DNA from: an uncultured Nitrososphaeraceae archaeon
Lineage (GTDB): Archaea; Thermoproteota; Nitrososphaeria; Nitrososphaerales; Nitrososphaeraceae
Assembly: GCA_963825865.1 (NCBI GenBank)
Contig: CAWGVG010000006.1
Location: 25,001-89,000, forward strand
Length of the DNA: 64,000 nucleotides
Reading direction: 5' to 3'
Part shown: piece by piece, positions 1-64,000 of the stretch
How the letters are laid out: each line of letters starts with the position of its first letter
How positions within the stretch are numbered: position 1 is the first letter of the stretch
Program-made: the position numbers and the translations under genes
Notes under the pieces: model-generated
Told to the model about the DNA's origin: nothing
Seen by the model: only the letters and a program-made list of their open reading frames with translations
Databases searched by the model: none

Positions 1-243
1 CAGTTTTCTAGGGTTATTGGTATAGCAATAGATTCTTCAGGCAACATATATGCAGCTGACAATAGTAACAATCGGGTACAAAAGTTTGACAGCAATGGAA
101 ACTTCGTTACCAAGTGGTCTGTAAATAGCCCCGCTGGTGTTGCAGTAGACTCTGCTGGCAAGGTCTATGTAGTAGATCAAAACGATGGCAGCATACAGGT
201 TTATAGCGTGGCATCATCGTCGCCGCCAAATGTTCCTAAATGA
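1..243 (+). CDS. NHL-repeat beta-propeller protein, 3' end (partial)
   Basis: Frame 1 reads GIAIDSSGNIYAADNSNNRVQKFDSNGNF...PAGVAVDSAGKVYVVD, two NHL repeats; TGA at 241-243. Confidence 0.85.
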   Translation, partial: QFSRVIGIAIDSSGNIYAADNSNNRVQKFDSNGNFVTKWSVNSPAGVAVDSAGKVYVVDQNDGSIQVYSVASSSPPNVPK

Positions 244-726
244 CATAACAAATTACAAGATCGGAGGTAAATTAGTTCCATTCGTATCAGTAACTGTTTT
301 TTGGTTATTGACGGATCTTTACAACAAAATCTGTGGGGTTGTTATTTAAAATTTTTTAAATTGTTCTATAGTTTACCAAATTATAACCAATTTTAAGAAC
401 AGATATCGTTTCAACTCCATTGGGCCATTGTGATATCATTGCTTTTTAATGGGTTTCATAAACAATATGATGAAAAATAAAAGAATGTGACTTGTCTTAA
501 TAAGAGGTAAAAGAGTTACTCCAATGATCTTGTTAGTTATTTTTCTGAAGTATTATGGGGTTATCATTTCTATACCGTTACAATCGTATTACCAATAAAC
601 AATAACGTATGAATACAGAAAAACAATTAGTTTGATATTTGTGATATAATAAGATAAAACAAATAATAAACTTCCCTTATATTGATAAAATTAAAAAGAT
701 TATTAATTAAGGCTTGATTTTATTTG

Positions 727-993
727 CTACTTTGATATATTTCCGCTGCCAGATGTCATATTACTGCCATGTGATGTCGTACTGCCAGTAGCAGATGATG
801 ATGATGTTGGCATATTAGGACCAAAAGTAGAGGTAAGGTTTGGTGATGTTTTACCCGTAGTAGGAGGGTTTAGATCCTGAGCTGAAGCAAAATCTAATGT
901 CGTTGTTACTGTTATTGCTATTATAAGAACTGCTGCTAGAATAGCTATGGTTATTGCTATTGCGGTTGTTAATACTTGCTCTTTTTTATGCAT
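727..993 (-). CDS. Small secreted/membrane-anchored Ser/Thr-rich protein
   Basis: Hydrophobic N-terminus ending FASAQ, then low-complexity S/T tail. Confidence 0.6.
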   Translation of the reverse strand: MHKKEQVLTTAIAITIAILAAVLIIAITVTTTLDFASAQDLNPPTTGKTSPNLTSTFGPNMPTSSSSATGSTTSHGSNMTSGSGNISK

Positions 994-1269
994 GTAAAGA
1001 CTTTCAATTGTCTTATTTATAAGACGTTCGAATTTTATATTGGAGTAATAAAGAAAATAGTAGTAGTCATGCCAGAGGGAAAAGGAAAAAAGAATTCAAG
1101 ATAATTTAGAAATCTCATCAGAGCTACTTTAAATGCATCATTGTGAAGGTGAATTGAGAGATAAACCATAATATTCAATCTTTCAATTAACATCAGAACC
1201 ATCAGAAATAATAATAGTTGATGAGTTTGTAATTTTTCTGACGAGATTTACGATATTTTTCACCAATTT

Positions 1270-2241
1270 TTAATTATAGTGGATTTTGATAAATGGATCA
1301 ATAGGTACTTTCATATCTCCAAAACTATCTGGGTCAATTATCTTTGCTAATATTTCTAACCCTGTTATTGTTCTAGGTCCAGGTTTGCTAAAATATGCTC
1401 CTGCATTAACTGCATAAACTTCGTTACCTTGAACAGCACGCAGTGATTTCCATCTATCGTTTATTTCTAATGTCTTTGCTTCTGTCAATGTTTTATCTGT
1501 GTCAAAACCACAAGGCATCAAGATTATTTTATCTGGATTGTATTTTATAATCTCATCAATATACATGCGACGTGACAGCTGTCCGCGAGAACTTAGACCG
1601 TTAATTCCTCCTGCAATTTCTATCATTTGTGGAATCCAATGTCCAGCAGTAAAGAAAGGGTTAATCCACTCAATACAAAGTACTTTTGGTTGTTTATTAT
1701 TATTATTATTATTATTGACAATGCTACTACAGCTTCTTCTTTGTCCTGCTCTCATCCTTATGTTGTCAATACGGCTTTGCAAAGATACTACTAACTTACG
1801 GCCTTCTTGTATTCTATCAACCCTTTCTGCTATATCCATTATACTTACCAAAATATCATCTAAATCATGCGGGTCGAGTACAAGTATGTCTGGTTTGTAA
1901 CCTAATACAGAAGTAGCGCGGTTTATCTCCTTTGTAAATGGAGCACATACTTCGCATACGCCTTGAGCAATAATAATATCTGGCTTTGCTTCTTTTAACC
2001 TTTGATCGTCTATTACATATATATCCATGCCAGATTGTATTAGTTCTACAATTTTCCCATCAATTTCTTTACTATTCATTTTATTCGCATCAAAGGAAGA
2101 ATTTATCACTCTTGGTTTTCTTCTAGCGTCATCAGGATACTTGCACTCATGTGTCACGCCTACTATTTGGGAGTCTGCACCAATTTCATAAAGTATTTCT
2201 GTAGAACTAGGTAAAAATGATACTATTCTTTCTGAAGGCAC
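1270..2241 (-). CDS. Cobalamin/iron-siderophore ABC substrate-binding protein (BtuF-like)
   Basis: RIVSFLPSSTEIL, VGVTHEC, CEVCA, EW.NP.FTAGHW, YFSKPGPR motifs. Confidence 0.9.
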   Translation of the reverse strand: MPSERIVSFLPSSTEILYEIGADSQIVGVTHECKYPDDARRKPRVINSSFDANKMNSKEIDGKIVELIQSGMDIYVIDDQRLKEAKPDIIIAQGVCEVCAPFTKEINRATSVLGYKPDILVLDPHDLDDILVSIMDIAERVDRIQEGRKLVVSLQSRIDNIRMRAGQRRSCSSIVNNNNNNNKQPKVLCIEWINPFFTAGHWIPQMIEIAGGINGLSSRGQLSRRMYIDEIIKYNPDKIILMPCGFDTDKTLTEAKTLEINDRWKSLRAVQGNEVYAVNAGAYFSKPGPRTITGLEILAKIIDPDSFGDMKVPIDPFIKIHYN

Positions 2242-2472
2242 GAATATAATATAGTAATAAGAGGCTATTTTAAAGATGGGTATTTAATTATTCTTCATTA
2301 TTCTATGTTCACATCTTTATAAGCTTGATGAGTAGGCTCAGTTATTGCAAGTTTGGCTATCTTTACAGCTATAGGACAAGGTAATATCCATTATGGACTT
2401 TACCTTTGGGAAAGGTGGATGTTTTCAATCATTTGTACTGAAACGAGTATTGGCATTTTCTAATGCTAGTTA

Positions 2473-2797
2473 TACTGCCTAACATAATTTGATACAACTG
2501 TCTAAAGATTTAGTTCAATATCAATTTAGCTTGAATATGTTATGAATATACTCCGTATTCACTTTGATGTCTGTTGCAGTTTTAAACGATGCTTATAGAA
2601 ATGAAAAGGATGCTAATATTCGAGAAAGGATTTTGCTGGTAAGACGTGTCAGAATGGATAAGAAAGAAGCAGCCAGTGTATCTGAGAAAGAATTTCATAG
2701 ATCTAGATGGTGGGCTTACAAATGGCTAAAGAGATTTGATAATACTGGTTTGGAAGGACTAAAGAATAAGCATAGGAGCGGTAGGCCTCCAGAAGTA
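2473..2797 (+). mobile_element. IS630-family element A, left part (interrupted)
   Basis: End TA|TACTGCCTAACATAAT is an imperfect inverted repeat of the end at 49372; orfA 2564 reads WAYKWLKRF..GLEGL...RSGRPPEV and is cut at a TA (2796-2797). Confidence 0.85.
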
Positions 2798-3958
2798 AGT
2801 GAAGTGTCTGAATTTATGTCGTTATTTGTTCATTACATAACCTAGATTTGGAAATAGTTAAAGCTTAGTAAATGAGATATTTTCATTCTGTGAATCATCC
2901 TTTCAAACTCAAACTTACCATAGGACAGAGGAACAAATTAAAGTCATTTATGAAGAATACGGGTAACAAAAAAGAATACCGCAGGCTACTGGCTATACTC
3001 CAAAAAGCTGAAGGTAGAACTTACGAAGACATAGCAAATGAACACGGAGTCAGCAGCAGGTCTGTACAGAGATGGGTTGCTGCCTATATCCAAAGTGGGA
3101 TAGATAGAATAAAGATGAAGAAACCTGGCGGAACAAAATCTGGCATAACAGATGAAAACAGAGAGATTATTCTATCAGCATTATTTAACGACCCGCACAT
3201 CTTTGGTTATCTTAGAAATACATGGAGTCTGAGATCACTTGCAAACTGTCTGACAAATGAGCTAGGAATCCCAATCAGTTTCAAGCACCTGCAGCGAATA
3301 ACAAAAGATTTAGGAGTTAGGTGCAAAAGGCCAAAACTGGAATTGCTACATGGAGGAAAGGATTATGAAGAGGGAAAAGAGAAAGTGCAAAACTACAAAC
3401 AGATAGCTTCAGCTCTGAAAAAAAGGGAGTTGTAGTAGCATTTGAAGATGAGACTATTATAACACAGAAACCTTGTATTCGAAAATCCATGAGTTTTGAA
3501 GGTGAGCAACAAAGGATAGAACATACTGGTAGTAGAAAGAAGTTCTCTGCATACATATCCATGGTATGGCCTGAAGAGAAATTAATGACGTATGATTTCT
3601 ATGATAAAATGGATTCTACGAATACTATCGACCATCTAGAGAATCTCAAGACAAACATTATGAAAAATGATTGGTGGAAAAGACTGGTACTCATATGGGA
3701 TAACGCTTCATATCATGTAAGCCTAATGGTACGGAATTATATCAATGCACAGAAAGAAGACTGGCTGACCATAATCCACCTTCCAAAGAAAGCACCATAC
3801 CTAAATCCGAATGAAAGGAAAGTAAACCAGCAAATAAAGTCAGATGTATGTGCGAATAGATTCTATGAACATATGGAAGACCAGAAAGCTGCAGTATCAG
3901 AATATTTGGACAAACGATTTGGAAGATGGTATGACGACATTAGTTATGACACTTGACT
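2798..3958 (+). mobile_element. IS630-family element B, copy 1
   Basis: TIRs AGTGAAGTGTC / GACACTTGACT flanked by TA; orfA 2872-3435 (HTH) and orfB to 3956 (FEDET, WDNASYH, LNPNE) joined by an A7GGG slippery site near 3418. Confidence 0.95.
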
Positions 3959-3960
3959 TA

Positions 3961-4715
3961 GCACCATTTGCTGATGAGAAGGGAATTGCTTTACTTTATA
4001 CAAGAGGCTTTCTGACAGATTACGTATCAGTTCTGTCTGAAAAGTCAGCTAAAGAAGGATGCAATATTGCTATCTTAACTGACTTTGATGACTCTGGCTT
4101 GGCCATTGCAAGGGAAGCGCCAGACGCCTATAGAATAGGTATAGATTTTGAAACGCTAGAAGATTTGGGGTTGGATATTGAAGATGTAGAGGAAGAATAC
4201 AATCCAGGAAACCACTTAAAGACACTGCAGCTTGCGGCAAACATGCAAGCGTATATTCAAAAGAAATTGTAAAATATGTTGAATACAAGCGTGTAGAGAT
4301 TAACAGCGTCGTAGAGGCACTGAACGATAATTCTAGATTCTGGAAATGGATTATCAAGAAGTTAAGGGATCATTTTACTAGCCGAGATTACAACCGTGCC
4401 GTTGATATTCCAGAGTATGTGATGCCTGAATGTCTCGAATCTTTTAATGAGAAAGTAAAAGAAAAAGGAGTTGCAATATTAAAAGGGCGGCGTTTGAAAC
4501 TCCAGGACCGTCTCTCTGATATTGGCCCTGGATTTCTATTTGATCGAACTGATAAGGTATTATTGAAAAAAGGAGATGATGACGTTATGACAATCAGTAA
4601 ATACGAGCAAACGCTGGCTGATCAGTCACGACATATTATCGAATCCGATGAGACTATGAAACCAATCTTGGATAAAATTGAAGATTTGGATAACGAGTTG
4701 ATAAAAAATGACTAA
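3961..4715 (+). pseudogene. C-terminal part (Toprim DxD + tail) of Topo VI-A/Topo VIII-like topoisomerase; continues the gene cut at 47414
   Basis: APFADEKGIAL...ILTDFDDSG...; frameshift near 4230-4260, then KRVEINSV...FWKWII..L...F..RDYNR, matching paralog 25342-26409 (TDYDASG, RVEIDAV, RNYNR). Confidence 0.85.
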
Positions 4716-5007
4716 TGATATAACAAATGCAGCAGGATTAGGAAATTGTGAGACGCCTAATTGTGGCAATCCTCTAAAACCATCTTACTATCTTATTTAT
4801 CCTCTTACTAAATATGTTGGAGAATACATTATAGCTAAATGCAGAACGCTAGAAGACGAAACAAAAAATGAGCCAAAAATTGCCGAGTTAGTTAAAGTCA
4901 AAGTGCGTACAGCATTAGATCCAGAACATATTCTTGTTGATAGGAGCAGTGGCGCGGAGGTAACGATAGAGCAGTATGCTGAGGATAGCGCAAGAATTGG
5001 GTGTTAA
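4708..5007 (+). CDS. Hypothetical protein with N-terminal Cys motif
   Basis: ORF overlapping the topoisomerase stop; CETPNC. Confidence 0.55.
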   Translation: MTNDITNAAGLGNCETPNCGNPLKPSYYLIYPLTKYVGEYIIAKCRTLEDETKNEPKIAELVKVKVRTALDPEHILVDRSSGAEVTIEQYAEDSARIGC

Positions 5008-5011
5008 GAAT

Positions 5012-5038
5012 TGCAATAAATTTATCAGTCTGTGAGTA
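5012..5038 (+). promoter_or_regulatory. 27-bp conserved upstream motif, copy 1
   Basis: TGCAATAAATTTATCAGTCTGTGAGTA; near-identical copies at 19416-19442 and 21937-21963 (minus strand), each about 28 nt before an ATG. Confidence 0.6.
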
Positions 5039-5065
5039 AATATACGTAATGTCTGTAATATCTAA

Positions 5066-5534
5066 ATGGGCGCAAATAATAACAAGTTAGTAATCCAAGA
5101 TCGAAGGCAAAAGATATGGACTCTTTTAACTAGAGGAATGAAAGGTTATGAAATTGCCAGAGTTAAACACTACACCAGCGACTATAAGCCGAGATATTCA
5201 GTATTTAACATCACAGTCTCAGAATTTTTTAAATGATCTGGCTAAAGAAACGCTTCCTTTCATGTATAAGAGTTGTATTGACGGCATAAGAGAAGTGTTA
5301 AAGGAGTGTTGGAATATTTATGAGTCTACCGACGACGAGCAGCAGCAAGTAAGCTATTTCCAAAGATTAGCGGCGCTCAAATTGGCCAAAGAATGTAATG
5401 AAGCACAGTTCAAATTATTGTCAGAAGGTCCGTCGATTATGTATGTGCAGAATTTGGAAGAGAAACTGATACAGATTGAAGAGATACAACAGCAACGGCA
5501 ACAACCACCGCAGGTAAACCAAATATCTCGATAG
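5066..5534 (+). pseudogene. HTH-domain protein (possibly TerS-like), frameshift near 5158
   Basis: MGANNNKLVIQDRRQKIWTLLTRGMKGYEIA/ELNTTPATISRDIQYL; 2-nt deletion relative to the copy at 20392-21909. Confidence 0.75.
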
Positions 5535-5555
5535 GTAGTATAGTATTATTCTACC

Positions 5556-6143
5556 TTGAAGACAGATACTTACGTTAAAAATATGGTAAAAAGACTTGAC
5601 AACCTTCTACGTGGATTCTCACCTTCTAGTTCAAAGTGGGACATTGCTGGCGCTGATGGTGTAGGTGGTAGTAAAACAACAATTTCTCAACAAGAATTAG
5701 AAGAGTTAGACGATATTGAAACACAGCGAAACGGTGAACCTCATAGGTTTTCCGATTACAGGGCCGCCAGGGCAAAGAAAACAGCCCCAGCAGTTGGCCT
5801 AACCTATGAAGACGTTTACGACACTATAACCCAGGAAGAGTTAGACTGGGAGTTGAGGCGGCAGCTTAAGGTAGCACCAGAACAAAGATACAAGCATGAA
5901 AAATATCACTGGTATACGCACCCTTCAAGCTGGAATATGAGGGTGCCCCATAATAGGTATGATGGTAAAGGATGCACAGGTCAAGCTTGTATCCCAGAGT
6001 GCAGATATTATCCTGAGACTGGTAGGATAGAAGATTCAGAAGTTGTACAAAAGCATAGAGAACGTGAGAAACGTTATAGAGATAATAACGGTATAGTAAA
6101 GCCGCCTCACCCAATTGTGTATTATCTAGAAGGCAATTATTAG
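5556..6143 (+). CDS. Element-associated hypothetical protein
   Basis: 195-aa ORF; N-terminus MKTD...KRLDNLL.G.SPS.SKWD shared with 19836-20388. Confidence 0.65.
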   Translation: MKTDTYVKNMVKRLDNLLRGFSPSSSKWDIAGADGVGGSKTTISQQELEELDDIETQRNGEPHRFSDYRAARAKKTAPAVGLTYEDVYDTITQEELDWELRRQLKVAPEQRYKHEKYHWYTHPSSWNMRVPHNRYDGKGCTGQACIPECRYYPETGRIEDSEVVQKHREREKRYRDNNGIVKPPHPIVYYLEGNY

Positions 6144-6449
6144 TTAGTTGCGATGAGTTAGTTGGTTGCGGTGGTAGCTGTAGTAGCTGTAGCAAAATTA
6201 GTAGACGGCGATGATGTAGTTTTATTCACTCTGATTTATAGAGGAGGAATCAGATTCCAAATTTAGCTGTTTCCTATTTAGCATAGTAGTAGTAAGTATT
6301 TTGTGTTACCATCTAGTAGTAGTATTAATAATATGATAGATCATTTAGCCATGTTGTCCAAATCAATCTCATCATCTCAATTACTACAACTGCTGCTGTT
6401 GCATTAGCCGAAAGGTTGTAAAGACTTATGATGATGACTGACTAGCTAA

Positions 6450-6692
6450 CTAATGCCTTGCGATTGTTCCATCCAATAGCTTGGCACTGAAGCAATACCC
6501 CCTCGGTCTAGTCCTCAACTTTGAGTTACAGCAAGGGCATAATACCCCCTCAAATTTTATGAATAGATCGCATATCTGGCAGCGCTTTTGGCCTATGGAA
6601 TATCGTCCACCACCATTATTAGCATTACCTCCTTTTTTCTTTATGTAAGGCTTGAGAGCTTGATACCTTGAGCAGATCCCTTTACATGCCAT
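6450..6692 (-). CDS. Cys-rich zinc-finger protein (thaumarchaeal type)
   Basis: MACKGIC.RY...GQKRCQICD......CPCC...LRTRP. Confidence 0.75.
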   Translation of the reverse strand: MACKGICSRYQALKPYIKKKGGNANNGGGRYSIGQKRCQICDLFIKFEGVLCPCCNSKLRTRPRGYCFSAKLLDGTIARH

Positions 6693-6999
6693 TTATGTTA
6701 TCGTTATATCCTACCTACCTTGAATACTTACTTTTAATCTTTGAGCTACTAGGCAGATTATTATCACCATCACTAAGTTTTTTATAGGCATGTCAATAAT
6801 TTGTAAATATCAGCAGTAAAGCGTTCATGGTTATGTCATTCAACAAAACGGTCTGTTGAACATATGACCTCTTTCTTTTAAAATATCGTCATTACATCGA
6901 TACGGAATAACTCACTCTGATTAAAAAAGTTAATGACAATATTTTAAGATATTAACCATAGGCGTTATAAAGCGAAGATTTACAACCATTCTATTATAC

Positions 7000-7536
7000 A
7001 TGAACAATACTAGTAGTAGAGCAACGCTAACAAGCATAACTATACTAGCTACAATACTAATTCTATCTCCAACATCTTTTAGTTATGGATTTAGAGCTGC
7101 AAACAAGGTTGCTAGTGGGTTTGGAACAGGCGCCCTTGTTTGTCCTAACGGTCTGACTTTCAATAATGAGCAAATCCAATTTGAGGTCAACAAGAGCAAA
7201 AAAGTGACAGAACAAGTAAAAAAAACGGTAGCATCTGATGATAATTGGAGTATTGGCGCACTAAATCCGCAACCATGTACAGCACATGCTAATTCCGCCT
7301 TCGGCTCTATTAATGGGGTTCATTTATCATCTAGCCTAAAAGATACCTCAATTAAAGGTTCAGAGAATCAAGACAACATTTGTCAAAGTGAAAACAGAAT
7401 CGGTAACGCTGTTAAAATTAATTATATCAGCATAACAGGACAATGTAATACAAAAGACACAATAATATCATTTACTTCTCTTGATGGCAAGAAGGGTAGT
7501 TTTAAGGGTACGATAATATGTAATTTGATAAGATAA
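7000..7536 (+). CDS. Secreted hypothetical protein
   Basis: Signal-like N-terminus, 178 aa, several Cys. Confidence 0.65.
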   Translation: MNNTSSRATLTSITILATILILSPTSFSYGFRAANKVASGFGTGALVCPNGLTFNNEQIQFEVNKSKKVTEQVKKTVASDDNWSIGALNPQPCTAHANSAFGSINGVHLSSSLKDTSIKGSENQDNICQSENRIGNAVKINYISITGQCNTKDTIISFTSLDGKKGSFKGTIICNLIR

Positions 7537-7740
7537 GATTGACGTGTTAATAAGTTCATATCATTACTTAACCTTCTCATAAAATTCAACTTGCTGTTAA
7601 TGCTTCTCGCCTATAATTCAAGATACCTTTGAGCATCTTCCTTTGTTAAGAATTTGTTAGCTGGACCCAAGAATGACCAGCTTTCTTCATCGTATTGCTG
7701 CACTATCATCATCGTATAGAGCAGGTTTTGGTGATAATGA

Positions 7741-8067
7741 TTATGGCGTCGTCGTTGGTCCTACTGGTGCCATAGGAGATTTTGGAACACCACAGACTTT
7801 TGATTCAGTTGTATTGATAAATTTGTCAGTAGGATCACACATTGGATTTTGTCCTGGTGATATAGTATTACTAGTAGTAGTAGAAGGCGAAGTAGGTAAT
7901 GGCAATGACGGAAGAGCAGAAGAAGGTGTTTGTTCCTCCTCTTGAGCCTGGGCCATATTAATAATCTCAATTCCTAATACTGCACTAGAAGCTACTACTA
8001 CTACAACAATAGCAAACAATGATAATACCATTCCTATAGATCTAATTATTGCATTCATAGTTTCCAT
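7741..8067 (-). CDS. Secreted Pro/Thr-rich protein
   Basis: Signal peptide; CDPTDKFINTTESKVCGVPK motif. Confidence 0.6.
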   Translation of the reverse strand: METMNAIIRSIGMVLSLFAIVVVVVASSAVLGIEIINMAQAQEEEQTPSSALPSLPLPTSPSTTTSNTISPGQNPMCDPTDKFINTTESKVCGVPKSPMAPVGPTTTP

Positions 8068-8576
8068 CTACTACCATGATGATGATGATGTATATGATAC
8101 TTGTAATAATATTATGATTGCCAGCTCTTATTGCTGCCTTTGATAATTATTTTTTAGTATCGTTTCTCTTATAAAGTTACAGACAGAAAATGCATGACTA
8201 ACCATGCAAATTATTTCCACCATCACCTGCTGTAAACCGCAGGATCGGAATGAGGTTGAGACATCGCAGGAAACTAAAGTAGAGAAGAGCATATGCTCCA
8301 TATAACGCATCAGATAGCATGTGAAAAGTATTCAAAGATATTGTGTTTCTGTTATGACTTAATGCCCTTACTGAAGGTACTCCATTAATGATTTAGCAAG
8401 CGAGAGTGCTAGAACGGAACAGTCAGATGTACAAAAGAAGTCTCTACACAAGGAAAGGTTAGTAGCGTATAGACGTATGGTAGAGAATTCAGCCCCAAAT
8501 GAAAGATCAAGTCAAAAGCAATTGAAGCTTTAAAAAGGTGGTGCATATTATAATTTCCTCTTGAATATTTAATAAC

Positions 8577-9047
8577 GTGAGCAGCTGTCTAGTATTCGTT
8601 ATGTCTTTTACTAATAACAAGTCAATTGCAGAGCAATTCGTTGAGGAAGTATTAAACAAAGGAAATCTTGATAAAATAAAGAATTTAATTACTCCCGATA
8701 TCGTTTGGCACGGACAGTATAAAGAGGTTAAAGGTTTGAAGAGTTTTAAGAAATGGATCTCACTGGAGCGTAGCATCTTTCCTGATATGCAGTTTAACAT
8801 AGTAGATAATTTTGCAGAGCATGATAAGGTTGCTATTAGATGGGTATTGCAAGCTACGCATAAAAAGAAACCAAGTACCCATCAGAAATTTCAAACTATG
8901 GGCATCAGCATATTTCACTTTGAAGATGACAAAATCAAAGAAGCCTGGATTGTCTTTGATGCTCTGAACCCTGCACTACAGCTTAGAGTTGTTGATGTAG
9001 TGCCCTCAGGTTCCTATCTGATCAAAAGTTTTTCAAACAGGATATGA
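8577..9047 (+). CDS. SnoaL-like ester cyclase (NTF2 fold)
   Basis: NKSIAEQFVEEVLNKG, FPDMQF, DKVAIRW, IFHFEDDKIKEAW. Confidence 0.85.
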   Translation: MSSCLVFVMSFTNNKSIAEQFVEEVLNKGNLDKIKNLITPDIVWHGQYKEVKGLKSFKKWISLERSIFPDMQFNIVDNFAEHDKVAIRWVLQATHKKKPSTHQKFQTMGISIFHFEDDKIKEAWIVFDALNPALQLRVVDVVPSGSYLIKSFSNRI

Positions 9048-9531
9048 TCGTCATATGAATATGAATATGGATTAGTGTACGTTCCAGCACATCTTCTCTA
9101 TCTTCCCAAAGTTTAATATATATTATAATGAATAGAACAGTAATCAAATCAAACCCTTTAGATACTTGCAAGGGATATTTATAGCACAAGACAGGACTTT
9201 CAATTTAAGGTCTACATGACATTCCTCTTTATTCGATCTGAATGAATTTGGATTACATTTCTCTTCGATATTTTATTTTATGATTCCCATACCCGTAATT
9301 TTTTGCTACTTCGTCTACCTTGATTATATGTAGCAATTTGCTCAATATTACCGCTTTTTTTTCCTCCTTTTCTTCATTTCCCTTGCTTTTCTTCTTTCCT
9401 TTCTTCTTTGCCAAGCTACAGCAGCGACTACTATTCCCATGACTAAAGCCATAATTCCCTTATCCTTATTCATAAGACCTTTTAAAATATATTAGGAGTT
9501 CTTGGGATAGAGATAAGTTTGGGGATTAAGT

Positions 9532-9689
9532 TGGTTCACTGTTAATGTGGGAAAAGAAAAGCATGGAAAAGAGACAAAATTTGATATTGCAGAATACCTT
9601 GAGGAGGAAGAAATTCAGAAATTAATAGAAAGGCAGCACCTACATTACAGAAAAAAGCTTTTCTTGCATGTATGTATGAAAGTGGAGCA
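9532..9689 (+). pseudogene. Tyrosine integrase fragment
   Basis: WFTVNVGKEKHGKETKFDIAEYLEEEEIQKLIE/AAPTLQKKAFLACMYESGA aligns with integrase 41313 (WFSSKLGKEKTGKE..DMAEYLEENEIQ..QKKAFLACMYESGAR). Confidence 0.85.
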
Positions 9690-9942
9690 GGGGTAAAGAC
9701 AAATTTTTTCAGCCATGAATCATTTGGTCATCGTATTCCAAATTACACGAGATTTATGCTCGAGCCAAAAAGTGTGTCAAAAGCCATTCTTGCTGCCTGC
9801 AAACTCTCCTCGACTTGAAATAATGATTCCATTTTACATAAGAGTCGGAGTATGGTTTAAGCATACAATACCATACCTAGTCAATCCAATAGTTGGTTAT
9901 GTTTTTAATAGGCAATTAAAAAATAAGTGTTATTCACCAGTC
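9690..9942 (+). pseudogene. Probable SDR oxidoreductase C-terminal fragment
   Basis: GVKTNFFSHESF...MLEPKSVSKAILAA/ANSPRLEIMIPF. Confidence 0.5.
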
Positions 9943-9944
9943 TA

Positions 9945-11097
9945 AGTGAAGTGTCAGGATATATGTCATAATATGTTTATTCCATGGTTTAAATTCTTAG
10001 ATGGATAAAGCTTAACAGATGTAGGATATTTTCATTATGTGAGGTCTGCTTCTAAACTAAATCTAAGCCGCGCACAGAAAATAGGTTTAGAATCACTTAT
10101 GAATAACACAACTAGCAAAAGTGAGTATCGCAGAGTACTGGCTATACTTCAAAAGAGTGAAGGTAGAGGTTATGAAGACATAGGACATGAACATGCAGTC
10201 AACATTAGATCTGTACAAAGATGGGTTGCTGCGTTTATTCATGGTGGGATAGAAGAAGTAAAGATAAAGAAGACACCGAGAGGATCGAAATCACGCGTAA
10301 CAGATGAAAACAAAGAGATCATTCTTTCAGTGTTATTTAATGATCCACATATCTTTGGTTACCTTAGAAATACATGGAGTCTAAGGTCGCTTGCAAGATG
10401 TCTTACAGATGAGCTTGATATTTCAATCAGTTTCAAGCACCTACAGAGAATAACCAAGGATATGGGGATTAGATGCAAAAGGCCAAAATTGGAACTGTTA
10501 CATGGGCCGGATTATGAAGAGGGAAAAGAGAAAGTGAAAAACTACAAGCACGTAGCATCAGCTCTTAAAAAAAGGAGTGATGTTAGTATTTGAAGATGAA
10601 ACAACAATAACACAGAAACCTTGTATACGCAAATCGATGAGTTTTGAAGGTGAACAGCAAAAAATAGAACATAATGGTAGCAGGAAAAAGTTCTCTGCAT
10701 ACATATCCATGCTATGGCCAGATAAGAAGTTGATGTATGACTTTTACGATGTTATGAACTCCGATAATACCATAGACCATCTGGAGAATCTCAGGAAATA
10801 TGTCATGAAGATCAGATGGAAAAGACTGATACTCATATGGGATAATGCTTCTTTCCATGTAAGCCGAATTGTGCATGACTATATCAAAATACAGAAGGAT
10901 CGGCTAACCATAATTTATCTTCCAAAGAAGGCTCCATACCTAAATCCAAATGAAAGAAAGGTGAACCAGCAGATAAAGTCATATGTGTGTGCAAATAGGT
11001 TTTATGAAAATATAGAAAACCAGAAAGCTGCAGTGTCGGAATATCTCGATAAAAGATTTGGAAGATGGAATAATGACATTTAATGTGACACTTGACT
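9945..11097 (+). mobile_element. IS630-family element C (diverged relative of B)
   Basis: Same TIRs AGTGAAGTGTC/GACACTTGACT; TA duplicated within a CTAG target; orfs 10039-10593 and 10577-11083 with an A7GG slippery site. Confidence 0.95.
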
Positions 11098-11264
11098 TAG
11101 TTGCTGCTATTGTATTATCTGCAAAGCTACTAACTACTCTACAACTATGTTATTAACTCCCACCCGTATTACCTTTCTTTGCATATGCTGACTGTTGGTG
11201 TAGCATTGGAGTTGTGTTAATTGTTGTTACAAGCTTCACCAATATTGATCATCTGATTCATGTT

Positions 11265-11567
11265 TCACAGTGTGGTACGGCTACTTGCATTATGGTTTTG
11301 AACCTTTCTGATGTTTAACAGATAATTTAGCATATCATCTAGAGTAGCATTAGGATAAATTGAAGATATTCTAAATTCCCAACCTCCCAAAGCAACAAAA
11401 TCATCGCTAACCTTCTGCGGGGTGTACTCGTTTTCGTCCAGCAATATATCAGGTTTTTCTAATAGTTCCAATAGATGATTACATTTCCAAATTACTTTTC
11501 CGCTAATGCTAGCTTGGCACCTACTGTCTATTACAATAAAAAGAGAGAAATATGTTATATATGGCAT
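11265..11567 (-). CDS. Hypothetical protein
   Basis: 100-aa ORF only. Confidence 0.4.
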   Translation of the reverse strand: MPYITYFSLFIVIDSRCQASISGKVIWKCNHLLELLEKPDILLDENEYTPQKVSDDFVALGGWEFRISSIYPNATLDDMLNYLLNIRKVQNHNASSRTTL

Positions 11568-11776
11568 TATATGCTACAAGCCGTCTCTATTCATTGATTC
11601 TATTATCTTAGATCATACAGCACCTTATTTTTCAGCTTCAAAGTATCAAACTTTAGCGGTCTATATCAGTTCTTCACGGAGTTCCTCAAAGCATACCTTA
11701 CCATATTGCTGCCCCGACCTCCTCATTCGGGGGAGCCATTGACACCATTTTATAAAAGCTGCTGATTCAGAACTTT

Positions 11777-12043
11777 CTACTTCATAGTTGCCTTGGAGAG
11801 TTGGTTCAAGAAACACCAAAAAAAGAGATTTGATGTATGAGTAAAGGAAAAAGAGTCCTTCAAGAATCTTTTGATATGTGACTTTATTTTCTGCTGCATT
11901 TCTGGAGTCATTATCTCTTCTGCTTTATAGTGATGGTCCTGTACTGCATGTTGTTCTGCATTTTTCATAATTTCTTCTTCTGTTTCATCTTTGCATACAT
12001 AGTCACAATCCATTCCTACCTCTCTACATGATACTGTTAACAT
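11777..12043 (-). CDS. DUF1059 family small metal-binding protein
   Basis: MLTVSCREVGMDCDYVC..ETEEEIM...EQHA...H; C-terminal read-through is likely. Confidence 0.85.
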   Translation of the reverse strand: MLTVSCREVGMDCDYVCKDETEEEIMKNAEQHAVQDHHYKAEEIMTPEMQQKIKSHIKRFLKDSFSFTHTSNLFFWCFLNQLSKATMK

Positions 12044-12129
12044 TATTTTTATTAGCTGAGAGTAGACTAAAAGGTTTTTTATCTTTCAAAAAAAGAACCT
12101 TTCTTTAAATTTGCATCATTAGTAGTGCA

Positions 12130-12473
12130 CGTTTCACTGTCCTTCTCTTCAATTTCGGAATCAATTTCTCTGATCTTATCTTTTATAGACTGATATTCTC
12201 CATTTTCATCTTTTCACACCAGGTCTGTGAAATCATGCTTTATCGCACATTGCACTCAGAAATAGAACATCTGATTTTGGAAATAGCTCTGCTACTTTTT
12301 TTTACTGGATAAGATTTTCCTTCACCTGTCGGGGCATTTATAGCTAGGTTAATAGGATTATTTGTATACATGCTCAGAAGAGTATAATGGACTTGTCTGC
12401 AAAGTCTGTCATCTTGTTTTACTTCCTTTGCTACAACATCAACGTGATTTAATATCGGATGATCGAATATCAT
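12130..12473 (-). pseudogene. P-loop helicase/replication protein fragment of a decayed element
   Basis: PINLAINAPTGEGKSY Walker A, followed by a frameshift. Confidence 0.6.
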
Positions 12474-12637
12474 CTTCAGATGTTACTGTCATCTTCTTCT
12501 AAACCTATTCCATAATCAGTCTGTATTGAATGCCTTTCAATAGATGCTTATTCCCAGTTAGCGCACAGATCTTAGAGAAATTGTGCCTATTCTGTTTCTT
12601 CATCTAAATCTATGATGCGACATACATTTTCAATAAA

Positions 12638-12826
12638 AAGTACAGAGACAGATTAGATATATTTTCAGAAATCCTTGAGCTGGGAAATGGCAATGAAGTA
12701 AGAGTTGGTAATATTTCACATAAATCTGGTCTTCCATATAATCTGCTAAAGAAACACTTGAAAATACTGCTATACAATAATTTATTGGAATATCATAAGG
12801 AGGAAAAAACCTATAAAACGACTAGC
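12638..12826 (+). pseudogene. Archaeal wHTH regulator truncated by IS481
   Basis: KYRDRLDIFSEILE...YNLLKKHLKILL...EKTYKTTS ends exactly at the IS end. Confidence 0.75.
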
Positions 12827-13854
12827 TGTTGTACTTACACAGATGGGTAACAATTTTGATTACCTACATAGGTTACACTTTCTTGCTTCCTTTTTGTATA
12901 TGTCTTAGATTTAATTAACCTTTGTACAAACCTTTCAGAAGGAGTAAGACCATTTATTCCACCATGTTCCCTAGTTTCATTATATGCTTTGACAAACATA
13001 TCATACCTTAGTTTTCCATCATCAATACTTGTTATTTCTTCAACTGTCAAGAACTCATTCTTTACAATCTTGTTATATGCTTCTATCTTTCCTTGTAACT
13101 GTGGATATGAATTTGGAATTGGTTTATCCTTTATGTTATTCTTATATGGAAAGTGTTTGAATAGTTTAGATGTAAACTGCTTACCGTTGTCATGCATAAC
13201 TTTCCTGGGCTTTCCGTTATCCATAATCCACTCCTCTAGTACATTCAAAACATCAATGCTCCTCTTTCTTTCAGACCACTTGCTAGCAACTTTTCTTGAA
13301 CAGTCATCTATACAGCTTATCATGTAATTTCTTGTGCTAGAACAGCGTACGTAAATGGTCCAAGTATATCCATTTGAAGCATGTCATTTGGATGTTTCAT
13401 TGCAAATCGCTTATACTTTCTATTATTCTTTACCTTACAGTTTAGAACGTTGAGAGTATGTTTTTTCAATGTCTTGTATATGGTTCTACTGCTCAATGAT
13501 ACTCCAAGTCTTTTTAATCTGAACCTGATTCTACTAGTACCAAAGGTCTTTAATCTTAAATCAAGTATTGTTTCTTCTATTTCTTTAGATACTTTGGTTT
13601 TGATGCTATGAGGCCTTCTAGATAGGTCTTTCAACCCGTCTATTCCGTGCTCTATGTATCTATTTTTCCACTTGTAATATGTCTTCCTAGATATTTCGTA
13701 TTTATTGCAAATATCGCTAATACTATTACCAGTCCATTCATGTTCATGAATGAGATTGAATTTTGTTCTAATTTCTATAGAGATTTCCACTTCCTAGCAG
13801 AAGTGTTACCTATGTCTGTAAGCTATATTGTTACCTATGTTTGTAGGTACAACA
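12827..13854 (-). mobile_element. IS481-family element, copy 1 (no TSD)
   Basis: TGTTGTA..TACAACA ends with repeated GGTAAC boxes; HTH + rve DDE (QMDILG, IDDCSR, HDNGKQF, GKIEAY); flanks ACTAGC / ATTAAG do not match. Confidence 0.9.
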
Positions 13855-13940
13855 ATTAAGTCTAACGCAGATACTATAGAATCTAAAGTAACTGACACTT
13901 CATATTACCATAATGAAAAACACGAGACTTATTATTGTCC

Positions 13941-14267
13941 TCATGAGATTTCAGTACAGCGGATAACGTCTGATGCATCAACTATTTTGTTAATGTATTT
14001 TCCCATGTATCTGTCTTCAAGGATTTTGAATTTGCCTCTTTCCTTGTGTATGATTTTTGCATCTATCTTCACTCCTTCATCGATAAACAGAACACACCAA
14101 CAAGAGCATCTTTCTCCTTTTACTGTTATGTTAAAATCGTTGTTATCATTCACTTCAAGAGGTACTCCTTCCATACCTACTAAATGGAACAGCATCAATA
14201 ACAGTAGTGATTTTCGCTTTGATCTTATTGACCATCCATCGTCTGGCAACAACAACTGCAGCATCAT
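13941..14267 (-). CDS. Hypothetical protein
   Basis: 108-aa ORF only. Confidence 0.45.
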   Translation of the reverse strand: MMLQLLLPDDGWSIRSKRKSLLLLMLFHLVGMEGVPLEVNDNNDFNITVKGERCSCWCVLFIDEGVKIDAKIIHKERGKFKILEDRYMGKYINKIVDASDVIRCTEIS

Positions 14268-14716
14268 TTTTTATTGACATGTTGGTCATTTTCATATTCG
14301 CCCTATCGACTATGATCAGAAAGTAGTTGATAGACTTAAACCTTTTGATAACAATATTAAACAATTGTAAAGTAATATTCCCAAATACCATTCTATTTGT
14401 AAATCTATAGTAATGAATATGAAGAGGCATTTAATGAATGTAAACGACAAATCCTACCTTAGATCACTAATACTAACTATCAGAACATATGGCATTAGTA
14501 TTAGATGTATTGCCTCTCTCGACAGGAATGCAATCGAATAAATTATTACTTTTATTTTCCAACAGCGTGCTGTAAAACTTGCTTTTACGATTGGATGATA
14601 ATTCTGACATTTTGGAAATTAAACTTAACAAATATCAATTACAAGTAAGGAATAATGTTCATTTATTCAGTATTTTCTCCAACAGCCTTATATTCTTCAA
14701 AAATATTAGAACAATT

Positions 14717-14860
14717 ATGTTAGAAAATATAGCATACGTAGGTCTTGGCTTTGCATCAGTCTTCTTCGCATTGGAAACAGCATGGCACTTTACAGCCTGC
14801 AAGATACATGACAAATCGATAAAGCCTTGTTTCTACAAACAAGTTGGCTTATTGAAATAG
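14717..14860 (+). CDS. Small membrane protein
   Basis: MLENIAYVGLGFASVFFALETAWH.. single TM; start re-called at the internal ATG. Confidence 0.6.
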   Translation: MLENIAYVGLGFASVFFALETAWHFTACKIHDKSIKPCFYKQVGLLK

Positions 14861-14892
14861 ATAGAAAGAAAGAAAGAGAGGTCTTGGTAATA

Positions 14893-15075
14893 ATGGCAAG
14901 TATTGAAAGCAGTAGTAGAGCTAGAAGAAGGACAAAATCATTAAAGATGAAAATCCCATCATCATCAACCTCATTAGTAAACAAAGCGTCTAAAATATCA
15001 CCATCTAATGCTATTGAAGTACAAAGGATCATAGCTCGTGATGGTTTTGCTTATTTTCCGATGGCTAATGACTAA
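14893..15075 (+). CDS. Small hypothetical protein
   Basis: ATG 32 nt after the previous stop; ends RIIARDGFAYF. Confidence 0.5.
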   Translation: MASIESSSRARRRTKSLKMKIPSSSTSLVNKASKISPSNAIEVQRIIARDGFAYFPMAND

Positions 15076-15168
15076 TAAGTATAGACTCGGATCTAAGAAG
15101 GATTAGTGTAGTAGAAAGAACCAAACAACTTATTAGTTTCTCCAAAAGAATGGTAAATAATTAATTAA

Positions 15169-16353
15169 TTGACGATTGGACATAAATCCAGACTCTATTT
15201 TTTGCAAATATATATTGATGAATTAGGCTAAAGCTATCCTTTGGATGTCTGAATTTGTGATGACATATAATAAAACATCCTCAAAGGACAGCACATGATA
15301 GTTCAGAATCCATCCTTATTGGTATTCTGTATTTGATAGGCTTGATACCATGGCCAGAATCACAAAAGATGAAAAAAAGAGGTAGACCATACGTCTATTC
15401 TTCTACTGTCATACTACGATGTTTCATAGTCAGATTGTGGTTTAGAATGGATTCTAACAACGCATTACATGAATTCCTAGGAATGGATTACCCTTACAAT
15501 AAGAAGATAATGAAAAGATGTGGTCTTACCCAAATACCAGATAGACGAACATTTGACAGACGTCTTAAGACCATATCCATAGACATCAAGGAAAGGATTG
15601 CTACTATGACTAGTCTATTAGTAAATGGGAAGATAATAGACCCTTATATTGTTGCAATAGATAGTACATTGCTCAAAGCCAGAGGACATGTTTGGCACAA
15701 ATCATCTATGGATAAAGGAATAGTACCACGTTCAGGTATAGATACAGATGCCAGGTGGGGATTCAGTCATACCAGAGGTTGGATATTTGGTTACAAACTA
15801 CATTTGATATCAAGTACTGGTTCTACCATAGTACCTTTAGCAGCAGATTTTACAACTGCTAATGTACAGGATAATCAAATGTACAATCCTATGATATCAT
15901 CATCATCATCATCTCTGTTCCTAGAAACATGTTTCATGATAGGTGATTCTGGGTATGACGACAATAAACTATATGATTTGAGTACTAAAAGAGGATTTGA
16001 ACTGGTATGTCCAGTACAAAGGTACAAAAATACCCCAAAGAATAGACTAGAGCTGATACAATTCTATGAATCTGAGTTAGGACAGGCTATTTACTCTTGG
16101 AGAAGTAAATCGATAGAACCACTAATAGAACATATTAAATCTATTTTTAGAATAGACCCATTACCGGTAAGAGGCTATCAGAAGGCTGCTGGAATAGTAC
16201 TTCTGTCAGTACTACTGTATCAGATCCTTGTCTACTACAATTATAAAACCAGACCTAGTCAACGACCAAAATCAATCAAACACATGTTATGTAGTTAATG
16301 CAGCACTAAATGATAGATGAAAAATATAGAAATGAATTATGCCCATGTCTCAA
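15169..16353 (+). mobile_element. IS4/IS5-superfamily (DDE_Tnp_1) element with intact transposase 15333-16298
   Basis: AIDST, GYKLH, IGDSGYD, WRSKSIEPL motifs; imperfect TIR TTGACGATTGGACATAA / TTATGCCCATGTCTCAA, probable TTAA target duplication. Confidence 0.9.
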
Positions 16354-16357
16354 TTAA

Positions 16358-16597
16358 TTGGTATTTGCAATTAAGCGTTACGTAAAACAAAGCAATCAAT
16401 GGGTCGACATCAGTCTAATTGGAGAAGATGGGTATTTCAGAGGTAATGCCAATACTTTCTCAACAAAAGCCAAAGCACAACGGTATCTTGAATTATACCA
16501 ATCAAGGATTGGCAGTAAATTGAATTTTTATGGAAAACCTAAAAAGGTTTTGAGACTGAAGGTTTTCGAACTTGCGCCGCTAGAGTTAATTGACTGA
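16358..16597 (+). CDS. Hypothetical protein
   Basis: 79-aa ORF starting right after the IS. Confidence 0.55.
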   Translation: MVFAIKRYVKQSNQWVDISLIGEDGYFRGNANTFSTKAKAQRYLELYQSRIGSKLNFYGKPKKVLRLKVFELAPLELID

Positions 16598-16719
16598 ACT
16601 AAAGTAAGTTATTTGATTATCAGTTGGCATGTAGAGGACTTTTGCAAAACATAATTGCAAGACATTAGTTAACTGCTACCCCTAACTATACAAATGTAAT
16701 TCAAAATCTCTTTTGTCTA

Positions 16720-16983
16720 CTAAAGTCTGGCTACTTCTACTTCAATAATCCATTCACATTTTTTTATACCTGCTTTGTAATGATGATTTTCAACTGCAAG
16801 TGAATCTGGTGCATTCAAAAGGCAAAAGCACATATTGGCCCCTTTATCGTAGAAGTAATTTACATGTCTAACACCAAATTCATCTATTGGTGACTTGAAG
16901 AATTCCTTTAAATGATCTTCGCTGAACGGAAGATTATGAACATCAAGAAATATTGGCAATTCATGGGCATTTAGATCATCCAT
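16720..16983 (-). CDS. DUF4242-like (nickel-binding) protein
   Basis: IFLDVH...DEFGV.HVNYFYD....CFCLLNAP...AVENHH.KAG..CEWI.EV. Confidence 0.8.
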   Translation of the reverse strand: MDDLNAHELPIFLDVHNLPFSEDHLKEFFKSPIDEFGVRHVNYFYDKGANMCFCLLNAPDSLAVENHHYKAGIKKCEWIIEVEVARL

Positions 16984-17517
16984 ACCTATATAATTTGTTG
17001 AAGAACGAGCTTGCTTCCAACAAATAATTAGCCACCTCTTATATCAGAGATAATGTGGACTGCTAGCCAGGTTGTTAGCAACTGATAAACAATCAAGGAT
17101 GTAAAAATTGAAGAATGCTTAGGTTATGCACAATATATTCAAAAATTTCCAATTATCAATACCTTTTTCTATTTGATCATTTATAATTCACAAATTGGCT
17201 GTTCCACGGAGTAATTTGACAACCCGAACAACGCCTAGTGTATGTAATCATAAGTGCTAATGGCTTGGCTGATGCATTAACAAATCCTGCTACTGTAACA
17301 TTATCACCTGGTGTAGCTTAGTCCTGATAGGTTAACGTAATTATATTGTTGTCATCTCCTAACTTACTTTTTTTTGAAGGTAATGATATAATCCAAGTCT
17401 TGAACCAACCTTCAGATCATCATTTGTCACAATATATTGTTACTACAAATCAGAACGATCGATAAAGCTATTAACTTATCGATAAGAATGAGCAACTATT
17501 TAATACTGTTAAATAAC

Positions 17518-18621
17518 TTATTTGTAACCTGGCAGTAGCTGTTCTTCAACCTTTGAAATAATTTTATTTTCTTCTAATTTACCGTTTATTGCTTTAATAT
17601 CATTATCATCTATCGCTTTAATATTATCACGATCATATTCTTTCCTGAATTTCTCTTCTACAATTTTGTTAGCTTCAGGATCTATAATTATGAGCCTATG
17701 TTTTCCTCTTCTCATAGCTTCAAGAAATATTTTTCGTATAAACAAATCATTAAAGGAATAACCTATAACGATCCAATTCTGTGTGTTAGCTAGATCTTCC
17801 TTGAATGTTTTTAAAAAATCAAACCAAGGATGCAGATATAGATCCTTTTGATTAATAGGATAGAGCATCATTTCGCCTGTAACTATTTTTCCACCAATAC
17901 TGATCCTATTAGTATCTGATTCAACTATATTTCCATCGACCAATCCATACCATCTAATCGAACCGTGCAAGTGGACCAATCGCAGATTTGGCGATTGGAT
18001 TCTTTTAATATCTACAAATCTTATATTATTTTCTTCCCTTAACAGGTTATTGATTGGAGCAATTCCTTCCCAACAAAGTTCTTGTACTCTATCATAATTC
18101 GTTGTATATATATGCCAATTTTCGAAATAATATTTTTTCCCATCTACTTCTCTCGGCGTACAAGCCACTTTGCAAGCTATCATATTAAAAAAAGGCCAGA
18201 AGACTTCCTTGATATGAGCATCTTCATTTTCATTTACACTACATTTTTCTCTGATAAAATCTCTAAACTTAGTTAGCAAATTATCTGCAATAATTCTTGT
18301 TTTGTCGTCAGCTATAGATTCATCTTGTATTTTAGTAAGCTTATTAGTAGAAAGGATATAGACAGAAGTAAAACCAAGTTGTGAATATGTGATGCTTTTA
18401 TGTAGATCTTTTATTATGCTGAAAACAGATTCCAAGTCGGAGTATCTATAGACAGATAATAAACTGTTCTTGATAGACTGATAAAGATCATACATTTCCT
18501 TTGAATTTGTTTCTGATCCTTCTTTGAGCTTTTTTTCGAAACAAGTAACAAGCCCCTTCATTGTAGGAATGCCAAATGCAGATGAAGCTCCAGAACCAAG
18601 AAAAATCAAGCTATTTGCCAA
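17518..18621 (-). CDS. SIR2-like (SIR2_2) NAD-binding protein, putative defence effector
   Basis: FLGSGAS..GIPT, YTTNYD, HLHGS, IGYSFND. Confidence 0.9.
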   Translation of the reverse strand: MANSLIFLGSGASSAFGIPTMKGLVTCFEKKLKEGSETNSKEMYDLYQSIKNSLLSVYRYSDLESVFSIIKDLHKSITYSQLGFTSVYILSTNKLTKIQDESIADDKTRIIADNLLTKFRDFIREKCSVNENEDAHIKEVFWPFFNMIACKVACTPREVDGKKYYFENWHIYTTNYDRVQELCWEGIAPINNLLREENNIRFVDIKRIQSPNLRLVHLHGSIRWYGLVDGNIVESDTNRISIGGKIVTGEMMLYPINQKDLYLHPWFDFLKTFKEDLANTQNWIVIGYSFNDLFIRKIFLEAMRRGKHRLIIIDPEANKIVEEKFRKEYDRDNIKAIDDNDIKAINGKLEENKIISKVEEQLLPGYK

Positions 18622-18988
18622 TTTCTACAATTGCATAATAAGCATGTTAATATAAATATTCTCGCAATATTCTTATGAATACACTATTATTTGTTAAATA
18701 AAAATAATATTGTGAAAGTTTTATACTTGTAATGTGCAATAAGTTATACTTACATAAGGTGCTGACGATATTGTAAGATAGTCACGCTCTATGAAGCAGT
18801 TTATCTTAAGATTTTACATAAGGAATTGCTAACATTGTAATATCATGTATCTTGGATATACAACAAAATTGTATTAGTTTACATAAGAATGGGATAAACA
18901 GATAGATAGTTGGTGGCAATAATATTGCCGCATTTGATTTATTTGCAAAAGATAGAAGATAGTCATATATTGAAAAAATTGTTACTGA

Positions 18989-19387
18989 CTATACAATATT
19001 AGCAGTAGTAGGCAATGGCAATTGTTTTCCAATATACTTTTTCCTTAATTTCTTAGAATTGCAATCCCAGATATATGCATAATAATATTTGTGTGTATTA
19101 TGTCTGCAATCTTTACAACACTTTACCTTTTCATATCTTATTGTGCAATTCTGCGGTAAATTCAGTTTCTCTTTGACCTTTTCTTCCTGTTCATATATTC
19201 TTTCTAATTCAAAATACTCTGAAGATAGGTAACTCGCTGATTCAAGTTTGTTTCTGTATTCCTTATCACTATAAAATTTTTCGAGGTTATCTGAATCGTG
19301 TAATAACTTCTTTAGCATATATCTTGGATCTGATAGCCCTGCTCTCTCTTGCAATTTTGCTAGACGTGTATTAAAATCCTTGTACAT
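18989..19387 (-). CDS. Protein with C-terminal DUF6788-like basic Zn motif
   Basis: VKCCKDC...HKYYYAY...KKLRKKYIGK. Confidence 0.65.
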   Translation of the reverse strand: MYKDFNTRLAKLQERAGLSDPRYMLKKLLHDSDNLEKFYSDKEYRNKLESASYLSSEYFELERIYEQEEKVKEKLNLPQNCTIRYEKVKCCKDCRHNTHKYYYAYIWDCNSKKLRKKYIGKQLPLPTTANIV

Positions 19388-19415
19388 TTCTATTGTTGCA
19401 GTTATTGTATGTACC

Positions 19416-19442
19416 TACTTACACACTGATAAATTTATTGCA
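19416..19442 (-). promoter_or_regulatory. 27-bp conserved upstream motif, copy 2
   Basis: rc TGCAATAAATTTATCAGTGTGTAAGTA, 25/27 identical to 5012-5038. Confidence 0.6.
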
Positions 19443-19588
19443 GTAATATAATTAGTTTGAAATTCTTGTCGACAGGAGTTAGATATATGCGTTGAGAGCA
19501 TATATATTATAACCTAATAAATAAATGGCGTTCTGAAGGAATAATGGGATGAAGTTTAAAAAATAAGAGTGGGATCGGTAGGCTATGG

Positions 19589-19864
19589 TTACCTTTCTGT
19601 GTTTGTAATAGTACATGTTAGGTGTTGGCCTGCAGCTATGGTATCTTCACAATCACTACTGAAGGAAACATCAAAAAATGGTGGCTCATTAAATCTCTCT
19701 TCAAATGAGAAGTCATCCCCTGGCTGCAGTGTAAAAAGGACACCATTTCCAACAGCAGACTGACATGTGAAAGTTTGAGGGTCTTGGGAGCGGACAAGTA
19801 AAGATATTTGACAGCCATTTACGACGAGAGAGCAACTAACTAACAAAAGTATAGCTACCGTCAC
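19589..19864 (-). pseudogene. Fragment of a secreted Ig/prealbumin-like domain protein
   Basis: SFSSDCEDTIAAGQHLTCTITNT tail. Confidence 0.5.
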
Positions 19865-20388
19865 TTTTGTATAGTAGGTTAACCTTCATATTGTGCTCAT
19901 TATATGATGAAAAGACTCGCCAATTAGGTGTGTAATTTTTATCTTTGAGTATTGGAAAACGTTCTTCATTATCATAGTAATCTAATTCTTCTTTGGTCCA
20001 ATTTATCCAATATACAGGCGCTGTAGCATTACTTGGGTGTTTTTGCAAGTATTCAATATCTTTTCTTTCAAGTGCTTCATCCCACTTGCGGTCGTATTCT
20101 TCAACCCGTGCACAACGCATATCTTGAAACTTTTCTTCTAGTTCAAAATCTCTTAACTCGATATTTCCTAATCCACTAATTACAGGACTTGACCAAGCGT
20201 TATATCTCCGTTCATCTGGAATAAACCAGACTATTTCCTTCGTTTTCCTTGATAACGGCGTTAATCATATCCCAGTTGCTAGGACCAGCTTTAGAATAGT
20301 CGTCCCATTTAGATACAGAAGGAGAAGACCCACTTAATAGATTCTCAAGTCTTTTTGAAAGATTGTCTAGGAGTTTATCTGTCTTCAT
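19836..20388 (-). pseudogene. Paralog of 5556-6143, frameshifted
   Basis: MKTDKLLDNLSKRLENLLSGSSPSVSKWD; TKEELDY vs TQEELDW. Confidence 0.65.
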
Positions 20389-20391
20389 GGT

Positions 20392-21909
20392 CTATCGAGA
20401 TATTTGATTTGTTAACTGCTGATGTGACTGTCTTTGTTGCTGCAACTGCATCTGATTTTCGACCTCTGTTAGTTTCTCTTCTAAACTTTGCACATACATA
20501 ATTGACGGACCTTCTGATAATAGTTTGAACTGTGCTTCATTGCATTCTTTAGCCAATTTGAGCGCCGCTAATCTTTGGAAATAGCTTACTTGCTGTGCTC
20601 GTCGTCGGTAGACTCATAAATATTCCAACACTCCTTTAACACTTCTCTTATGCCGTCAATACAACTCTTATACATGAAAGGAAGCGTTTCTTTAGCCAGA
20701 TCATTTAAAAAATTCTGAGATTGTGATGTTAAATGCTGAATATCTCGGCTTATAGTCGCTGGTGTAGTGTTTAACTCTTTCGCAATTTCATAACCTTTCA
20801 TTCCTCTAGTTAAAAGAGTCCATATCTTTTGCCTTCGATCTTGGATTACTAACTGTTGTATTACAAACATAGGTAACAATATAGCTTACAGACATAGGTA
20901 ACACTTCTGCTAGGAAGTGGAAATCTCTATAGAAATTAGAACAAAATTCAATCTCATTCATGAACATGAATGGACTGGTAATAGTATTAGCGATATTTGC
21001 AATAAATACGAAATATCTAGGAAGACATATTACAAGTGGAAAAATAGATACATAGAGCACGGAATAGACGGGTTGAAAGACCTATCTAGAATGCCTCATA
21101 GCATCAAAACCAAAGTATCTAAAGAAATAGAAGAAACAATACTTGATTTAAGATTAAAGACCTTTGGTTATAAGTAGAATCAGGTTCAGATTAAAAAGAC
21201 TTGGAGTATCATTGAGCAGTAGAACCATATACAAGACATTGAAAAAACATACTCTCAACGTTCTAAACTGTAAGGTAAAGAATAATAGAAAGTATAAGCG
21301 ATTTGCAATGAAACATCCAAATGACATGCTTCAAATGGATATACTTGGACCATTCTACTTACACTGTTCATAGCACAAGAAATTACATGATAAGTTGTAT
21401 AGATGACTGTTCAAGAAAAGTTGCTAGCAAGTGGTCTGAAAGAAAGAGGAGCATTGATGTTTTGAATGTACTAGAGGAGTGGATTATGGATAACGGAAAG
21501 CCCAGGAAAGTTATGCATGACAACGGTAAGCAGTTTACATCTAAACTATTCAAACACTTTCTATATAAGAATAACATAAAGGATAAACCAATTCCAAATT
21601 CATATCCACAGTTACAAGGAAAGATAGAAGCATATAACAAGATTGTAAAGAATGAGTTCTTGACAGTTGAAGAAATAACAAGTATTGATGATGGAAAACT
21701 AAGGTATGATATGTTTGTCAAAGCATATAATGAAACTAGGGAACATGGTGGAATAAATGGTCTTACTCCTTCTGAAAGGTTTGTAAAAAGGTTAATTAAA
21801 TCTAAGACATATACAAAAAGGAAGCAAGAAAGTGTAACCTATGTAGGTAATCAAAATTGTTACCCATCTGTGTAAGTACAACAACTAACTTGTTATTATT
21901 TGCGCCCAT
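20392..21909 (-). pseudogene. HTH protein (near-identical to 5066-5534) interrupted by IS481
   Basis: rc of 20490-20853 and 21884-21996 matches 4979-5450. Confidence 0.85.
20854..21883 (+). mobile_element. IS481-family element, copy 2
   Basis: Near-identical to 12827-13854; perfect 6-bp TSD ACTAAC (20848-53 and 21884-89); two frameshifts. Confidence 0.95.
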
Positions 21910-22348
21910 TTAGATATTACAGACATTACGTATATTCACTCACAGACTGATAAATTTATTGCAATTCTTAACACCCAATTCTTGCGCTATCCTCAGATTC
22001 AGTCATTGATTGAGATAGTAAAGCATGGGACTTTGACTTGCGCTCTTTATGTCATGGTGATTTTTATATCCTCGACAGGCTGAAGTACACCGGTTCTATA
22101 GCCGCTTTAGGAAATCGTTATCTTATATCTCACAAGCGTTTGCATACAGACTGAATACTGGAACATGCCAAGATCTGATAATCATATAAGATCACTACTC
22201 CAATATATTATCATGGTGAAGGAAATGGAACTATATCAATTATTGGAGACAGCAACGAAACTGGTAATGTCACCGAATTCGGAGTTGCAAACTTCACAAG
22301 GAAGAAACGAATAAGTTTGGCATATCTTTAGTAGTAATACACTGGAGA

Positions 22349-23074
22349 CTATGGGTATAGTATCCGTAACAATCTTTTATCTTCTTTTGAAAGTTTACTA
22401 TTCCTACCTCCTATTTCCCTATGGTTAAGTGTATATTCTCCAGGAATTGGAAAAAGCATTACAGATTCAGGATCAAATTCATACTTGTTTGTAATTGTTC
22501 TACTATATCTTTCAAATATCTTTCGCTCTACCTCTTGCCTACTCCAATTATATGGAGGACCCATGAAATACTTGTAAACTGCATCTTTATCCCAAGGAAT
22601 ATCTGCAGCAGGATTCTGATATTCGTGAATAAGACCTATAGCATGGCCAAAAATATGTAAGACAGTTTTTGAATACTCTTCTGCTGGTGTCTCGGGGGCG
22701 AGCCAACCAAAATTTATCGTTGGTTCATTTTGAGGTATGTCAAGAGCATCTTTACCAATGTAAGACCAAGAACCTTTATCGCCATTCCACCCAAAACCAA
22801 TGCGAATCTCTGAATGTTTTTCATCATAATGAAATTTAAACTTTAGATTAGCATATCTTACCAATTCGTCTGCTATTTCCTGTACCTTTTTTTGTACCAG
22901 GACATCTCCATTCAAAAAACGTATATTTAGAACCTGGCCGCTTTTCCACCATCTTCCTGTAATGACGGCTATGGGAAAAGCAGCTGGTTCAGAGGAGCCA
23001 AATCTGGCTAAAGCATATGGAGAATGTCCTAGTATATCTTTATCAACACAAATCCTAAACACATTCCCTGTCAT
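22349..23074 (-). CDS. Astacin/M12A-like zinc metalloprotease homolog lacking the catalytic Glu
   Basis: GSWSYIG, TINFGW, TVLHIFGHAIGLIHE, FDPESVMLFP, LSKEDK. Confidence 0.85.
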   Translation of the reverse strand: MTGNVFRICVDKDILGHSPYALARFGSSEPAAFPIAVITGRWWKSGQVLNIRFLNGDVLVQKKVQEIADELVRYANLKFKFHYDEKHSEIRIGFGWNGDKGSWSYIGKDALDIPQNEPTINFGWLAPETPAEEYSKTVLHIFGHAIGLIHEYQNPAADIPWDKDAVYKYFMGPPYNWSRQEVERKIFERYSRTITNKYEFDPESVMLFPIPGEYTLNHREIGGRNSKLSKEDKRLLRILYP

Positions 23075-23114
23075 TACTTTAATTTTTCTTTTGCACCATT
23101 ATTATGTATTATCT

Positions 23115-24171
23115 TTAACGAGTCATACGTCGTAATCGTGCTACAAAAAGTGTAAAAGTTAGATAATCTGCAAGCAGTGTAACATATTCCTTTGAATAAG
23201 GAAACCTTTCCATATACGCACGTTTTTCAAATGGTGCATCAAAATAGAGGTTTTTGAATTTGCTGAACTCCTCATCGCAATTCTGATACTCCATGAATTG
23301 CTTAGAATCAATTTCTATAGCAGGGTTATTTTGAAACCACTTCATTACAATATTGATTTGATTATGTAATTCTTTACTCTCACTCTCATTTAGAGAAGGC
23401 AATATTTCATTACGTTCTCTCTCTAAAACAGAGAATCTTTTGATCCATTCCCTCGTTATATCTCGCCATTTCTCAAAGCGTGAATTTATATACTCTCTTT
23501 CGCTAACTGAAAGCCCACTTTCTTCCAATCTTATTACAGACTCTAAGATTTCGATGCCATAGTAATGTCCATAGGTTCCTAGAACACGATGAATAATCGT
23601 GAGGGCATCCTGTAATTTTGAAATCTGTCCAGCATCATCATTCTCATGGATATAATTACCAACAGTTTGTAGCAAAATATAGCATATTATCGAAATAAAA
23701 TAGCATGTCTATGTCTTCTGATGTAATATTGCTAAATCTTGATTTCCAAGAATTAGTTAGATCGGCTATCCTACTTTTACTATCCTCTAATCTTTTAAGT
23801 GTGTCATTAATATTGTTATTTCTCTTTCTAAAAAATATTACCTCATTGATCAAACTATAAAACTCATTCCACATTACTGAGGATTCTTTTATTGATTCTA
23901 ACTGTCTCTCTTTTCGATCTTCTTCTCTTTTTTCAATAATTTTAAAACGTCTTTCTAGTAGGAACAAAAATATAGGAAAAAGGAGACCGGCTGTTAATCC
24001 TTTGAATATATCCGATTCAAAGTATTCCCATACTTGTGTTATAGGCGGTATAGAAGGGTGAGCTTGTTGATAGACAATAAACAATAAGGAGTTCATGGCC
24101 ACAATCAAAACTAAAGGTAAGTAAATCCATAAAATAACAGCAGATGATCGTGAAAGAGTTAACAGAACCAA
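23115..24171 (-). CDS. Membrane-anchored hypothetical protein (two overlapping ORFs, possibly one frameshifted gene)
   Basis: 23656-24171 has 2 TM helices; overlaps 23115-23675 by 20 nt. Confidence 0.55.
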
Positions 24172-24832
24172 CTAGAACAATCATTCTTTCATCAAGGCAT
24201 TATTTATCTTTGATTAAGTTATCACATATTGATAAGTATAAGATATGATGACCTATTACAAAAATGGAATGTAATGTATACGTGTCAAGATTAAACAGAG
24301 GTCTAAACGTAATTGGATCGTGGACCTCCTCAAAAATTATATCTTCATCTTCTTTAATTGTTTCCGGTGTTGTCGTGTTACTATCGATATTAGTATTATT
24401 ATGACAAGCTAAAAATTTTGCTATCATTCAATGTTAAAAAATAATGGAAGAGGTGATGGTTGATGCCCTGGACCGCTACCTCGATTTAGTTTAGCAGGGA
24501 TGGCCGTTGAAAGAGCATTGCTCCACATGCTTATCGTGTTCACTTACTGTCGCATGTTGTTCGTTAAACTGGAAGGTAATTGTGTTACCTTTACCCCCCC
24601 CTGAAGGCAAATGCTGGTAGAGAAGGGGTATGCGATTATACTAGATTCTAGCATGGTTAGGAATCATGATTCCAAAGCACACCAAATTCAAAGAAAACAT
24701 GACCCTCCCCTACTTCCAAATTTTCGTAAGCAAGAATATTACAAAAAGAGGTTACAAAATAGCGATTCCTATAAATGAAATCTACCCTATTTCATTCATT
24801 CATTCATTAATAATTAATTAATGAATTCTATT

Positions 24833-25345
24833 CTATTCTATTCTATTCGTAGCAAGACCAGTAGAATATGGCTCTTCCTTAGTATTGGTAGTCTTATGGA
24901 CTGCTCCTGTTCTTAGGTTTGATTCTTTACGTCTACGGTCAAAATACAACCTCCTCGCAAACTGTTGCAATTGAATCGCATATTGCTCGATTCTAGTGAT
25001 ATCATTGATATTCTGACATCTCTTATCATCTGTCATATACTCATACAGTTTATCAAATGGTGCTAACAATTCATCCAAAGTTTCTACTTGGGTAGCAGCA
25101 GTAATGTCATTATTATTGCTATTGCTGTGATATTGTATATTAATCGGATTAATAGGGTTATCTATATCTTCATTTCTTTGAACATACTCTTTTACCAAAT
25201 TGACAACCAATTGGCTAAAGCTGGTAGATATGCCTTCTTGTTTCTTTGCTATTTGCTCAGCCTTGATTAAGGTTTCTTTCTCAGATATTGGGCAGCTAAA
25301 TGACTTTGGAAAATGTAGATTGTCGGTAGTCCGTCCACCTGTCAT
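24833..25345 (-). CDS. Protein with N-terminal RHH-like motif, coupled to the topoisomerase gene
   Basis: KSFSCP...AEQIAKK...SFSQLVVNLVKEYV; 4-nt overlap. Confidence 0.6.
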   Translation of the reverse strand: MTGGRTTDNLHFPKSFSCPISEKETLIKAEQIAKKQEGISTSFSQLVVNLVKEYVQRNEDIDNPINPINIQYHSNSNNNDITAATQVETLDELLAPFDKLYEYMTDDKRCQNINDITRIEQYAIQLQQFARRLYFDRRRKESNLRTGAVHKTTNTKEEPYSTGLATNRIE

Positions 25346-26409
25346 TTCTTATATGGGCCACCACGACTGTTGTCTTTGCTGTCTTTTACATCATCATCGT
25401 AAATCTCTTTCTTAACCATATCTTCAAGCTTTGCGCCAATATCTTTCAGGTGCGGATCGTTTTCTACAATCTTCCCAAGTCTATTAAGAATCTCTTTTGT
25501 CTTATCTGCGACATTGATAAAGCCTTTGACATTTTCAAGTTCAGACTTTATCTTTCGTTGCTCTTCAGCCATGAGTGAAGCGACATGCCTGTCAATGTAA
25601 CTATTAAAGGTCCGTATCGCATTGGGATGGTATAATGATAAATCTGGCGAGGATGATATGACACGATTATAATTCCTTTTAGGAAATAATTTAACCAGTT
25701 TATGCATTATATATTCCCATAGCCTTTCGCTGCCAACTGCTGCAAGGACGGCATCTATCTCTACTCTGCTATGTTCTAGAAATTCGATGTCGATATCATT
25801 AAACCTTGAATCGTCTCCATACTCCACTAATTTTCTAACAGGATTTATCTCCTGTGGGAGTGGATGATAAGATACTGCTATTTGTTTATCGTATTTAGAT
25901 AAACCGAAATACTCTAGCATTTCGTCATCAACTCCTAGCCTCGGTATCACTTCTGGAACTTCTGAAGCTATTTTTATTCCACTTGCATCATAATCAGTGA
26001 AGATTGCAACGTGTGCACCTGACTCATTTGATGCTTCAATCAAGTCTTTACCATATTCTGTCAAATGGCCTATTGTGTTAACCAATGCTACGCCATATTT
26101 ATCAGCGTAATCAGTAAGCACTTCAACTATATCCAATTTTTCGATAAAGATAACATCAGTTCCATCTGATGCAAGTGCATTTACGTTATCAAAACTAACA
26201 CTAGTCCATATACCATTATAATACATTGCAGCCCTTGGCGATGCTATTATTCCAAGTGATTCACGTGCTACGCCTAGTTCTTTGCATATGACATTGATTA
26301 ACCTTGTAACATATTTTCTAGTCACCTTAATGCCATACTTCTCCATTATAGGAATAAACAGATACCAGACTGTTGACTGAGTCCATCTGTCTATAGGAGT
26401 AGCGCTCAT
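25342..26409 (-). CDS. Topo VI-A/Spo11-like subunit (WHD + Toprim)
   Basis: WTQSTVWY (candidate catalytic Tyr), RESLGIIA, IFIEK, GVALV..GH, FTDYDASG, RLG, RVEIDAV. Confidence 0.85.
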   Translation of the reverse strand: MSATPIDRWTQSTVWYLFIPIMEKYGIKVTRKYVTRLINVICKELGVARESLGIIASPRAAMYYNGIWTSVSFDNVNALASDGTDVIFIEKLDIVEVLTDYADKYGVALVNTIGHLTEYGKDLIEASNESGAHVAIFTDYDASGIKIASEVPEVIPRLGVDDEMLEYFGLSKYDKQIAVSYHPLPQEINPVRKLVEYGDDSRFNDIDIEFLEHSRVEIDAVLAAVGSERLWEYIMHKLVKLFPKRNYNRVISSSPDLSLYHPNAIRTFNSYIDRHVASLMAEEQRKIKSELENVKGFINVADKTKEILNRLGKIVENDPHLKDIGAKLEDMVKKEIYDDDVKDSKDNSRGGPYKK

Positions 26410-27440
26410 TCTATGTCGTCTCCTCCTCCTACTACTTCTACTGCCTTCTTCCGTGCCTTGATAAATTCTGTCAACGCTTCTTTGGCTGACTTTTTCCTAT
26501 CCTCTGGAGCAGTGAATGAACGATGTCTATCATCGGTGCTAAATACATAACCTGCCGCTCGAAATGTCTGTATACCTTCAGCCATCTTCTTTGCAGCCTC
26601 TATGATAACAGATGAAAAAGGTTGTGTGTCAATGCGTGATTTGTCATGTCCGTGGTAATCAATCCTTGGAGATACTAGGTTTGCAACTATAATACATGGC
26701 AGTTTTGTTTTTGCATCCTGATATGCATAGAATCTAAATCCGTAAGCCTGTAGGATATCTACGATGCTGTTGGAGTGAAGACCGTAATCACCATGACTCT
26801 TTTTGGTATCTTGCCATTGATAATCACCGTCAAATTGATTTCCCCTTGGAGAGAATGAATAATTGACACTACCATGGAATTTGGTTCCTATGTCTCTATG
26901 AAGTGCAATGGTGTCGTCATTTAATGGAATGGCTATAATCTCAAAGACAAATGGATACTGCAACAACATGCCGGTGCCTTTCTTATAGGGATAAGTTGTA
27001 CTACCATCGTGACTCCAAACTTTCTTTAAGTCCTTGTCGTTATAGCATCCATGAATTTCTTTGTAGACTGCATTCTTAGTATCCAGAATAATAATACCAT
27101 TTTGAAGATAAAGCTGTTCTATTCTCTTGACTAACGCATACTTTCTTTGTTCAGATTTAATGTTAGCATATGGCAGAGATATCTTCTTCGGTGCGTCTAA
27201 AACATTTTTTAATCCATAATAGAGTGCTTCTATTTTCTTATCCTTATCTTGATCTAAGATTAATTCGGCAACAGATATTTGATTATCAGGACCTTTCTTC
27301 ATGCTACTTCCTTCTCTGAATGTCCGTAACACATCGTAGACTAAGGTTGATTCTTTATCGTGTACACTTGTAATAGCGCTAACGAATTCTTCAGGTTTGT
27401 AGGAATGTATACTTGCTAATTTTGCAATTGACAGTATCAT
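26406..27440 (-). pseudogene. Topo VI-B/Topo VIII-like transducer region, lacking the GHKL N-terminus
   Basis: SIHSY..EEF, YPFVFE, VNYS, ANLVSPRIDYHGHDKSRID.QPF align to 45882-47414. Confidence 0.75.
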
Positions 27441-27460
27441 TTGTTATAAGGATTCTTCAC

Positions 27461-27481
27461 AATTGGACATGTTGTCCGATT
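27461..27481. promoter_or_regulatory. Palindromic site AATTGGACA-N3-TGTCCGATT
   Basis: Related copies at 27557-27577 and 32916-32936. Confidence 0.55.
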
Positions 27482-27955
27482 ACATACATACTTTATAATC
27501 CACGTTTATCTCTGCATTATAGTGTGCTAGGGTATTGGGTGGTTTGCATTTAGCCAAATTGGCCATTTTGGCCGATTCAGTAGTTCTTGGTTTGAAAATA
27601 TAACTTTACCAAAATTAGGAACATTATGTGGGAAACATAAAAACAAATAAAGTTTTACTTTTAAAAACGGGTAAGAGAGAGACCTCGCTAATCTATCAAC
27701 GGATCAATATCATACTTGGTCTTTAGATCTGCACCTTTTCTAGTTATATGCATCGCACAGTAACCTTTCTCTATCCACTTTAGAATACCTGTAGCAACCT
27801 TTTCTTCCTGTTATCATAGTGCATCTATGAGAATCCGAGTCTGAGATGAGTCCTATTTAATTAAATAGTTTTTCAATGCGAGAATGTCATAACATCAGAT
27901 TGTATATACTTTTGATTATGATCAGGATTTTGACAAACTAAGCAATCAAGAACGA

Positions 27956-28159
27956 ATGAAAATAGCTATTACATGGGTCAGAGCTTATAGATACTATAAT
28001 TGTGAGCCTACTATTAATAATACTAAAGATATAGCAAGCATGTGGGCTCAAAGCATGTTAATGAATGATATGCGAATAAAGGGATTTTCAGATGAGGAAA
28101 TAAAATATGCAATTGAGCGTGTTTATAATCGCAAGAGAGGTAAAAAATACAGAAACTAA
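27956..28159 (+). CDS. Small hypothetical protein
   Basis: 67-aa ORF. Confidence 0.45.
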   Translation: MKIAITWVRAYRYYNCEPTINNTKDIASMWAQSMLMNDMRIKGFSDEEIKYAIERVYNRKRGKKYRN

Positions 28160-28420
28160 TTTGAGTAATTGCTTATTTATTCTTCCGATCAGAATAATTT
28201 TAAGATCTCTGACTTATGCTTATTGGAAAGAAAGACCCTGAAAGCAAAAAGATCTGAGAGATAAGGTAAAAGATGACGCTATAGCACATTTATCAGATCA
28301 ACTTTTAGCTCTGTCTACAAGGTTACAAGAACTTGAAAGAAAGGCAGGCAGCTAATACAATAACAATAAAAATGACAACAAAAGAAAAGTTACCTGATTA
28401 TATTGAGCGAAATTACTGCT

Positions 28421-29815
28421 TTATCTAAGGTCTTTCGCAGATGCTTTGTCTTTTGATTTTCGAAGTAAATTGGGGTCTATCATCGATATCTCTCTTAATG
28501 CCTCGTTAATATACTCCCGAACGTTAGATGGTTCAGAAGCTATGGTGAATAGATTATCATTTTGAATTTCATTGTATACTTGTTTGCTGATATTGTCTAT
28601 CTTGTTGGTCACGATGTCTTGCGCCTTCGCATGACCTAAGGAATTTAAAATATCGTAGTCTTTTTGGGGTGATTTTGCAATGATCCTTCGTAGGGAAGAA
28701 TCTGTTGCTATGTAAAGCCCTGCCGAGTCCAAACCAAATATCAAAGAGTATGAGCCTATTATCAAAAAACTCATTGATAAAACACCCCATGGAGGATAGG
28801 GAGTCATTATTATTAGCGAAGAAGCATTTGCGCCAAACAGAAGAATTAAACCTATCCCAGCCATCACTATAGATTTCTTTAGTTGAATATGCGCAATGTT
28901 TCTAGAAAGTACGGCAAATGCAATACCAAACATTATCCCTCCTGCGGTTCTAACTGTGTTTAAGAAAAAGTTGTAGATGTAGGCATACATCGGATTGTCC
29001 TCAACTCCTAACACTCCAAGTAGATCTAGATGTTCTAGAAATGGTATTGTGTATAGGCTTGCAAAGTATACAAGGGGAATGCTTACTATGGTCCAATATT
29101 TTATCCGCCTAGACTTTGAAGCATAATGATATGTCAAAAATACTGTAGCGATCCACAAACTTACAAATGATATGATCCCTATCAATTGGTATGCAGAAAA
29201 TAGATCAGGCGATATTGTTGGAGAGTACGAATTCCATGGACTATATTCAGATGTTATGTAATCTGGTTTTCCTTGAAGGAAGTTGTCAACGTATATGAAG
29301 GTGATAATGCCACTCAATGATAGAACTGCAATAGATATAGAGTAAGCCAGTACAACTTTACTAGGTGAGATCCTGTATGTACGTACTAATCTTGACGAAA
29401 GAATTGCCAATAACACACTGGAGGTAATTAGATTTATCCCTACTACTGTTTCTAACAGATCGACGCTATATTTTGAAGTGAAAATAACCTGGAACAGAAT
29501 TATGACCAGAATGCCAGACGCAGAATATTGGAGTAAGTTCGAGATTACAAGAACACTCTTTCCAAGCCTAGATTTAGATCTTTCTACCTTTATCGATTCC
29601 TTTGTCTTTTTGATCAACATGAATTGTATCATGATGGAAATTAGAACCATTAAACCGAAGACAAATAGGTCAGCCTGTGGAAATATACTGCCAAGAGATA
29701 TCGTAAATGTATTACCAAAGGTTTTATCTAATACCTGAAGGATAACAGCGATAATTGCTACGATTACAATTAAGAAACTATTACGTATGCTACGAGCATG
29801 AAACGGACGTTTCAT
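28421..29815 (-). CDS. Polytopic membrane protein
   Basis: 464 aa, about 10 TM helices, soluble C-tail (D..LR..I...LG.A). Confidence 0.8.
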   Translation of the reverse strand: MKRPFHARSIRNSFLIVIVAIIAVILQVLDKTFGNTFTISLGSIFPQADLFVFGLMVLISIMIQFMLIKKTKESIKVERSKSRLGKSVLVISNLLQYSASGILVIILFQVIFTSKYSVDLLETVVGINLITSSVLLAILSSRLVRTYRISPSKVVLAYSISIAVLSLSGIITFIYVDNFLQGKPDYITSEYSPWNSYSPTISPDLFSAYQLIGIISFVSLWIATVFLTYHYASKSRRIKYWTIVSIPLVYFASLYTIPFLEHLDLLGVLGVEDNPMYAYIYNFFLNTVRTAGGIMFGIAFAVLSRNIAHIQLKKSIVMAGIGLILLFGANASSLIIMTPYPPWGVLSMSFLIIGSYSLIFGLDSAGLYIATDSSLRRIIAKSPQKDYDILNSLGHAKAQDIVTNKIDNISKQVYNEIQNDNLFTIASEPSNVREYINEALREISMIDPNLLRKSKDKASAKDLR

Positions 29816-30282
29816 TTCACCTGACCCTCGATAATAGATCTCTATGGGAAAACCCCATTTGCTAGTGACGAATGTATTAAGGGTGATATATCATTATCGG
29901 GTTTATAAAAACCTCTTCAATATCATAAGTCAGTTTATGCAGTTGTAGGCTAGCATCCCAACGACAATTCCTTGTTATGTGTTCTAGTCAATCTAGACAT
30001 AAGATGTTCCTACAAAGAAACATTTAGTAACACTAATTACAATAAAGGATGAAATCATTTTTTCAATTAATTGCTAATTCCGTCTGTAAACTTCTGCAAT
30101 GCTGTAAAATGAGATATACGTTACGTTGCTACGGATAATAATAAGTAATGTACACCGATTAACCACCTGACAAACATTCTATAACTCTAACAGTATTAAT
30201 ACAATGGTTTCTATAGAGCAATCATATTCCTTGCCTTTAAATCCTTAATAATGGGCCGATTCATAATAGAAGGCCATATAAA

Positions 30283-30909
30283 TTGAAAGATGCCTTGATT
30301 TCGGTTTGTCTGATTATAATCATTTCATTAATAATTTTGACGCCATCTTACATTAATGCTTCTAGTAATGCTCCAGTGCTCTTCCGAAAGGGTTCTTCAC
30401 CTTATGGGACACCTTATTTAGAGTGGCTCAAGAACTGGTGGCAGTGGTGGATAAGCATCCCAAATAATGAGCATCCATTTCCAAACTATGATTCCAAGAC
30501 ATGCTCAGTTCATCAGCAAGGCCCAGTATGGTTTCTACCTGACGTTGAGCCACAAGGTCAACTAACACATGCCTCAGTGAAGTATTCATGTGAAATTCCA
30601 AAAGGTAAGGCAATATTCTTTCCTCTCTCACAGTCCTCCTGCTGGTTAGGTAACCCAGAATTTAAGAAATATAGTAACAAGTTGGCACCTAACCCTCAGG
30701 CCGATCAAGAGCTTAAAACATGCGCTGTTTCACCCCAGGATTTTAGTCATTCGGTCGTTCGTCTAGATGGAATAGATTTAGATCCAACTAAATTAGATAG
30801 GGTTACAACAAGTTTTTACAATGTAACAGTACCACCCAACGCTGTTAAAGATCTCTTTGACTTTGGACCTCCTGGCACATCTAGAGGAATAGCTGATGGA
30901 TATGTATGA
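30283..30909 (+). pseudogene. Secreted protein, probably C-terminally truncated
   Basis: Signal peptide; PYG.PY.EW...WWQW..SIP, QGPVWFL, CEIP.GKAIFFP; stops abruptly at ADGYV. Confidence 0.65.
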
Positions 30910-31206
30910 CTCTTTGATTTATAGCATCCTGCACACCCGCAACAATGTTCAACCTGGTTATAATCCATTCCTGCTTCTGTAAACATTTTTTTGAATTCTT
31001 TAATTGAGATCTCATCTAGATAAAGCAATTTCAAAAGACGATGGCATTCTTTAGCGTTCCAATAAGAAGGAGGCAGCAAAACATCGAGTCTTCTCTAACT
31101 TCTCTAACATAGCATTATCTGCATCAGAACCGTAAGCCTTCCACATATTGCAATATTCGCAGTCTTTAGAGTCTTTGAACTTCTTCATTGTTTTTTGTTT
31201 TGACAT
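30905..31206 (-). pseudogene. Small Cys-rich protein, frameshifted
   Basis: MSKQKT..CEYC.. / ..HCCGCAGC. Confidence 0.45.
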
Positions 31207-31226
31207 TTCTTAGATTTCCTTTCTTT

Positions 31227-31589
31227 CTATCTGACTGGTTTGACAAGATACCTGGTGTCCTTATTGCTGCCAATTCGAGAGATTTCTAAGATAGTCTTGC
31301 AGTTCTTTAACTCATCATATATTTTCGATACATGCATTCTACTTACTTCGAATATCTTTTCTTTTCTCTGTTCTGTGTCATTGATGTCTATGACTACGAA
31401 CTGTACTTTCTTTACAGGCTTGCCGTTGAAATCAACTTTGTCTACTACTTTTGTCCTATTTGCAAGAAATTCAAAAACTTTTGTTTCTCCATCTTTGATG
31501 CTGACATAATTTGATTCAATAAAAGATTCGATCTCTTTGTTTTGATAGTATGTTGTTTGTGTTTGTTGTCGATTATTTGATGTTTCCAA
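31227..31589 (-). CDS. Putative single-stranded DNA-binding protein (phage gp32-like)
   Basis: YVSIKDGET start and ISRIGSNKDTRYLV end resemble phage SSB motifs. Confidence 0.55.
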   Translation of the reverse strand: METSNNRQQTQTTYYQNKEIESFIESNYVSIKDGETKVFEFLANRTKVVDKVDFNGKPVKKVQFVVIDINDTEQRKEKIFEVSRMHVSKIYDELKNCKTILEISRIGSNKDTRYLVKPVR

Positions 31590-31731
31590 ATTTTTTATTT
31601 TACCTTAAGATACTCTATGTAATGCCTGGATATATAAATGTATCAAATTGATATTTATGAGCAATATGATATTATATTATCAATAACATATCATTATATA
31701 TTTGTATGAGATTTTAAAGATTAATACATAA

Positions 31732-31926
31732 ATGGCTATACTCCAGACAGCTGCTATTACAGCAGATGATGTTGACATGATAGAATTGAAATTTATATCA
31801 AAAGTAAGCACAATGGGTCCAGATAGGCTGTTCATTCAAATTCCAAAGGAATATTTGAAAACTGCTAAAGGTCTTAAAGGAAAGTATGTGAAAGTCTTCC
31901 TTCAGGAAGTGACGTTGGAAGAGTGA
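31732..31926 (+). CDS. AbrB/MazE-like DNA-binding protein
   Basis: KVSTMG.DRLFIQIPKE...LKGKYVKV. Confidence 0.7.
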   Translation: MAILQTAAITADDVDMIELKFISKVSTMGPDRLFIQIPKEYLKTAKGLKGKYVKVFLQEVTLEE

Positions 31927-32096
31927 GAAGAAATGACTTCAAAATTCAGTTGAACAAACCTCTCTACCTCTCCAGAGGATTATTGAATGCGTCTTCCGTT
32001 GGATGGTGTAGTTTGCCTGGATGTTCTATGTCTATGTGTTTTATGCGTTCTAGATCAGTCGAAAATATTTGTATGCGTTGATAAGAGATTCAATAA

Positions 32097-32795
32097 TCAA
32101 GCAAATTGTATTGAATTTATCACATGTAGTGCTATTGGTAGATATGTCGGAGCATCTAATTGACCCACGTTAAATGCGAACAACATGACCCTTCCATCAT
32201 TAGATGGCATTGAGATATAATAGTCTCTATTATAGAAATTTTTACCACCAAAATAAAGACTGGTAAAACCAGTATATTCCAACTGCCAAGCTGAATTACC
32301 TGATATTGTAATTGCCTTATCTCGGAGATAGGAATCATACTCTATAGTCGCAGTTTGTGGCGTCTGCTGTCGCATGTTATTTATCCTTTCAATAACTAAA
32401 TCATGTGGTGTTTTGATTTTGACTTGCATATCATTTGTATCCAAGAACTTTTCTGGTTCCCTAACGTGTATAGAAAAAGAAGCCTGCTTATCAGGAGAGC
32501 TTATGACTACACTATTGAGTGTTTCATACTCATGCACAGACCAATCACTGGGATATTGTAGTGTATATCCAGATCTATCGCTCTGATATGTTACAAAATC
32601 ACTATCTGCTGTGTTATTTGTAGTAGTTTCCGATGCTGTGTTTTCACTAGGATTATTATTAATATTATCAGAACCTGGAATACCAGGAATTTGTGCATAG
32701 ATATACTGCCGTGGTGCTTGTATTATAATAGCAAACAAAAACAAGAATGTTATTACCATGACGCTAGCAACAAAAATCGTTAATCTGTTAAGCAT
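32097..32795 (-). CDS. PsbP-like secreted protein
   Basis: Signal; FVTY....YTLQYPSDW, ISGNSAWQLEY, YLP....INSIQF. Confidence 0.8.
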   Translation of the reverse strand: MLNRLTIFVASVMVITFLFLFAIIIQAPRQYIYAQIPGIPGSDNINNNPSENTASETTTNNTADSDFVTYQSDRSGYTLQYPSDWSVHEYETLNSVVISSPDKQASFSIHVREPEKFLDTNDMQVKIKTPHDLVIERINNMRQQTPQTATIEYDSYLRDKAITISGNSAWQLEYTGFTSLYFGGKNFYNRDYYISMPSNDGRVMLFAFNVGQLDAPTYLPIALHVINSIQFA

Positions 32796-32915
32796 TCACT
32801 ATTACGGTCATTGTGAATTAAATGTATAAGCGATTTCACAAATTTTTCTGAATTCCCTTTATAGCAAAACGATAAGCTATAAAATCTGTGCAAGAGTTAC
32901 CAAAGATTTTTCATC

Positions 32916-32936
32916 AATTGGACATAATGTCCAATT
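32916..32936. promoter_or_regulatory. Perfect palindrome AATTGGACAT-A-ATGTCCAATT
   Basis: Lies within a ~38-bp direct repeat of 27448-27487. Confidence 0.6.
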
Positions 32937-32957
32937 ACATATTTTATAATTAGTCTT

Positions 32958-35875
32958 CTACCTCTCCAAACGGTTATCAAAGTCCTCTGGATTTGGGTAA
33001 TTGGGTGAATCTGGATGAGACTCTTCTCTATGCTTTACCCGTTTGATATTACAGTCGTTTCCGTCGTTGCCCTCGAAACAATCATCACAATAAAAACACT
33101 TGAATATTTTTCTATAACTGTCCTCATCATTGTTATTTGCTAACACACCATGGTCTTGGGAGACTTGGAATATATCGTCCGCATCGTCCGTATCGTTCGA
33201 ATCCTTGGTATCGCTAGAGATTTGAGCGTAGTTTTCAGCATTATCGTCGGACGGTATTTCATTATTATCGAACGGTATATCGTCCGCATTTTTTATAATA
33301 TCGTCCGAAATATAGCTAGATATATCGCTAGAGATTTGAGCTTGATTCTGGCCTGCAGCCGATCCGTTGGACGGTTCGGACGGTTCGGACGATATTCTCC
33401 AGATCTTCACGACCTTAGACCTTTTTGTCTGATCAGTGAAACCTTTCTCTATTATGATGCCAACTTCTCTAAGGTTTGCCTTTACTTCATTGATCCTCCT
33501 GCTCAGGCTATTAGGCGCCTTTGGCCATGACCTATTTTGGAAGGTTGTATTTATGTGCAGATTGCTGGCAACTGTATTTAGTTCTTCAAGCAATTGTGTC
33601 ATAGTTCCTTTCCATAATTTGCCTTCCCTATCATCTACGAATTGCTTGATGACATTACCTACTACATGCGCATTTATCGTCTCTTCAGATTGAAGGTTTA
33701 TGTTATCGTCATATGCCTTGGTAAAAGCGCCTTCTTTATTGTCCATGGCAGCGAGATATGATTTCACCAATTTCAGCAAAGTCTGCAAATCTTGGATACG
33801 ACTTTAATTCAATTCCTCCATTACTTATAATCCTCAATACTTTGGACAGGATATCAAAGATATACCCTAGCAATTTTGGTCTTATTTCCTCAAATTCTTG
33901 CCATATAACCTGCAATTTCCGTCTTTTTTCCTTGGGTATTGGTTCAAGTTCTAGGATAAGACCCCAATCGATAAGATCTGACTCTTCAGCACCTAGGTTT
34001 ATCCCATTAATCCCTATACACCGCTTGAAACTATAGATCACGTCCTCATCGTCTGTGAACAATTCCCTTTTAGAAAATGCATCCCCAGTTACACCCCTAC
34101 ACAAAGCATCTGATACCTTTTTAGGGATATCAGACACATTCTCATAATAGCAGACATAGTTATGCATCATTTGCTGTGCCAACTGTGCAATATCTGTAGG
34201 AAGTGATAGCGTCATTGCAGGGCTTGGGTCCACTAGAATTCTTAACAACTGTTGAAATGTGGTCTTTGCTGCTTTTGGCTCTCCATGCAACATTAATGCG
34301 GGTTTTATGATATCTGGGTAGAACATTGCAATGATGTAGCACTTTAACAGTAGTTTTTTATCCTCACCTGAGACATTGATCAATTGCATGAACTGGTCAA
34401 AGATATCTCTGGGATATTCTCTTACGGGGTAAACTTGTGGTTTTTGGTCTGCTATACCTTCTAAAGATTATAGGTGCTTGGCCTATGGTCCAACCATTTT
34501 CTTCTGAAGAAGTAGTTATCTTTACAGATTGACAATCCTTATTTGCCAAATCGTAATAGATCGTGAATGGACCCTCTTTGATCTTGGAAACTCTCAACTC
34601 AAGTTCCTTTCTAACACCTTCAAAGTCCGCCCTTGCCTGCAATATGTTGAGGATACTCGCTATATGCTCGCCGTTTAACATGGCGCTTTTGCCAGATGCT
34701 TCATAGAATTTATGGCAAAGCCAATGCTTGAACCTAGCGCCTTTGAGTTGAAGGGTTTCTAAATGGCCATCTATATTTACAGTTGCGTAAGGGTTCCCAA
34801 ATTGATCTTGAAAGAATTCAGGGCAATGGCCTTCAACTAGCTCTATGGCCTTTTGAGTCCAGGCTTATCTGGTTTATTCTTAGCCAGACCCTGAGAGGTT
34901 TGAATAATATCGTCCGAATCACCCATATCGTCCGACGACGGCGACATTGCAGCCTTGTTAGTTCCATAGATAAACATGGTTGCATCACGCCATTGTCTAT
35001 CAAATTCACTATCGTCTAGCGGGGATACAATGCTTACCGTTCCAATCTCTAGCAAACCCCTTTATTGTCTCTAAATCTAGAATGTTTTGGTTGCGTTTGA
35101 TAAGTGATTCCATAGTGCGCAGTAGTGCCTCGTGACGGTTATGACCTTCATATACCTTGAAATCTGACTTGAACAGATCTTCAATTGGTATCTGATTTGG
35201 ATTTTTTGATGATCTTCCATTTCCATTTTCTTGTAGATATGAAATACCATACCTCTTGCAAACATTATCTATATGCTTGCCTCAAAATCGTCTGCAATAA
35301 CTGGCTCTTGTGTTCCTATTATCTGGAATTGTTGTCCATTCTTATGCATAGAAGGAGAGCAGAATAATATTCCATGTTCGCCTAAGCCTTTAACTTCGAT
35401 TGCGGGGATCTCATGCTCTCTATTTTATCCGTTAAACCTGCTGTTGGTTTTATTTTTATCATTGCTCTTCTTTGTAAATGGCTTGTATGAATAGACATAG
35501 ACGTGCGCTCTATTTGTGTCATCTGGATGCTGCCTCAACTAAAGTCCATTGGCTTAATTCTTTAATTGAAATGGCTTTACCATCATATTTGCAAACCTCT
35601 TCTATAGCCTTTGAGTTATCTAGATCAATTCCATTAAGGTTTAACCCTGGTTTTTGATTATTATGCCATACCTTACCTAAAATAACAGCCATACCGTCTG
35701 AAAATTTGTTTTCAGATTTCCATTGGTTATGAAGTTCTTCAGGAATTGGTTTATCTTGCCATTGGTCCCAAGGAACTACTGGTTTTTTATTTTTAGTATC
35801 TGCAGGTATTACATTTACGCCTATATCATAACGCCAAAAGTCAGTCCATTCGTTGATTGTTGCAATACTAGCCAG
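32958..35875 (-). pseudogene. Prim-pol (bifunctional primase-polymerase) fused to a helicase-like ATPase, multiple frameshifts
   Basis: CTG start; GVNVIP.DTKNKKP...W..WQ, GIDLD, RAHVYVY, IEVKG....LFCSPS.HKNG; LHGEPKAAKTT, YENVS, GINGIN; C-terminal CFYC..H Zn finger. Confidence 0.8.
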
Positions 35876-36065
35876 TTTTAAAAGTCACCTTTTTTTGAAG
35901 AAAAAGTAGCATCATTTTTATTTCAAGTATTTCTGCACGAGTGTGAGCCTGTGCCTTCTGAAAGCTATCAATTCTTCCCAAGACATCGTCAAGCTTTTTA
36001 TCTCTATTTGGTGTGGAAAAGAAAGACTTATCCTTTGGATCGTTGTAGTTATCTTGAGAGGTCAT
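35868..36065 (-). CDS. Small hypothetical protein
   Basis: In operon with the replication gene. Confidence 0.5.
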   Translation of the reverse strand: MTSQDNYNDPKDKSFFSTPNRDKKLDDVLGRIDSFQKAQAHTRAEILEIKMMLLFLQKKVTFKTG

Positions 36066-36082
36066 TTAAGCAATCTCATCTC

Positions 36083-36391
36083 CTATGACATTGCCTGATG
36101 ACTGCTCTGGTCTGTTGGTTGAGTTGGGGTTGGCTGGTAAACCTTGTCCTCCTCAACCTTTTTTGTAATTGTATGACAACTATGTCGACAAATGAGCCTT
36201 AATCTATTTCCAGTAATTACGTCACTATAATTACCTGTGCATTGATTACAAGGTGCTAAACAAACTTCAATTTCACGTATTATTATATTTTCAGATTTGT
36301 TTTTTATAAGGTCATTAGTAGCAGTATTATCTACAGAACTTGATTTATAGGTGCCTAATACTATTGTCGAGGGTTTGGTTTGGTGACTCAT
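36083..36391 (-). CDS. Cys-rich hypothetical protein
   Basis: CLAPCNQC...ICRHSCH. Confidence 0.6.
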   Translation of the reverse strand: MSHQTKPSTIVLGTYKSSSVDNTATNDLIKNKSENIIIREIEVCLAPCNQCTGNYSDVITGNRLRLICRHSCHTITKKVEEDKVYQPTPTQPTDQSSHQAMS

Positions 36392-36555
36392 TGTTCTGTG
36401 ATGGCACCCCTGATACCGACACTATTGTTATTTTTATTACCGATCTTAATCAGTTCATTAATCAGTTGGTCGTATGTTTGACTTTTATGTCCTATTTTCC
36501 TCAGGAGCTCCCTAGTTGGTTTCTTAACAATTATTGTTGTGTAAACTTCAGGCAT
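36388..36555 (-). CDS. RHH DNA-binding protein
   Basis: TTIIVKKPTRELLRKIGHKSQTYDQLINELI; paralog of 43712-43852. Confidence 0.8.
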   Translation of the reverse strand: MPEVYTTIIVKKPTRELLRKIGHKSQTYDQLINELIKIGNKNNNSVGIRGAITEQ

Positions 36556-36598
36556 ATTTGCAAATATATATAACACAGAGATACTGACATATAATACG

Positions 36599-36625
36599 CC
36601 TATACTCCTATACTAGACCTATACT
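36599..36625 (+). promoter_or_regulatory. Three direct CCTATACT repeats in the divergent promoter
   Basis: At 36599, 36607 and 36618. Confidence 0.55.
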
Positions 36626-36629
36626 ACGT

Positions 36630-37598
36630 ATGACAAAAGTAAGTAGCGAGACAGACGAGTTGAATCATTTACGAAAGGAAAATCAGGAGTTGAAGCACAA
36701 ATTGGCTGAACTACGAGGTGTAGCATCACTAGAAGAGACGAACATATCTCTAAGACAAATGTCAATATTGGATTACATAAAAAAGAATCCAGGAAAAAAT
36801 AAACAGAATGTAATTGAATGGGGAGAATCTCTGAAGATCCCTATAGGATCAAGAGTAACCATTATGAATGCGATATCTGATCTTGATAATTTAGGAATAA
36901 TAAAGGTTGAAAAAGACAAACCCAATAGCACAATACACAAATTATATGTTAATGAAGACAGTATTTTGGTTTTCTTAATTGAAGAACTTGATTCTTTTGA
37001 AAAAGACTTTTCTGTTTTAATATAAAAAGTAAAAGACAAAATAAAAGGAAGAGATTTTGGCGATATAACTTACTCTAAAAATGAAATAGCATTCTTTACT
37101 TATTTCTTTGTAGTTTATCAACAATTCATTGGAATGCTTGTATTACATGCCATATCTACATGGCCAGCCAAATTAAATAACGAAGATACACTCAAAAGAC
37201 TATATGCAATGCTATTCTCATGGCTGAGAAAAATCCAATTAAACCTGACAAATGTTTTTGATTTTAGATCATATTATCCATACACATATTATATCGATGT
37301 GCAGGCGACTATGGCTCAAGCTTGGTTTGTGTTACAACCTCAATATATGAAAGATTTACTTTGCATAGCAAAAGAATATGATGCAGTAAGTGAAATAGAA
37401 AATGTATTCGACGTGGTATGGAAAATAAGTAAACCATTTTTTAGATATTCTATGTGGGCTAATCCTCCGCAGTCTGGAAAACAAAACAAAGATGGCAGTA
37501 TGGCCTACAAAGATCGAAATAGCAAACAGCTTGCTGAACTAAATCCAGAAAACTGGAGAGAACCATTAATGAAATGGGAAGGTCAACAAGAACAATAA
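36630..37598 (+). pseudogene. Large wHTH regulator, frameshift near 37020
   Basis: ILDYIKKNPG.NKQ...SRVT.MNAI.DL...GII; paralog of 42594-43655. Confidence 0.75.
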
Positions 37599-37643
37599 AT
37601 GCTCAACATTATTATAAATCAATATTAATCTTGTTTAGTTTAA

Positions 37644-39140
37644 TCACTTATCCGCTAGTTTTAAAAGACCAGAGGAGAACAAAGATTGCGCCATTGTATT
37701 GAACTGTTTATTATCTTGAGTATGACATAATCCTCCAATTAGTTTTTCTAACATGGACTGCATATTGTCGAATTGCTTTTGCATCATAGTTAATTGGTTT
37801 TCCTTCTGCTTCTGTGACTCTAATGCTTCTTGGTATCCTTCAAAGCTCATTATCATTTTACATTTGCTGCAGAACTTGCTATCTACAGTATTACCTTCAT
37901 TGCAGTTAGGGCACATTTTGGGATTTAGGGTATCAATTGGAACATTATTTTTATTCTTTGTGACAATGCCATATGCTTCAAGCAATGATTCAGAAGATTC
38001 ATTACCAAAATAGTGGATGTATTTTTGTACCATGTTGCTATTCATTGTCCAACCAGCATGTTGGTTCAATGTGTTGGATTTTAGCTTTGTAGATTTTTCA
38101 GTTAATGCTGAATGGCGCCTTATGTATGGGTTAAATGGTTTTGTGAGTAAGGTTTTGATTTTCTCTTTGTCTTCATTTGATACTGTTGCATCTTGTAATA
38201 ATTTAGGAAAAAATTCTTCTTTGTAGTCTTTGTAAATCTGCTCCAGACCACCAGTAGATAGTGGTTTACCTGTATTACTCCTACCTAGTCCTACAATAAG
38301 TGGAGATTTAAGGTTATTACGGCTTGGGTGATTTGATAGCCATTCTTTGATATAAGGTATTGATTGGATTAATGGTATATGTCTTGAACCAGTTTTACCG
38401 TTGACTAGTACCTCTGCATACTGATACTTACCATTGTCTACAGTTTTGAACACGATATCTTTTATTTTCAGGTTCAATATTTCATGGGGACGTGCAGACA
38501 AATCTCTAGCCATTGTATGATAGCACCGATCTCGTTTGTTTGTAACCCATTTTAAGAAAAGAACATCGTCTTCTTGCGTCCATAGATCAGATGGTTTGTA
38601 GCAACTTACCTCTTTTCTCTTTAGCTGGGGTACACCCATAATACATGCAGGTTTTCTCTCATTTTCAGATAGTTCATTTCTTCTTTTAGGAGTATCTACA
38701 TTAGGATAACAAAGCCATTTAAAAAATCTAAATAATATGATACGTTTTGTATTGTAACTCCCTATCCATTTATGCAATGGGTCATCATTTTCTGATTTTC
38801 TACAACTGTCTAAATATAACAAAACATCATCCCTTGCCATATCCTCAAATCGTTTTTCTATGCCAACAGACTTTGAGAGTTCTGACAGAAATTGAATTGT
38901 GTATTTTATGTAGCTGAGTCTAGGATTAACCTCTCTTTTCATCGCTATAATATATTCAGATATTGTCAGGGCGTTTTCTTTAGATAATCTACTCCTATCT
39001 TTTAGGACTAATTCGCAAAATTTGGCCGTAGTAAAACCTTCTGTTGCCAAAGTAATCTTTCTATCTAATACGACATCTCTTTCTTCATCCTTTGACGCTG
39101 CTAATATTGCTTCTACTGCTTTGTTTGAACGCCTGACCAT
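37644..39140 (-). CDS. Tyrosine recombinase/integrase with C-terminal Zn ribbon
   Basis: SARPHE, GKTG, YIRRHS, AGW, KYIH; CPNC...CSKC. Confidence 0.93.
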   Translation of the reverse strand: MVRRSNKAVEAILAASKDEERDVVLDRKITLATEGFTTAKFCELVLKDRSRLSKENALTISEYIIAMKREVNPRLSYIKYTIQFLSELSKSVGIEKRFEDMARDDVLLYLDSCRKSENDDPLHKWIGSYNTKRIILFRFFKWLCYPNVDTPKRRNELSENERKPACIMGVPQLKRKEVSCYKPSDLWTQEDDVLFLKWVTNKRDRCYHTMARDLSARPHEILNLKIKDIVFKTVDNGKYQYAEVLVNGKTGSRHIPLIQSIPYIKEWLSNHPSRNNLKSPLIVGLGRSNTGKPLSTGGLEQIYKDYKEEFFPKLLQDATVSNEDKEKIKTLLTKPFNPYIRRHSALTEKSTKLKSNTLNQHAGWTMNSNMVQKYIHYFGNESSESLLEAYGIVTKNKNNVPIDTLNPKMCPNCNEGNTVDSKFCSKCKMIMSFEGYQEALESQKQKENQLTMMQKQFDNMQSMLEKLIGGLCHTQDNKQFNTMAQSLFSSGLLKLADK

Positions 39141-39287
39141 ATAGATTTAAGATTAAATGATTAGATAATAATACTTTCCATGAGAAATTATTATTTGCAC
39201 ATAATACTAAAGGAAATGAGTTTTCGAGAATAAAGAATAAAAAGATGAAGAGAGGATGCAAAGCGCTACTTTTGCTCTTTTTTTATT

Positions 39288-39383
39288 TTACTTAGGCTTG
39301 TCCGCATTTTTAGCAACTTTTTGTCGTGTCTTCTTGCTTGCGGAAGCAAGTCCTCTTTTACTACTGGTAATTTTTTTAGCCAT
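39288..39383 (-). CDS. Very small basic protein (KGG/stress-like)
   Basis: MAKKITSSKRGLASASKKTRQKVAKNADKPK. Confidence 0.45.
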   Translation of the reverse strand: MAKKITSSKRGLASASKKTRQKVAKNADKPK

Positions 39384-39908
39384 CTAGCAAACTTAATTTG
39401 CTTTATTATATATTAATATCTATATATAATATTTGTACATTCTTTGATAAGTTATCCTTGCTATAATTTTAATTAAATTCTTTTTGTACACTTTCTCTAT
39501 TTTTGTAATAAGAGCATTCTCTTAAAACATCATAACCAATTCTAACCTCTGCTTGTATTGTTATTTTCTGTCTCTAAAGAATACATAAATAAACACAAAA
39601 GCATTTAACTGAGAAGGAATAATCCATTGAGCATATGCGTTATTTGCTTTTGTCAGTAGCACTTGCAACCCACAAAAACAGTAACAGATAATCGCATGAT
39701 TCCAAACAATAATTTATTATTGTTCATTTAGATATATAGTACAGTAGATTATAAAAATAGAACAATCCTAATTATTTATCGTATGGATAATAAATCAAAG
39801 TCTTTTACGATTAGAATTAGATAATCTAATTTCTCGTTGTCAGAACAGCCTATTCTGTATTTCTAGATTGATTACAGAATTTACCTACAATCTTTTGAAG
39901 ATATGGTA

Positions 39909-40025
39909 GGTTTGTTTATCTCCAAAAGTATTATCGATGCTCATGGTAGCAAGGTTTGGGCTAAAAATAATGCAGATGGGAAAGGAGATACGTTTTACTT
40001 TAGTCTGCCAATAAGCAAGAGATAT
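39909..40025 (+). pseudogene. Histidine kinase HATPase C-terminal fragment
   Basis: GLFISKSIIDAHGSKVWAKNNADGKGDTFYFSLP. Confidence 0.8.
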
Positions 40026-40494
40026 TTAATACAAAAAAATCGAAAGCCTAACTTTTTTCTTTTAGAATTCTGTTTCTGAAAGATGAGTGACAAAAATGAG
40101 TCAAATTTGTTCAGAATCCCGCTAACCACGTCAGATATATACGTCTTAAATTAGCTTCCAAGACATAGATGTAATAATCTCGCATATTGCTCCTTAGACA
40201 TGCTCTAAGTTATCAATAAAAAACCAAATTATATGTCAATATTAATATACAATTATCTTATTGTCGTTTTAAGTTCCAATATAGAATTTCCTTTCGTAGC
40301 TGATTTTGAAATGATATGTGCAAATCTCGAATGCGAGACTTCTGATTTGCAGATTGATTATATATAGCTTAATTTCGAACTATGCTAAGATTGCTTGTTG
40401 ATGTTGTTAGATCAATAGAATCAAAGTCCGCAGTATCTACAATGGCAGCGTAATCAATCGCTTTATTTATCTTATAGTGTAGCGATTATGGCAT

Positions 40495-40731
40495 ATGGAT
40501 GAGAAGCCACAACAAGGAATAGCAGATACGTGGCGTAAAAAAATTGAAATGATAGGCATAAACATAAAAGATTTAGAGTTGGATGACGAAACAGAAGCAC
40601 GCCTTAAATTAAAAACAAACCTTATTAATCAACATTTAATAAATGAATTAGATAAAATCGGTCTACAGCTAATAAATATTAGAGCAACATTTAATGGTAA
40701 ACTTGTAGTACTTTTAGAGCCGAAAGTTTAA
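40495..40731 (+). CDS. Hypothetical protein
   Basis: 78-aa ORF. Confidence 0.55.
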   Translation: MDEKPQQGIADTWRKKIEMIGINIKDLELDDETEARLKLKTNLINQHLINELDKIGLQLINIRATFNGKLVVLLEPKV

Positions 40732-41226
40732 CAAGATAAAGTACTATGAAGTATTGACAGAAAAAAGAAAAGATCTCATGTGTATAGATCTAAAACAGCC
40801 ATGAAACATCTAGTTGTGTGTTTTTCTTAATGTCTTTATTTATCTAAACTATTTTATCTTAATTGCGGATTTAGACTCAACTTTATATAATTTTGTCTTA
40901 GTCTGGGAGGCCGTGCTGGATTGTTATATATATTCACAGAATTTAGCATATACAAGTATATACATAAGACGTTGTTTGAAATATACATCAGTCCAAGTAT
41001 CAGAATGGCCTAGACGATAGATTGATTTGGGTCGGATAATATCGTTCGGATCGTTCGAAATAAGAGAAGAACCTATCAAGCCTTGTGGTATATCTATCTC
41101 TGGTTACTGGAGAATTCATCGCGTACTTAAATATTGAATAGGGATCTAGGCATTCTATCAATTCTTTTTGTTTTCACCATATTGTTTGTAAAACCCACTA
41201 AAAAGGAGTGATATCACAATGGGCCC

Positions 41227-41259
41227 AAGGGAGTTCGAAGCCTCGGTTCAAACTCCTTT
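41227..41259. other. Candidate integrase att/core site (13-7-13 inverted repeat)
   Basis: AAGGGAGTTCGAA-GCCTCGG-TTCAAACTCCTTT, 53 nt upstream of the integrase. Confidence 0.45.
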
Positions 41260-41312
41260 AAGTTACCTTAAAATAGTAACACCACAAGTACTGAACACCA
41301 ACAAAGTATCAA

Positions 41313-42582
41313 ATGAGAGATCTATACAACAGACAAAAGACATTAGCAAACTGGATTAAGAGAGTAAATGAAGATCTTATAGATGCCGACAAAGCAGATG
41401 TTTTAAAACTCATAGAACATATGCAGGATAGAGAAAAAAGCATTCTTTGGATAGTTCGGTGTATAGTCAACCTTCTTTCCATAAGAAGACAGCTTGGGAA
41501 ATCATTTAGAGATGCTACTAAAGATGATATAAGGTTATTTTTGAAATGGATGGAACAGAAAGGCTACAAGGCATCTACTAACGAAAAGTTCAGACAAGTT
41601 TTGAAACTATTCTATAAGATCATATATGGCAATAATGAATATTATCCAGAGCAGGTAAAGTGGTTCTCCTCAAAACTTGGAAAAGAAAAGACTGGTAAGG
41701 AAACCAGTATGGATATGGCAGAATATTTGGAGGAAAACGAGATTCAAAGAATAGTAGAAGTGGCTTGTACAACTCAAAAGAAGGCTTTTCTTGCGTGTAT
41801 GTATGAGAGTGGAGCAAGGCCAGAGGAATTCTTGAGACTTACTAATGCAGATATAAGGATTGATTCTAATGGCGCAGTTCTTATGCTCAGAGGAAAAACA
41901 GGAGAGAGAAGAGTGAGAATAATATCTTTTGCAAAACTGCTGCAACAATGGATAGAAGTACATCCACTCAGATCCCAGAACTATTATCCGATTTGGATAA
42001 GTGAAGCTACCAACTTCAAAAATAATGCACTAGGACTCCGGGGTGCTGAAAAGGTAATTGAAGAGGTCTTACCAGGAGCAGGACTAACGAATAAACATGC
42101 ACGTTTGTATATATTGAGGCACTCTAGAGCTACACACCTTGCTAAACACCTTACAGAAGCTCAAATGTGTGTATTTTTTGGCTGGGTACAAGGAACACAG
42201 GTAGTTAGGCGTTACATACATCTATCAGGTAAGGATGTAGACAATGTCCTCCTGGCAATAAATGAAGGAGACAAGGCAAGAGTAACAGAAGAGTATCAAT
42301 TAAAACCCATAAAGTGCACTAGATGTTCTGAAGCTATTAGTCCAGGAATCGAACTTTTGCTCTAGGTGTTCATTACCAGTAAATTTAAGTAAAGAACTCA
42401 CAAGAGAAATGGAACTTGAGAAAGAGAACAAAGAGCTTAAAGAAAAGTATAACCATGATATGAAAATACTTCGTGATGAGATGAATCAGAAATTTAGTCA
42501 TATTATGACATTGATACAGCAAAACCCAATGTTGGCACATGTCAAGCCAGAAGTACTTACAAAGAAAATAGATAGCAAATGA
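41313..42582 (+). CDS. Tyrosine integrase (frameshift near 42350 in the Zn ribbon)
   Basis: YESGARPEE, GKTG, YILRHSRAT, FGW, RRYIH; CTRC / FCSRC tail ends TGA 42580-82. Confidence 0.9.
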
Positions 42583-42593
42583 AATGGTTGTAC

Positions 42594-43655
42594 TTAAAAT
42601 TTGTTAGACGGTTCTAGTGCATCTTCTAGGTCAAAGGAAATTCCACTCTTTTTTAGCTTTTCTTTATATGCGGCTAAAGATGACCTCCAATCATTCTTTA
42701 ACATTTCTTTTAGTTCACGTCTTTCTGTTATTTGTTCTTCTGACATGTATAGATATGGTTCTTGAAAGAGAAAATCATCTGCTAATCCCGTATATGGATA
42801 TATCTTGAAACTAATTTTCCATGCATCATTAAGCAAGCCATGGATATCATTTCGCAGATTAATTTTCTTGGACTGACGATGCAAGGACATTAGAAAAACA
42901 GGATGTAAGAGAAAGCAATTCCGCACAAAGTTTCCAATTACGGGACTGTATAAAGTTCCGGCTGTTGCTTGTTCAAATGGTGGTAGGCCGATCTTGATTT
43001 TAAAGAGCTCAGACATTTTAAAAAGCAAGTCTGTCATCTTGGAAATAACAATATTTAACAATTTTCTAGCATACGCTTTGTCACCAATGCTAAATGGCCA
43101 GTCCAGTAAGGCGTATACTATGTAAGAATTTAAAACGTGTCTGTATATTTCAATTAGGTACAGTAGAAATCCTTGGGCATCAATGTCAGAATTATTCTCA
43201 ACTGAACGTTCTGCCTTTGAATCTTTTAGCTTAATTAATAATAATAAAAAGGAATTTTGGAAATCATCAAGTTCCAATATTTTCATTGCTATGATATTAT
43301 CAGTATTTATAAAAAGATGATGCATATGGCTGTTATTTTCATCAGGGCTACTGATTATAATTCCATAATCAATCAATTTATCCATTAGATTCCAAGCAGG
43401 TCTTCTAGAGAGTGAACCTATACTTTCAAAATAATCTACTAATTTTTGCTTGATACAACCAGGGTTCTTTCTTATGTATTCAATGGCTAATAATTCATTT
43501 TTTGTGAAATTATTGTCTTCATCCTCTCTTATGCTTTCGTTGTATTCTTTAATTTTTGACCTTTTTGCATACTCATCTAGAGTTTGAGCATGCTGTATTA
43601 TCTTCTCAATTGCAGTTTTATCAACAATAATTTTTTTGTCCCATGTCGTATACAG
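42594..43655 (-). CDS. Large wHTH regulator
   Basis: Frame is open upstream of 43385 to a CTG at 43655; IEYIRKNPGCIKQ...SRRPAWNLMDKLIDYGII. Confidence 0.75.
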   Translation of the reverse strand: MYTTWDKKIIVDKTAIEKIIQHAQTLDEYAKRSKIKEYNESIREDEDNNFTKNELLAIEYIRKNPGCIKQKLVDYFESIGSLSRRPAWNLMDKLIDYGIIISSPDENNSHMHHLFINTDNIIAMKILELDDFQNSFLLLLIKLKDSKAERSVENNSDIDAQGFLLYLIEIYRHVLNSYIVYALLDWPFSIGDKAYARKLLNIVISKMTDLLFKMSELFKIKIGLPPFEQATAGTLYSPVIGNFVRNCFLLHPVFLMSLHRQSKKINLRNDIHGLLNDAWKISFKIYPYTGLADDFLFQEPYLYMSEEQITERRELKEMLKNDWRSSLAAYKEKLKKSGISFDLEDALEPSNKF

Positions 43656-43711
43656 TAGTATATGGAAATATGTTTCGTAGTATATAACGCTATGTAATTC
43701 ATTATTTCTAT

Positions 43712-43852
43712 ATGTCTAAAACAACAATTCTTGTCGAAAGCAAGACTAGAGAGAATTTAAAACAACTAGGTACAAAGGGCCAGACATACGACGACCTTAT
43801 TAATGAATTGATAGAAATGAAAAGAAATTATCAGGACCCACTCGAATCGTAG
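43712..43852 (+). CDS. RHH DNA-binding protein
   Basis: MSKTTILVESKTRENLKQLGTKGQTYDDLINELI. Confidence 0.8.
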   Translation: MSKTTILVESKTRENLKQLGTKGQTYDDLINELIEMKRNYQDPLES

Positions 43853-43904
43853 AATTGAGACCCTGCAATCAAGTGAATCCTAAAGCACATAGGAGTTGAG
43901 CCCC

Positions 43905-44066
43905 ATGAGTGAAAGTACAATATCTTCAGAAGTTAATAAAAATATATGTGAAGCATTAGCCTGCTTTGCAGAGGCTACTACTAAGATTGAGTTAAAACTA
44001 GGCCGGAAGGGAACAATCACCCTAGATCTCTGTAAGGACTGTGTGAAGCGGTTTCAGCATAACTGA
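43905..44066 (+). CDS. Small zinc-finger protein
   Basis: CEALAC...AT.......LDLCKDC. Confidence 0.7.
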   Translation: MSESTISSEVNKNICEALACFAEATTKIELKLGRKGTITLDLCKDCVKRFQHN

Positions 44067-44079
44067 GGTTAATGAAAAA

Positions 44080-45408
44080 ATGATTTCCAGCAACCTAATA
44101 AAAAATGCACCAATAAGCTCTAGCCAAAATGCACCATTAGATCTATTGGGACAATGTAGCGGCAGCGGCAACAGGGTGAAAAGGCGTTACACCAGAGCAC
44201 ATCATATCCAGAATCTAGCTATCAGCCATTATAACAAGAATGGCAAACCCATAACCTATGCAGATTTACTATCAAGCGGCATTGCACATAGTAAGAAACA
44301 AGCTCAAGATACACTCAAACGTAGTCTTCATAGAGATATTGTTTTTACTGTAGAGAAACACAAACCGCAGAAATACTATCCTACATGCCTTAAGTCTGAA
44401 ATTTTGAAAAGGAAACTAGCAAAGAATGCACCAGTAAAGGTCACAGGGGTAGGGTTCTCTGACGAACCTCATTTTTCGGTTAAAACTAATAATGATAGGA
44501 CAACAACTAGCAACGGATGCAATGAATCCATAGTAGCCAATCAGTCATTGGAAGGTTATGTCCTGCCATTGCTGCCTTCGGCGCCATTGCATATACACAA
44601 AATCCAATTCAAGCTAAAGATTATACCAGACTGCTATGCTGAACTTGGTAATCTTTCCATAGATAGTAGGAACAAGGGAAAAGAGCATGTTGAAGTTATA
44701 GGCAAAGTCAGAGTCTCTTATCGCTTCTACCCAAATGGCACAATTCTAGTTTTTACCGAGAGTAGCAACAATCCATTCAAGCTTGAAGATGAAATAGACC
44801 GTACCAGCATTATTGCATTCTTTGGTCAAGTACGTGATAGACTTGTTACTTTTCTTGCAGATACACATGAAAGGATAATACCGGGAATATTAGAATGGGA
44901 GCTAACGCAGTGTGATATAAATAAGGATATCACGATCGGTGAAGCTCTTCAGTATACAGGGCTAAAGGTGCAGGTTAAGCATTTTGACCGCCTGTTTAGA
45001 GTCTACATAAAATCCATTGGTAAGGACACAGCTTGCAGGGTAGAAGAATCGCTCAATCCAATGAAGCCTGCTGTTCAAGTAATAAGTGAAATTTTTGCTA
45101 ATCCAAATGATAGAGAACATCTGCAGCGGCAGCAGTCTTCTTCTGATGGTAGTAGTAGAAGGAAAATCGATGAAATTCATGATATGGTGAAGGGCCTTCT
45201 TAAGCTGCATAAGCTCGAATCCAGCCATTGGAGAAGAACTACTAGAAGGAGGGGGGTCGTAATTTTATGTCAGAAAACAGCCATGCCTCCAAATCGTAAT
45301 CAAAATATAATCCCCATCTTCCTTTCTCATAGAACAAGAGCAAGAACAAGTTTTTTCCTCAGAGAAGGCTGTAATGGATTTTATCACTTTAAGAGGGATT
45401 CAGACTAG
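44080..45408 (+). CDS. wHTH + Rep_trans-like replication initiator/relaxase (putative)
   Basis: N-terminal wHTH-like region; LTQCDINKD, LFRVYIK, CRVEE resemble Rep_trans motifs; 3' end probably extended by a frameshift. Confidence 0.55.
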   Translation: MISSNLIKNAPISSSQNAPLDLLGQCSGSGNRVKRRYTRAHHIQNLAISHYNKNGKPITYADLLSSGIAHSKKQAQDTLKRSLHRDIVFTVEKHKPQKYYPTCLKSEILKRKLAKNAPVKVTGVGFSDEPHFSVKTNNDRTTTSNGCNESIVANQSLEGYVLPLLPSAPLHIHKIQFKLKIIPDCYAELGNLSIDSRNKGKEHVEVIGKVRVSYRFYPNGTILVFTESSNNPFKLEDEIDRTSIIAFFGQVRDRLVTFLADTHERIIPGILEWELTQCDINKDITIGEALQYTGLKVQVKHFDRLFRVYIKSIGKDTACRVEESLNPMKPAVQVISEIFANPNDREHLQRQQSSSDGSSRRKIDEIHDMVKGLLKLHKLESSHWRRTTRRRGVVILCQKTAMPPNRNQNIIPIFLSHRTRARTSFFLREGCNGFYHFKRDSD

Positions 45409-47414
45409 AACAGGAGTAGATGAGAAGCATTTACCTTTATTTGTATTAAAGGAAATGATGGACAATGCTTTAGACCATGTGGAGAAATCAGGCGGTGGCA
45501 ATACTACTACCACTCAGCAGCAACCTAAAGTCACCGTAGCCATAACTCTTGAAGAAAATTCTCTACTCCATATCAGAGTATCTAATTCTAACCATTCAAA
45601 CAAAGGCGTATTTACAGAAGGTAATGTAATGAAAATATTTAGCTATACTAGTTCTATGAAGGAGCAAGCGGAACCAATTCAAAATCACAAGGGGTGCGCT
45701 TGGAGATGCCTTCAAGGAATTATTATCTATACCTTATGCACTTGCGATAGAAGGGCTTGGATTTGACAAATGGGAAAAACCATTAATCATTAGGGATAGT
45801 GCTAGTAGAAAAGAATTCATCGTCAAGCTTAAGGTCGATAAAGCAAACCAGGGGATTGAACCCATATTTGCTGTTGAGGATTTGTCATCCGATAACAAGT
45901 GGTATTATCTATCATCCTTATATAAAACAGACAAGATACACGAAATACAAGTTGATCTTTTCTTGCCTTTTGATTCGCGTGGCGCCGCCGAATCTATGAT
46001 TAGAAAATTTAAAGACCTACTAAATCAGTATTTGTATAATACACATGTTGTCTTTAATTTCAGGATTGATGATCCCGCTAATCGAAACATCTGGATGAAC
46101 CTTGAAACACAGCAGGCACAGAAAATTGTTACCAATACCAAGAAAAATAATAATAAACTTCAACAGCAAGAACGACAACAGCAGCAACTTACGAGCATTC
46201 ACTACTATACATTTACTGAATTTGAAAATCTACTATATGGCCTTGAAGACAATAACGCATATGCGTATGATAAACTATATCGAGTATTCAGAGAATGCAC
46301 AAACCTAAAGAAGACAAACGAATTAAAGTCCCTTACAGTTGGAGAATTAAAGAATGCAGATAAAGATACAAAATTAAGATTGTTTAGAAGTTTAAGAAAT
46401 GCCCTTCCACCTAAGGAGAAATTAGACCTACCGCTCGGAGTTAGCAGTAAATCCAAAGATAGGAAAGCAGCAATCAGAAAACGAATTGAACATATGGGAT
46501 ACTCAGTTATTAATTTCAACTACAAATGTACAGAAGGACATGCAAAGTATACTTCTCAAGACCTCAAGGGTGACAAGACATCAGTAGCGAGAGCAATTCC
46601 TGCTACTACTGCCAATGAAAATTTTGATAATACAGTGCAATTTCCATTCTTGTTTGAAGCAGCAATCGCTACAGTAGTTGGAAACTTCAACAGAAAGGTG
46701 TATCAGCTAATCAACAACTCACCTAGATACAATACCACAGTATTCAAAGTAGATTTGGGAGAGAATATGTTTAGCTGGCTTAACAAACAGGGCAGCATTC
46801 AATATGGATATTCAATCGAAAATATTCTTGACAAATACGGGTATACGGGAAATCACGATCCTAAGAAACCAAGATCTAGGAAACCTAACAGCATAATTAT
46901 GGTTAATCTGATTTCTCCAAAACTAGAGTATAAAGACTATGGCAAGACTTCTATTAATTTGGAGCCTTTCAGAGACGCAATAGGCGAGACACTATACAAG
47001 GTATGTAGTGGTGGTGGTGGCCGCTCTGGCGACGACAGGCCATCAAAGGTTTCTGTTGTATTAGAAATCATGACTGAAAGGAAACAGAAATGGTATTCAC
47101 TAGACACAGCATCGGAAAGGCAAAAATATCTATGGACCCAAAGTGATGGATTTTACGCCAGTCGCAAGCGATTGATCGAATATGGTTATACAAACGATGA
47201 AATCGATAGAGAATACATAACGGGATTGATCAAAGATATCTGCGAGAACAAATTAGATGTAAAGTGTGAAGACATAGGAATTATCGCAGCAGATAGGGCG
47301 CAGCTTTACTTTAAAGGGAAGTGGATGGATGTTGGCCTTAAAGAAATCAGAGAATTAAGTCTCTATGGAATCGACCTGCTAATTATAGAAAAAGAAGGTA
47401 TTGCAGAACAACTA
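45374..47414 (+). pseudogene. Fused Topo VI B-A (Topo VIII-like) topoisomerase, N-terminal part, cut by IS630
   Basis: LKEMMDNALD (N box), frameshift near 45655, SKRNQFKITRGALGDAFK (G2 box), NLISPKLEYKDYGKTS (transducer), WTQSDGFY, LIIEKEG. Confidence 0.85.
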
Positions 47415-48576
47415 AGTGAAGTGTCTGAATTTATGTCGTTATTTGTTCATTACATAACCTAGATTTGGAAATAGTTAAAGCTTAGTAAATGAGATATTTT
47501 CATTCTGTGAATCATCCTTTCAAACTCAAACTTACCATAGGACAGAGGAACAAATTAAAGTCATTTATGAAGAATACGGGTAACAAAAAAGAATACCGCA
47601 GGCTACTGGCTATACTCCAAAAAGCTGAAGGTAGAACTTACGAAGACATAGCAAATGAACACGGAGTCAGCAGCAGGTCTGTACCAGAGATGGGTTGCTC
47701 CTATATCCAAAGTGGGATAGATAGAATAAAGATGAAGAAACCTGGCGGAACAAAATCTGGCATAACAGATGAAAACAGAGAGATTATTCTATCAGCATTA
47801 TTTAACGACCCGCACATCTTTGGTTATCTTAGAAATACATGGAGTCTGAGATCACTTGCAAACTGTCTGACAAATGAGCTAGGAATCCCAATCAGCTTCA
47901 AGCACCTGCAGAGAATAACAAAAGATTTAGGAGTTAGGTGCAAAAGGCCAAAACTGGAATTGCTACATGGAGGAGAGGATTATGAAGAGGGAAAAGAGAA
48001 AGTGCAAAACTACAAACAGATAGCTTCAGCTCTGAAAAAAAGGGAGTTGTAGTAGCATTTGAAGATGAGACTATTATAACACAGAAACCTTGTATTCGAA
48101 AATCCATGAGTTTTGAAGGTGAGCAACAAAGGATAGAACATACTGGTAGTAGAAAGAAGTTCTCTGCATACATATCCATGGTATGGCCTGAAGAGAAATT
48201 AATGACGTATGATTTCTATGATAAAATGGATTCTACGAATACTATCGACCATCTAGAGAATCTCAAGACAAACATTATGAAAAATGATTGGTGGAAAAGA
48301 CTGGTACTCATATGGGATAACGCTTCATATCATGTAAGCCTAATGGTACGGAATTATATCAATGCACAGAAAGAAGACTGGGCTGACCATAATCCACCTT
48401 CCAAAGAAAGCACCATACCTAAATCCGAATGAAAGGAAAGTAAACCAGCAAATAAAGTCAGATGTATGTGCGAATAGATTCTATGAACATATGGAAGACC
48501 AGAAAGCTGCAGTATCAGAATATTTGGACAAACGATTTGGAAGATGGTATGACGACATTAGTTATGACACTTGACT
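47415..48576 (+). mobile_element. IS630-family element B, copy 2 (direct repeat of 2798-3958)
   Basis: Near-identical sequence, same TIRs, TA flanks, a few indels. Confidence 0.95.
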
Positions 48577-48578
48577 TA

Positions 48579-49372
48579 TCAGAAGAAATATCTACTGGGA
48601 TAAGAAGAGAATTGTCAAAAAATCAATCAGGATGGATGGCTAAAGAAGTCATGAATTTGATATACGAAAGAACAGGAGTCAAATATCATGAGGTTCACAT
48701 TTACAGACTATTACACAAATGGGGTTTCAGTCCTAAAGTACCAAGAATGAGATTTGTTAATGCTGCATCAAAGGAAGACAAAGGCAAATTTCGAAAAAAG
48801 CTAAAAGGATAATCTCGCATATACCTAAAGGATTCACTGTTGCTGTTGCTGCTGATGAATCCATCTTTACACACGATTCTTTGATTCGGAGGAAGATGTG
48901 GACTGTAGATAGAATAAGACCAATTGTAACAATGACTGGATCACATCAAAGGACTTGTGTATTTGGTGCCCTATGTATAGACGGTAGACAATTCTTCCGA
49001 CAATATGATAGCTTTAACCAATACACTTTTCTGGATTATATCAAACGTATGCAAAAGAGATTTGGCCGACTGATATTGTTTATCGATAGAGCACGTCAAC
49101 ATCATCGCTCCAAGATGGTAAGAAAGTACATTAAAGACAGAAGAGATGTATTAAAAGTGATATACTTTCCAAAAAAAAGGTTCGTCTGAATTTAATGCTG
49201 TTGAAGAATGCTGGAGACAGGGAAAATATGATCTGCTAGTATCGAAATACTATCCTAGATTTGAAAATCTAACATATGCCATAGCTAACTACTATAGAAC
49301 AAAGCGTTTCAAACTACACATAGTCAAATACCTATCGAGGGACATGAGTTAGCGAATTAATGTTAGTTGGTA
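48579..49372 (+). mobile_element. IS630-family element A, right part
   Basis: SEEISTGIRRELS..W..KEV...GVKYH...RLLHKWGFSPKVP continues orf 2564; ADES, FIDRA, EFNAVEE; end ATGTTAGTTGGTA|TA. Confidence 0.85.
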
Positions 49373-49688
49373 TAGTATGTCTATGATGGAAGAAATTGGA
49401 CATAAAAGTTTTGGTGGAATTGCAATAAGTGGAACATTTACTATGGCCAATTCAGCACGTTCTTTTGGTCCGGCCTTAATATTTTGTAATTTATCGTATA
49501 ACTGGATTTAGTGGATTGCACCCATAATAGATTCGTATTTGCTAGTTCTTTCTTTCAGAGTAATAGCAGTAGTCAACTAGTTGACTTCTAGTAGTAGTAG
49601 TCAATGAAATAAAGTAGATGAGGCGAGAGAAATAGTACAAGCAGCAATTCCTAGCTGCAATGGAGTACATCAATTTTAGAAAGAATAA

Positions 49689-50672
49689 TCATCTTGAAGA
49701 AATTATTTGAAGATCCTTTTGCTGAACTAGTAAAGTTTTGTAGCTGGATTTTTTATTATAGTTATAATTTTTTACCTTGACATCTAGTAATGACGGTTTA
49801 GTTTTAGACCTTGTAATTTCAATATGTTTGTCAAACCTTGGAAGAAGAACCTTGTTATACACAGCTGAATAGTTGTTATTTGATGACACCAAATATAATA
49901 CATCATCATTATTATTATTATTATTACCTGATACTTTTCTTCTTTTAATTACATTGATGATTTCTTTTATAATATGCTCTGCTTCTTTGATTAGAATTTG
50001 TGGATCGCGTAAGAACATATCAAGCAGATCAGAAATCACTATAATCTTTGGATCGTATTGCTGGATGACTTTAGGTAATTTGTATAAGATTGTATTGGCT
50101 AGTTGGTATATGTTAAAGGATCTACTTACGATCATACTTTGTAAAATCTTCTTAATATCCAACCCATACTGCCTTGCAAAATTCACATACTGATAAACAT
50201 CGACACTATTTCCAGAATCAACAAATATAATATTCTGACAATCAGAACCACCTTGTCTTTTTGACATTAAAGCACGAACACATAGTCTTGCAATTAATGT
50301 ATGGGTATAGTAATTTTCACCAATAATACATAACCTTTCACCTGCTGTAAGAGAAAGAATAGAATCTATCTTTTCAATATCAAAGGTTAACCTACTGCTA
50401 ATTTGTTCATAAGCGGTTTGAAATTTTGGTAGCAATAATGATGATGGATCCATGTTTTGTACTCTGTTCAATTGTTGCGATTGCAGTTCCACATTTAACT
50501 CCCATTCTTTTTTCAAAGTCTTTGCAAGTAGAGAACCACAATTTGGACATTCTTCCTCTAAGTTACATATCTTTAGATTGATATTGCTCGTTTCTTTTGT
50601 TTCTTTTAATAATGTACCACAGTTTGAACAAAAATATTTTAAAAGCTGACTGCTGAGCCGCATAGGGAACAA
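49689..50672 (-). CDS. Zn-ribbon + inactivated RadA/RecA-like protein
   Basis: CSNC/CPNC; LTFDIEKIDSIL, no Walker A Lys, FVDSGN..D.Y...FARQYG, VSRSFNIYQL. Confidence 0.75.
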   Translation of the reverse strand: MFPMRLSSQLLKYFCSNCGTLLKETKETSNINLKICNLEEECPNCGSLLAKTLKKEWELNVELQSQQLNRVQNMDPSSLLLPKFQTAYEQISSRLTFDIEKIDSILSLTAGERLCIIGENYYTHTLIARLCVRALMSKRQGGSDCQNIIFVDSGNSVDVYQYVNFARQYGLDIKKILQSMIVSRSFNIYQLANTILYKLPKVIQQYDPKIIVISDLLDMFLRDPQILIKEAEHIIKEIINVIKRRKVSGNNNNNNDDVLYLVSSNNNYSAVYNKVLLPRFDKHIEITRSKTKPSLLDVKVKNYNYNKKSSYKTLLVQQKDLQIISSR

Positions 50673-51238
50673 GATTTGGACCGTATTGTACTTAATAAAT
50701 ATAGTATATTACGGTCGTCATATTAATTATCAATAATAACCACAATGGTATGTTAGAATGAGTCAACTCATTATCTAGTTAGTAAACAACATAGACAAGG
50801 AAGAACGATTGTTATTATATCTAGAAGAAAAGAATTATCATATCTTTGAGTATTATAAGAGCTGCTGCCTATTATATCGATCGAAACTATTGTTACTATG
50901 ACAGCTGTCGCAGAAAGTGGTTTCAGAGGACTGCGGGAATAGGATATACAGACACAGCAGTATTTGTGTTAGTCGACATGCCATTGACATTTGTACAATT
51001 CAATCCTTGTGCTATAACTGCGCCATAGGGAGATCCTTTATTCAGATCCGAGCAATTCGATGGCTAATCAATAGGTATGTAATTCGATGGCTGAGTTTCC
51101 TATACTTACATATTTAATGGCCCTTCTGCTGATAGTTACTTTTACTTCGCTAATTCTGTTAATAATACAAGAAATAGCATTAATGCACCATTTTTGAGGA
51201 ATTTTTATCTGTAATGTTTTATAGTTCATTGTTCTATA

Positions 51239-51460
51239 GTGTATTACATGGTTCGAATAAATGAAGTAAAAAGTGACAGCATTCTTAGAGAATTCAAAAA
51301 TGATATTAGAATACACGAACACGACTTTATTTCAATAAGAGGCAAAGAAGAAAAATCAATCATTTGTTTAACATGTGGTTCGCTTTATTGCGAAAAGTGT
51401 GGTAAATTATTAGTAACAACGCATGATAAAAAATATATGCAGCATACTATCTATAACTAG
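51239..51460 (+). CDS. Small Zn-finger protein
   Basis: HEHDF...ICLTCGSLYCEKCGK. Confidence 0.65.
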   Translation: MYYMVRINEVKSDSILREFKNDIRIHEHDFISIRGKEEKSIICLTCGSLYCEKCGKLLVTTHDKKYMQHTIYN

Positions 51461-51679
51461 TAGTAAAGATCAGTCAATACTATTCAGTCATTATCATGAT
51501 CCACCTTCAGTATTTGCAAAAGGCTGCCAAAAAGTAATAGATTACACACTATATTCGACAATACAGCAGCAATCAAAATCAAAATAACAGGCCATCGTTA
51601 CCGCAGTTGAAAAATCGAATAATATTGCAACAAATACTGAAAATATTGCAATACAAAGAGAGAGTGAAGAGGCTACTCC

Positions 51680-51850
51680 TTCTTAGGAGCCGTCACAGCT
51701 GTCACAGCCATCATCTTCTCCTACTATTGGTATAAGCAAAACAATCTATCGTCTCGGACGTTATGATACATGGGGATTGTAATAGCTGCAGACAAAAAGT
51801 AGACAAATGGTTTATGCGACAGCATCTTTGTGGTGGTTGTCTAAGATGAC
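51680..51850 (+). pseudogene. Remnant of a replication-protein C-terminal Zn finger
   Basis: GTCACAGC repeats, then IYRLGRYDTW/CNSCRQKVDKWFMRQHLC. Confidence 0.45.
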
Positions 51851-52189
51851 TTTGAATACATTATCTAGCATCATTAGAAAAGTTTACGGGTTAACGCAAG
51901 CCATATAGTTAGCTTTTTTAAAACAAAAACATAACACTGTTTGGATTGTATTGATTGAATTGGCTTCTGTAAGTCATTGAATGACAGGATGTTGATAATA
52001 CAATTGCAGGGTTAAGGGATAGTACTCATTTAATAGTGTTAGTAGTATTACCACCAAAGAAATTGACAAGCTGCATCAAGCAAACGAGGCTATCCAATGA
52101 CTAATGAATCATTTTCTGCAATTGTTCAAGATATGAGATTATAGTAATGTCCTAACAGATGATAGTGTAAGTTATGTTGGTGGAGATAT

Positions 52190-52630
52190 TTATCTAAGCT
52201 GCTCTCTTTGACTTATTTTTATTGTCCTTTCTTTAGCTAATATTATTGCAGTTATTGCTATGTAAGCGACTTGTGCTAATTCACATGTCATAGCTATTAT
52301 ATCCACATTTCCACCTCTTCCCGTAACAGGGTTACCAGGGAAGAGTGTTATCATATATAGTATTATGAAACCTACATTTCCTGCAATTCCTACATAATAC
52401 CATAGCTTTCCCCATCTCTTTAGCATAGGTAGCATCCAAAATATTTGTGCAATTCCAGATCCTAGAAAGAATGTTGCGATTGCTGGATTTTCAAGCACCC
52501 TGGGAAATCCAAGCGGTATATACAGATGTACTATTCCAGCTATTGCAGTAGCAACTGCAGCAGAAATAAAGTAGTATTGGTAGTGTTGAAATGAAGGTTG
52601 TTGTTGATGTCTAATATTATTTTTTGACAT
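52190..52630 (-). CDS. Four-TM membrane protein
   Basis: AIAGIVHL, FFLGSGIAQIFW, WYYVGIAGN. Confidence 0.75.
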   Translation of the reverse strand: MSKNNIRHQQQPSFQHYQYYFISAAVATAIAGIVHLYIPLGFPRVLENPAIATFFLGSGIAQIFWMLPMLKRWGKLWYYVGIAGNVGFIILYMITLFPGNPVTGRGGNVDIIAMTCELAQVAYIAITAIILAKERTIKISQREQLR

Positions 52631-53889
52631 TTTCTATCCCCTACATTCTTACATACTTCACTTTATATTTCATATTGTTGCTCCTCCTTTGGTAGGTGCC
52701 AGCCACATATGTTGTCAGGTCAGGTTAGACAACAACAGTAGGTTTCTCTAAAAAGCTATATCCAGCCAATAATAATAATAATAATATAATGACAGAAATC
52801 AATACACTGTGGCAATATTCAAACAAGGTACGATAACAACTTGCACGGCAACTGATAGATCGTTGGAAGGATCAGAGGTACAGCATTGCGCGAACCTTCT
52901 AATTCAGAAGTTGGAAAAAGATGGAGTTCCAGAATTGCAATTCCACACAGCTTCTTTGTCTTCAATGAAATGAGGATGATAATATAACAATTATCTTGAT
53001 CTTAACAGAGTGCTTTCAAAAAGAGAGATGCTTCGAATATCAAGATCTCCAGAGTACCATGAGGCTGTGCTTGACAGCTTGCTAAAGCTGCAGCTGTATC
53101 TGTAGTGGCAGGCAAATCTAAGGATCAAGTTCATGGAGCTGTAGAGCACTGAGACTAAGAATGATAATGTTACCAAGCCCCATATTTGCTGCAGGAAAGA
53201 ATTCGAGTTAAAGACAAAATCTCCATCTAGCGATATCCAATCTGGTATAGATAAAGAATCTTGGGATCGTGTTGGTCATAATTATCAAAAAGAAAAAATT
53301 TATCGCGGAAATCTGTAGTGAAATTCTTGCTTTAGAAAAAATATCTTTTTAGACTTTATTATGTTTATCCCAAGGAGACACCCATTCAGTTGAATGAGAA
53401 AGACATACAGGAGCTTTTCAAACTCTGATTTTCTATAATAGAATCGAATGTATATCCTAGCTTGCCATTTAGGATTATCCTTGAACACAAAGGGACATTA
53501 GGATGCAAAGGTGATAATGATCTCACCTTAATCTTTAAAAAAGTCATTGAATATTTCTCAGCATTGTGAGAGAAATTTGATGATTATGAGGTCAGTGAAG
53601 ATGAGAAAAATAAACTATTAGTTTTCTTAAGCACTGAAAAAACAGATATAAACCATAGATGGTTGTCTTCATAAGGTCTCTTCCTTAAACAGTTCAAAGA
53701 ATATTTTCCTGATGGTCCACTGTCGCTCTGACTGGGAACGTAAGCTCCTTTTTAGATAGCCAGCTCCTAATAGTTATGTTAAGTCAGCAATAGACAAAAG
53801 TTGACCTTTAGCCAAAGTCTGTGTATACTTTTAGTTCTGCTTGTTTGAACACTAAACTACTCACTCATTTGCCTTTATAATTTTGGAAA

Positions 53890-54456
53890 TTACCAAACTC
53901 TATTTTCTTTACTTTGACTACTATCACAATCACCTACTAAAAAGAATATATCTTGGCAGTTTTCGTTACCATAATGTTGATCTATTCTACCAACCATAGT
54001 TTCATTTGAAGATATGGTCTTACCTGCGTTGTTGCTGCAATCCCCTAATACATACAATATATCTTGGCAGTTTTCGTTGTGATAATGTTGTATACTTTGA
54101 TGTCCTGATGACATTGATATAGTAGAATTGGTCGCAGACAATCGTTTCCATTCCTCGCTATAACCAGCAACATAGCCAGCCTGATATTGGTTGCTACTTT
54201 GATCGACACTAGTATTATAGTGAAGACCATTCAAGCCTGAAAAATCATGGACAGCGGCAATAGATCCATCATTCTTACCAACCTTATAATCTATAGATGT
54301 AGAGTTAATGAGTTTGCCAGTTGTGGCATAAGCTTCATTATATGCAATAATCTTTATTTGTTTCAGACCAAAGGTCACACTTATAGACAAAGCGGTCGCT
54401 GGTAGAATAATGGCAATTAGCATAATTGAAAAGTTTAGGTTTGTAAACCTATACAT
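53890..54456 (-). CDS. Secreted protein with a duplicated Cys motif
   Basis: Signal; HY.NENCQDI...GDC twice. Confidence 0.6.
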   Translation of the reverse strand: MYRFTNLNFSIMLIAIILPATALSISVTFGLKQIKIIAYNEAYATTGKLINSTSIDYKVGKNDGSIAAVHDFSGLNGLHYNTSVDQSSNQYQAGYVAGYSEEWKRLSATNSTISMSSGHQSIQHYHNENCQDILYVLGDCSNNAGKTISSNETMVGRIDQHYGNENCQDIFFLVGDCDSSQSKENRVW

Positions 54457-55115
54457 GCTGTCTATATTACAATCTTAATTTTTTAGTATATCTTACATTT
54501 TCAATATAAAAATACTATGTAAGTAACAATTTGACTAAAAATATGATAAAATGTATTTTATTGAAATTTAATTTGAATCTGATTGTAGGGACTGCGATAA
54601 TAATAGCCTATCTTTGAACCTTAATCGCGTCAAATTTGATTTACATTTCCTTGGAACCCTTAATTACATGGACGCAAACGCTTCCGATGTGAATTATGCT
54701 GTGTATTTGTAAGAAGATGAGGAGTACTACTGCAATCTTTGCTGACTAATCTTATATCTAAAAATAAAAGAATTTTGATTTATATCTAATCCTAATACTA
54801 TTGCTGTAGCTAGGGAATTTCATAAATATGTGAAAAATAATGGCATAGCAGAAAGACGTACAAACAATAATCTAAAAACAATAATTGCTTTGCAAATTTC
54901 TAGATAATTGAAAATTATAATAAGAATTTCTAATAAGATCAATAAAATCACATAAATTTGTGAAAAAATACCGAGGCGCGATTTCCACTGGAGAACTTCA
55001 AAGATTGACAGATGCAAATCTGCGATAAATCATAGAGCTTGAGTTTTAAAATCTGAATTTGAATTACATGGACTGAATTTGTAAAAACTACAATGTATTT
55101 GACTCAGCGAAAAAA

Positions 55116-55277
55116 TTAGTGGCTGTGACCACAGCCGCAACCACCCATACTACTACTACTTTCCTGCTCACGATGGCTATGAGTTTGTTCTGAACATGAT
55201 GGACATGTATTAGTATCTGTTTCAGACATAAACATCGTGCCACAAGAGGCACATTTTATCTTTTGAACTCCTTGCAT
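55116..55277 (-). CDS. Small metal-binding protein
   Basis: KCASCG...CPSC...GGCGCGHSH (53 aa, below the ORF-track cutoff). Confidence 0.7.
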   Translation of the reverse strand: MQGVQKIKCASCGTMFMSETDTNTCPSCSEQTHSHREQESSSSMGGCGCGHSH

Positions 55278-55760
55278 ACATCTCCAATTATAATAATCCT
55301 AATTAAAATCTTGGGAATCGCAGTTGAAATTAGAGAAACAATCCTGTCATTGTACATAGAATAATAAGGCATGGGAAAGAACTAGAATGTGATAATCTAA
55401 TATAGCTTTATAATAATAGTAACGGCTAGGTGTAGATAAGGATTTACTTATTCTTATTGCCAATATTGAAGTAGTTGGAAGAGAGAGAGACTGTGGTGGC
55501 GTGAGCATGTCAAGAATGTTGATAAAAGTATCCCGCCTAGATCATATAGAGTCACACGCCATAAGAAACTTCAAAGAGGTAGGGACATCCTGCAATGATA
55601 AAAATGCCTAATAGACCTTGGAAAATGGTTTTATATTCATAATCATATTCGTAGATGCATAAAGTGTAGCAAAAGTGAAGGGAAACTGTATATTATTATA
55701 TCTTAATGATTTGTTATAACACTTAAATTATTAAAAGGAATAGTTTTATTATCACTCAAT

Positions 55761-56516
55761 ATGTCGTGGTTTTCTTTTCCATTAGAGAAGATAATAGCAT
55801 TGTTAATAATGATAGCTATTGCCTTAGTGTTATCATCAAATTCACTGTATGTATTTGCTGCATCGTCAAAACATAAAGAGATTTTACAACTACCACAACA
55901 ACAACAATTTGTACAAATCTGCTGTGCTTGGGATGATAAAATTGCAGATGGAATACTAACTTACAAGATAAAAGGCGTTGATAACGCAAGCACTCAACAG
56001 GCAGTCAATAATGCTATAGAGGAATGGAATACAAAAATCAATGGTATAAAGCTTGTCGAAATCCCTGATAGTAATAGTGCAGACATTGAAATAAACTTGA
56101 ATTCAAAAGCTCCGAAGTTGGATACGAGTGCAAATAATAATCATGGTCATATAAAAGCAGCAGGCAAAGATGTTAGGTTACTAGCACCAGGCTTATCAGA
56201 AATAAATCGTGATAGCAACGGTTTCATAACTCAAGTAACAGTAAACATAGCTACAGCTGCCTCTGGTAAAACATCATCATCATTCAACCCTTCTGAAATA
56301 GAAGCAGTAGCAAAACATGAGATAGGTCATGCTCTTGGATTAGGACATGCTGACTTTATAACTGACCTTATGTCACCAATTCTTACTGGAAATACAAAAC
56401 CTACTATATCCCAATGTGATATTAATAGCGTAATACAAGCTAATAGCTGGAAAATGGTATACTCAGATAATACTAACTTACCTTCTGCTCCACCAGTAAA
56501 TCACGTGGACTGTTAA
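55761..56516 (+). CDS. Matrixin (M10) family metalloprotease
   Basis: Signal; HEIGHALGLGH plus Met-turn (DLMSP). Confidence 0.9.
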   Translation: MSWFSFPLEKIIALLIMIAIALVLSSNSLYVFAASSKHKEILQLPQQQQFVQICCAWDDKIADGILTYKIKGVDNASTQQAVNNAIEEWNTKINGIKLVEIPDSNSADIEINLNSKAPKLDTSANNNHGHIKAAGKDVRLLAPGLSEINRDSNGFITQVTVNIATAASGKTSSSFNPSEIEAVAKHEIGHALGLGHADFITDLMSPILTGNTKPTISQCDINSVIQANSWKMVYSDNTNLPSAPPVNHVDC

Positions 56517-57064
56517 GGTAAAAAGCAAAGGGAAAGAATACGGTTATAGATCTTAATGATACAGCATCAAAAATTCTTAATAAATATAGAGCAAATTGAT
56601 CTTGTATTCAAAAGTTCGTAACCTCAATGATCAAAATGAGGTTTGGAAGATTACGATATAAAAGAAAATGATGAACTTGTTTTCCTTAATGACTATTACC
56701 GTCTATAAAGACATGGTCGTTCAATTTCTTTATCAGAGAAACTGGCATGCGCTATATAGCGCATACCCTATGGATATAAATATATGTAACTCATTTTTCT
56801 GCTACCAATAATAGCTGTCAAAATATTTTACCGTATATCCACCCGTTGACATTTTTGTACATGAAAAAGCCCTTACAAAAAATCCTATTATAGACAAATT
56901 AAGAGAAAACAAGTTTAAAAATAAATGTAATATGTTGTTAACAAATGCTTACACAATGGTGTTTCTACCGTTATGGGATATGTTTTACATTTGTCAGTAG
57001 TACAGTAGTTCATAGAATGCAAAAGAAGAAAGGCGCTAGAATAGTATGATTCACAATAGGTTTA

Positions 57065-57779
57065 CTTTACCATGGAGCTGGCTTGCCGTCAAAGAAAAAT
57101 CCTCCAGTTGGACCATTATCTGGCAATGTTGCGGCCCATACTATTCCTTTTGCTCCTTCTTCTACTGGACGTCCTCCTCCTCCTCTACCGCCCATATCTG
57201 TAGCTACCCATCCTGGATCAACTGAATTAACCAAAATGCCATATCAGCAGTAAGCTCTGCTCCTAGAATTCGAGTTAATGCATTCAGGGCTGCTTTGGAG
57301 ACGCTATATGCCGGTGGTGTTCCAGCACCCATGTAATGTAGAGAGCCTGCTCCACTGGACATATTTACAATGCGACCGTACTTGTTTTTCTTCATTATAG
57401 GTATACATACTTGAGATAACTTCCAAGGTCCAAACAGGTTAGTTGTTAAGGCCTTATTGACAACCTCTAAATCTGCATCGACAGCTTTTTGCCAGGTGTC
57501 ATAGAGAATTGCTGCATTATTGACAAGTACATCTAGTCGTCCAAATTGTTGGTCTATTTGAAGTGCTATCCTGCTAATATTACTTTGATTCGATACATCA
57601 AGCTGGTAAAATAATACGTCCAATCCTTTATCAACTAATTGTTTTGCAGCCACTTGGCCTTTGATAACATCTCGAGCACTCAATATTACAGTAAGACCTA
57701 ATTGGCCTAACCGAAGGCAGGTTTCAAATCCAAGGCCTTTATTGGATCCTGTCACAAGAGCGATTTTCTTTTTTTTCAT
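57065..57779 (-). CDS. SDR oxidoreductase (frameshift near 57245)
   Basis: [17 protein letters not shown]; other frame continues [19 protein letters not shown]. Confidence 0.85.
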
Positions 57780-58082
57780 TGGGACTGTAGCATATTAGAT
57801 TTATCTGAAGCATAAAGATTCAAAAGTCAAAGAAAGACAATGTAGGATTTACTCACTCTGCAAAATAGGAAACTCGTCTGTATTTGGTCTGTGGTGAATA
57901 AGGTCTATTGGATTTGCTCTGCTGCAATGTAACCTTCAGATTTTGGATAAAAAACTGCTATATACTATACGCTAAAAACTATCTAAATAGTATATTGAAG
58001 ATAATATAATAGAATGTCATCGCAGACCACAGGATGTTAACCTGTCAAGCATGTGATATGAGCAATGTTGTCATTTTTAGTT

Positions 58083-58910
58083 TTACATGGGAGGAAGAAG
58101 AGAGCGTGATAAAGATGTACGTATTAACTCATTATTATTCATAATTACTATTATTAGCAATATTATAAAAAATAATATACCTGCTATTTTTAACCATCGT
58201 GAAAATGAAGATCTCTTTTCTTGTTTTAATAGTCCACGGCTTTTCTTCGCATGACAAGTAGGACATAACGCTTGGAGGTTGCGCGGATTATTATTGGATC
58301 TGTCACCATCAATATGATCATAATCCCATACCCCGGCACTTCTTTTACATATAATACACTTGTAGTTCTGCTCACGCAACTTTTGTCTTTTTACTGATTC
58401 AGGAAAATATCGTCTTTCTCGGTGTTTTCTATGTCCACGTAATACATACCAAGCAGCAGCTGAAAAAAGCAATAGTAGGAACACTAACAGTCTTAAATTG
58501 ATACTTGATGATTGTTGCGATTGTGATGAATTAGAATCTGATTGCACTGCAGCTGATGATTTTTGTAATGGATTGACAACTATCTCTACAGACGAAGGCG
58601 AACTACTATAAATGCCATCATCGACTAGTAGTGCAAATTTCAAATGAGTCAGACTATTAACATTTGGTGCATTAAATGTAGGATTTGCTATATGAATATC
58701 TGACAACATTACATTTTTGCCAGTAACTTGTCTCCAATGATAATTCAAGTTGTCTCCATCTGGATCATTACTATTACCTGCATCAAGTGTAACCATATCT
58801 CCTGCGTTTACTGTTTGTGTTGGACCTGCATCAGCAGTTGGAGCTGCATCTTGGCCATACGCTGTTGTTATTACGAAAATGCTTGATATAAATATTATAA
58901 GTCCCTGTAA
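58083..58910 (-). CDS. PKD/Ig domain - TM - HNH endonuclease - TM protein
   Basis: PTADAGP..V..GD.VTLDA..S.DPDGD.L.Y.W.Q; TM; CIIC...YDHIDGDRSNN...NLQALCPTCH..K; second TM. Confidence 0.8.
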   Translation of the reverse strand, partial: LQGLIIFISSIFVITTAYGQDAAPTADAGPTQTVNAGDMVTLDAGNSNDPDGDNLNYHWRQVTGKNVMLSDIHIANPTFNAPNVNSLTHLKFALLVDDGIYSSSPSSVEIVVNPLQKSSAAVQSDSNSSQSQQSSSINLRLLVFLLLLFSAAAWYVLRGHRKHRERRYFPESVKRQKLREQNYKCIICKRSAGVWDYDHIDGDRSNNNPRNLQALCPTCHAKKSRGLLKQEKRSSFSRWLKIAGILFFIILLIIVIMNNNELIRTSLSRSLLPPM

Positions 58911-59402
58911 TCATTATTGAAGAAACTAGGATATGCTTATTTAATACCGCTGAAATCATTATTTTTTATAATGATGTAATATTAGCTCTACATATGTATA
59001 CATTAAAAAATAGAATTCTATCTAAAACCTTCATAATAATCTCATTAACCAAATTTTGATGCGCCGCCTGTCATATGTGACTTGACATAACTTAAAGGCC
59101 ACATACAAGTAAATGCGTAGAGTCGGTCGGCCAACCAGTATCTAATCCCTCTCGTTCATCATTTCAAGTGGGAACCCAAAATGATATCAAATAAAATATT
59201 AACTAACCCCGAAAATAAGGGTTTCTATAACGATGCTGTATCCTATAAAAAATTAACAGCAGCAGAGCAAGTTATTATTGAGACTGAATGGACCTCCTAC
59301 CTTCAACGATTGGTCGATTTTGGAAATAAGCGGCATTGAAAAATTTTTCCCTGAAGTTGGAAATGGAGGATAACAATGATAAATTAGAGGAGTTAGAATA
59401 CA

Positions 59403-59880
59403 ATGGTCATTAATAGAGTCAACGCTGAAATTATTGTTGACGATGATGGTTTAAGAAATCTAGGATTCACAAAAGTATCCACAATTAACAGAAATATTAT
59501 TATCAACTTTGGCGATGGTAGGCCAACGATACTTTCGAAATTTAATATTGATGATTTGGAAAGTTCTTTGAAAAGTCTACAAAAGAAACTAATCAACAAC
59601 AGTATTAGTGAGGAGTCTGCACAACGGCTTTCTGTATTTCTTGCTGATAAATTAGTAAAAATAATAGAACAAGGGTTACAAAAAAATGAAGGATTTGCAG
59701 CTCATGATACAGATGTACAAAAGATTACACAAGAAATCGCAAAAGACAAGGTTGCGATAGGCCAGATATCAGTAGAACAATGGCAATCTGGAGTCTTAGA
59801 AAGATACCAAAATTTTGCAAAAAGTTGTGCAAGAGAACCTCCCAAATCTTTGGCCAGCATTAGAATTTTCGCTGTTTACA
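59403..59880 (+). pseudogene. Truncated/frameshifted hypothetical protein, possibly a mobile-element remnant
   Basis: Frameshift near 59815, then LPNLWPALEFSL and loss of frame. Confidence 0.4.
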
Positions 59881-60293
59881 ATAAGCAAGAGGCAGTTGCA
59901 AGATTCAAGCAATCTAATCTTTTGGATTGTAGAATCAATGCATACCCATATTATGTTGGATAATGATTTCCATAGTATATCAGCAACCATATATCAGAGC
60001 ATGATCATTCAGTTTTTATGTTTAAAAAACTCCACATCCATTTGCATATACGAATGTGTAAGTGAAAGCGATTAGAATAACATCTGTAGCTGCTACTACG
60101 TGGTAAGGTATTACTACCAGCCTTTTTTCTTTTTTTTGTTGCTGCATAAAATAAAAACTTTGTACAAATAGGTACAAATAGGCCCTTTTATTGTATTTGA
60201 CATAAAACTTTACAACCTATTATTATCTAACTGAACTCTTCATTTCATCTATAGAATCACTTATAATGAATATCTACTACTACCAATACTACA

Positions 60294-60674
60294 TTAATCC
60301 AACTCTGCCCTTAGCCTTTTAACCAAATAGTCTATTGAAACTGGTTTTTTGATAAAACATCCTAAATTTATTTTTGGATGTATTTCCCTCAACGCCTCAA
60401 TATTTACTTCACCTGCAGTTGTAAAGCAAACTCTAACGTTGACATCTAACTCCAATATCTTTTCAGAAAATTGAAATCCATTCATATTTGGCAGATTAAT
60501 ATCAGTTAGCAATAGATCGTAAAAGTGTGGCTTGAATTCCGATAATGCTACTAAAGGGTTATTGTATGTGTATACTTCAAATCTTTTACCATCATCATAA
60601 TACCCTTCCAACGCTGATCTGAAGGTTAAAGTAATATCAGTATTATCGTCTACAATAAGAATTCTCTTATACAC
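60294..60674 (-). CDS. Single-domain response regulator
   Basis: ILIVDD, DLLLTD..LP.MNG, FTTA, IKKP. Confidence 0.9.
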   Translation of the reverse strand: MYKRILIVDDNTDITLTFRSALEGYYDDGKRFEVYTYNNPLVALSEFKPHFYDLLLTDINLPNMNGFQFSEKILELDVNVRVCFTTAGEVNIEALREIHPKINLGCFIKKPVSIDYLVKRLRAELD

Positions 60675-61412
60675 AGTTGGGGCAATTAAGTCTAATTCTG
60701 AGGTTGCTTGCTTGGGTGGTAATGGTAATGTCTGCTCATCTTTCCCAATATCTTTAAAGTATGAAATAGGTGATATTCAACTTACCTACCGTTACCATGG
60801 TATACAATTATGACCTTTTCCCTCAGTAAAATATAGGAGGCTATAACAATTAACTCTTTGGTAGTTTATACAGATCATTCAAGATATACACGAATATGTT
60901 ATAATTTTTCAAATTTGAGGAGATTTATCCCGTTGAAGTAGCCAAGGGCGTTCAAAGAGGTATGTGGAATAGGCATTGCTAGATTTCCACAATTAAGATG
61001 AGAACAGCTAAAAGTTAATCTGCTTACAACTGTGGATGGACAAAGGAAATTTGATATTTACTATTTTAGGATTATAATCTTTGAGGTTTTTTTCTATAAA
61101 TAATAAATTTTTGTGCATAGTAAAATCCACTCTTTCTTTACTTTACTTGATTTTAATCATGCACAAAGGTTGTATATCATTATTGGCTGCCTCAGTTTAA
61201 TACTAAAGTATTATCGTCTCAATTCATCCATTATCATAGATTCGGATCATAGTTCACAGTTGATTAAGACATATGCTGTCATTGTCGTTGTCATTGTCAC
61301 CCATATCATGTAATTTCATTTAAATGAAAAAAACTATATAGTTAGCGTAATCATCTGATTATAAAAATGAACAAGATATTCAGGTTTCAAAATAATAATA
61401 ACAACTTTCATC

Positions 61413-61970
61413 GTGCATGCTACATTGGCTATAATTATGGCTGCTATAATCGTATTGTCATTTTCAATGATATCAGGATTAACAATACTACCACTACAGA
61501 CTTCAGACACGCTTGCTTTTGCATTACAGCAAACTGCTGCTAATACATCAACAGCCACAATTGCAGATCAGAATGCAACATCTCATTTGAAACTTTTAAA
61601 CCAAAGTAAAACAGCAGTAATAGAAAAAGCAATAGAATCACCTTTTACAGGCAATAAGACATTCTACTTGTTTAGCTCTGAGAATGAAGGAGTTAATGAG
61701 ACAAAGTTAGGTATACCAGGTGATACATACAATTTACATACAATGGTTGTTCATAAAGGAGATAACGTAACTGTTCATTTCTATAATCTAGAAATTGATG
61801 AAAATGAAAGACATTCATTTACAATGGGAGCGCCATACAAAATAGATAGTGATTTAGCTGGGAACGAACACGCAGTTATAAAGTTTAAGGCAGATCATGA
61901 AGGCATATTTCAATACTTTTGTAAATACCATCCAGTAGCTATGACAGGGCAGTTAGTGATTATTCCATAG
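61413..61970 (+). CDS. Cupredoxin-domain protein
   Basis: GDNVTVHFYN, HSF, YFCKYHP..MTG. Confidence 0.9.
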   Translation: MHATLAIIMAAIIVLSFSMISGLTILPLQTSDTLAFALQQTAANTSTATIADQNATSHLKLLNQSKTAVIEKAIESPFTGNKTFYLFSSENEGVNETKLGIPGDTYNLHTMVVHKGDNVTVHFYNLEIDENERHSFTMGAPYKIDSDLAGNEHAVIKFKADHEGIFQYFCKYHPVAMTGQLVIIP

Positions 61971-62076
61971 AACAATTCTATTAAAGACGGTAATAATGTT
62001 CAGAACAGCCTCACACTAATGTGAGCAGCCACCTCGGAAAATTGGCAGTAGCCATTCCCTTTCTATTCAACCATTT

Positions 62077-62739
62077 TTACCCCTTAACTATCCCAAGAGT
62101 AAATCCTATTGCCGTGCTGCCAGTTAGCGGAATACCAAGGTTTGCCATTGTAGTCGTTATTGGTAAGATAGATGCAGCAGCTGATCCAGTGGAGTTATTG
62201 CCTAAAATAGCTTGAATTGGACCCACTCCTCCACCTGTAGTGGTTGCTGTTGTTGTTGCTGTTCCAATTGTAGATAGAATACTATTTGATATTATTTGCA
62301 GCTTATCCCAGTTTACATTCACTATATGCTGAGACTCCAAATACATAAGGGCGGCAAAAAACACTCCTGCTATTACAGCTAGTATTTTCATTATCCGTTT
62401 TAAAGTAAAACCAACCAAGAAACCTGCTATACCGCCAAAACCAATAGTGCTTACAAATGGCATAATACTACTCTCAATGCCGCTCATTTTCTTATTCCCT
62501 CCTCCTTTTTTTGGTTGCTGCTGCCACTTGTTGTAGTTGCCTCTGTCCTTATCACTATTATTACCAAGGTATCTTTCAACAGCGCTCCGAATATACCTGC
62601 TCCTAGGAATATCGCCACGTCTTTGGTCTATTTTCTGTATTATTGATTTTGGCAAAGTGATTCCTAATTTTATAGTCATATCGATTGTATCAGCAGCAAT
62701 AGTACTCCTCGTCATACTAGTATAATGTACTACACACAT
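62077..62739 (-). CDS. RHH protein + FUN14-family membrane protein (probably two genes read as one)
   Basis: GITLPKSII.KID..RG.IPRSRYI; internal MSGIE.. IGFGGIAGFLVGFTLK...VNWDKL. Confidence 0.7.
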   Translation of the reverse strand: MCVVHYTSMTRSTIAADTIDMTIKLGITLPKSIIQKIDQRRGDIPRSRYIRSAVERYLGNNSDKDRGNYNKWQQQPKKGGGNKKMSGIESSIMPFVSTIGFGGIAGFLVGFTLKRIMKILAVIAGVFFAALMYLESQHIVNVNWDKLQIISNSILSTIGTATTTATTTGGGVGPIQAILGNNSTGSAAASILPITTTMANLGIPLTGSTAIGFTLGIVKG

Positions 62740-63090
62740 AGCTAAAAGGTTTTTGATAGCAAATTGTTTAAGATTATTATGGTATTATATTGTGTATATT
62801 GATTAACTTTTCTTTCTGTATGTATTAATACAATATATCTATTAAATTAAAATATACAATTGCTAATCAGAATCACACATTCAAGTAGAATGCTAGTTTC
62901 CGAAATTACATTCTTTATGTTCAATTATATAGTAGTAAGAGATTGCCATAATAGGCTAATAATAGTTATGTGAATAATTACAACTCAATTAATATTCTGA
63001 TTAGTTATACAAAATAAGTCAGCATTAAATCATATTATATAAGTCGGAATTAATTTCTTGAAGTCAAATATATAGATGACATCGTAATGC

Positions 63091-63500
63091 TTGATGACGA
63101 GTATTATGAACAATACAAAAACACTTGCAATAGTTGCTGTCTTAACAGCGGCAACATTAGTAGTAGGGGTAACGGTAGCAGCAACAACAACACCGTCAGC
63201 ATTTGCTGGTGGACATAAAGAAAGACAGGACAAATACATGAAAGGCGAACAAGATGGTTACAAGAAAGGAAAACACGCTAATGGAAAGTATAACGGTGGC
63301 GATAACGGTAACACAGTTACCATACAGGCAACCAAACAAAATGGGAAAGTGAGTGGACACGATAATACACTAGAACAAGAAGCACAAAACGTGATATGTA
63401 CCTCATCCAAGCTCAACCTGTGTAAGTGAAGGCAGATGAAACTGACACAACTGACAACAGCAATGGTGACGGCAACCCTGGCGGAGGCACTGGCTAATAA
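63091..63500 (+). CDS. Secreted Gly/Asn-rich protein (frameshift near 63400)
   Basis: TLAIVAVLTAATLVVG signal; GNTVTIQ..KQ...SGHDN..EQEAQN.IC. Confidence 0.65.
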
Positions 63501-63699
63501 TATAAAGTGGAACGCAGGCAAAATCACTTTAAACTAATTAATTAAAATGGCTTAAGGGAAGGAATAAGAAGCCTATCATATTTATTTTTTATAAAAAATA
63601 CAATTCAATAAACAAATTTAAATAGAAAGATGTATGATGTATATGGCTTAACTTTTCTCTCTATGTATTAGAATTGTTGGCTCATAATTAAACTCCACA

Positions 63700-64000
63700 C
63701 TTTTTTAATTTACACACAATGTACGGTAAAACTATTCGTGATATAGCAAAAGAGGCTAGAATGTCAATTAGGGATATAGGAGCTATTTTGAATAAGGCAG
63801 ATGAAGGGCGAGAGCAATAATAATAATAATAATGATATCGAGAACAAAAGCAGACAACAAGGACAAGAACAACACGCAGCAGTTATCTCTATCTACACAA
63901 GCCTACAGGCTATTTTCTGAAGGTAAATCTCCGAATACAAGTAGCAGTTGCGTTAAATGTAAAGAGTCTGAGATAACCAGATTCTACAAAGAGTATTGGA
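63700..64000 (+). pseudogene. HTH protein remnant
   Basis: GKTIRDIAKEARMSIRDIGAILNK. Confidence 0.55.

Follow-up and report, generated by a model that had tools for sequence, protein, structure and literature searches.

Two IS630 copies with reciprocally exchanged flanks bracket a 43.5-kb segment in a Nitrososphaeraceae-like archaeon

We analysed a stretch of 64,000 nucleotides (the window) from an uncultured Nitrososphaeraceae archaeon, in which two copies of one insertion sequence, IS630-B, lie 44.6 kb apart in direct orientation with 99.5% identity: B1 at 2796-3960 (1165 nt) and B2 at 47413-48578 (1166 nt). The segment between them measures 43,452 nt, which rises to 44,617 nt when one IS is included. 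The outer flanks are the two parts of another element, IS630-A, and the inner flanks are the two parts of a type IIB topoisomerase-like gene. The features are as follows.

2471..2795, plus strand: 5' part of IS630-A, with the left TA, the inverted repeat and the first 78 transposase codons; 99% to the intact C23:13441-13768
2796..3960, plus strand: IS630-B copy 1 (B1), flanked by TA on either side; its two ORFs meet at an A7G run
3961..4715, plus strand: 3' part of the topoisomerase-like gene, with the Toprim DxD motif; DUF2399 (E 6e-5)
4979..5642, plus strand: HTH-gene segment with an inverted repeat at 20302-21996; 97-99% over 4979-5341
9943..11099, plus strand: IS630-C, single copy, in CTAG; 78% to IS630-B (B1)
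12619..12826, plus strand: 5' piece of a gene, cut at the IS481 end; 96.6% to C5:33666-33869, where the gene continues
12827..13854, minus strand: hybrid IS481 copy (NF033577); 6-bp target duplications that do not match, flanks from two sites
15170..16352, plus strand: IS5-like element, an ordinary insertion with matching target duplication; empty site bridged in public run X3
20854..21883, plus strand: IS481 copy, an ordinary insertion with matching target duplication
24833..27440, minus strand: second set of type IIB topoisomerase-like genes, diverged and part of a relic element; DUF2399
32958..34681, minus strand: replicase-like gene, frame-broken; 36-60% to stretches of a 1381-aa ORF that G013 carries in a tRNA-integrated element
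37644..39140, minus strand: tyrosine integrase; tblastn matches at 36 genome loci
40993..41057, no strand: 65-bp patch with an exact match at C5:72789-72853; it is here that related-strain contigs depart from the window
41057..41245, minus strand: tandem-integration junction, comprising a tRNA(CAT) 3'-end core, a conserved arm and the first 33 codons of a third-family integrase
41313..42365, plus strand: tyrosine integrase reading away from the core; PF00589 (E 5e-14), 74% homolog in G053
45374..47412, plus strand: 5' part of the topoisomerase-like gene, with the Toprim glutamate just ahead of the IS
47413..48578, plus strand: IS630-B copy 2 (B2), TA at both ends; three single-base indels relative to B1
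48579..49374, plus strand: 3' part of IS630-A, with the right inverted repeat and TA; 97.7% to C23:13769-14566; HTH_33 and DDE_3

Both B1 and B2 carry the 13-bp terminal inverted repeats and the TA at each end that mark the IS630 family, and HTH_29/HTH_32 matches were found in the 5' part of IS630-A. The best match of both IS630-B ORFs was NF033545 (IS630; E 6e-21 and 2e-17, each half scoring below the whole-protein cut-off), with DDE_3 matched as well. The A7G run at the ORF border of B1 may serve in frameshifting, and the three single-base indels of B2 are probably read errors. The two copies also differ by 3 substitutions, at which every allele is shared with other copies of the family, and the nearest family member is the C3 copy for B2 and the C59 copy for B1. 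On these allele patterns, B1 and B2 are read as two pre-existing, independent copies with different family haplotypes. The 13 full copies in the assembly are mosaic, 65 of 120 site pairs failing the four-gamete test, and all of them sit within contigs; the C48 copy adjoins a truncated IS481 and has 80 nt of its right flank in common with the C26 copy. Transposition in this family, as described for ISY100 and IS630, is cut-and-paste with TA duplication, the elements excising by double-strand breaks (PMC2170065).

When the outer flanks were joined across the TA, the 70 nt shown were letter-for-letter the same as in the intact IS630-A on C23, and the inner join agreed around the TA with the intact Toprim gene on C2; in the C3 paralog of the latter, a single open frame runs through the insertion site. 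As a control, the left and right flanks of the 13 full copies were paired in all 169 combinations, and each pairing was checked for contiguity in a paralog. Only four were contiguous, namely B1-left/B2-right, B2-left/B1-right and the self-pairs of C10 and C43, whereas the self-pairs B1/B1 and B2/B2 had no support among the 169; the test is informative for these four copies, the other 9 of 13 lying outside its reach. The first-pass annotation had claimed that the outer flanks join in frame to restore IS630-A, that the inner ends likewise restore the topoisomerase Toprim domain, and that each IS copy has flanks from two different insertion sites; the first two are borne out by uninterrupted sequence at 11 other loci and at 3 loci, respectively, and the third by the control. 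It had also likened the inner CTAG target to that of IS630-C, which does lie in CTAG; the likeness carries little weight, as CTAG is the site of just 2 of the 11 other copies and the outer site reads GTAT.

B1 and B2 have exchanged their flanks reciprocally and exactly, which is the mark of IS x IS homologous recombination, and the exchange is most simply explained by such recombination between two independent IS630 copies. A classical composite transposon is ruled out, since both inner ends derive from a single TA site, split in two, within the same gene. Because the copies are direct and nearly identical, the segment could be looped out again. The event is of a known kind and its mechanism is textbook; nor is it special, as such swaps recur in the assembly.

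The split gene belongs to a set of topoisomerase-like genes at 9 loci in the genome, of which the C2, C3 and C50 paralogs run uninterrupted through the insertion site. Its 5' part had zero matches in the profile library and carries what we take to be an ATPase N-box-like motif. The loss of frame near 4233 probably reflects an error of assembly, and in public contigs of a related copy an extra base stands at this position. The single public contig that bridges the two halves carries C2-paralog alleles at 6 of 6 sites compared, and therefore represents no independent empty allele of the locus. The C3 paralog has EKEG and DFDxSG motifs together with an RVEINSV box, and a by-eye comparison with the signatures given in PMC7671362 found the Toprim acidic motifs and the T2BI-like box of Topo VIII. 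The second set (24833..27440) matched the phrog_6247 topoisomerase (E 3e-5) and PRK04342 (E 0.002), with zero PDB sequence matches.

Altogether, the segment encodes two integrases and one replicase-like protein along with two sets of Topo VIII-like genes; a SIR2-like gene is also present. No core gene was recognised in profile searches, and the 23 proteins scanned gave zero matches to capsid or conjugation proteins. The replicase-like gene, for which context would suggest a primase/helicase role, had no Pfam, NCBIfam or PHROG match; it is in pieces within an indel-rich assembly, which may be read error. The composition of the segment is average: its GC content is 35.3% vs 35.5% for the genome, and 35 of 86 equal-sized genome pieces deviate more from the mean tetranucleotide profile.

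The junction near 41.2 kb bears on where the segment came from. A tally made for 41218-41245 gave 40 of 201 genomes, G092 counted, the G092 locus being left out of the layout comparison and no conclusion depending on it. The same layout of integrase, core, arm and truncated integrase is seen next to host genes in G053 as well, and the arm sequence was found after intact tRNAs in other genomes; in the window, no tRNA gene was found. An unused attP was considered for 41218-41245 and dropped, because the core is followed by the arm and an integrase stump of another family and the tRNA end is missing. A separate circular replicon would be expected to show an unused attP or to lack a chromosomal junction, whereas this att site has the form of a chromosomal tandem junction. 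The average composition and the chromosomal-type junction make the segment look chromosome-derived. In public runs of related strains, 39.2-41.0 kb is present at about 99%, and homologs of 41.5-47.3 kb occur at 94-97%.

The hybrid IS481 at 12827..13854 is, by its mismatched duplications, a candidate for a second crossover. The gene piece that it cuts at 12826 is presumably winged-helix-like, and the 3' part of this gene was not found in the assembly, including at any contig end. The mismatch, seen at 4 IS481 loci, could also stem from an unrelated deletion. As the segment holds further derived joints (12619, 40992 and 6729/7627), the second crossover is not pinned down.

Public data offered partial comparisons. 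Among the matches listed there were 24 public read runs, with a best word share of 0.29 and none at half; four were compared over 36000-52000 and two over 2000-21999, and within these ranges no contig or short read from the related strains spans an IS with both flanks. Over 49373-51382, a contig of run X3 has 163 extra letters at its left that would fit an empty IS630-A site, an observation that we do not use as evidence. Metagenome scans with a pattern near 40.97 kb and with the protein at 49689-50672 gave zero matches. No genome of the same genus was found in GTDB; partial matches occurred in 5 of 41 and 35 of 151 genomes of relatives, with 68-70% identity for the left-flank gene, and these relatives are too distant for a synteny comparison to be usable. 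A title-level search found no published work that reports a plasmid or a swap of this type from the archaeal group, and according to a 2019 survey no plasmid was known from the phylum (PMC6563490).

Three other reciprocal swaps were found in the assembly, this one being the fourth. The survey covered three IS5-like families with long target duplications (39 copies), a 42-copy family of 1047 bp with a 3-4-bp duplication being left out of mismatch scoring. Of the 39 copies, 13 were scored as mismatched (12 if one 10-bp duplication is counted by eye), and among them were 3 reciprocal pairs, C14/C26, C36/C46 and one within C29; this last pair, C29:85654(+)/116226(-), is a plain inversion on one contig. 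In two families of similar length and 99% identity the mismatch rate was 3/19 vs 7/11 (Fisher p 0.015), a difference that length-driven assembly error does not predict.

Based on this evidence, the present order probably arose through recombination at IS630-B combined with a second crossover at another repeat, which would have moved a 43.5-kb piece of the host chromosome into IS630-A. IS630-B would have inserted twice by cut-and-paste, once at a TA of IS630-A and, independently, at one in the topoisomerase-like gene of a decaying tRNA-integrated element; that region would have been bracketed by two IS481 copies, and one crossover in the IS630-B pair plus one in the IS481 pair would give the order seen today, presumably with RadA as the catalyst. 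Two overlapping inversions are the route that we tentatively favour, since each step is viable alone and the second nearly undoes the first. It is rather unlikely that a 44.6-kb circle was instead excised at IS481 and re-entered at IS630-B. Both routes predict a partner of the hybrid IS481 elsewhere in the chromosome, which was not found in the assembly (82% complete). As either route gives the same order, a free plasmid-like circle is not required.

The first-pass annotation had proposed a circle of about 44.6 kb with one IS that integrated by IS x IS recombination and could excise again, taken here as an independent plasmid-like unit with an IS630-B in its topoisomerase gene that entered by a single crossover. 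Its recombination between two IS copies stands, but the separate donor is not established, and we regard it as improbable. One crossover would suffice, the gene content given above, with no core gene recognised, and the 94-97% homologs in related strains agree with it, and Topo VIII is described as typical of free and integrated plasmids (PMC4117785, PMC7671362). However, the att site at 41.2 kb continues into the arm and stump of another integrase family, as in a chromosomal tandem array, with the tRNA missing; the composition is average, the gene families are scattered genome-wide as relics (36 integrase and 9 topoisomerase loci), the replicase-like gene is broken, possibly by read error, and capsid or conjugation matches are lacking among the 23 proteins. 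That the unit replicates on its own as a circle in a soil ammonia-oxidising archaeon, passing in and out via IS630 or existing free and folded into the contig, seems very doubtful; if true, it would be an Hfr/F-prime-like episome. An equally ordered product with TA on the outer ends could come from transposase, if the IS630-B copy in the topoisomerase gene had transposed aberrantly, taking its ends from a dimer or from two sister copies, and had thereby inserted the whole unit at the IS630-A target. Cointegrates are established for replicative IS (PMC5142620), and the C48 copy with its truncated IS481 and shared flank hints at aberrant events in the family, but this reading predicts twins where B1 and B2 differ at three family-polymorphic sites, IS630 excises by double-strand breaks (PMC2170065), and a circle or dimer donor would still be needed, so that we consider it highly improbable. 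A replicative cointegrate of the IS6/Tn3 type is ruled out, the copies not being identical and the family being IS630.

Misassembly, in which each IS truly lies between its own flanks and the assembler crossed at the 1.17-kb repeat and, if the segment is not a free circle, at the IS481 repeat too, appears unlikely. Two interleaved repeat pairs are a classic ambiguity in assembly graphs, which counts in its favour. The assembly is indel-rich and fragmented, with unmerged overlaps of 2.5-9.9 kb, duplicated stretches inside it and, in at least one place, an odd flank of high GC; near 58.0 kb C9 and C6 continue differently, and the public data yielded no spanning read. Consensus errors in a strain mixture can also produce mosaic haplotypes and swapped flanks. 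On the other side, the missing 3' half of the IS481-cut gene is absent from contig ends. All 13 full copies are inside contigs, own flanks are kept in the 2 other testable IS630-B copies and in 16 of 19 copies of the 1.0-kb family, mismatch rates vary with family and not with length, and B1 and B2 keep distinct haplotypes in place of one collapsed consensus. Since contig-end overlaps reach 9.9 kb, the reads were probably longer than the repeat. Private indels in IS copies, used as a depth proxy, were uninformative (0-2 inside vs 0-8 outside the segment).

If real, the recombination between B1 and B2 cleanly documents how insertion sequences shuffle the genome of a soil Nitrososphaeraceae-like archaeon; as the two insertions both hit multi-copy genes, each parental site is still legible. 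Taken with the three other swaps, it would indicate that IS x IS recombination moves segments of tens of kilobases and is able to sever integrated elements from their tRNA sites, which would explain the missing att ends in many elements of such genomes.

The locus resembles the IS x IS recombination described by He et al. 2016 (PMC5142620), in which recombination of direct copies yields circles or cointegrates, the event is placed from SNVs within the copies, and swapped flanks trace the crossover; here, however, the IS is a TA-targeting IS630 whose sites are read from two split genes and not from a duplication, the host is archaeal, and the donor is seemingly chromosomal rather than a plasmid. 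A segment with one IS between direct copies recalls the translocatable units and targeted conservative cointegrates of IS26 (PMC4196232, PMC7986276), an IS6-family element driven by its transposase, whereas nothing here shows transposase drive for IS630. Recombination between paralogous elements also underlies the archaeal chromosomal inversions of Badel et al. 2021 (PMC8371274), where identity over as little as 104 bp is enough for the pTN3 integrase to recombine two segments; those were single inversions in Thermococcales and other lineages, whereas two events with net translocation are proposed here. The split gene is similar to DNA topoisomerase VIII (PMC4117785, PMC7671362) in its Toprim glutamate, DxD motif and C-terminal box resembling RVELNAM, and in lying on a mobile-element relic, but it is frame-broken and IS-split. 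Finally, the tRNA-targeting tyrosine integrases, tandem site reuse and a heavy IS load, as in soil genomes, match what is described for thaumarchaeal cryptic integrated elements (Krupovic et al. 2019, PMC6563490); unlike these, the segment is a mosaic of relics from three or more families of integrase, and its boundaries are IS copies in place of attL/attR.

This analysis provided evidence that two direct copies of the insertion sequence IS630-B, which are 99.5% identical, have exchanged flanks. The two copies and the two integrases discussed below are as follows.

IS630-B copies and relic integrases in the window
2796-3960, IS630-B1, direct relative to IS630-B2, TA at each end
37644-39140, integrase, relic in the segment between the two copies
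41313-42365, integrase, relic in the same segment
47413-48578, IS630-B2, direct relative to IS630-B1, TA at each end

The left flank of B1 (2471-2795) and the right flank of B2 (48579-49374) are the halves of a different element, IS630-A, which is uninterrupted on contig C23 (99% and 97.7% identity, respectively), and a Toprim-domain gene, which runs uninterrupted on C2, C3 and C50, is split in the same way between the left flank of B2 and the right flank of B1. Among the 169 left-by-right flank pairings of the 13 full IS630-B copies, four were contiguous in a paralog, namely the two swapped B1/B2 joins and the self-joins of the C10 and C43 copies. These data confirm that the swap proposed in the first-pass annotation is exact and beyond chance; the CTAG target that it noted at the inner join is present and carries little weight, since CTAG occurs at only 2/11 other IS630-B copies.

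Elsewhere in the family, the IS630-B copies at C26:218029-219277 and C48:82109-83668 have 80 nt of right flank in common, the latter adjoining a truncated IS481 on its left. Public contigs from two sequencing runs of related strains (X1 and X3) join the IS630-B ends across an internal deletion of ~950 nt (window 2833-3784 and 47450-48402), which appears to represent a miniature non-autonomous derivative in those strains.

The segment contains the relics of two integrative elements, head to head, together with two topoisomerase-like gene sets, a broken replicase-like gene, accessory genes (SnoaL, DUF1059, SIR2-like) and IS elements. No tRNA genes were found in it, and none of the 23 proteins scanned gave a capsid or conjugation match. 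The element gene families are spread genome-wide (one integrase at 36 loci, the topoisomerase N-part at 9), GC content was 35.3% in the segment (vs. 35.5%), and its tetranucleotide distance was mid-range, with 35/86 pieces farther out. The SIR2-like gene (17518-18621) gave a weak match, well short of the cut-off, to NF042942, an anti-phage-associated model (E 5e-8). The 241-aa ORF at 22349-23074, which matched NF050131 below cut-off (E 2e-32) and had no Pfam match, resembles a zinc metallopeptidase whose motif has changed. A 65-bp patch (40993-41057) recurs without a mismatch at C5:72789-72853 and, less well conserved, at 51737-51773 and on C48; its short repeats, resembling those within the replicase-like gene (33365-33406, 34896-34937), are possibly of origin type.

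At 41218-41245, adjoining an integrase, lies a copy of the tRNA(CAT) 3' end. Of 201 genomes of the family, this one included, 40 match the arm beyond this core; ARAGORN called a tRNA at 9/18 foreign arm loci examined, and among the loci listed the arm is preceded by full tRNA-like sequences of several kinds. In two other genomes, G013 and G070, the arm leads to a third integrase family, of which a remnant remains at 41155-41057 (first 33 codons, 58% identical). In a further genome, G053, the same integrase-core-arm-stump layout stands beside host genes, which resemble those for coenzyme A synthesis; in the present assembly their orthologs map to C3 and the tRNA(CAT) locus to C10. Because the arm follows tRNAs and leads to a third integrase, and the G053 layout is beside host genes, the site is best read as a putative chromosomal tandem-array junction whose tRNA end was lost. 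The idea of an unused attP at 41218-41245 was tested on these loci and is disfavoured. In three studies, related strains yielded contigs that are ~99% identical over 39.2-41.0 kb and depart from the window at 40992. Locus L057 (G070:C55) passes from an archaeal element into bacterial-looking ORFs from about 5 kb and is probably a chimeric contig. The tRNA(CAT) core and arm occur once more as a relic at 413-486 in the left flank, in opposite orientation with no integrase alongside.

The assembly comprises 62 contigs (4.98 Mb, completeness 81.8%), the window being positions 25001-89000 of C6, and no same-genus relative was present among the genomes searched. Its gene content is suggestive of an ammonia-oxidising archaeon from soil. 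Some contig ends overlap unmerged by 2.5-9.9 kb and repeat copies differ by single-base indels, as expected if the underlying long reads were noisy. C9:1-3374 repeats window 58002-62091 at 98-99%, without 59326-60049 and with a different IS past 58002, being either a strain variant or an assembly duplicate. C7:37482-45259 is duplicated at 99% as C8:101690-109475, with a tRNA-Ala call inside, and an IS-like repeat of 1047 bp is present in 42 near-identical copies.

Target duplications of 6-10 bp, scored by script in three IS5-like families, matched at 16/19, 3/11 and 7/9 copies; in the second family, visual inspection added one copy with a duplication of 10 bp, giving 4/11. Since three reciprocal pairs were seen in these families (C14:68578/C26:262763, C36:30108/C46:28206 and C29:85654(+)/C29:116226(-)), the B1/B2 swap is one of four reciprocal swaps in this genome. 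The C14/C26 and C36/C46 swaps join copies on different contigs. The C29 copies (85654-87836(+), 116226-117408(-)), one of which is itself interrupted by another IS, are oppositely oriented and have exchanged target duplications with each other, which marks an IS-mediated inversion of about 30 kb within one contig. A one-way flank link connects IS copies at C21:7669 and C4:22218. For IS481, 11/16 rows matched; two of the remaining rows are the same locus, so that 4 loci are mismatched. The 1002-bp and 1117-bp IS5-like families are of like length and both 99% identical, whereas their mismatch rates are 3/19 and 7/11 (p 0.015), which favours biology over length-driven assembly error, short of proof.

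The best reading, which we consider probable, is that recombination between IS copies truly took place and moved accessory DNA of the chromosome. A misassembly of the B1/B2 joins would be in keeping with the duplications, the alternative continuation near 58 kb and a C49 flank of oddly high GC, and interleaving of two repeat pairs is a classic ambiguous case for assembly; however, all 13 full IS630-B copies are internal to contigs, B1 and B2 have separate haplotypes, and most testable same-size repeats are joined to their own flanks, leaving this explanation unlikely. A public X3 contig joining the topoisomerase halves (depth 9.14) carries the C2 paralog alleles at 6/6 sites compared and therefore confirms the gene family only, not this locus. 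An independent plasmid-like circle, part of the first-pass account, is quite improbable. The other part of that account, recombination between IS copies, is supported; a circle is not required for the present order, as inversions yield the same arrangement.

Concerning the reaction, PMC2170065 describes IS630-family elements as duplicating TA and excising via double-strand breaks, and on that account a replicative cointegrate is not expected. The two copies would also be twins in a transposase-made cointegrate, which is very improbable, since substitutions at 3279, 3295 and 3358 distinguish B1 from B2. Each allele also occurs in other IS630-B copies, the nearest being on C3 for B2 and on C59 for B1. 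In this family, 65/120 informative-site pairs failed the four-gamete test (10/31 pairs at most 60 columns apart, 55/89 farther apart), consistent with exchange between copies, to which consensus errors could contribute. Because twin copies are absent, the alleles family-wide and the mosaic exchange-like, recombination between two independent IS630-B insertions appears to be the best fit.

The ancestral sites would have been L-A5'-IS-A3'-R and P1-r-P2-T5'-IS-T3'-Q1-r-Q2, where r is a second repeat. Excision at r followed by re-entry at the IS would give L-A5'-IS-T3'-Q1-r-P2-T5'-IS-A3'-R, and inversion between oppositely oriented IS copies, then between the two r copies, would give the same order; either route predicts one hybrid r inside the segment. 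Relocation via two overlapping inversions is a tentative possibility, and via a transient circle a slightly weaker one. The IS481 at 12827-13854 has unlike target duplications (ACTAGC and ATTAAG, + strand), a left flank in which a gene ends earlier than its counterpart at C5:33666, and a right flank that is a repeat without the upstream sequence present at C6:3511 and on C12; from these flanks it appears to be a hybrid of the predicted type. Its predicted partner was not found in the assembly (81.8% complete), and the segment has further derived joints at 12619, 40992 and 6729/7627, both of which count against this hybrid as the second crossover. The second IS481 of the segment and its IS5-like element are ordinary insertions. 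An HTH gene segment, common to the tails of both relic elements, forms an inverted duplication (4979-5642/20302-21996; 97-99% over about 360 nt, then decaying) that could flip the intervening 15 kb.

Regarding the catalyst of the favoured IS x IS recombination, paralogous elements in archaea recombine by ordinary recombination or via an integrase, as described in the review PMC8371274, and by this precedent both may be candidates here. Flank exchange by IS x IS recombination is itself a known kind of event, as PMC5142620 describes.

What the first reader, a model, noticed from the sequence alone, without database searches (positions are those of the whole stretch)
18989..47414. Family of integrative elements carrying a type IIB (Topo VIII-like) topoisomerase, with satellite-like layout and interchangeable replicons
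Seen: two back-to-back elements share gene order. Element 1 is int 41313 >< wHTH 43655 | RHH 43712, Zn 43905, Rep 44080, topo 45374, and after the permuted junction Cys protein 4708, HTH 5066, ORF 5556. Element 2, on the minus strand, is int 39140 >< wHTH 36630 | RHH 36555, Cys protein, prim-pol/helicase, SSB-like, topo 27440, RHH, HTH 21909, ORF 20388. The wHTH, RHH, topo, HTH and last ORF are recognisable paralogs but strongly diverged apart from the HTH. Known: int / divergent regulators / primase-helicase / terS plus defence cargo is the layout of bacterial phage satellites (SaPI/PICI), and Topo VIII is a mobile-element type IIB enzyme. Inference: a capsid-less, conjugation-less archaeal element family, possibly virus satellites, that encodes its own topoisomerase or Toprim nuclease.
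Basis: partly seen in the sequence, partly recalled or inferred. Interest (0 to 1): 0.9.

Follow-up and report, generated by a model that had tools for sequence, protein, structure and literature searches.

The report
Decayed archaeal plasmid-like elements with Topo VIII
Two broken, integrase-bearing mobile elements in a soil ammonia-oxidising archaeon each carry a plasmid-type (Topo VIII-like) DNA topoisomerase, a gene family common in this archaeal family but not reported there in the papers I could search.

Summary
The observation largely holds. Window 41313-47414 plus 3959-6143 (element 1) and 18989-39140 (element 2) share five homologous genes: a tyrosine integrase, a divergent winged-helix-like gene, a small RHH gene, a type IIB topoisomerase and a downstream HTH gene, plus 29 residues of the last ORF.

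The 'topo' call is right:
- Models of the element 2 proteins match only Topo VI-A/Spo11 and Topo VI-B.
- The family profile hits the characterised Topo VIII of plasmid pPPM1a (51 bits), against 25 bits for phage Mini-A and 16.5 bits for the host's Topo VI-A.

Both elements are decayed:
- Element 1's fused B-A gene has two frameshifts and an IS insertion.
- Element 2 has lost the ATPase domain.
- Regulator, helicase and HTH genes are also broken.

The 'permuted junction' is an IS630-like cointegrate. Two direct IS copies bracket 3959-47414 and split both the topoisomerase gene and another IS. This implies a former circle of about 44.6 kb.

The topoisomerase is patchy (46 of 201 genomes of the family, 2 of 300 elsewhere in the phylum). 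It lies within 6 kb of an integrase in 13 of 19 loci with enough flank, and different replication-type genes precede it.

The satellite/TerS idea found no support. Best reading: cryptic integrative plasmid-like elements.

The parts
41062..41236 (.). Repeated segment of about 150-175 nt at the int1-proximal edge of element 1; candidate boundary, not proven
   Evidence: 93-94% identical copies on contigs C56 and C43, and an 87% inverted copy at window 413-486. Contigs from other metagenomes stop or start matching at 41165-41204 (table 7).
41313..42365 (+). Element 1 tyrosine integrase (350 aa)
   Evidence: Pfam Phage_integrase 4.9e-14. NCBIfam XerA-type 5.5e-20, below cut-off. 70% identical to the 405-aa integrase of the G051 element.
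42594..43700 (-). Element 1 divergent 'wHTH-like' gene. The frame is open to 43700, but the first canonical start is at 43385.
   Evidence: Homologous to element 2's 36630-37598 and to the 310-aa G051 protein. No Pfam family.
43712..43852 (+). Element 1 small RHH-like protein (46 aa)
   Evidence: 61% identity over 33 aa to element 2's RHH. 57% to the 66-aa G051 protein. Translation.
43896..44066 (+). Small Cys-rich ORF (56 aa), function unknown
   Evidence: No similarity to the element 2 Cys ORF.
44080..45408 (+). 'Rep442': conserved element protein directly upstream of the topoisomerase. A replication role is inferred from position only.
   Evidence: No Pfam, PHROG, NCBIfam or PDB hit. 46% identical to the G051 337-aa protein in the same position. 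Distant homologue of family F35 (hhalign 79%, E 1.6e-5).
45374..47414 (+). Element 1 Topo VIII-like gene, 5' part (pseudogene): GHKL region 45374-45661, frameshift near 45660, then H2TH/transducer and the start of the 5Y-CAP/Toprim part
   Evidence: tblastn with N-termini of 16 long homologues. GHKL HMM E 1.8e-30 and 2.8e-22 in two frames. G2 box of GxxGxA type. One contig of run X1 lacks one base at 45660.
47415..48576 (+). IS-A copy 2 (IS630-like, two transposase frames), flanked by TA
   Evidence: 99.4% identical to copy 1. At least 12 further full-length copies at 98-99.6% in the genome. The IS630-like name comes from my reading of the flanking transposase frame and the TA duplication; it was not tested against a family library.
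2798..3958 (+). IS-A copy 1, flanked by TA
2470..2797 (+). 5' part of another IS630-like element (IS-X). Its 3' part lies at 48577-49377.
   Evidence: Both parts are adjacent in an intact copy at C23:13441-14569 (97.8-99% identity) and in copies on C52, C26, C9 and C32.
48577..49377 (+). 3' part of IS-X
3959..4715 (+). Element 1 Topo VIII-like gene, 3' part (Toprim and C-terminal region), with a further frameshift between 4272 and 4419
4708..5007 (+). Cys-rich ORF (99 aa), no relatives in the genome
5066..5534 (+). Element 1 HTH gene (family F2), frameshift near 5160
   Evidence: Pfam HTH_11 5.8e-6 on the element 2 copy.
5556..6143 (+). 'Last ORF' (195 aa), unknown function
   Evidence: 68% identical copy on C27. 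Follows the HTH gene also in metagenome locus L083.
37644..39140 (-). Element 2 tyrosine integrase (498 aa) with a C-terminal zinc-ribbon-like region
   Evidence: Pfam Phage_integrase 1.9e-4 and DZR 0.0022, both below cut-off. Paralogues of 72-78% identity on C46, C27 and C21.
36630..37598 (+). Element 2 wHTH-like gene, one in-frame stop after codon 131
36388..36576 (-). Element 2 RHH-like protein (62 aa)
   Evidence: Pfam DUF7557 1.1e-4, below cut-off. Paralogy.
32958..34681 (-). Broken replication-type module: the last 94 codons of a gene that is 329 aa on contig C7, then a P-loop (SF3/D5-like, lead only) gene of 350 aa split by a frameshift into 217-aa and 276-aa frames
27441..28420 (.). 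About 1 kb without a minus-strand ORF of 50 aa or more, where the GHKL domain would be; no trace of it
   Evidence: tblastn found none. GHKL HMM has no hit better than E 1.3.
26406..27440 (-). Element 2 Topo VIII B' subunit (P0001, 344 aa): H2TH and transducer only
   Evidence: AF2 pLDDT 82.5. Foldseek ranks 1-13 shown are all Topo VI-B; 10 matches at E <= 0.001. Aligns to residues ~250-550 of fused homologues.
25342..26409 (-). Element 2 Topo VIII A subunit (P0002, 355 aa): 5Y-CAP, Toprim and a C-terminal helical region; catalytic residues intact
   Evidence: AF2 pLDDT 91.2. Top 8 Foldseek hits are all Topo VI-A/Spo11. Motifs. Pfam DUF2399 8.5e-7.
20855..21883 (+). IS-B (rve-type transposase) inserted into the 5' end of element 2's HTH gene, with a short target duplication
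20458..20854 (-). Element 2 HTH gene (family F2), body; its first codons lie beyond IS-B near 21884-21950
18989..20388 (-). Tail ORFs of element 2 (58, 94, 91 and 132 aa). The 132-aa family is multicopy in the genome.
   Evidence: A 22-nt upstream motif is shared with the HTH genes.

Best explanation
The region holds the remains of two related, small (about 8 and 20 kb) integrative plasmid-like elements of a Nitrososphaeraceae archaeon. They are the 'cryptic integrated element' kind.

Proposed working plan of an intact element:
- A tyrosine recombinase inserts and excises the circle.
- A divergently transcribed pair (a large winged-helix-like protein and a small RHH or AbrB-type protein) sets the switch or copy control.
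- A replication-type gene, which differs between lineages, starts replication.
- The gene right behind it encodes a Topo VIII-type type IIB topoisomerase: a GHKL ATPase, H2TH, transducer, 5Y-CAP and Toprim, either fused or split into B and A.
- As a dimer this enzyme would cut both strands through the conserved Tyr and the Mg-binding E/DxD, pass a second duplex, and so relax or unlink the element's daughter circles.

Shown here: the folds, the motifs, homology to a characterised Topo VIII, the link with integrases, the decay of both copies and the IS-bracketed structure.

Inferred: the activity, the role in replication, the regulator roles and the excision.

In this genome both copies are defective. 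The whole stretch 3959-47414 sits between two direct IS copies in a way that implies it was once a circle of about 44.6 kb joined to the surrounding DNA through the IS.
For: FOLD
- P0002 model, pLDDT 91.2. Its 8 Foldseek matches at E <= 0.001 are all Topo VI-A or Spo11.
- P0001 model, pLDDT 82.5. Its 10 matches at E <= 0.001, plus 2zbk_B at 0.0025, are all Topo VI-B.

MOTIFS (39-sequence alignment)
- R-A-x-[LM]-Y, with Tyr in 32 of 39.
- E90 in 39 of 39; D139 in 39 of 39; D141 in 38 of 39; G144 in 39 of 39.
- R/K-[IV]-E-[IL]-D-[AS]-[VI] box, with E217 in 39 of 39.
- GHKL N box and a GxxGxA G2 box.

KINSHIP TO TOPO VIII
- Family profile against the pPPM1a Topo VIII: 51.3 bits, E 7e-15, profile positions 41-331.
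- hhalign 97.5%, E 5.8e-12, with Tyr, E, DxDxxG and the RVEL box in register.
- Phage NP1 Mini-A: 24.9 bits, Toprim only.
- Host Topo VI-A: 16.5 bits and hhalign 35.7%.

MOBILE-ELEMENT NATURE
- Patchy distribution: 46 of 201 genomes of the family; 2 of 300 other genomes of the phylum. Often multicopy and broken.
- An integrase within 6 kb in 13 of 19 loci that have 8 kb or more of flank.
- G051 repeats the element 1 order with open frames throughout, the B part read in two frames.

CIRCLE
- IS-X halves and topoisomerase halves are swapped across two direct IS-A copies, with TA at all four junctions.
Against: - No att direct repeats were found for either element, so integration by the integrases is not shown.
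- No circular contig among 67 metagenome contigs.
- No enzymatic or expression data.
- A canonical G1 (DxGxG) box is not evident in the GHKL consensus, so ATPase activity is uncertain.
- Tyr63 is replaced in 7 of 39 family members.
- Of 26 loci with 2.5 kb or more upstream of the topoisomerase, only 7 have one of the recognised replication-type families there, and 19 have none.
- The function of 'Rep442' is unknown.
- The genome is a 62-contig assembly at 82% completeness. The IS-bracketed order could be a path an assembler chose through a repeat.
- One weak PHROG hit to a minor tail protein (ORF 23115-23675, E 0.0015).
Confidence: 0.72

Rival explanations
1. Virus satellites: capsid-less elements that use a helper virus for packaging and spread, with the HTH protein acting as a small terminase.
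For: - The layout (integrase, divergent regulators, replication gene) resembles bacterial phage satellites; this resemblance is recalled knowledge.
- No capsid, portal, large-terminase or conjugation family was hit among 29 element ORFs tested with Pfam, nor among the 10 larger ones also run through PHROGs.
- One of four HTH homologues tested gave a faint terminase-small-subunit hit (E 0.0047, residues 17-59 only).
Against: - The HTH matches are generic: HTH_11, HTH_38, Trp repressor, and transposase or DNA-binding PHROGs that score better than the terminase one.
- No relative of the topoisomerase in IMG/VR by two pattern scans, and none in 50,697 phage records by tblastn.
- Topo VIII is reported from plasmids, not viruses (PMC4117785, PMC7671362).
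- Most ORFs have no match at all, so absence of virion genes is not shown.
Confidence: 0.08
2. The enzyme is not a strand-passing topoisomerase but a DNA-breaking nuclease, used for element competition, addiction or defence. In element 2 it would be an ATPase-less B'+A pair, as in the meiotic Spo11 core complex.
For: - The G2 box is of the GxxGxA type. The one GxxGxA Topo VIII tested, from A. degensii, linearised plasmids (passages read in PMC7671362 and PMC4117785).
- No canonical G1 box is evident.
- Element 2 keeps open B' and A frames with catalytic residues but has no GHKL.
- Weak JetD/DUF2399 matches.
Against: - The switch-lysine region is conserved in B' (K267 nearly invariant). The N and G2 boxes are also kept, as expected for a working ATP gate.
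- Foldseek's significant hits are only Topo VI/Spo11, with no JetD.
- No SMC-type JetABC family was hit among the ORFs tested.
- Loss of GHKL in element 2 fits the general decay of the region.
Confidence: 0.15
3. The permuted order and the implied circle are an assembly artefact: the assembler took a wrong path through near-identical IS-A copies.
For: - The IS-A copies are 99.4% identical. About 840 nt of the right part is 99-100% identical.
- The genome is a draft of 62 contigs.
- No public run held more than 21% of the sampled words of the stretch, so the junctions could not be checked.
Against: - Even a wrong path implies the same repeat graph: 3959-47414 closes on itself through one IS-A. 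A circular form, free or integrated, follows either way.
- The two copies differ (95% over 2876-3122), and each variant stays with its own left flank.
- At least 14 full-length IS-A copies were resolved in the assembly.
Confidence: 0.15
4. The modules are fragments of larger proviruses or conjugative elements, not a family of small elements.
For: - The region is a graveyard of mobile DNA: three IS families, an integrase fragment at 9523-9689 and a SIR2 gene.
- Published Topo VIII elements are mostly large conjugative plasmids (PMC4117785).
Against: - The G051 locus shows a compact unit of about 8 kb, from integrase to topoisomerase.
- In three loci the integrase lies 78-520 nt from the topoisomerase.
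- No virion or conjugation family was detected in the window's elements or among the 10 neighbour ORFs of other loci tested.
Confidence: 0.07

Closest known systems
DNA topoisomerase VIII (type IIB; e.g. plasmid pPPM1a of Paenibacillus polymyxa M1; Gadelle 2014, Takahashi 2020)
   Same: - B-A domain order in one polypeptide (element 1 and 20 of 256 homologues), or split in two.
- Tyr in an RxxMY-like motif, E and DxDxxG, and an RVEL-type box after the Toprim domain.
- GxxGxA G2 box and a C-terminal extension.
- Borne by integrated mobile elements.
- Profile match 51 bits; hhalign 97.5%.
   Different: - Too far for tblastn against 72,556 plasmid records.
- The box reads RVEIDAV rather than RVELNAM.
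- The Arg three residues after the Tyr, described for Topo VIII, is not there: Gly in 34 of 39.
- No evident DxGxG G1 box.
- The host is a thaumarchaeon and the carriers are small elements next to integrases, not large conjugative plasmids.
- A split at the B/A border is common (72 separate full B subunits among 256 homologues). The published splits lie within the transducer.
Topo VI (cellular type IIB) and Spo11
   Same: Same folds for both subunits. The B/A split of element 2 and of many relatives mirrors Topo VI.
   Different: - The host's own Topo VI-A (contig C14) scores only 16.5 bits with the family profile; hhalign 35.7%.
- The A part here has only about 60 residues before the Tyr.
Mini-A (viral type IIB A-like proteins; e.g. 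Pseudomonas phage NP1)
   Same: Short A-type protein on a mobile element. The box resembles Mini-A's WELDAL in its ELDA part.
   Different: - Mini-A has no B partner. Here a B or B' gene always precedes A in the window, and fused forms exist.
- The profile match to NP1 is 24.9 bits, over the Toprim domain only.
Cryptic integrated elements of Thaumarchaeota (Krupovic 2019, PMC6563490)
   Same: - Integrase plus varied replication genes and no hallmark virus or conjugation genes.
- Size range around 17 kb.
- Short or undetectable att sites.
   Different: That survey mentions only type IA topoisomerases on such elements (one occurrence of 'topoisomerase' in a term search of the main text). It states there is no signature gene for the class. 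Here a type IIB topoisomerase marks one family.
Phage satellites (SaPI/PICI) and Sulfolobus satellite plasmids pSSVx/pSSVi (recalled, not tested)
   Same: Integrase, divergent regulators, a replication gene and small size.
   Different: No packaging or helper-interference gene identified, no helper virus known, and no hit in viral contig collections.

Membership tests
Topo VIII | A moiety with 5Y-CAP (winged helix) plus Toprim fold | tested here: met
   AF2 model pLDDT 91.2. The 8 Foldseek matches at E <= 0.001 are all Topo VI-A/Spo11.
Topo VIII | Catalytic Tyr in RxxY/FY or RxxMY | tested here: met
   P0002 reads R59-A-A-M-Y63. Element 1 reads R-A-Q-L-Y. In the family, Tyr is present in 32 of 39. 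It aligns with the PRGTLY stretch of pPPM1a.
Topo VIII | Mg-binding E and DxDxxG | tested here: met
   E90 39/39, D139 39/39, D141 38/39, G144 39/39.
Topo VIII | RVELNAM-type box after the Toprim domain | tested here: met
   Variant form: R/K-[IV]-E-[IL]-D-[AS]-[VI], with E217 39/39. In register with NRVELNSM of pPPM1a.
Topo VIII | Arg three residues after the Tyr, often followed by Pro | tested here: not met
   Position +3 is Gly in 34 of 39. Arg occurs at +2 in 14 of 39. The pPPM1a enzyme also lacks it in the alignment.
Topo VIII | B moiety (GHKL, H2TH, transducer) N-terminal to A, usually in one polypeptide | tested here: met
   - Element 1: all parts present in order, but as a pseudogene.
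- Element 2: not met for GHKL; B' and A are separate genes.
- Family: 20 N-B-A fusions plus 8 N-A fusions in which the B part went undetected, and 72 separate full B subunits, among 256 homologues, many of them fragments.
Topo VIII | ATP-binding boxes N, G1, G2 and the switch lysine | tested here: inconclusive
   - N box ExxDNxxD and G2 box GxxGxA are present.
- No DxGxG is evident (alignment only).
- K267 in B' is nearly invariant, but its identity with the switch lysine was not checked on a structure.
Topo VIII | Closer to Topo VIII than to Topo VI or Mini-A | tested here: met
   One representative each: 51.3 bits against 24.9 and 16.5; hhalign 97.5% against 35.7%. No full phylogeny was made. 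The published sequence lists are in supplements that were closed.
Topo VIII | Carried by mobile elements | tested here: met
Topo VIII | Topoisomerase activity | not testable with these tools
   No assay possible.
Phage or virus satellite | Packaging or helper-exploitation gene (e.g. TerS) | tested here: not met
   Only generic HTH matches.
Phage or virus satellite | Found in virus particles or viromes | tested here: inconclusive
   No relative in IMG/VR by two pattern scans, or in the phage collection by tblastn. These searches reach only fairly close relatives.
Cryptic integrated element (thaumarchaeal) | Integrase plus flanking att direct repeats | tested here: inconclusive
   Integrases are present. 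No shared words of 12 nt or more in direct orientation between the expected ends, and none for G051.
Cryptic integrated element (thaumarchaeal) | No virus or conjugation hallmark genes | tested here: inconclusive
   None hit among 29 ORFs (Pfam) and 10 ORFs (PHROGs), except one weak minor-tail hit. Most ORFs match nothing.
Wadjet JetD | Toprim C-terminal domain together with JetABC neighbours | tested here: not met
   Weak DUF2399/JetD hits only. The partner is Topo VI-B-like. No SMC-type neighbour hit.

The most novel reading that the evidence does not exclude
The Nitrososphaeraceae enzymes are a large, deep archaeal branch of Topo VIII in which fused, B/A-split and ATPase-less forms interconvert on small self-replicating elements. 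The IS-bracketed 44.6-kb structure would be the footprint of a real episome, which would be a plasmid of an ammonia-oxidising archaeon. Some members may move as virus satellites. If so, this clade could root the type IIB tree and test whether Topo VI/Spo11-type enzymes arose on mobile elements. It could also give a replicon for genetics in these archaea.
Probability: 0.2. Interest if true: 0.8.

Novelty: new member of a known kind. Interest (0 to 1): 0.55.

Why it matters
- Takahashi et al. (PMC7671362, passages read) knew only about four archaeal Topo VIII sequences. They wrote that more are needed to interpret the family's evolution.
- Here the family has 562 cluster representatives at E <= 0.001 in a library of 1.84 billion proteins.
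- It occurs in 46 of 201 sampled genomes of one family of soil ammonia oxidisers. That count includes the unpublished genomes G160 and G034.
- It comes in fused and Topo VI-like split forms. [quoted passage not shown]
- It marks a family among the 'cryptic integrated elements' of Thaumarchaeota. That class was said to lack any signature gene and was proposed as a source of much-needed vectors (PMC6563490, passages read).
- The copies in this window are broken and of little use themselves. Intact relatives exist, for example an uninterrupted 952-aa frame in a 1.8-Mb contig of G077.

Tried and rejected
SEARCHES THAT FOUND NOTHING
- Sequence search of P0001 and P0002 against PDB chains: nothing significant.
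- tblastn of P0002 against plasmids and phages: no match.
I then used the single protein and an 8-row alignment. Neither found a relative.
- att search by shared words: nothing convincing for element 1, element 2 or G051.
- tRNA genes: none in the window. The hairpin-like stretch at 41210-41260 is not a tRNA fragment.
- Circularity of 67 metagenome contigs: none had a terminal overlap of 15 nt or more.
- Rep442 stayed without a known relative: ESM Atlas best score 0.82, no named family; PDB profile search, nothing.
- Helicase profile against PDB: nothing.
- D5-like primase-helicases of other loci have no similarity to the window.
- PADLOC: only the SIR2 gene and weak JetD hits.

PUBLIC RUNS
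- The best holder had 21% of the sampled words, and no RNA holder is listed.
- Only short contig pieces were laid, and none spans an IS junction. The assembled order and expression remain untested.
- Parts without cover say nothing.

NOT DONE
- No complex prediction was run (job not used).
- No tree of type IIB enzymes was built: only one Topo VIII, one Mini-A and one Topo VI-A sequence were at hand, and the papers' supplementary lists were closed.

LITERATURE
- Searches for Topo VIII together with Nitrososphaer*, Thaumarchaeota or 'type IIB' plus 'mobile genetic element' returned only the three Topo VIII papers and reviews.
- None of them, in the passages read, reports a thaumarchaeal Topo VIII.
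- Papers were read as search listings and 'find' passages only, not in full.

Full report
SETTING
The window is positions 25001-89000 of an 89-kb contig (C6) of a 4.98-Mb, 62-contig genome with 82% completeness. Named relatives of its proteins come from Nitrososphaeraceae MAGs. GC content is about 34% and there is no tRNA gene. Coding density is low and insertion sequences are many.

WHAT IS THERE
Element 1 reads rightwards:
- integrase 41313-42365 (Pfam Phage_integrase 4.9e-14);
- an oppositely oriented winged-helix-like gene (frame open over 42594-43700);
- a 46-aa RHH-like gene at 43712;
- a 56-aa Cys-rich ORF;
- 'Rep442' at 44080-45408;
- a long topoisomerase-like frame from 45374.

Element 2 reads leftwards from integrase 37644-39140:
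- a wHTH-like gene at 36630-37598;
- an RHH-like gene at 36388-36576;
- a Cys-rich ORF;
- a broken NTPase module at 32958-34681;
- several ORFs without family;
- two topoisomerase-like ORFs, P0001 (26406-27440) and P0002 (25342-26409);
- five unknown ORFs;
- an HTH gene and small tail ORFs down to 18989.

Paralogy between the elements is real for integrase, wHTH, RHH, topoisomerase and HTH. For the last ORF it holds only over the first 29 residues. The Cys-rich ORFs are not detectably related.

THE TOPOISOMERASE
- Pfam sees only a Toprim-type DUF2399 match in P0002 (8.5e-7).
- Models built on alignments of homologues are confident: pLDDT 91.2 for P0002 and 82.5 for P0001.
- In the PDB, every significant Foldseek match of P0002 is a Topo VI-A or Spo11 chain: 8 of 8 at E <= 0.001.
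- Every significant match of P0001 is a Topo VI-B chain: 10 of 10 at E <= 0.001.
- P0001 aligns with residues ~250-550 of fused homologues of 860-1095 aa. The first ~250 residues of these are a GHKL domain. Single members give weak HATPase_c and Topo-VIb transducer hits. The consensus shows an N box and a GxxGxA G2 box.
- The A part carries R-A-x-[LM]-Y, E, DxDxxG and an R-[IV]-E-[IL]-D-[AS]-[VI] box. These are the residues that Takahashi et al. use to define type IIB enzymes and to tell the subfamilies apart (PMC7671362, passages read).

I compared the family profile with one representative of each known subfamily:

| Comparison | Profile score | hhalign |
|---|---|---|
| Topo VIII of plasmid pPPM1a, biochemically characterised | 51.3 bits, E 7e-15, positions 41-331 | 97.5%, all four motifs in register |
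| Mini-A of phage NP1 | 24.9 bits, Toprim only | not run |
| Host's own Topo VI-A on contig C14 | 16.5 bits | 35.7% |

Differences from published Topo VIII:
- no Arg at +3 after the Tyr;
- no evident DxGxG box;
- frequent splitting exactly at the B/A border;
- sequence distance too great for tblastn against 72,556 plasmids.

STATE OF THE TWO COPIES
Element 1's gene is a full B-A fusion of about 930 codons, but broken three times:
- a frameshift near 45660; one contig of a related sequence in public run X1 lacks one base there;
- an IS insertion after 47414;
- a further frameshift between 4272 and 4419.

In element 2, B' and A are open and keep the catalytic residues. The kilobase upstream of B' has no trace of a GHKL domain. 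The same HMM finds that domain at E 1.7e-103 in the corresponding place of the G051 locus.

Other damage:
- an in-frame stop in element 2's wHTH gene;
- a frameshift in element 1's HTH gene;
- IS-B inserted into element 2's HTH gene with a short target duplication;
- in element 2's replication-type module, a 350-aa NTPase gene is split by a frameshift, and a gene that is 329 aa on contig C7 is reduced to its last 94 codons.

THE PERMUTED JUNCTION
- IS-A is IS630-like and about 1161 nt long, with inverted ends and a TA duplication. It lies at 2798-3958 and at 47415-48576 in direct orientation.
- Left of copy 1 lies the 5' part of another IS (IS-X). Right of copy 2 lies its 3' part. The two parts are adjacent in intact IS-X copies elsewhere, for example C23:13441-14569.
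- Left of copy 2 lies the topoisomerase 5' part, and right of copy 1 its 3' part, in frame.
- The order is therefore X5'-IS-A-[3959..47414]-IS-A-X3'. This is the structure of a cointegrate between the surrounding DNA and a circle made of 3959-47414 plus one IS-A, about 44.6 kb.
- It could arise by recombination between two IS-A copies or by replicative transposition. TA at all four junctions does not tell these apart.
- The copies differ most in their left third (95% over 2876-3122), which fits a crossover in the identical right part.
- An assembler's choice through the repeat cannot be excluded, but the same graph still implies a circular form.
- The bracketed stretch holds both elements, three more IS, an integrase fragment (9523-9689) and a SIR2-type gene. 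No housekeeping gene was seen among the five of its ORFs outside the two elements that I tested.

RELATIVES ELSEWHERE
- The A-part profile finds the gene in 46 of 201 sampled genomes of the same family: 30 of 114 high-quality genomes and 10 of 18 genera. These tallies include the window's genome and the unpublished G160 and G034.
- It is often in several copies, often with stops, and often on short contigs. There are also 18 uninterrupted frames of 800 aa or more, one of them in G034.
- In 300 other genomes of the phylum only 2 have it.
- The window's genome has about a dozen loci, mostly fragments.

I examined 77 loci: 10 genomic neighbourhoods of 22-40 kb and 67 metagenome contigs.
- Of 19 loci with 8 kb or more of flank, 13 have a tyrosine integrase, all within 6 kb. 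They belong to two families. One of them (F5) is recognised only weakly by Pfam (1.6e-5).
- Of 26 loci with 2.5 kb or more upstream, 7 have a recognised replication-type gene directly upstream on the same strand: 3 F35, 3 D5-like primase-helicase (Pfam D5_N and DUF5906 on the G077 member of this family) and 1 Rep442. The other 19 have none of these.
- F35 and Rep442 are probably distant relatives (hhalign 79%, E 1.6e-5).
- A small AbrB-type or RHH gene precedes the topoisomerase in 5 of the 26.
- The G051 locus repeats element 1 gene for gene: integrase (70% identity), divergent wHTH, RHH, a 252-aa ORF, Rep (46%), GHKL, B' and A.

So a family of integrase-bearing elements marked by this topoisomerase, with exchangeable neighbours, is supported. 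A strict common gene order is not.

SATELLITE IDEA
- The HTH family matches only generic HTH models.
- No virion or conjugation family was hit, but most ORFs hit nothing.
- No relative turned up in viral collections.
- The idea is neither supported nor excluded. Known Topo VIII carriers are plasmids.

VERDICT
The finding is real and its central call is correct, but the elements here are wrecks. The layout fits cryptic integrative plasmid-like elements better than satellites. The new points are:
- a large Nitrososphaeraceae branch of Topo VIII on small elements, not found in the literature I could search;
- the IS-mediated cointegrate that explains the permutation.

Noticed in passing
window 2798-3958, 47415-48576, 9945-11097; genome-wide: IS-A (IS630-like) has at least 14 full-length copies at 98-100% identity in the genome, plus diverged or partial ones. 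One copy is nested in another IS630-like element (IS-X). This suggests a recent IS burst.
   Followed up: partly
L121 (G000:C15:121500-129500), ORFs 963-1928, 2284-2949, 3221-4435: Another mobile module in the same genome. A 321-aa Toprim protein is weakly similar to the Topo VIII A profile (23.5 bits; Pfam Toprim 0.0068). It is followed by a Prim-Pol gene (Pfam 1.7e-6) and a homologue of element 2's NTPase. It may be a Mini-A-like relative.
   Followed up: partly
window 19396-19442, 21917-21963, 5012-5058: A 47-nt motif lies upstream of the HTH genes and of the 132-aa tail ORF. Its 22-nt core occurs 8 times in the genome (up to 2 mismatches). The six copies checked (three in the window, plus C5, C27, C45 and C62 copies) lie next to homologues of these two genes. 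It is probably a shared promoter or operator.
   Followed up: partly
window 17518-18621 (-): A SIR2-like protein (Pfam SIR2_2 1.4e-10; PADLOC SIR2 1.1e-20) lies next to the tail of element 2. It is a possible defence cargo and is single-copy in the genome.
   Followed up: partly
window 41062-41236 and 413-486: A segment of about 150 nt just upstream of int1 recurs on contigs C56 and C43 (93-94%) and, inverted, at 413-486 (87%). Contigs of three public runs stop or start matching at 41165-41204. This may be an att region.
   Followed up: partly
window 9523-9689: A fragment of an int1-type integrase (60-90% identity to the G051 integrase over about 50 residues) lies beside the third IS-A copy. 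It is a remnant of a third element.
   Followed up: no
window 49689-50672 (-): A 327-aa protein with a weak Rad51/RadA-type ATPase match (1.7e-5) and faint zinc-ribbon matches at the N-terminus. A homologue lies near the topoisomerase locus of G141 (family F21).
   Followed up: no
G428:C4:8956-10026 (another family of the phylum): The only strong match outside the window's family among 300 genomes: an uninterrupted 382-aa A-type frame, E 1.1e-59.
   Followed up: no
window 23115-23675 (-): A 186-aa ORF downstream of element 2's topoisomerase has a weak PHROG hit to a minor tail protein (E 0.0015, 17.8 bits). This is probably chance.
   Followed up: no

Follow-up and report, generated by a model that had tools for sequence, protein, structure and literature searches.

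The 64,000-nucleotide stretch of DNA analysed here (the window), from an ammonia-oxidising archaeon of soil, contains a mobile-element pseudogene of a type IIB topoisomerase. On the account that we consider likely, the gene encoded a single chain with the order GHKL, H2TH, transducer, short 5Y-CAP, Toprim and helical tail, and it belongs to a sister clade of Topo VIII that carries Ser and Asn in place of two characteristic residues and whose live members would be gated differently.

A single frame of about 930 aa can be read across two frameshifts and one IS630-type insertion. The initial annotation had proposed such a polypeptide after correction of two frameshifts and a join to 3961-4715; all nine motifs that it named lie where it had placed them, and a type IIB enzyme with the domain order GHKL-transducer-5Y-CAP-Toprim is backed by hhalign and by predicted folds. 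The gene is present as four in-frame pieces on the plus strand (45374-45658, 45660-47414, 3961 to about 4245, and about 4236 to 4715), which cover residues 36-937 of the intact 952-aa homolog P0007 in tblastn. Piece 1 (45374-45658) opens the GHKL (Bergerat) domain, with the N-box KEMMDNALD at 45449 and, replacing the G1 box, VSNSN at 45578; it matches Pfam HATPase_c at E 0.011 and aligns to the N-termini of 19 intact homologs. Based on tblastn and the homologs, frameshift 1 (45646-45663, plus strand) changes the frame between ...FSYTSSM and RSKRNQFKITRGALGDA, a site through which the homologs run uninterrupted as YSSKRNQFKI[ST]RGALGDA. Piece 2 (45660-47414, 585 aa), aligned with 50 homologs, comprises the G2 box TRGALGDA (45687), the H2TH domain, the transducer with a putative switch Lys within YKDYGKTS (46929), the 5Y-CAP with WTQSDGFYASRK (TQSDGFY at 47136; Ser at 47142-47144, Tyr at 47154-47156) and the Toprim Glu in IEKEG (47385). 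Around the Tyr the sequence reads YASRK, with the +3 Arg present. Piece 3 (3961-4245) continues the Toprim domain as APFADEKGIALLYTRGFLTDY...ILTDFDDSG, with the DxD metal site in TDFDDSG at 4078, and matches Pfam DUF2399 (E 6.8e-5) and Toprim (E 0.14). Frameshift 2 (4236-4245, plus strand), between ...NHLKTLQL and GKHASVYSKE, has one base fewer than the frame of the homolog P0004; a long homopolymer is found at neither frameshift. Piece 4 (4236-4715) adds the T2BI box RVEINS (4290), a helical C-terminal extension, which corresponds to helices at 838-944 of the P0007 model, and a stop codon at 4713-4715.

Between pieces 2 and 3, the gene is interrupted by an IS630-type element (copy 2; 47415-48576, plus strand, with TA at 47413-47414 and 48577-48578), the transposase frame of which is split into three ORFs. 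Sequence comparison and Pfam identify another copy (copy 1; 2798-3958, plus strand) in direct orientation relative to it. The element is about 1.16 kb long, is flanked by a duplicated TA and has inverted ends that read AGT[G/C]AAGTGTC; the two copies differ at six places within the IS, three of them indels, and at two more in the flanks, and the ORFs of copy 1, the one scanned, match HTH_23/28/32 and DDE_3. The 43,454-bp segment between these direct copies (3961-47414) closes to a circle that rejoins the topoisomerase gene. The join of 47414 to 3961 is exact, and with the IS taken out ...IEKEGIAEQL runs straight into APFADEKG..., agreeing at every residue with P0004, a homolog of 89% identity. 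The outer flanks are likewise one gene, a second IS630-type transposase with its left half at 2564-2797 (HTH_29) and its right half at 48579-49189 (HTH_33 and DDE_3), both on the plus strand, and the empty site was found in two sequencing runs.

Within the segment lie a second topoisomerase copy, two tyrosine recombinases, several IS elements and, inside a separate composite transposon, a SIR2-like gene. With an IS-bounded segment that closes to a circle and with two integrases, the gene is of the plasmid or integrated-element type, and we interpret the segment as an episome that joined the chromosome via the IS. The gene would have been killed by the two frameshifts and the IS630-type insertion, and fusion of the circular element with the chromosome through the IS would have left the gene ends 43 kb apart. 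We rejected an inversion on the grounds that the IS copies point the same way. Assembly across repeats could have produced the chromosome-IS-element-IS-chromosome layout; among the short contigs of four sequencing runs, none spans the gene-IS junction 47414/47415 and none reaches either frameshift. The high read cover of the IS arises because it is multi-copy. Programmed frameshifting was also rejected, since the gene is additionally cut by an IS and its two ends lie 43 kb apart; the copy in the window is dead, a type IIB topoisomerase pseudogene.

The second copy lies on the minus strand. Its A-like ORF (25342-26409, 355 aa) is intact, with WTQSTVWY (TQSTVWY at 26382), IEK, FTDYDASG and RVEIDA; the catalytic Tyr is residue 16, compared with about residue 100 in the open frame of the host Top6A, and is followed by Ile-Pro (YLFIP), not Arg-Pro. 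The model of this ORF (pLDDT 92.3) has Topo VI-A 1d3y (E 3.6e-9) and then Spo11 8uru (E 1.2e-5) as its best folds, and the ORF matches phrog_6247, 'DNA topoisomerase', in PHROGs at E 3.4e-5. Directly upstream, a B-like ORF (26406-27440, minus strand, 344 aa) with H2TH and transducer only matches residues 269-569 of B subunits of 571-601 aa, and a GHKL part sought upstream of it was not found; judged by this alignment, the ORF is a B part truncated at its N terminus. The window had been annotated as holding two paralogs with TQS and no Arg. Both TQSDGFY and TQSTVWY are indeed present, but the second copy consists of two genes and is not fused. The initial annotation had laid no stress on the loss of the GHKL part from this copy or on the dead state of the broken gene.

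A profile search for the family returned 2082, 1245 and 486 cluster representatives at E ≤ 1e-3, 1e-10 and 1e-30, respectively. We collected 50 homologs, about 20 of them intact (896-983 aa), and an open frame of at least 884 aa was present at 8 of the 14 loci examined. All 17 of the 17 loci confirmed in species genomes belong to Nitrososphaerales, Nitrososphaeraceae, Nitrosopolaris, Nitrosopumilales or unclassified Thermoproteota MAGs, and the family is centred on Nitrososphaerales. Its spread is patchy, with members in 3 of 151 genomes of the class, the source genome counted. The host possesses its own Topo VI, and a PF21180 search of the genome led to the host Top6A only. The 442-aa ORF upstream of the gene recurs beside the family gene at two loci, L019 (54% identity) and L015; an integrase adjoins the family gene at L023, and SMC-like and 371-aa ORFs adjoin broken family copies at L017 and L020. 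The remaining neighbours resemble unrelated host genes, and no partner was inferred from them. An IMG/VR scan gave 65 pattern matches and no confirmed relatives, tblastn of P0156 against plasmids gave no match, and sequence and profile searches of PDB chains gave nothing relevant. Pfam, NCBIfam and PHROGs yielded only sub-threshold or Toprim-only matches; P0013, for example, scored 31.1 bits against the NCBIfam equivalog cut-off of 274 for Top6B and 21.8 against 424 for Top6A, reaching neither.

Across the family, most of the catalytic apparatus is conserved. All but one of 154 aligned rows have the catalytic Tyr; the Toprim Glu is present in 151/151, the DxD residues in 144/144 and 142/143, and the T2BI Glu in 131/131, where the Arg position holds Arg in 121 rows and Lys in 10. 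In the GHKL-transducer part, the N-box Asn (105/105), the two G2 Gly of GxxGxA (108/108 and 109/109) and the Lys of YGKS/YGKT (135/135), whose role as switch Lys is suggested by its position, are invariant. Two positions depart from the classical pattern. At -4 to the Tyr, the 154 rows have Ser in 113, Gln in 12, Asn in 11, Asp in 10 and Arg in only 6; Arg is found at -5 in 5 rows and at -8 in 69, while +3 is Arg in 137 and +4 is Pro in 78 and Lys in 41. The G1 Asp column holds Asn in 94 of 105 rows and Asp in 6, a canonical DxGxG box occurs in only 5 of 140 members, and the Asn stands in the same column as the Asp of those members that retain V.DNGxG. This Asp contacts adenine in GHKL ATPases, and GyrB and Hsp90 no longer bind ATP when it is mutated to Asn.

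Both oddities might be put down to the decay of a dead gene or to sequencing or assembly error, with no meaning for the family. The window copy is, after all, broken three times, and the 34 family matches in the source genome, in at least 10 places, are all fragments or stop-bearing, with none of full length. However, the same Ser and Asn occur in intact homologs from many independent assemblies, in which all other catalytic residues are conserved, so that decay or error is a highly improbable explanation. Because the intact homologs carry these residues, the absent -4 Arg and the odd G1 box are supported as family traits rather than products of decay in the window copy. The initial annotation had named retention of the Arg in intact homologs as a sign against its reading; they do not retain it.

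The nearest described relative is Topo VIII. A 19-sequence family profile aligned by hhalign to the Topo VIII of H. jeotgali plasmid 5 (99.4%, E 2.2e-21, 640 columns) and to that of P. polymyxa pPPM1a (98.1%, E 6.9e-14, 584 columns). In both alignments the family Ser lies under the classical Arg, the +3 Arg-Pro is common to both sides, and the family switch Lys aligns with the GK of the classical enzymes. The pPPM1a homology was detected only by hhalign and unfiltered hmmsearch, and a six-frame search of pPPM1a with the A2 profile gave nothing at E ≤ 10. The P0007 model (pLDDT 87.7) has Topo VI-B 1z5a as its best fold match (E 4.7e-20), and the nearest ESM Atlas clusters, taken as a lead only, are fused PF21180+HATPase_c proteins (score 0.98). 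As described for Topo VIII in the available text of Gadelle 2014 (PMC4117785) and Takahashi 2020 (PMC7671362), the family joins B and A in one chain and at times has them in two genes, a split form seen here in the second copy. Further shared marks are the Arg-Pro at +3/+4 after the Tyr, the short 5Y-CAP, the GxxGxA G2 box, the C-terminal extension, carriage on plasmids or integrated elements, and a T2BI box of the RVE[LI]N[AS] type (RVELNS, RVEINA and RVELNA in classical members, RVEINS and RVEIDA here).

The family differs from Topo VIII in having NS[ND] instead of DxGxG at G1 and Ser instead of Arg or His at -4, in being about 150-200 aa longer than the 751-aa pPPM1a enzyme, and in occurring in Nitrososphaerales, whereas the four published archaeal Topo VIII are all from Euryarchaeota. 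All four classical sequences that we sampled have DxGxG, RxxY/FY..RP and RVE[LI]N[AS]. A first tree placed the 107 family rows on one starred side (96), opposite the 4 classical rows and the host Top6A, and a careful tree of 56 rows gave support of 99/97 for the family and 96/85 for the classical group; both trees sampled 4 of the 82 published Topo VIII and have a single very long outgroup branch. The family is a clade separate from the four classical Topo VIII sampled, and with respect to these four the earlier suggestion of a divergent type IIB subfamily is borne out. It could still be nested within a published Topo VIII subgroup outside the 4 of 82 sampled. In literature searches that covered few subscription journals, and in the available main text of PMC7671362, PMC4117785, PMC8185306, PMC6563490, PMC11894792 and PMC11302465, neither a Topo VIII from thaumarchaea nor a variant with Ser or Gln is mentioned. 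The gene probably lies in a large clade that is sister to the known Topo VIII enzymes and that apparently has not yet been described.

These proteins may alternatively be ordinary if divergent Topo VIII, that is, ATP-dependent plasmid topoisomerases in which the Ser and Asn are compensated elsewhere, for instance through the Arg at +3 or one at -8 or -5, and which work unchanged. Homology along the whole length, the shared marks listed above, the invariant N-box, G2 box and switch Lys, and the ESM Atlas clusters all fit this reading. Against it stand the loss of the adenine-contacting G1 Asp and the separate starred clade. According to the available text of PMC7671362, moreover, -4 is Arg in 77 (59+18) and His in 5 of the 82 published members, with no other residue at this position, and the N, G1 and G2 ATP-binding boxes are conserved in 93% of published Topo VIII. 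The -4 Arg also forms half of a clasp the disruption of which alters cleavage (PMC13040014, available text). We regard unchanged Topo VIII activity as possible but doubtful, and prefer a sister clade with gating of its own.

Other type IIB relatives are more distant. The models recover both half-folds of Topo VI (M. mazei and S. shibatae; 1z5a, 1d3y, 2zbk, 9o0g), and the catalytic Tyr, Toprim acidic residues, T2BI Glu and switch Lys are shared with it; Topo VI, however, consists of two separate subunits with a full 5Y-CAP and a canonical G1 box. Mini-A (Takahashi 2020) resembles the family in its short 5Y-CAP plus Toprim and its mobility, and the 355-aa ORF is similar to it in size. As described in the available text of PMC7671362, Mini-A is a stand-alone protein of about 300 aa from viral contexts that keeps the Arg, has an xWELDAL-type T2BI box and lacks a B partner, whereas the family has RVEI[ND][SA], no Arg, and B fused or adjacent; the 355-aa ORF itself has RVEIDA and a B-like ORF directly upstream. 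The A-like fold is shared with Spo11 (8uru, E 1.2e-5), which nevertheless keeps the clasp Arg (PMC13040014, available text). Its partner TOPOVIBL also has degenerate nucleotide-binding boxes in the B part (PMC7671362, available text), but the family alters G1 only and conserves the G2 and N boxes fully.

JetD/MksG shares the Toprim domain, and DUF2399, the C-terminal Toprim domain of JetD, is the best Pfam match on the A parts (E 8.5e-7 and 1.6e-6). The family could on these grounds be a nuclease or defence module like JetD/MksG of Wadjet or like GajA, with the GHKL part merely a clamp or sensor; the degenerate G1 box recalls non-ATPase relatives, and a SIR2-like gene lies within the 43,454-bp segment. 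However, the JetD fold match of the 355-aa ORF model is weak (7til, Foldseek E 6.7e-3), ranking below seven Topo VI-A/Spo11 chains, and its TM of 0.25 against 0.58 for Topo VI-A disfavours a JetD-like reading. Unlike JetD/MksG, the family has a GHKL-transducer part and, in the winged-helix domain, a conserved Tyr, the retention of which in nearly all rows is at odds with a mere nuclease. The SIR2-like gene belongs to its separate transposon, and the genes next to the family gene at 7 loci include no conserved partner with a defence role. A defence nuclease is therefore improbable, and a DNA-cleaving topoisomerase remains the preferred reading.

Live members of the family would be homodimeric, DNA-cleaving and strand-passing enzymes, the dimer being assumed from the family. 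Their catalytic Tyr would be free of the restraint of an Arg-Glu clasp, and their nucleotide pocket may be unable to bind adenine in the standard GHKL way. From the lost clasp and the altered adenine pocket we infer that the chemistry of the family may be altered, for which the initial annotation had suggested a nuclease, resolvase or defence role, and that cleavage would be gated differently, in that the enzymes could be more prone to cleave, independent of ATP, or dependent on another nucleotide. However, without the Arg, cleavage could become weaker instead of being released, because a Spo11 R131 mutant reportedly loses break formation, and Arg at -5 or -8 in some members might substitute for the one at -4. 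The near-invariant N-box, G2 box and switch Lys also argue that a nucleotide is still bound, and ATP independence may therefore be wrong. The available text of a 2026 structure study (PMC13040014) describes the clasp of Topo VI, in which R102-E342 electrostatically restrains Y106, as one safeguard that is highly conserved in Top6A and Spo11, and the E342Q mutant as hyper-cleaving. As a tentative proposal, which we consider possible but less likely than not, the family may represent an 'unclasped' type IIB lineage on Nitrososphaerales mobile elements, whose enzymes break or pass DNA either ungated by ATP or with the help of a different nucleotide. It would then be the natural counterpart of that mutant and, next to Topo VI and Spo11, form a third functional class.

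The copy in the window has no function of its own and is of value because it points to the family. Topo VI, Spo11, Topo VIII and Mini-A share one common cleavage core, and safeguarding it against untimely cutting is a general problem. Hundreds of sequence clusters retain all catalytic residues yet are without the clasp Arg and have Asn for the adenine-binding Asp, and these natural proteins allow direct tests of whether the clasp is dispensable, what replaces it, and whether the GHKL part uses ATP. Table 1 of PMC8185306, as far as that source is available, gives Nitrososphaerales one type IIB enzyme only; the family adds this order to the hosts of plasmid-type topoisomerases.

The window copy of the Topo VIII-like topoisomerase gene (GHKL-transducer-5Y-CAP-Toprim) is a relic, recoverable in four forward-strand pieces. 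Three-frame translation and a motif search confirmed the observation of the initial annotation, placing every motif it named at its site. Piece 1 (45374-45658, +) carries the N-box KEMMDNALD, with VSNSN in place of the G1 box; piece 2 (45660-47414, +) carries the G2 box TRGALGDA, a transducer with YKDYGKTS, then WTQSDGFYASRK and IEKEG; piece 3 (3961-~4245, +) carries TDFDDSG; and piece 4 (~4236-4715, +) carries RVEINS, a helical tail and the stop. Exactly these four pieces covered residues 36-937 of P0007, an intact homolog of 952 aa, in a tblastn search. Both changes of frame come from small indels outside long homopolymers. Pieces 2 and 3 are separated by an IS630-type element of ~1.16 kb with a TA duplication and inverted ends, whose ORFs encode HTH and DDE_3; when it is removed, IEKEGIAEQL runs directly into APFADEKG, as it does in P0004, a homolog that is 89% identical. 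The start of the broken gene is overlapped by 35 bases by a 442-aa ORF (44080-45408, +) without a family match. A homolog of this ORF (54% identical) lies directly beside the intact topoisomerase gene at locus L019, and a partial one is found at L015; the ORF may be a functional partner of the topoisomerase.

The IS630-type element is present as two direct copies, copy 1 at 2798-3958 and copy 2 at 47415-48576. To the left of copy 1 stands the HTH half of a second IS630-type transposase, and its right side adjoins the 3' part of the topoisomerase gene. Copy 2 lies between the 5' part of the topoisomerase gene, on its left, and the HTH_33/DDE_3 half of the second transposase, on its right. Each copy joins a transposase half to a topoisomerase part, and the flanks are therefore swapped. 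A single step could have produced this arrangement, in which a circular element, made up of 43,454 bp and one IS, would have joined the chromosome via the IS, either by recombination between two IS copies or by a transposition that forms a cointegrate. With TA as the obligatory target of the IS, both routes would yield identical junctions. In contigs of two soil runs from two studies, the left outer flank is joined directly to 48577 onward, so that elsewhere these flanks form a single gene. The layout in the window could also be mimicked by an assembler path through the repeats. One contig in each of two runs also joins both ends of the interval 47450..48402 within copy 2, skipping 951 bases and placing two other letters between; this short form is a miniature, transposase-less IS derivative occurring in soil metagenomes. 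Within the segment between copies 1 and 2, a third, diverged IS630-type copy (10039-11083, +), with HTH and DDE_3 ORFs, is 71-83% identical to the other two.

The IS-bounded segment contains two tyrosine recombinase genes, at 37644-39140 (-) and 41313-42365 (+). The first also encodes a double zinc ribbon, and at the edge of L019, next to the intact topoisomerase gene, is a sequence homologous to the C-terminus of this recombinase. Also inside the segment, a pair of rve-type IS in inverted orientation (99%; 12823-13339 and 21371-21887, also 13539-13845 and 20862-21168) brackets ~8 kb with genes for a DDE_Tnp_1 transposase and a SIR2_2-domain protein of 367 aa (ORFs at 15333-16298, +, and 17518-18621, -), and the whole looks like a composite transposon with a possible defence gene.

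A second topoisomerase copy also lies inside this segment. Its A-like (5Y-CAP/Toprim) ORF (25342-26409, -) is intact, with its Tyr at position 16 of 355 aa. A 344-aa ORF immediately upstream overlaps it by 4 bases and aligns only to residues 269-569 of B-type (GHKL-transducer) proteins of 571-601 aa, and a search upstream of the 344-aa ORF for GHKL coding sequence found none; the second copy is therefore a member of a two-gene subclade, and this copy has lost the ATPase part. In the tree it groups with P0155, likewise of 355 aa, to which it is 64% identical where the A parts align. Four bases at the end of the window's A-like ORF are shared with a 170-aa ORF (24833-25345, -) that has no convincing family match.

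Searches with the 585-aa piece of the broken gene found 50 homologs, ~20 of them intact (896-983 aa) at 32-41% identity. Among 1.84 billion proteins, a 19-sequence profile matched 2082 cluster representatives at E<=1e-3, 1245 at 1e-10 and 486 at 1e-30, and the best 150 of the 2082 all had E<1e-74. A pattern scan of one genome per species gave 17 confirmed loci, and all 17 lie in Nitrososphaerales, Nitrososphaeraceae, Nitrosopolaris, Nitrosopumilales or unclassified Thermoproteota MAGs. Fourteen of these loci were examined for open frames: eight hold one of at least 884 aa, three are visibly broken and three are truncated or cut by contig ends. Intact members include the open frames at L015, L019 and L021 and the homologs P0007 and P0013. 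In two Nitrosopolaris MAGs (L017, 10620-14313; L020, 4712-8408), broken gene copies adjoin the same kind of ORF pair, of 859/860 aa and 371 aa; the large ORF of L020, the only one of these ORFs scanned, matched AAA_23 and SMC_N. Of 151 genomes sampled from the class, three had a family match, the window's genome (4.98 Mb, 62 contigs, 82% complete) among them. This genome encodes a normal Topo VI pair, A and B, and has 34 family matches in at least 10 places (contigs C50, C3, C45, C62, C2, C10, C30, C5 and C36), none full length, most with stops and nearly all either fragmentary or carrying stops, which are leftovers of repeated invasions by such elements.

Library models match the family weakly (Topo VI-B, E 8.8e-8; Topo VI-A, E 7.3e-5; also DUF2399 and HATPase_c). 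Four classical Topo VIII enzymes were used for comparison, those of P. polymyxa pPPM1a, H. jeotgali plasmid 5, Pseudomonas pBASL58 and pMPPla107, and all were matched in an unfiltered hmmsearch (E 1.8e-24 to 2.9e-10). Profile comparison aligned the family with the pPPM1a enzyme at 98.1% (E 6.9e-14, 584 columns) and with that of H. jeotgali at 99.4% (E 2.2e-21, 640 columns). The AlphaFold models of P0007 (pLDDT 87.7) and the 355-aa ORF (pLDDT 92.3) were confident; the top Foldseek match of the former was Topo VI-B (E 4.7e-20), and the latter matched Topo VI-A (E 3.6e-9), then Topo VI-DNA complexes and Spo11, with JetD far below. In 5Y-CAP/Toprim trees, a well-supported branch split all family rows from the four classical Topo VIII and host Top6A, with an SH-aLRT of 96 in a 112-row tree and 99/97 in a careful search of 56 rows whose bootstrap was not fully settled. 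The divergent type IIB subfamily that the initial annotation had proposed is supported by these results.

The family departs from its relatives at two sites. In both profile alignments, the family Ser shares a column with the Arg of SQRQLYYAIRP (pPPM1a) and EMRQLYYKFRP (H. jeotgali), and an Arg-Pro downstream of the Tyr is common to all three. Counted from the catalytic Tyr in 154 aligned rows, position -4 is Ser in 113, Gln in 12, Asn in 11, Asp in 10 and Arg in 6, the Arg appearing at three scattered points on the tree; position -5 is Gln in 107 and Arg in 5, and position -8 is Arg in 69. At two Nitrososphaerales MAG loci, L025 and L026, the motif is changed to WTRNTVFYYSRP, which places Arg at -5 and Asn at -4 (G2, RGALGDG) and may be another way to supply a basic residue. 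At the second site, G1 in the family core reads V-[RS]-N-[ST]-N. The Gln subclade retains V-x-D-N-G-x-G in the same columns, and the conserved Asn of the core therefore occupies the Asp site of G1. The remaining catalytic columns show no or almost no variation, which speaks for working enzymes and against decay.

The available text of a survey of 82 Topo VIII lists four archaeal members, all Euryarchaeota, with Tyr motifs of RxxY/FY (59), RxxMY (18) and HxxY/FY (5) and ATP boxes conserved in 93% (PMC7671362). In the available part of a second source, a table gives Nitrososphaeria one type IIB enzyme and no extra one (PMC8185306), and the topoisomerases mentioned in the available part of a survey of thaumarchaeal integrated elements are of type IA only (PMC6563490). 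No description of the family was found in the literature searched, with supplements and most subscription journals outside its reach.

In M. mazei Topo VI, according to the available text, R102, four residues before Y106, is salt-bridged to the T2BI-box residue E342; the clasp so formed, which the authors describe as highly conserved in Top6A and Spo11, keeps the Tyr off DNA, and E342Q is cleavage-prone (PMC13040014). Compared with Topo VI, the family retains the T2BI Glu but lacks the Arg. That Glu is a metal ligand as well. Candidates for contacting it and the scissile phosphate in the Arg's stead are the +3 Arg, the Arg at -8 and the Gln at -5. Because the clasp Arg is absent and an Asp-to-Asn change lies in the adenine pocket, we infer that cleavage would be gated differently in the family and ATP would not be used in the standard way. 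Conservation of the N-box, the G2 box and the switch Lys suggests continued binding of some nucleotide. The Arg might contribute to catalysis too, making reduced activity through its loss equally possible. Altered chemistry, which the initial annotation suggested for the family, is a reasonable hypothesis.
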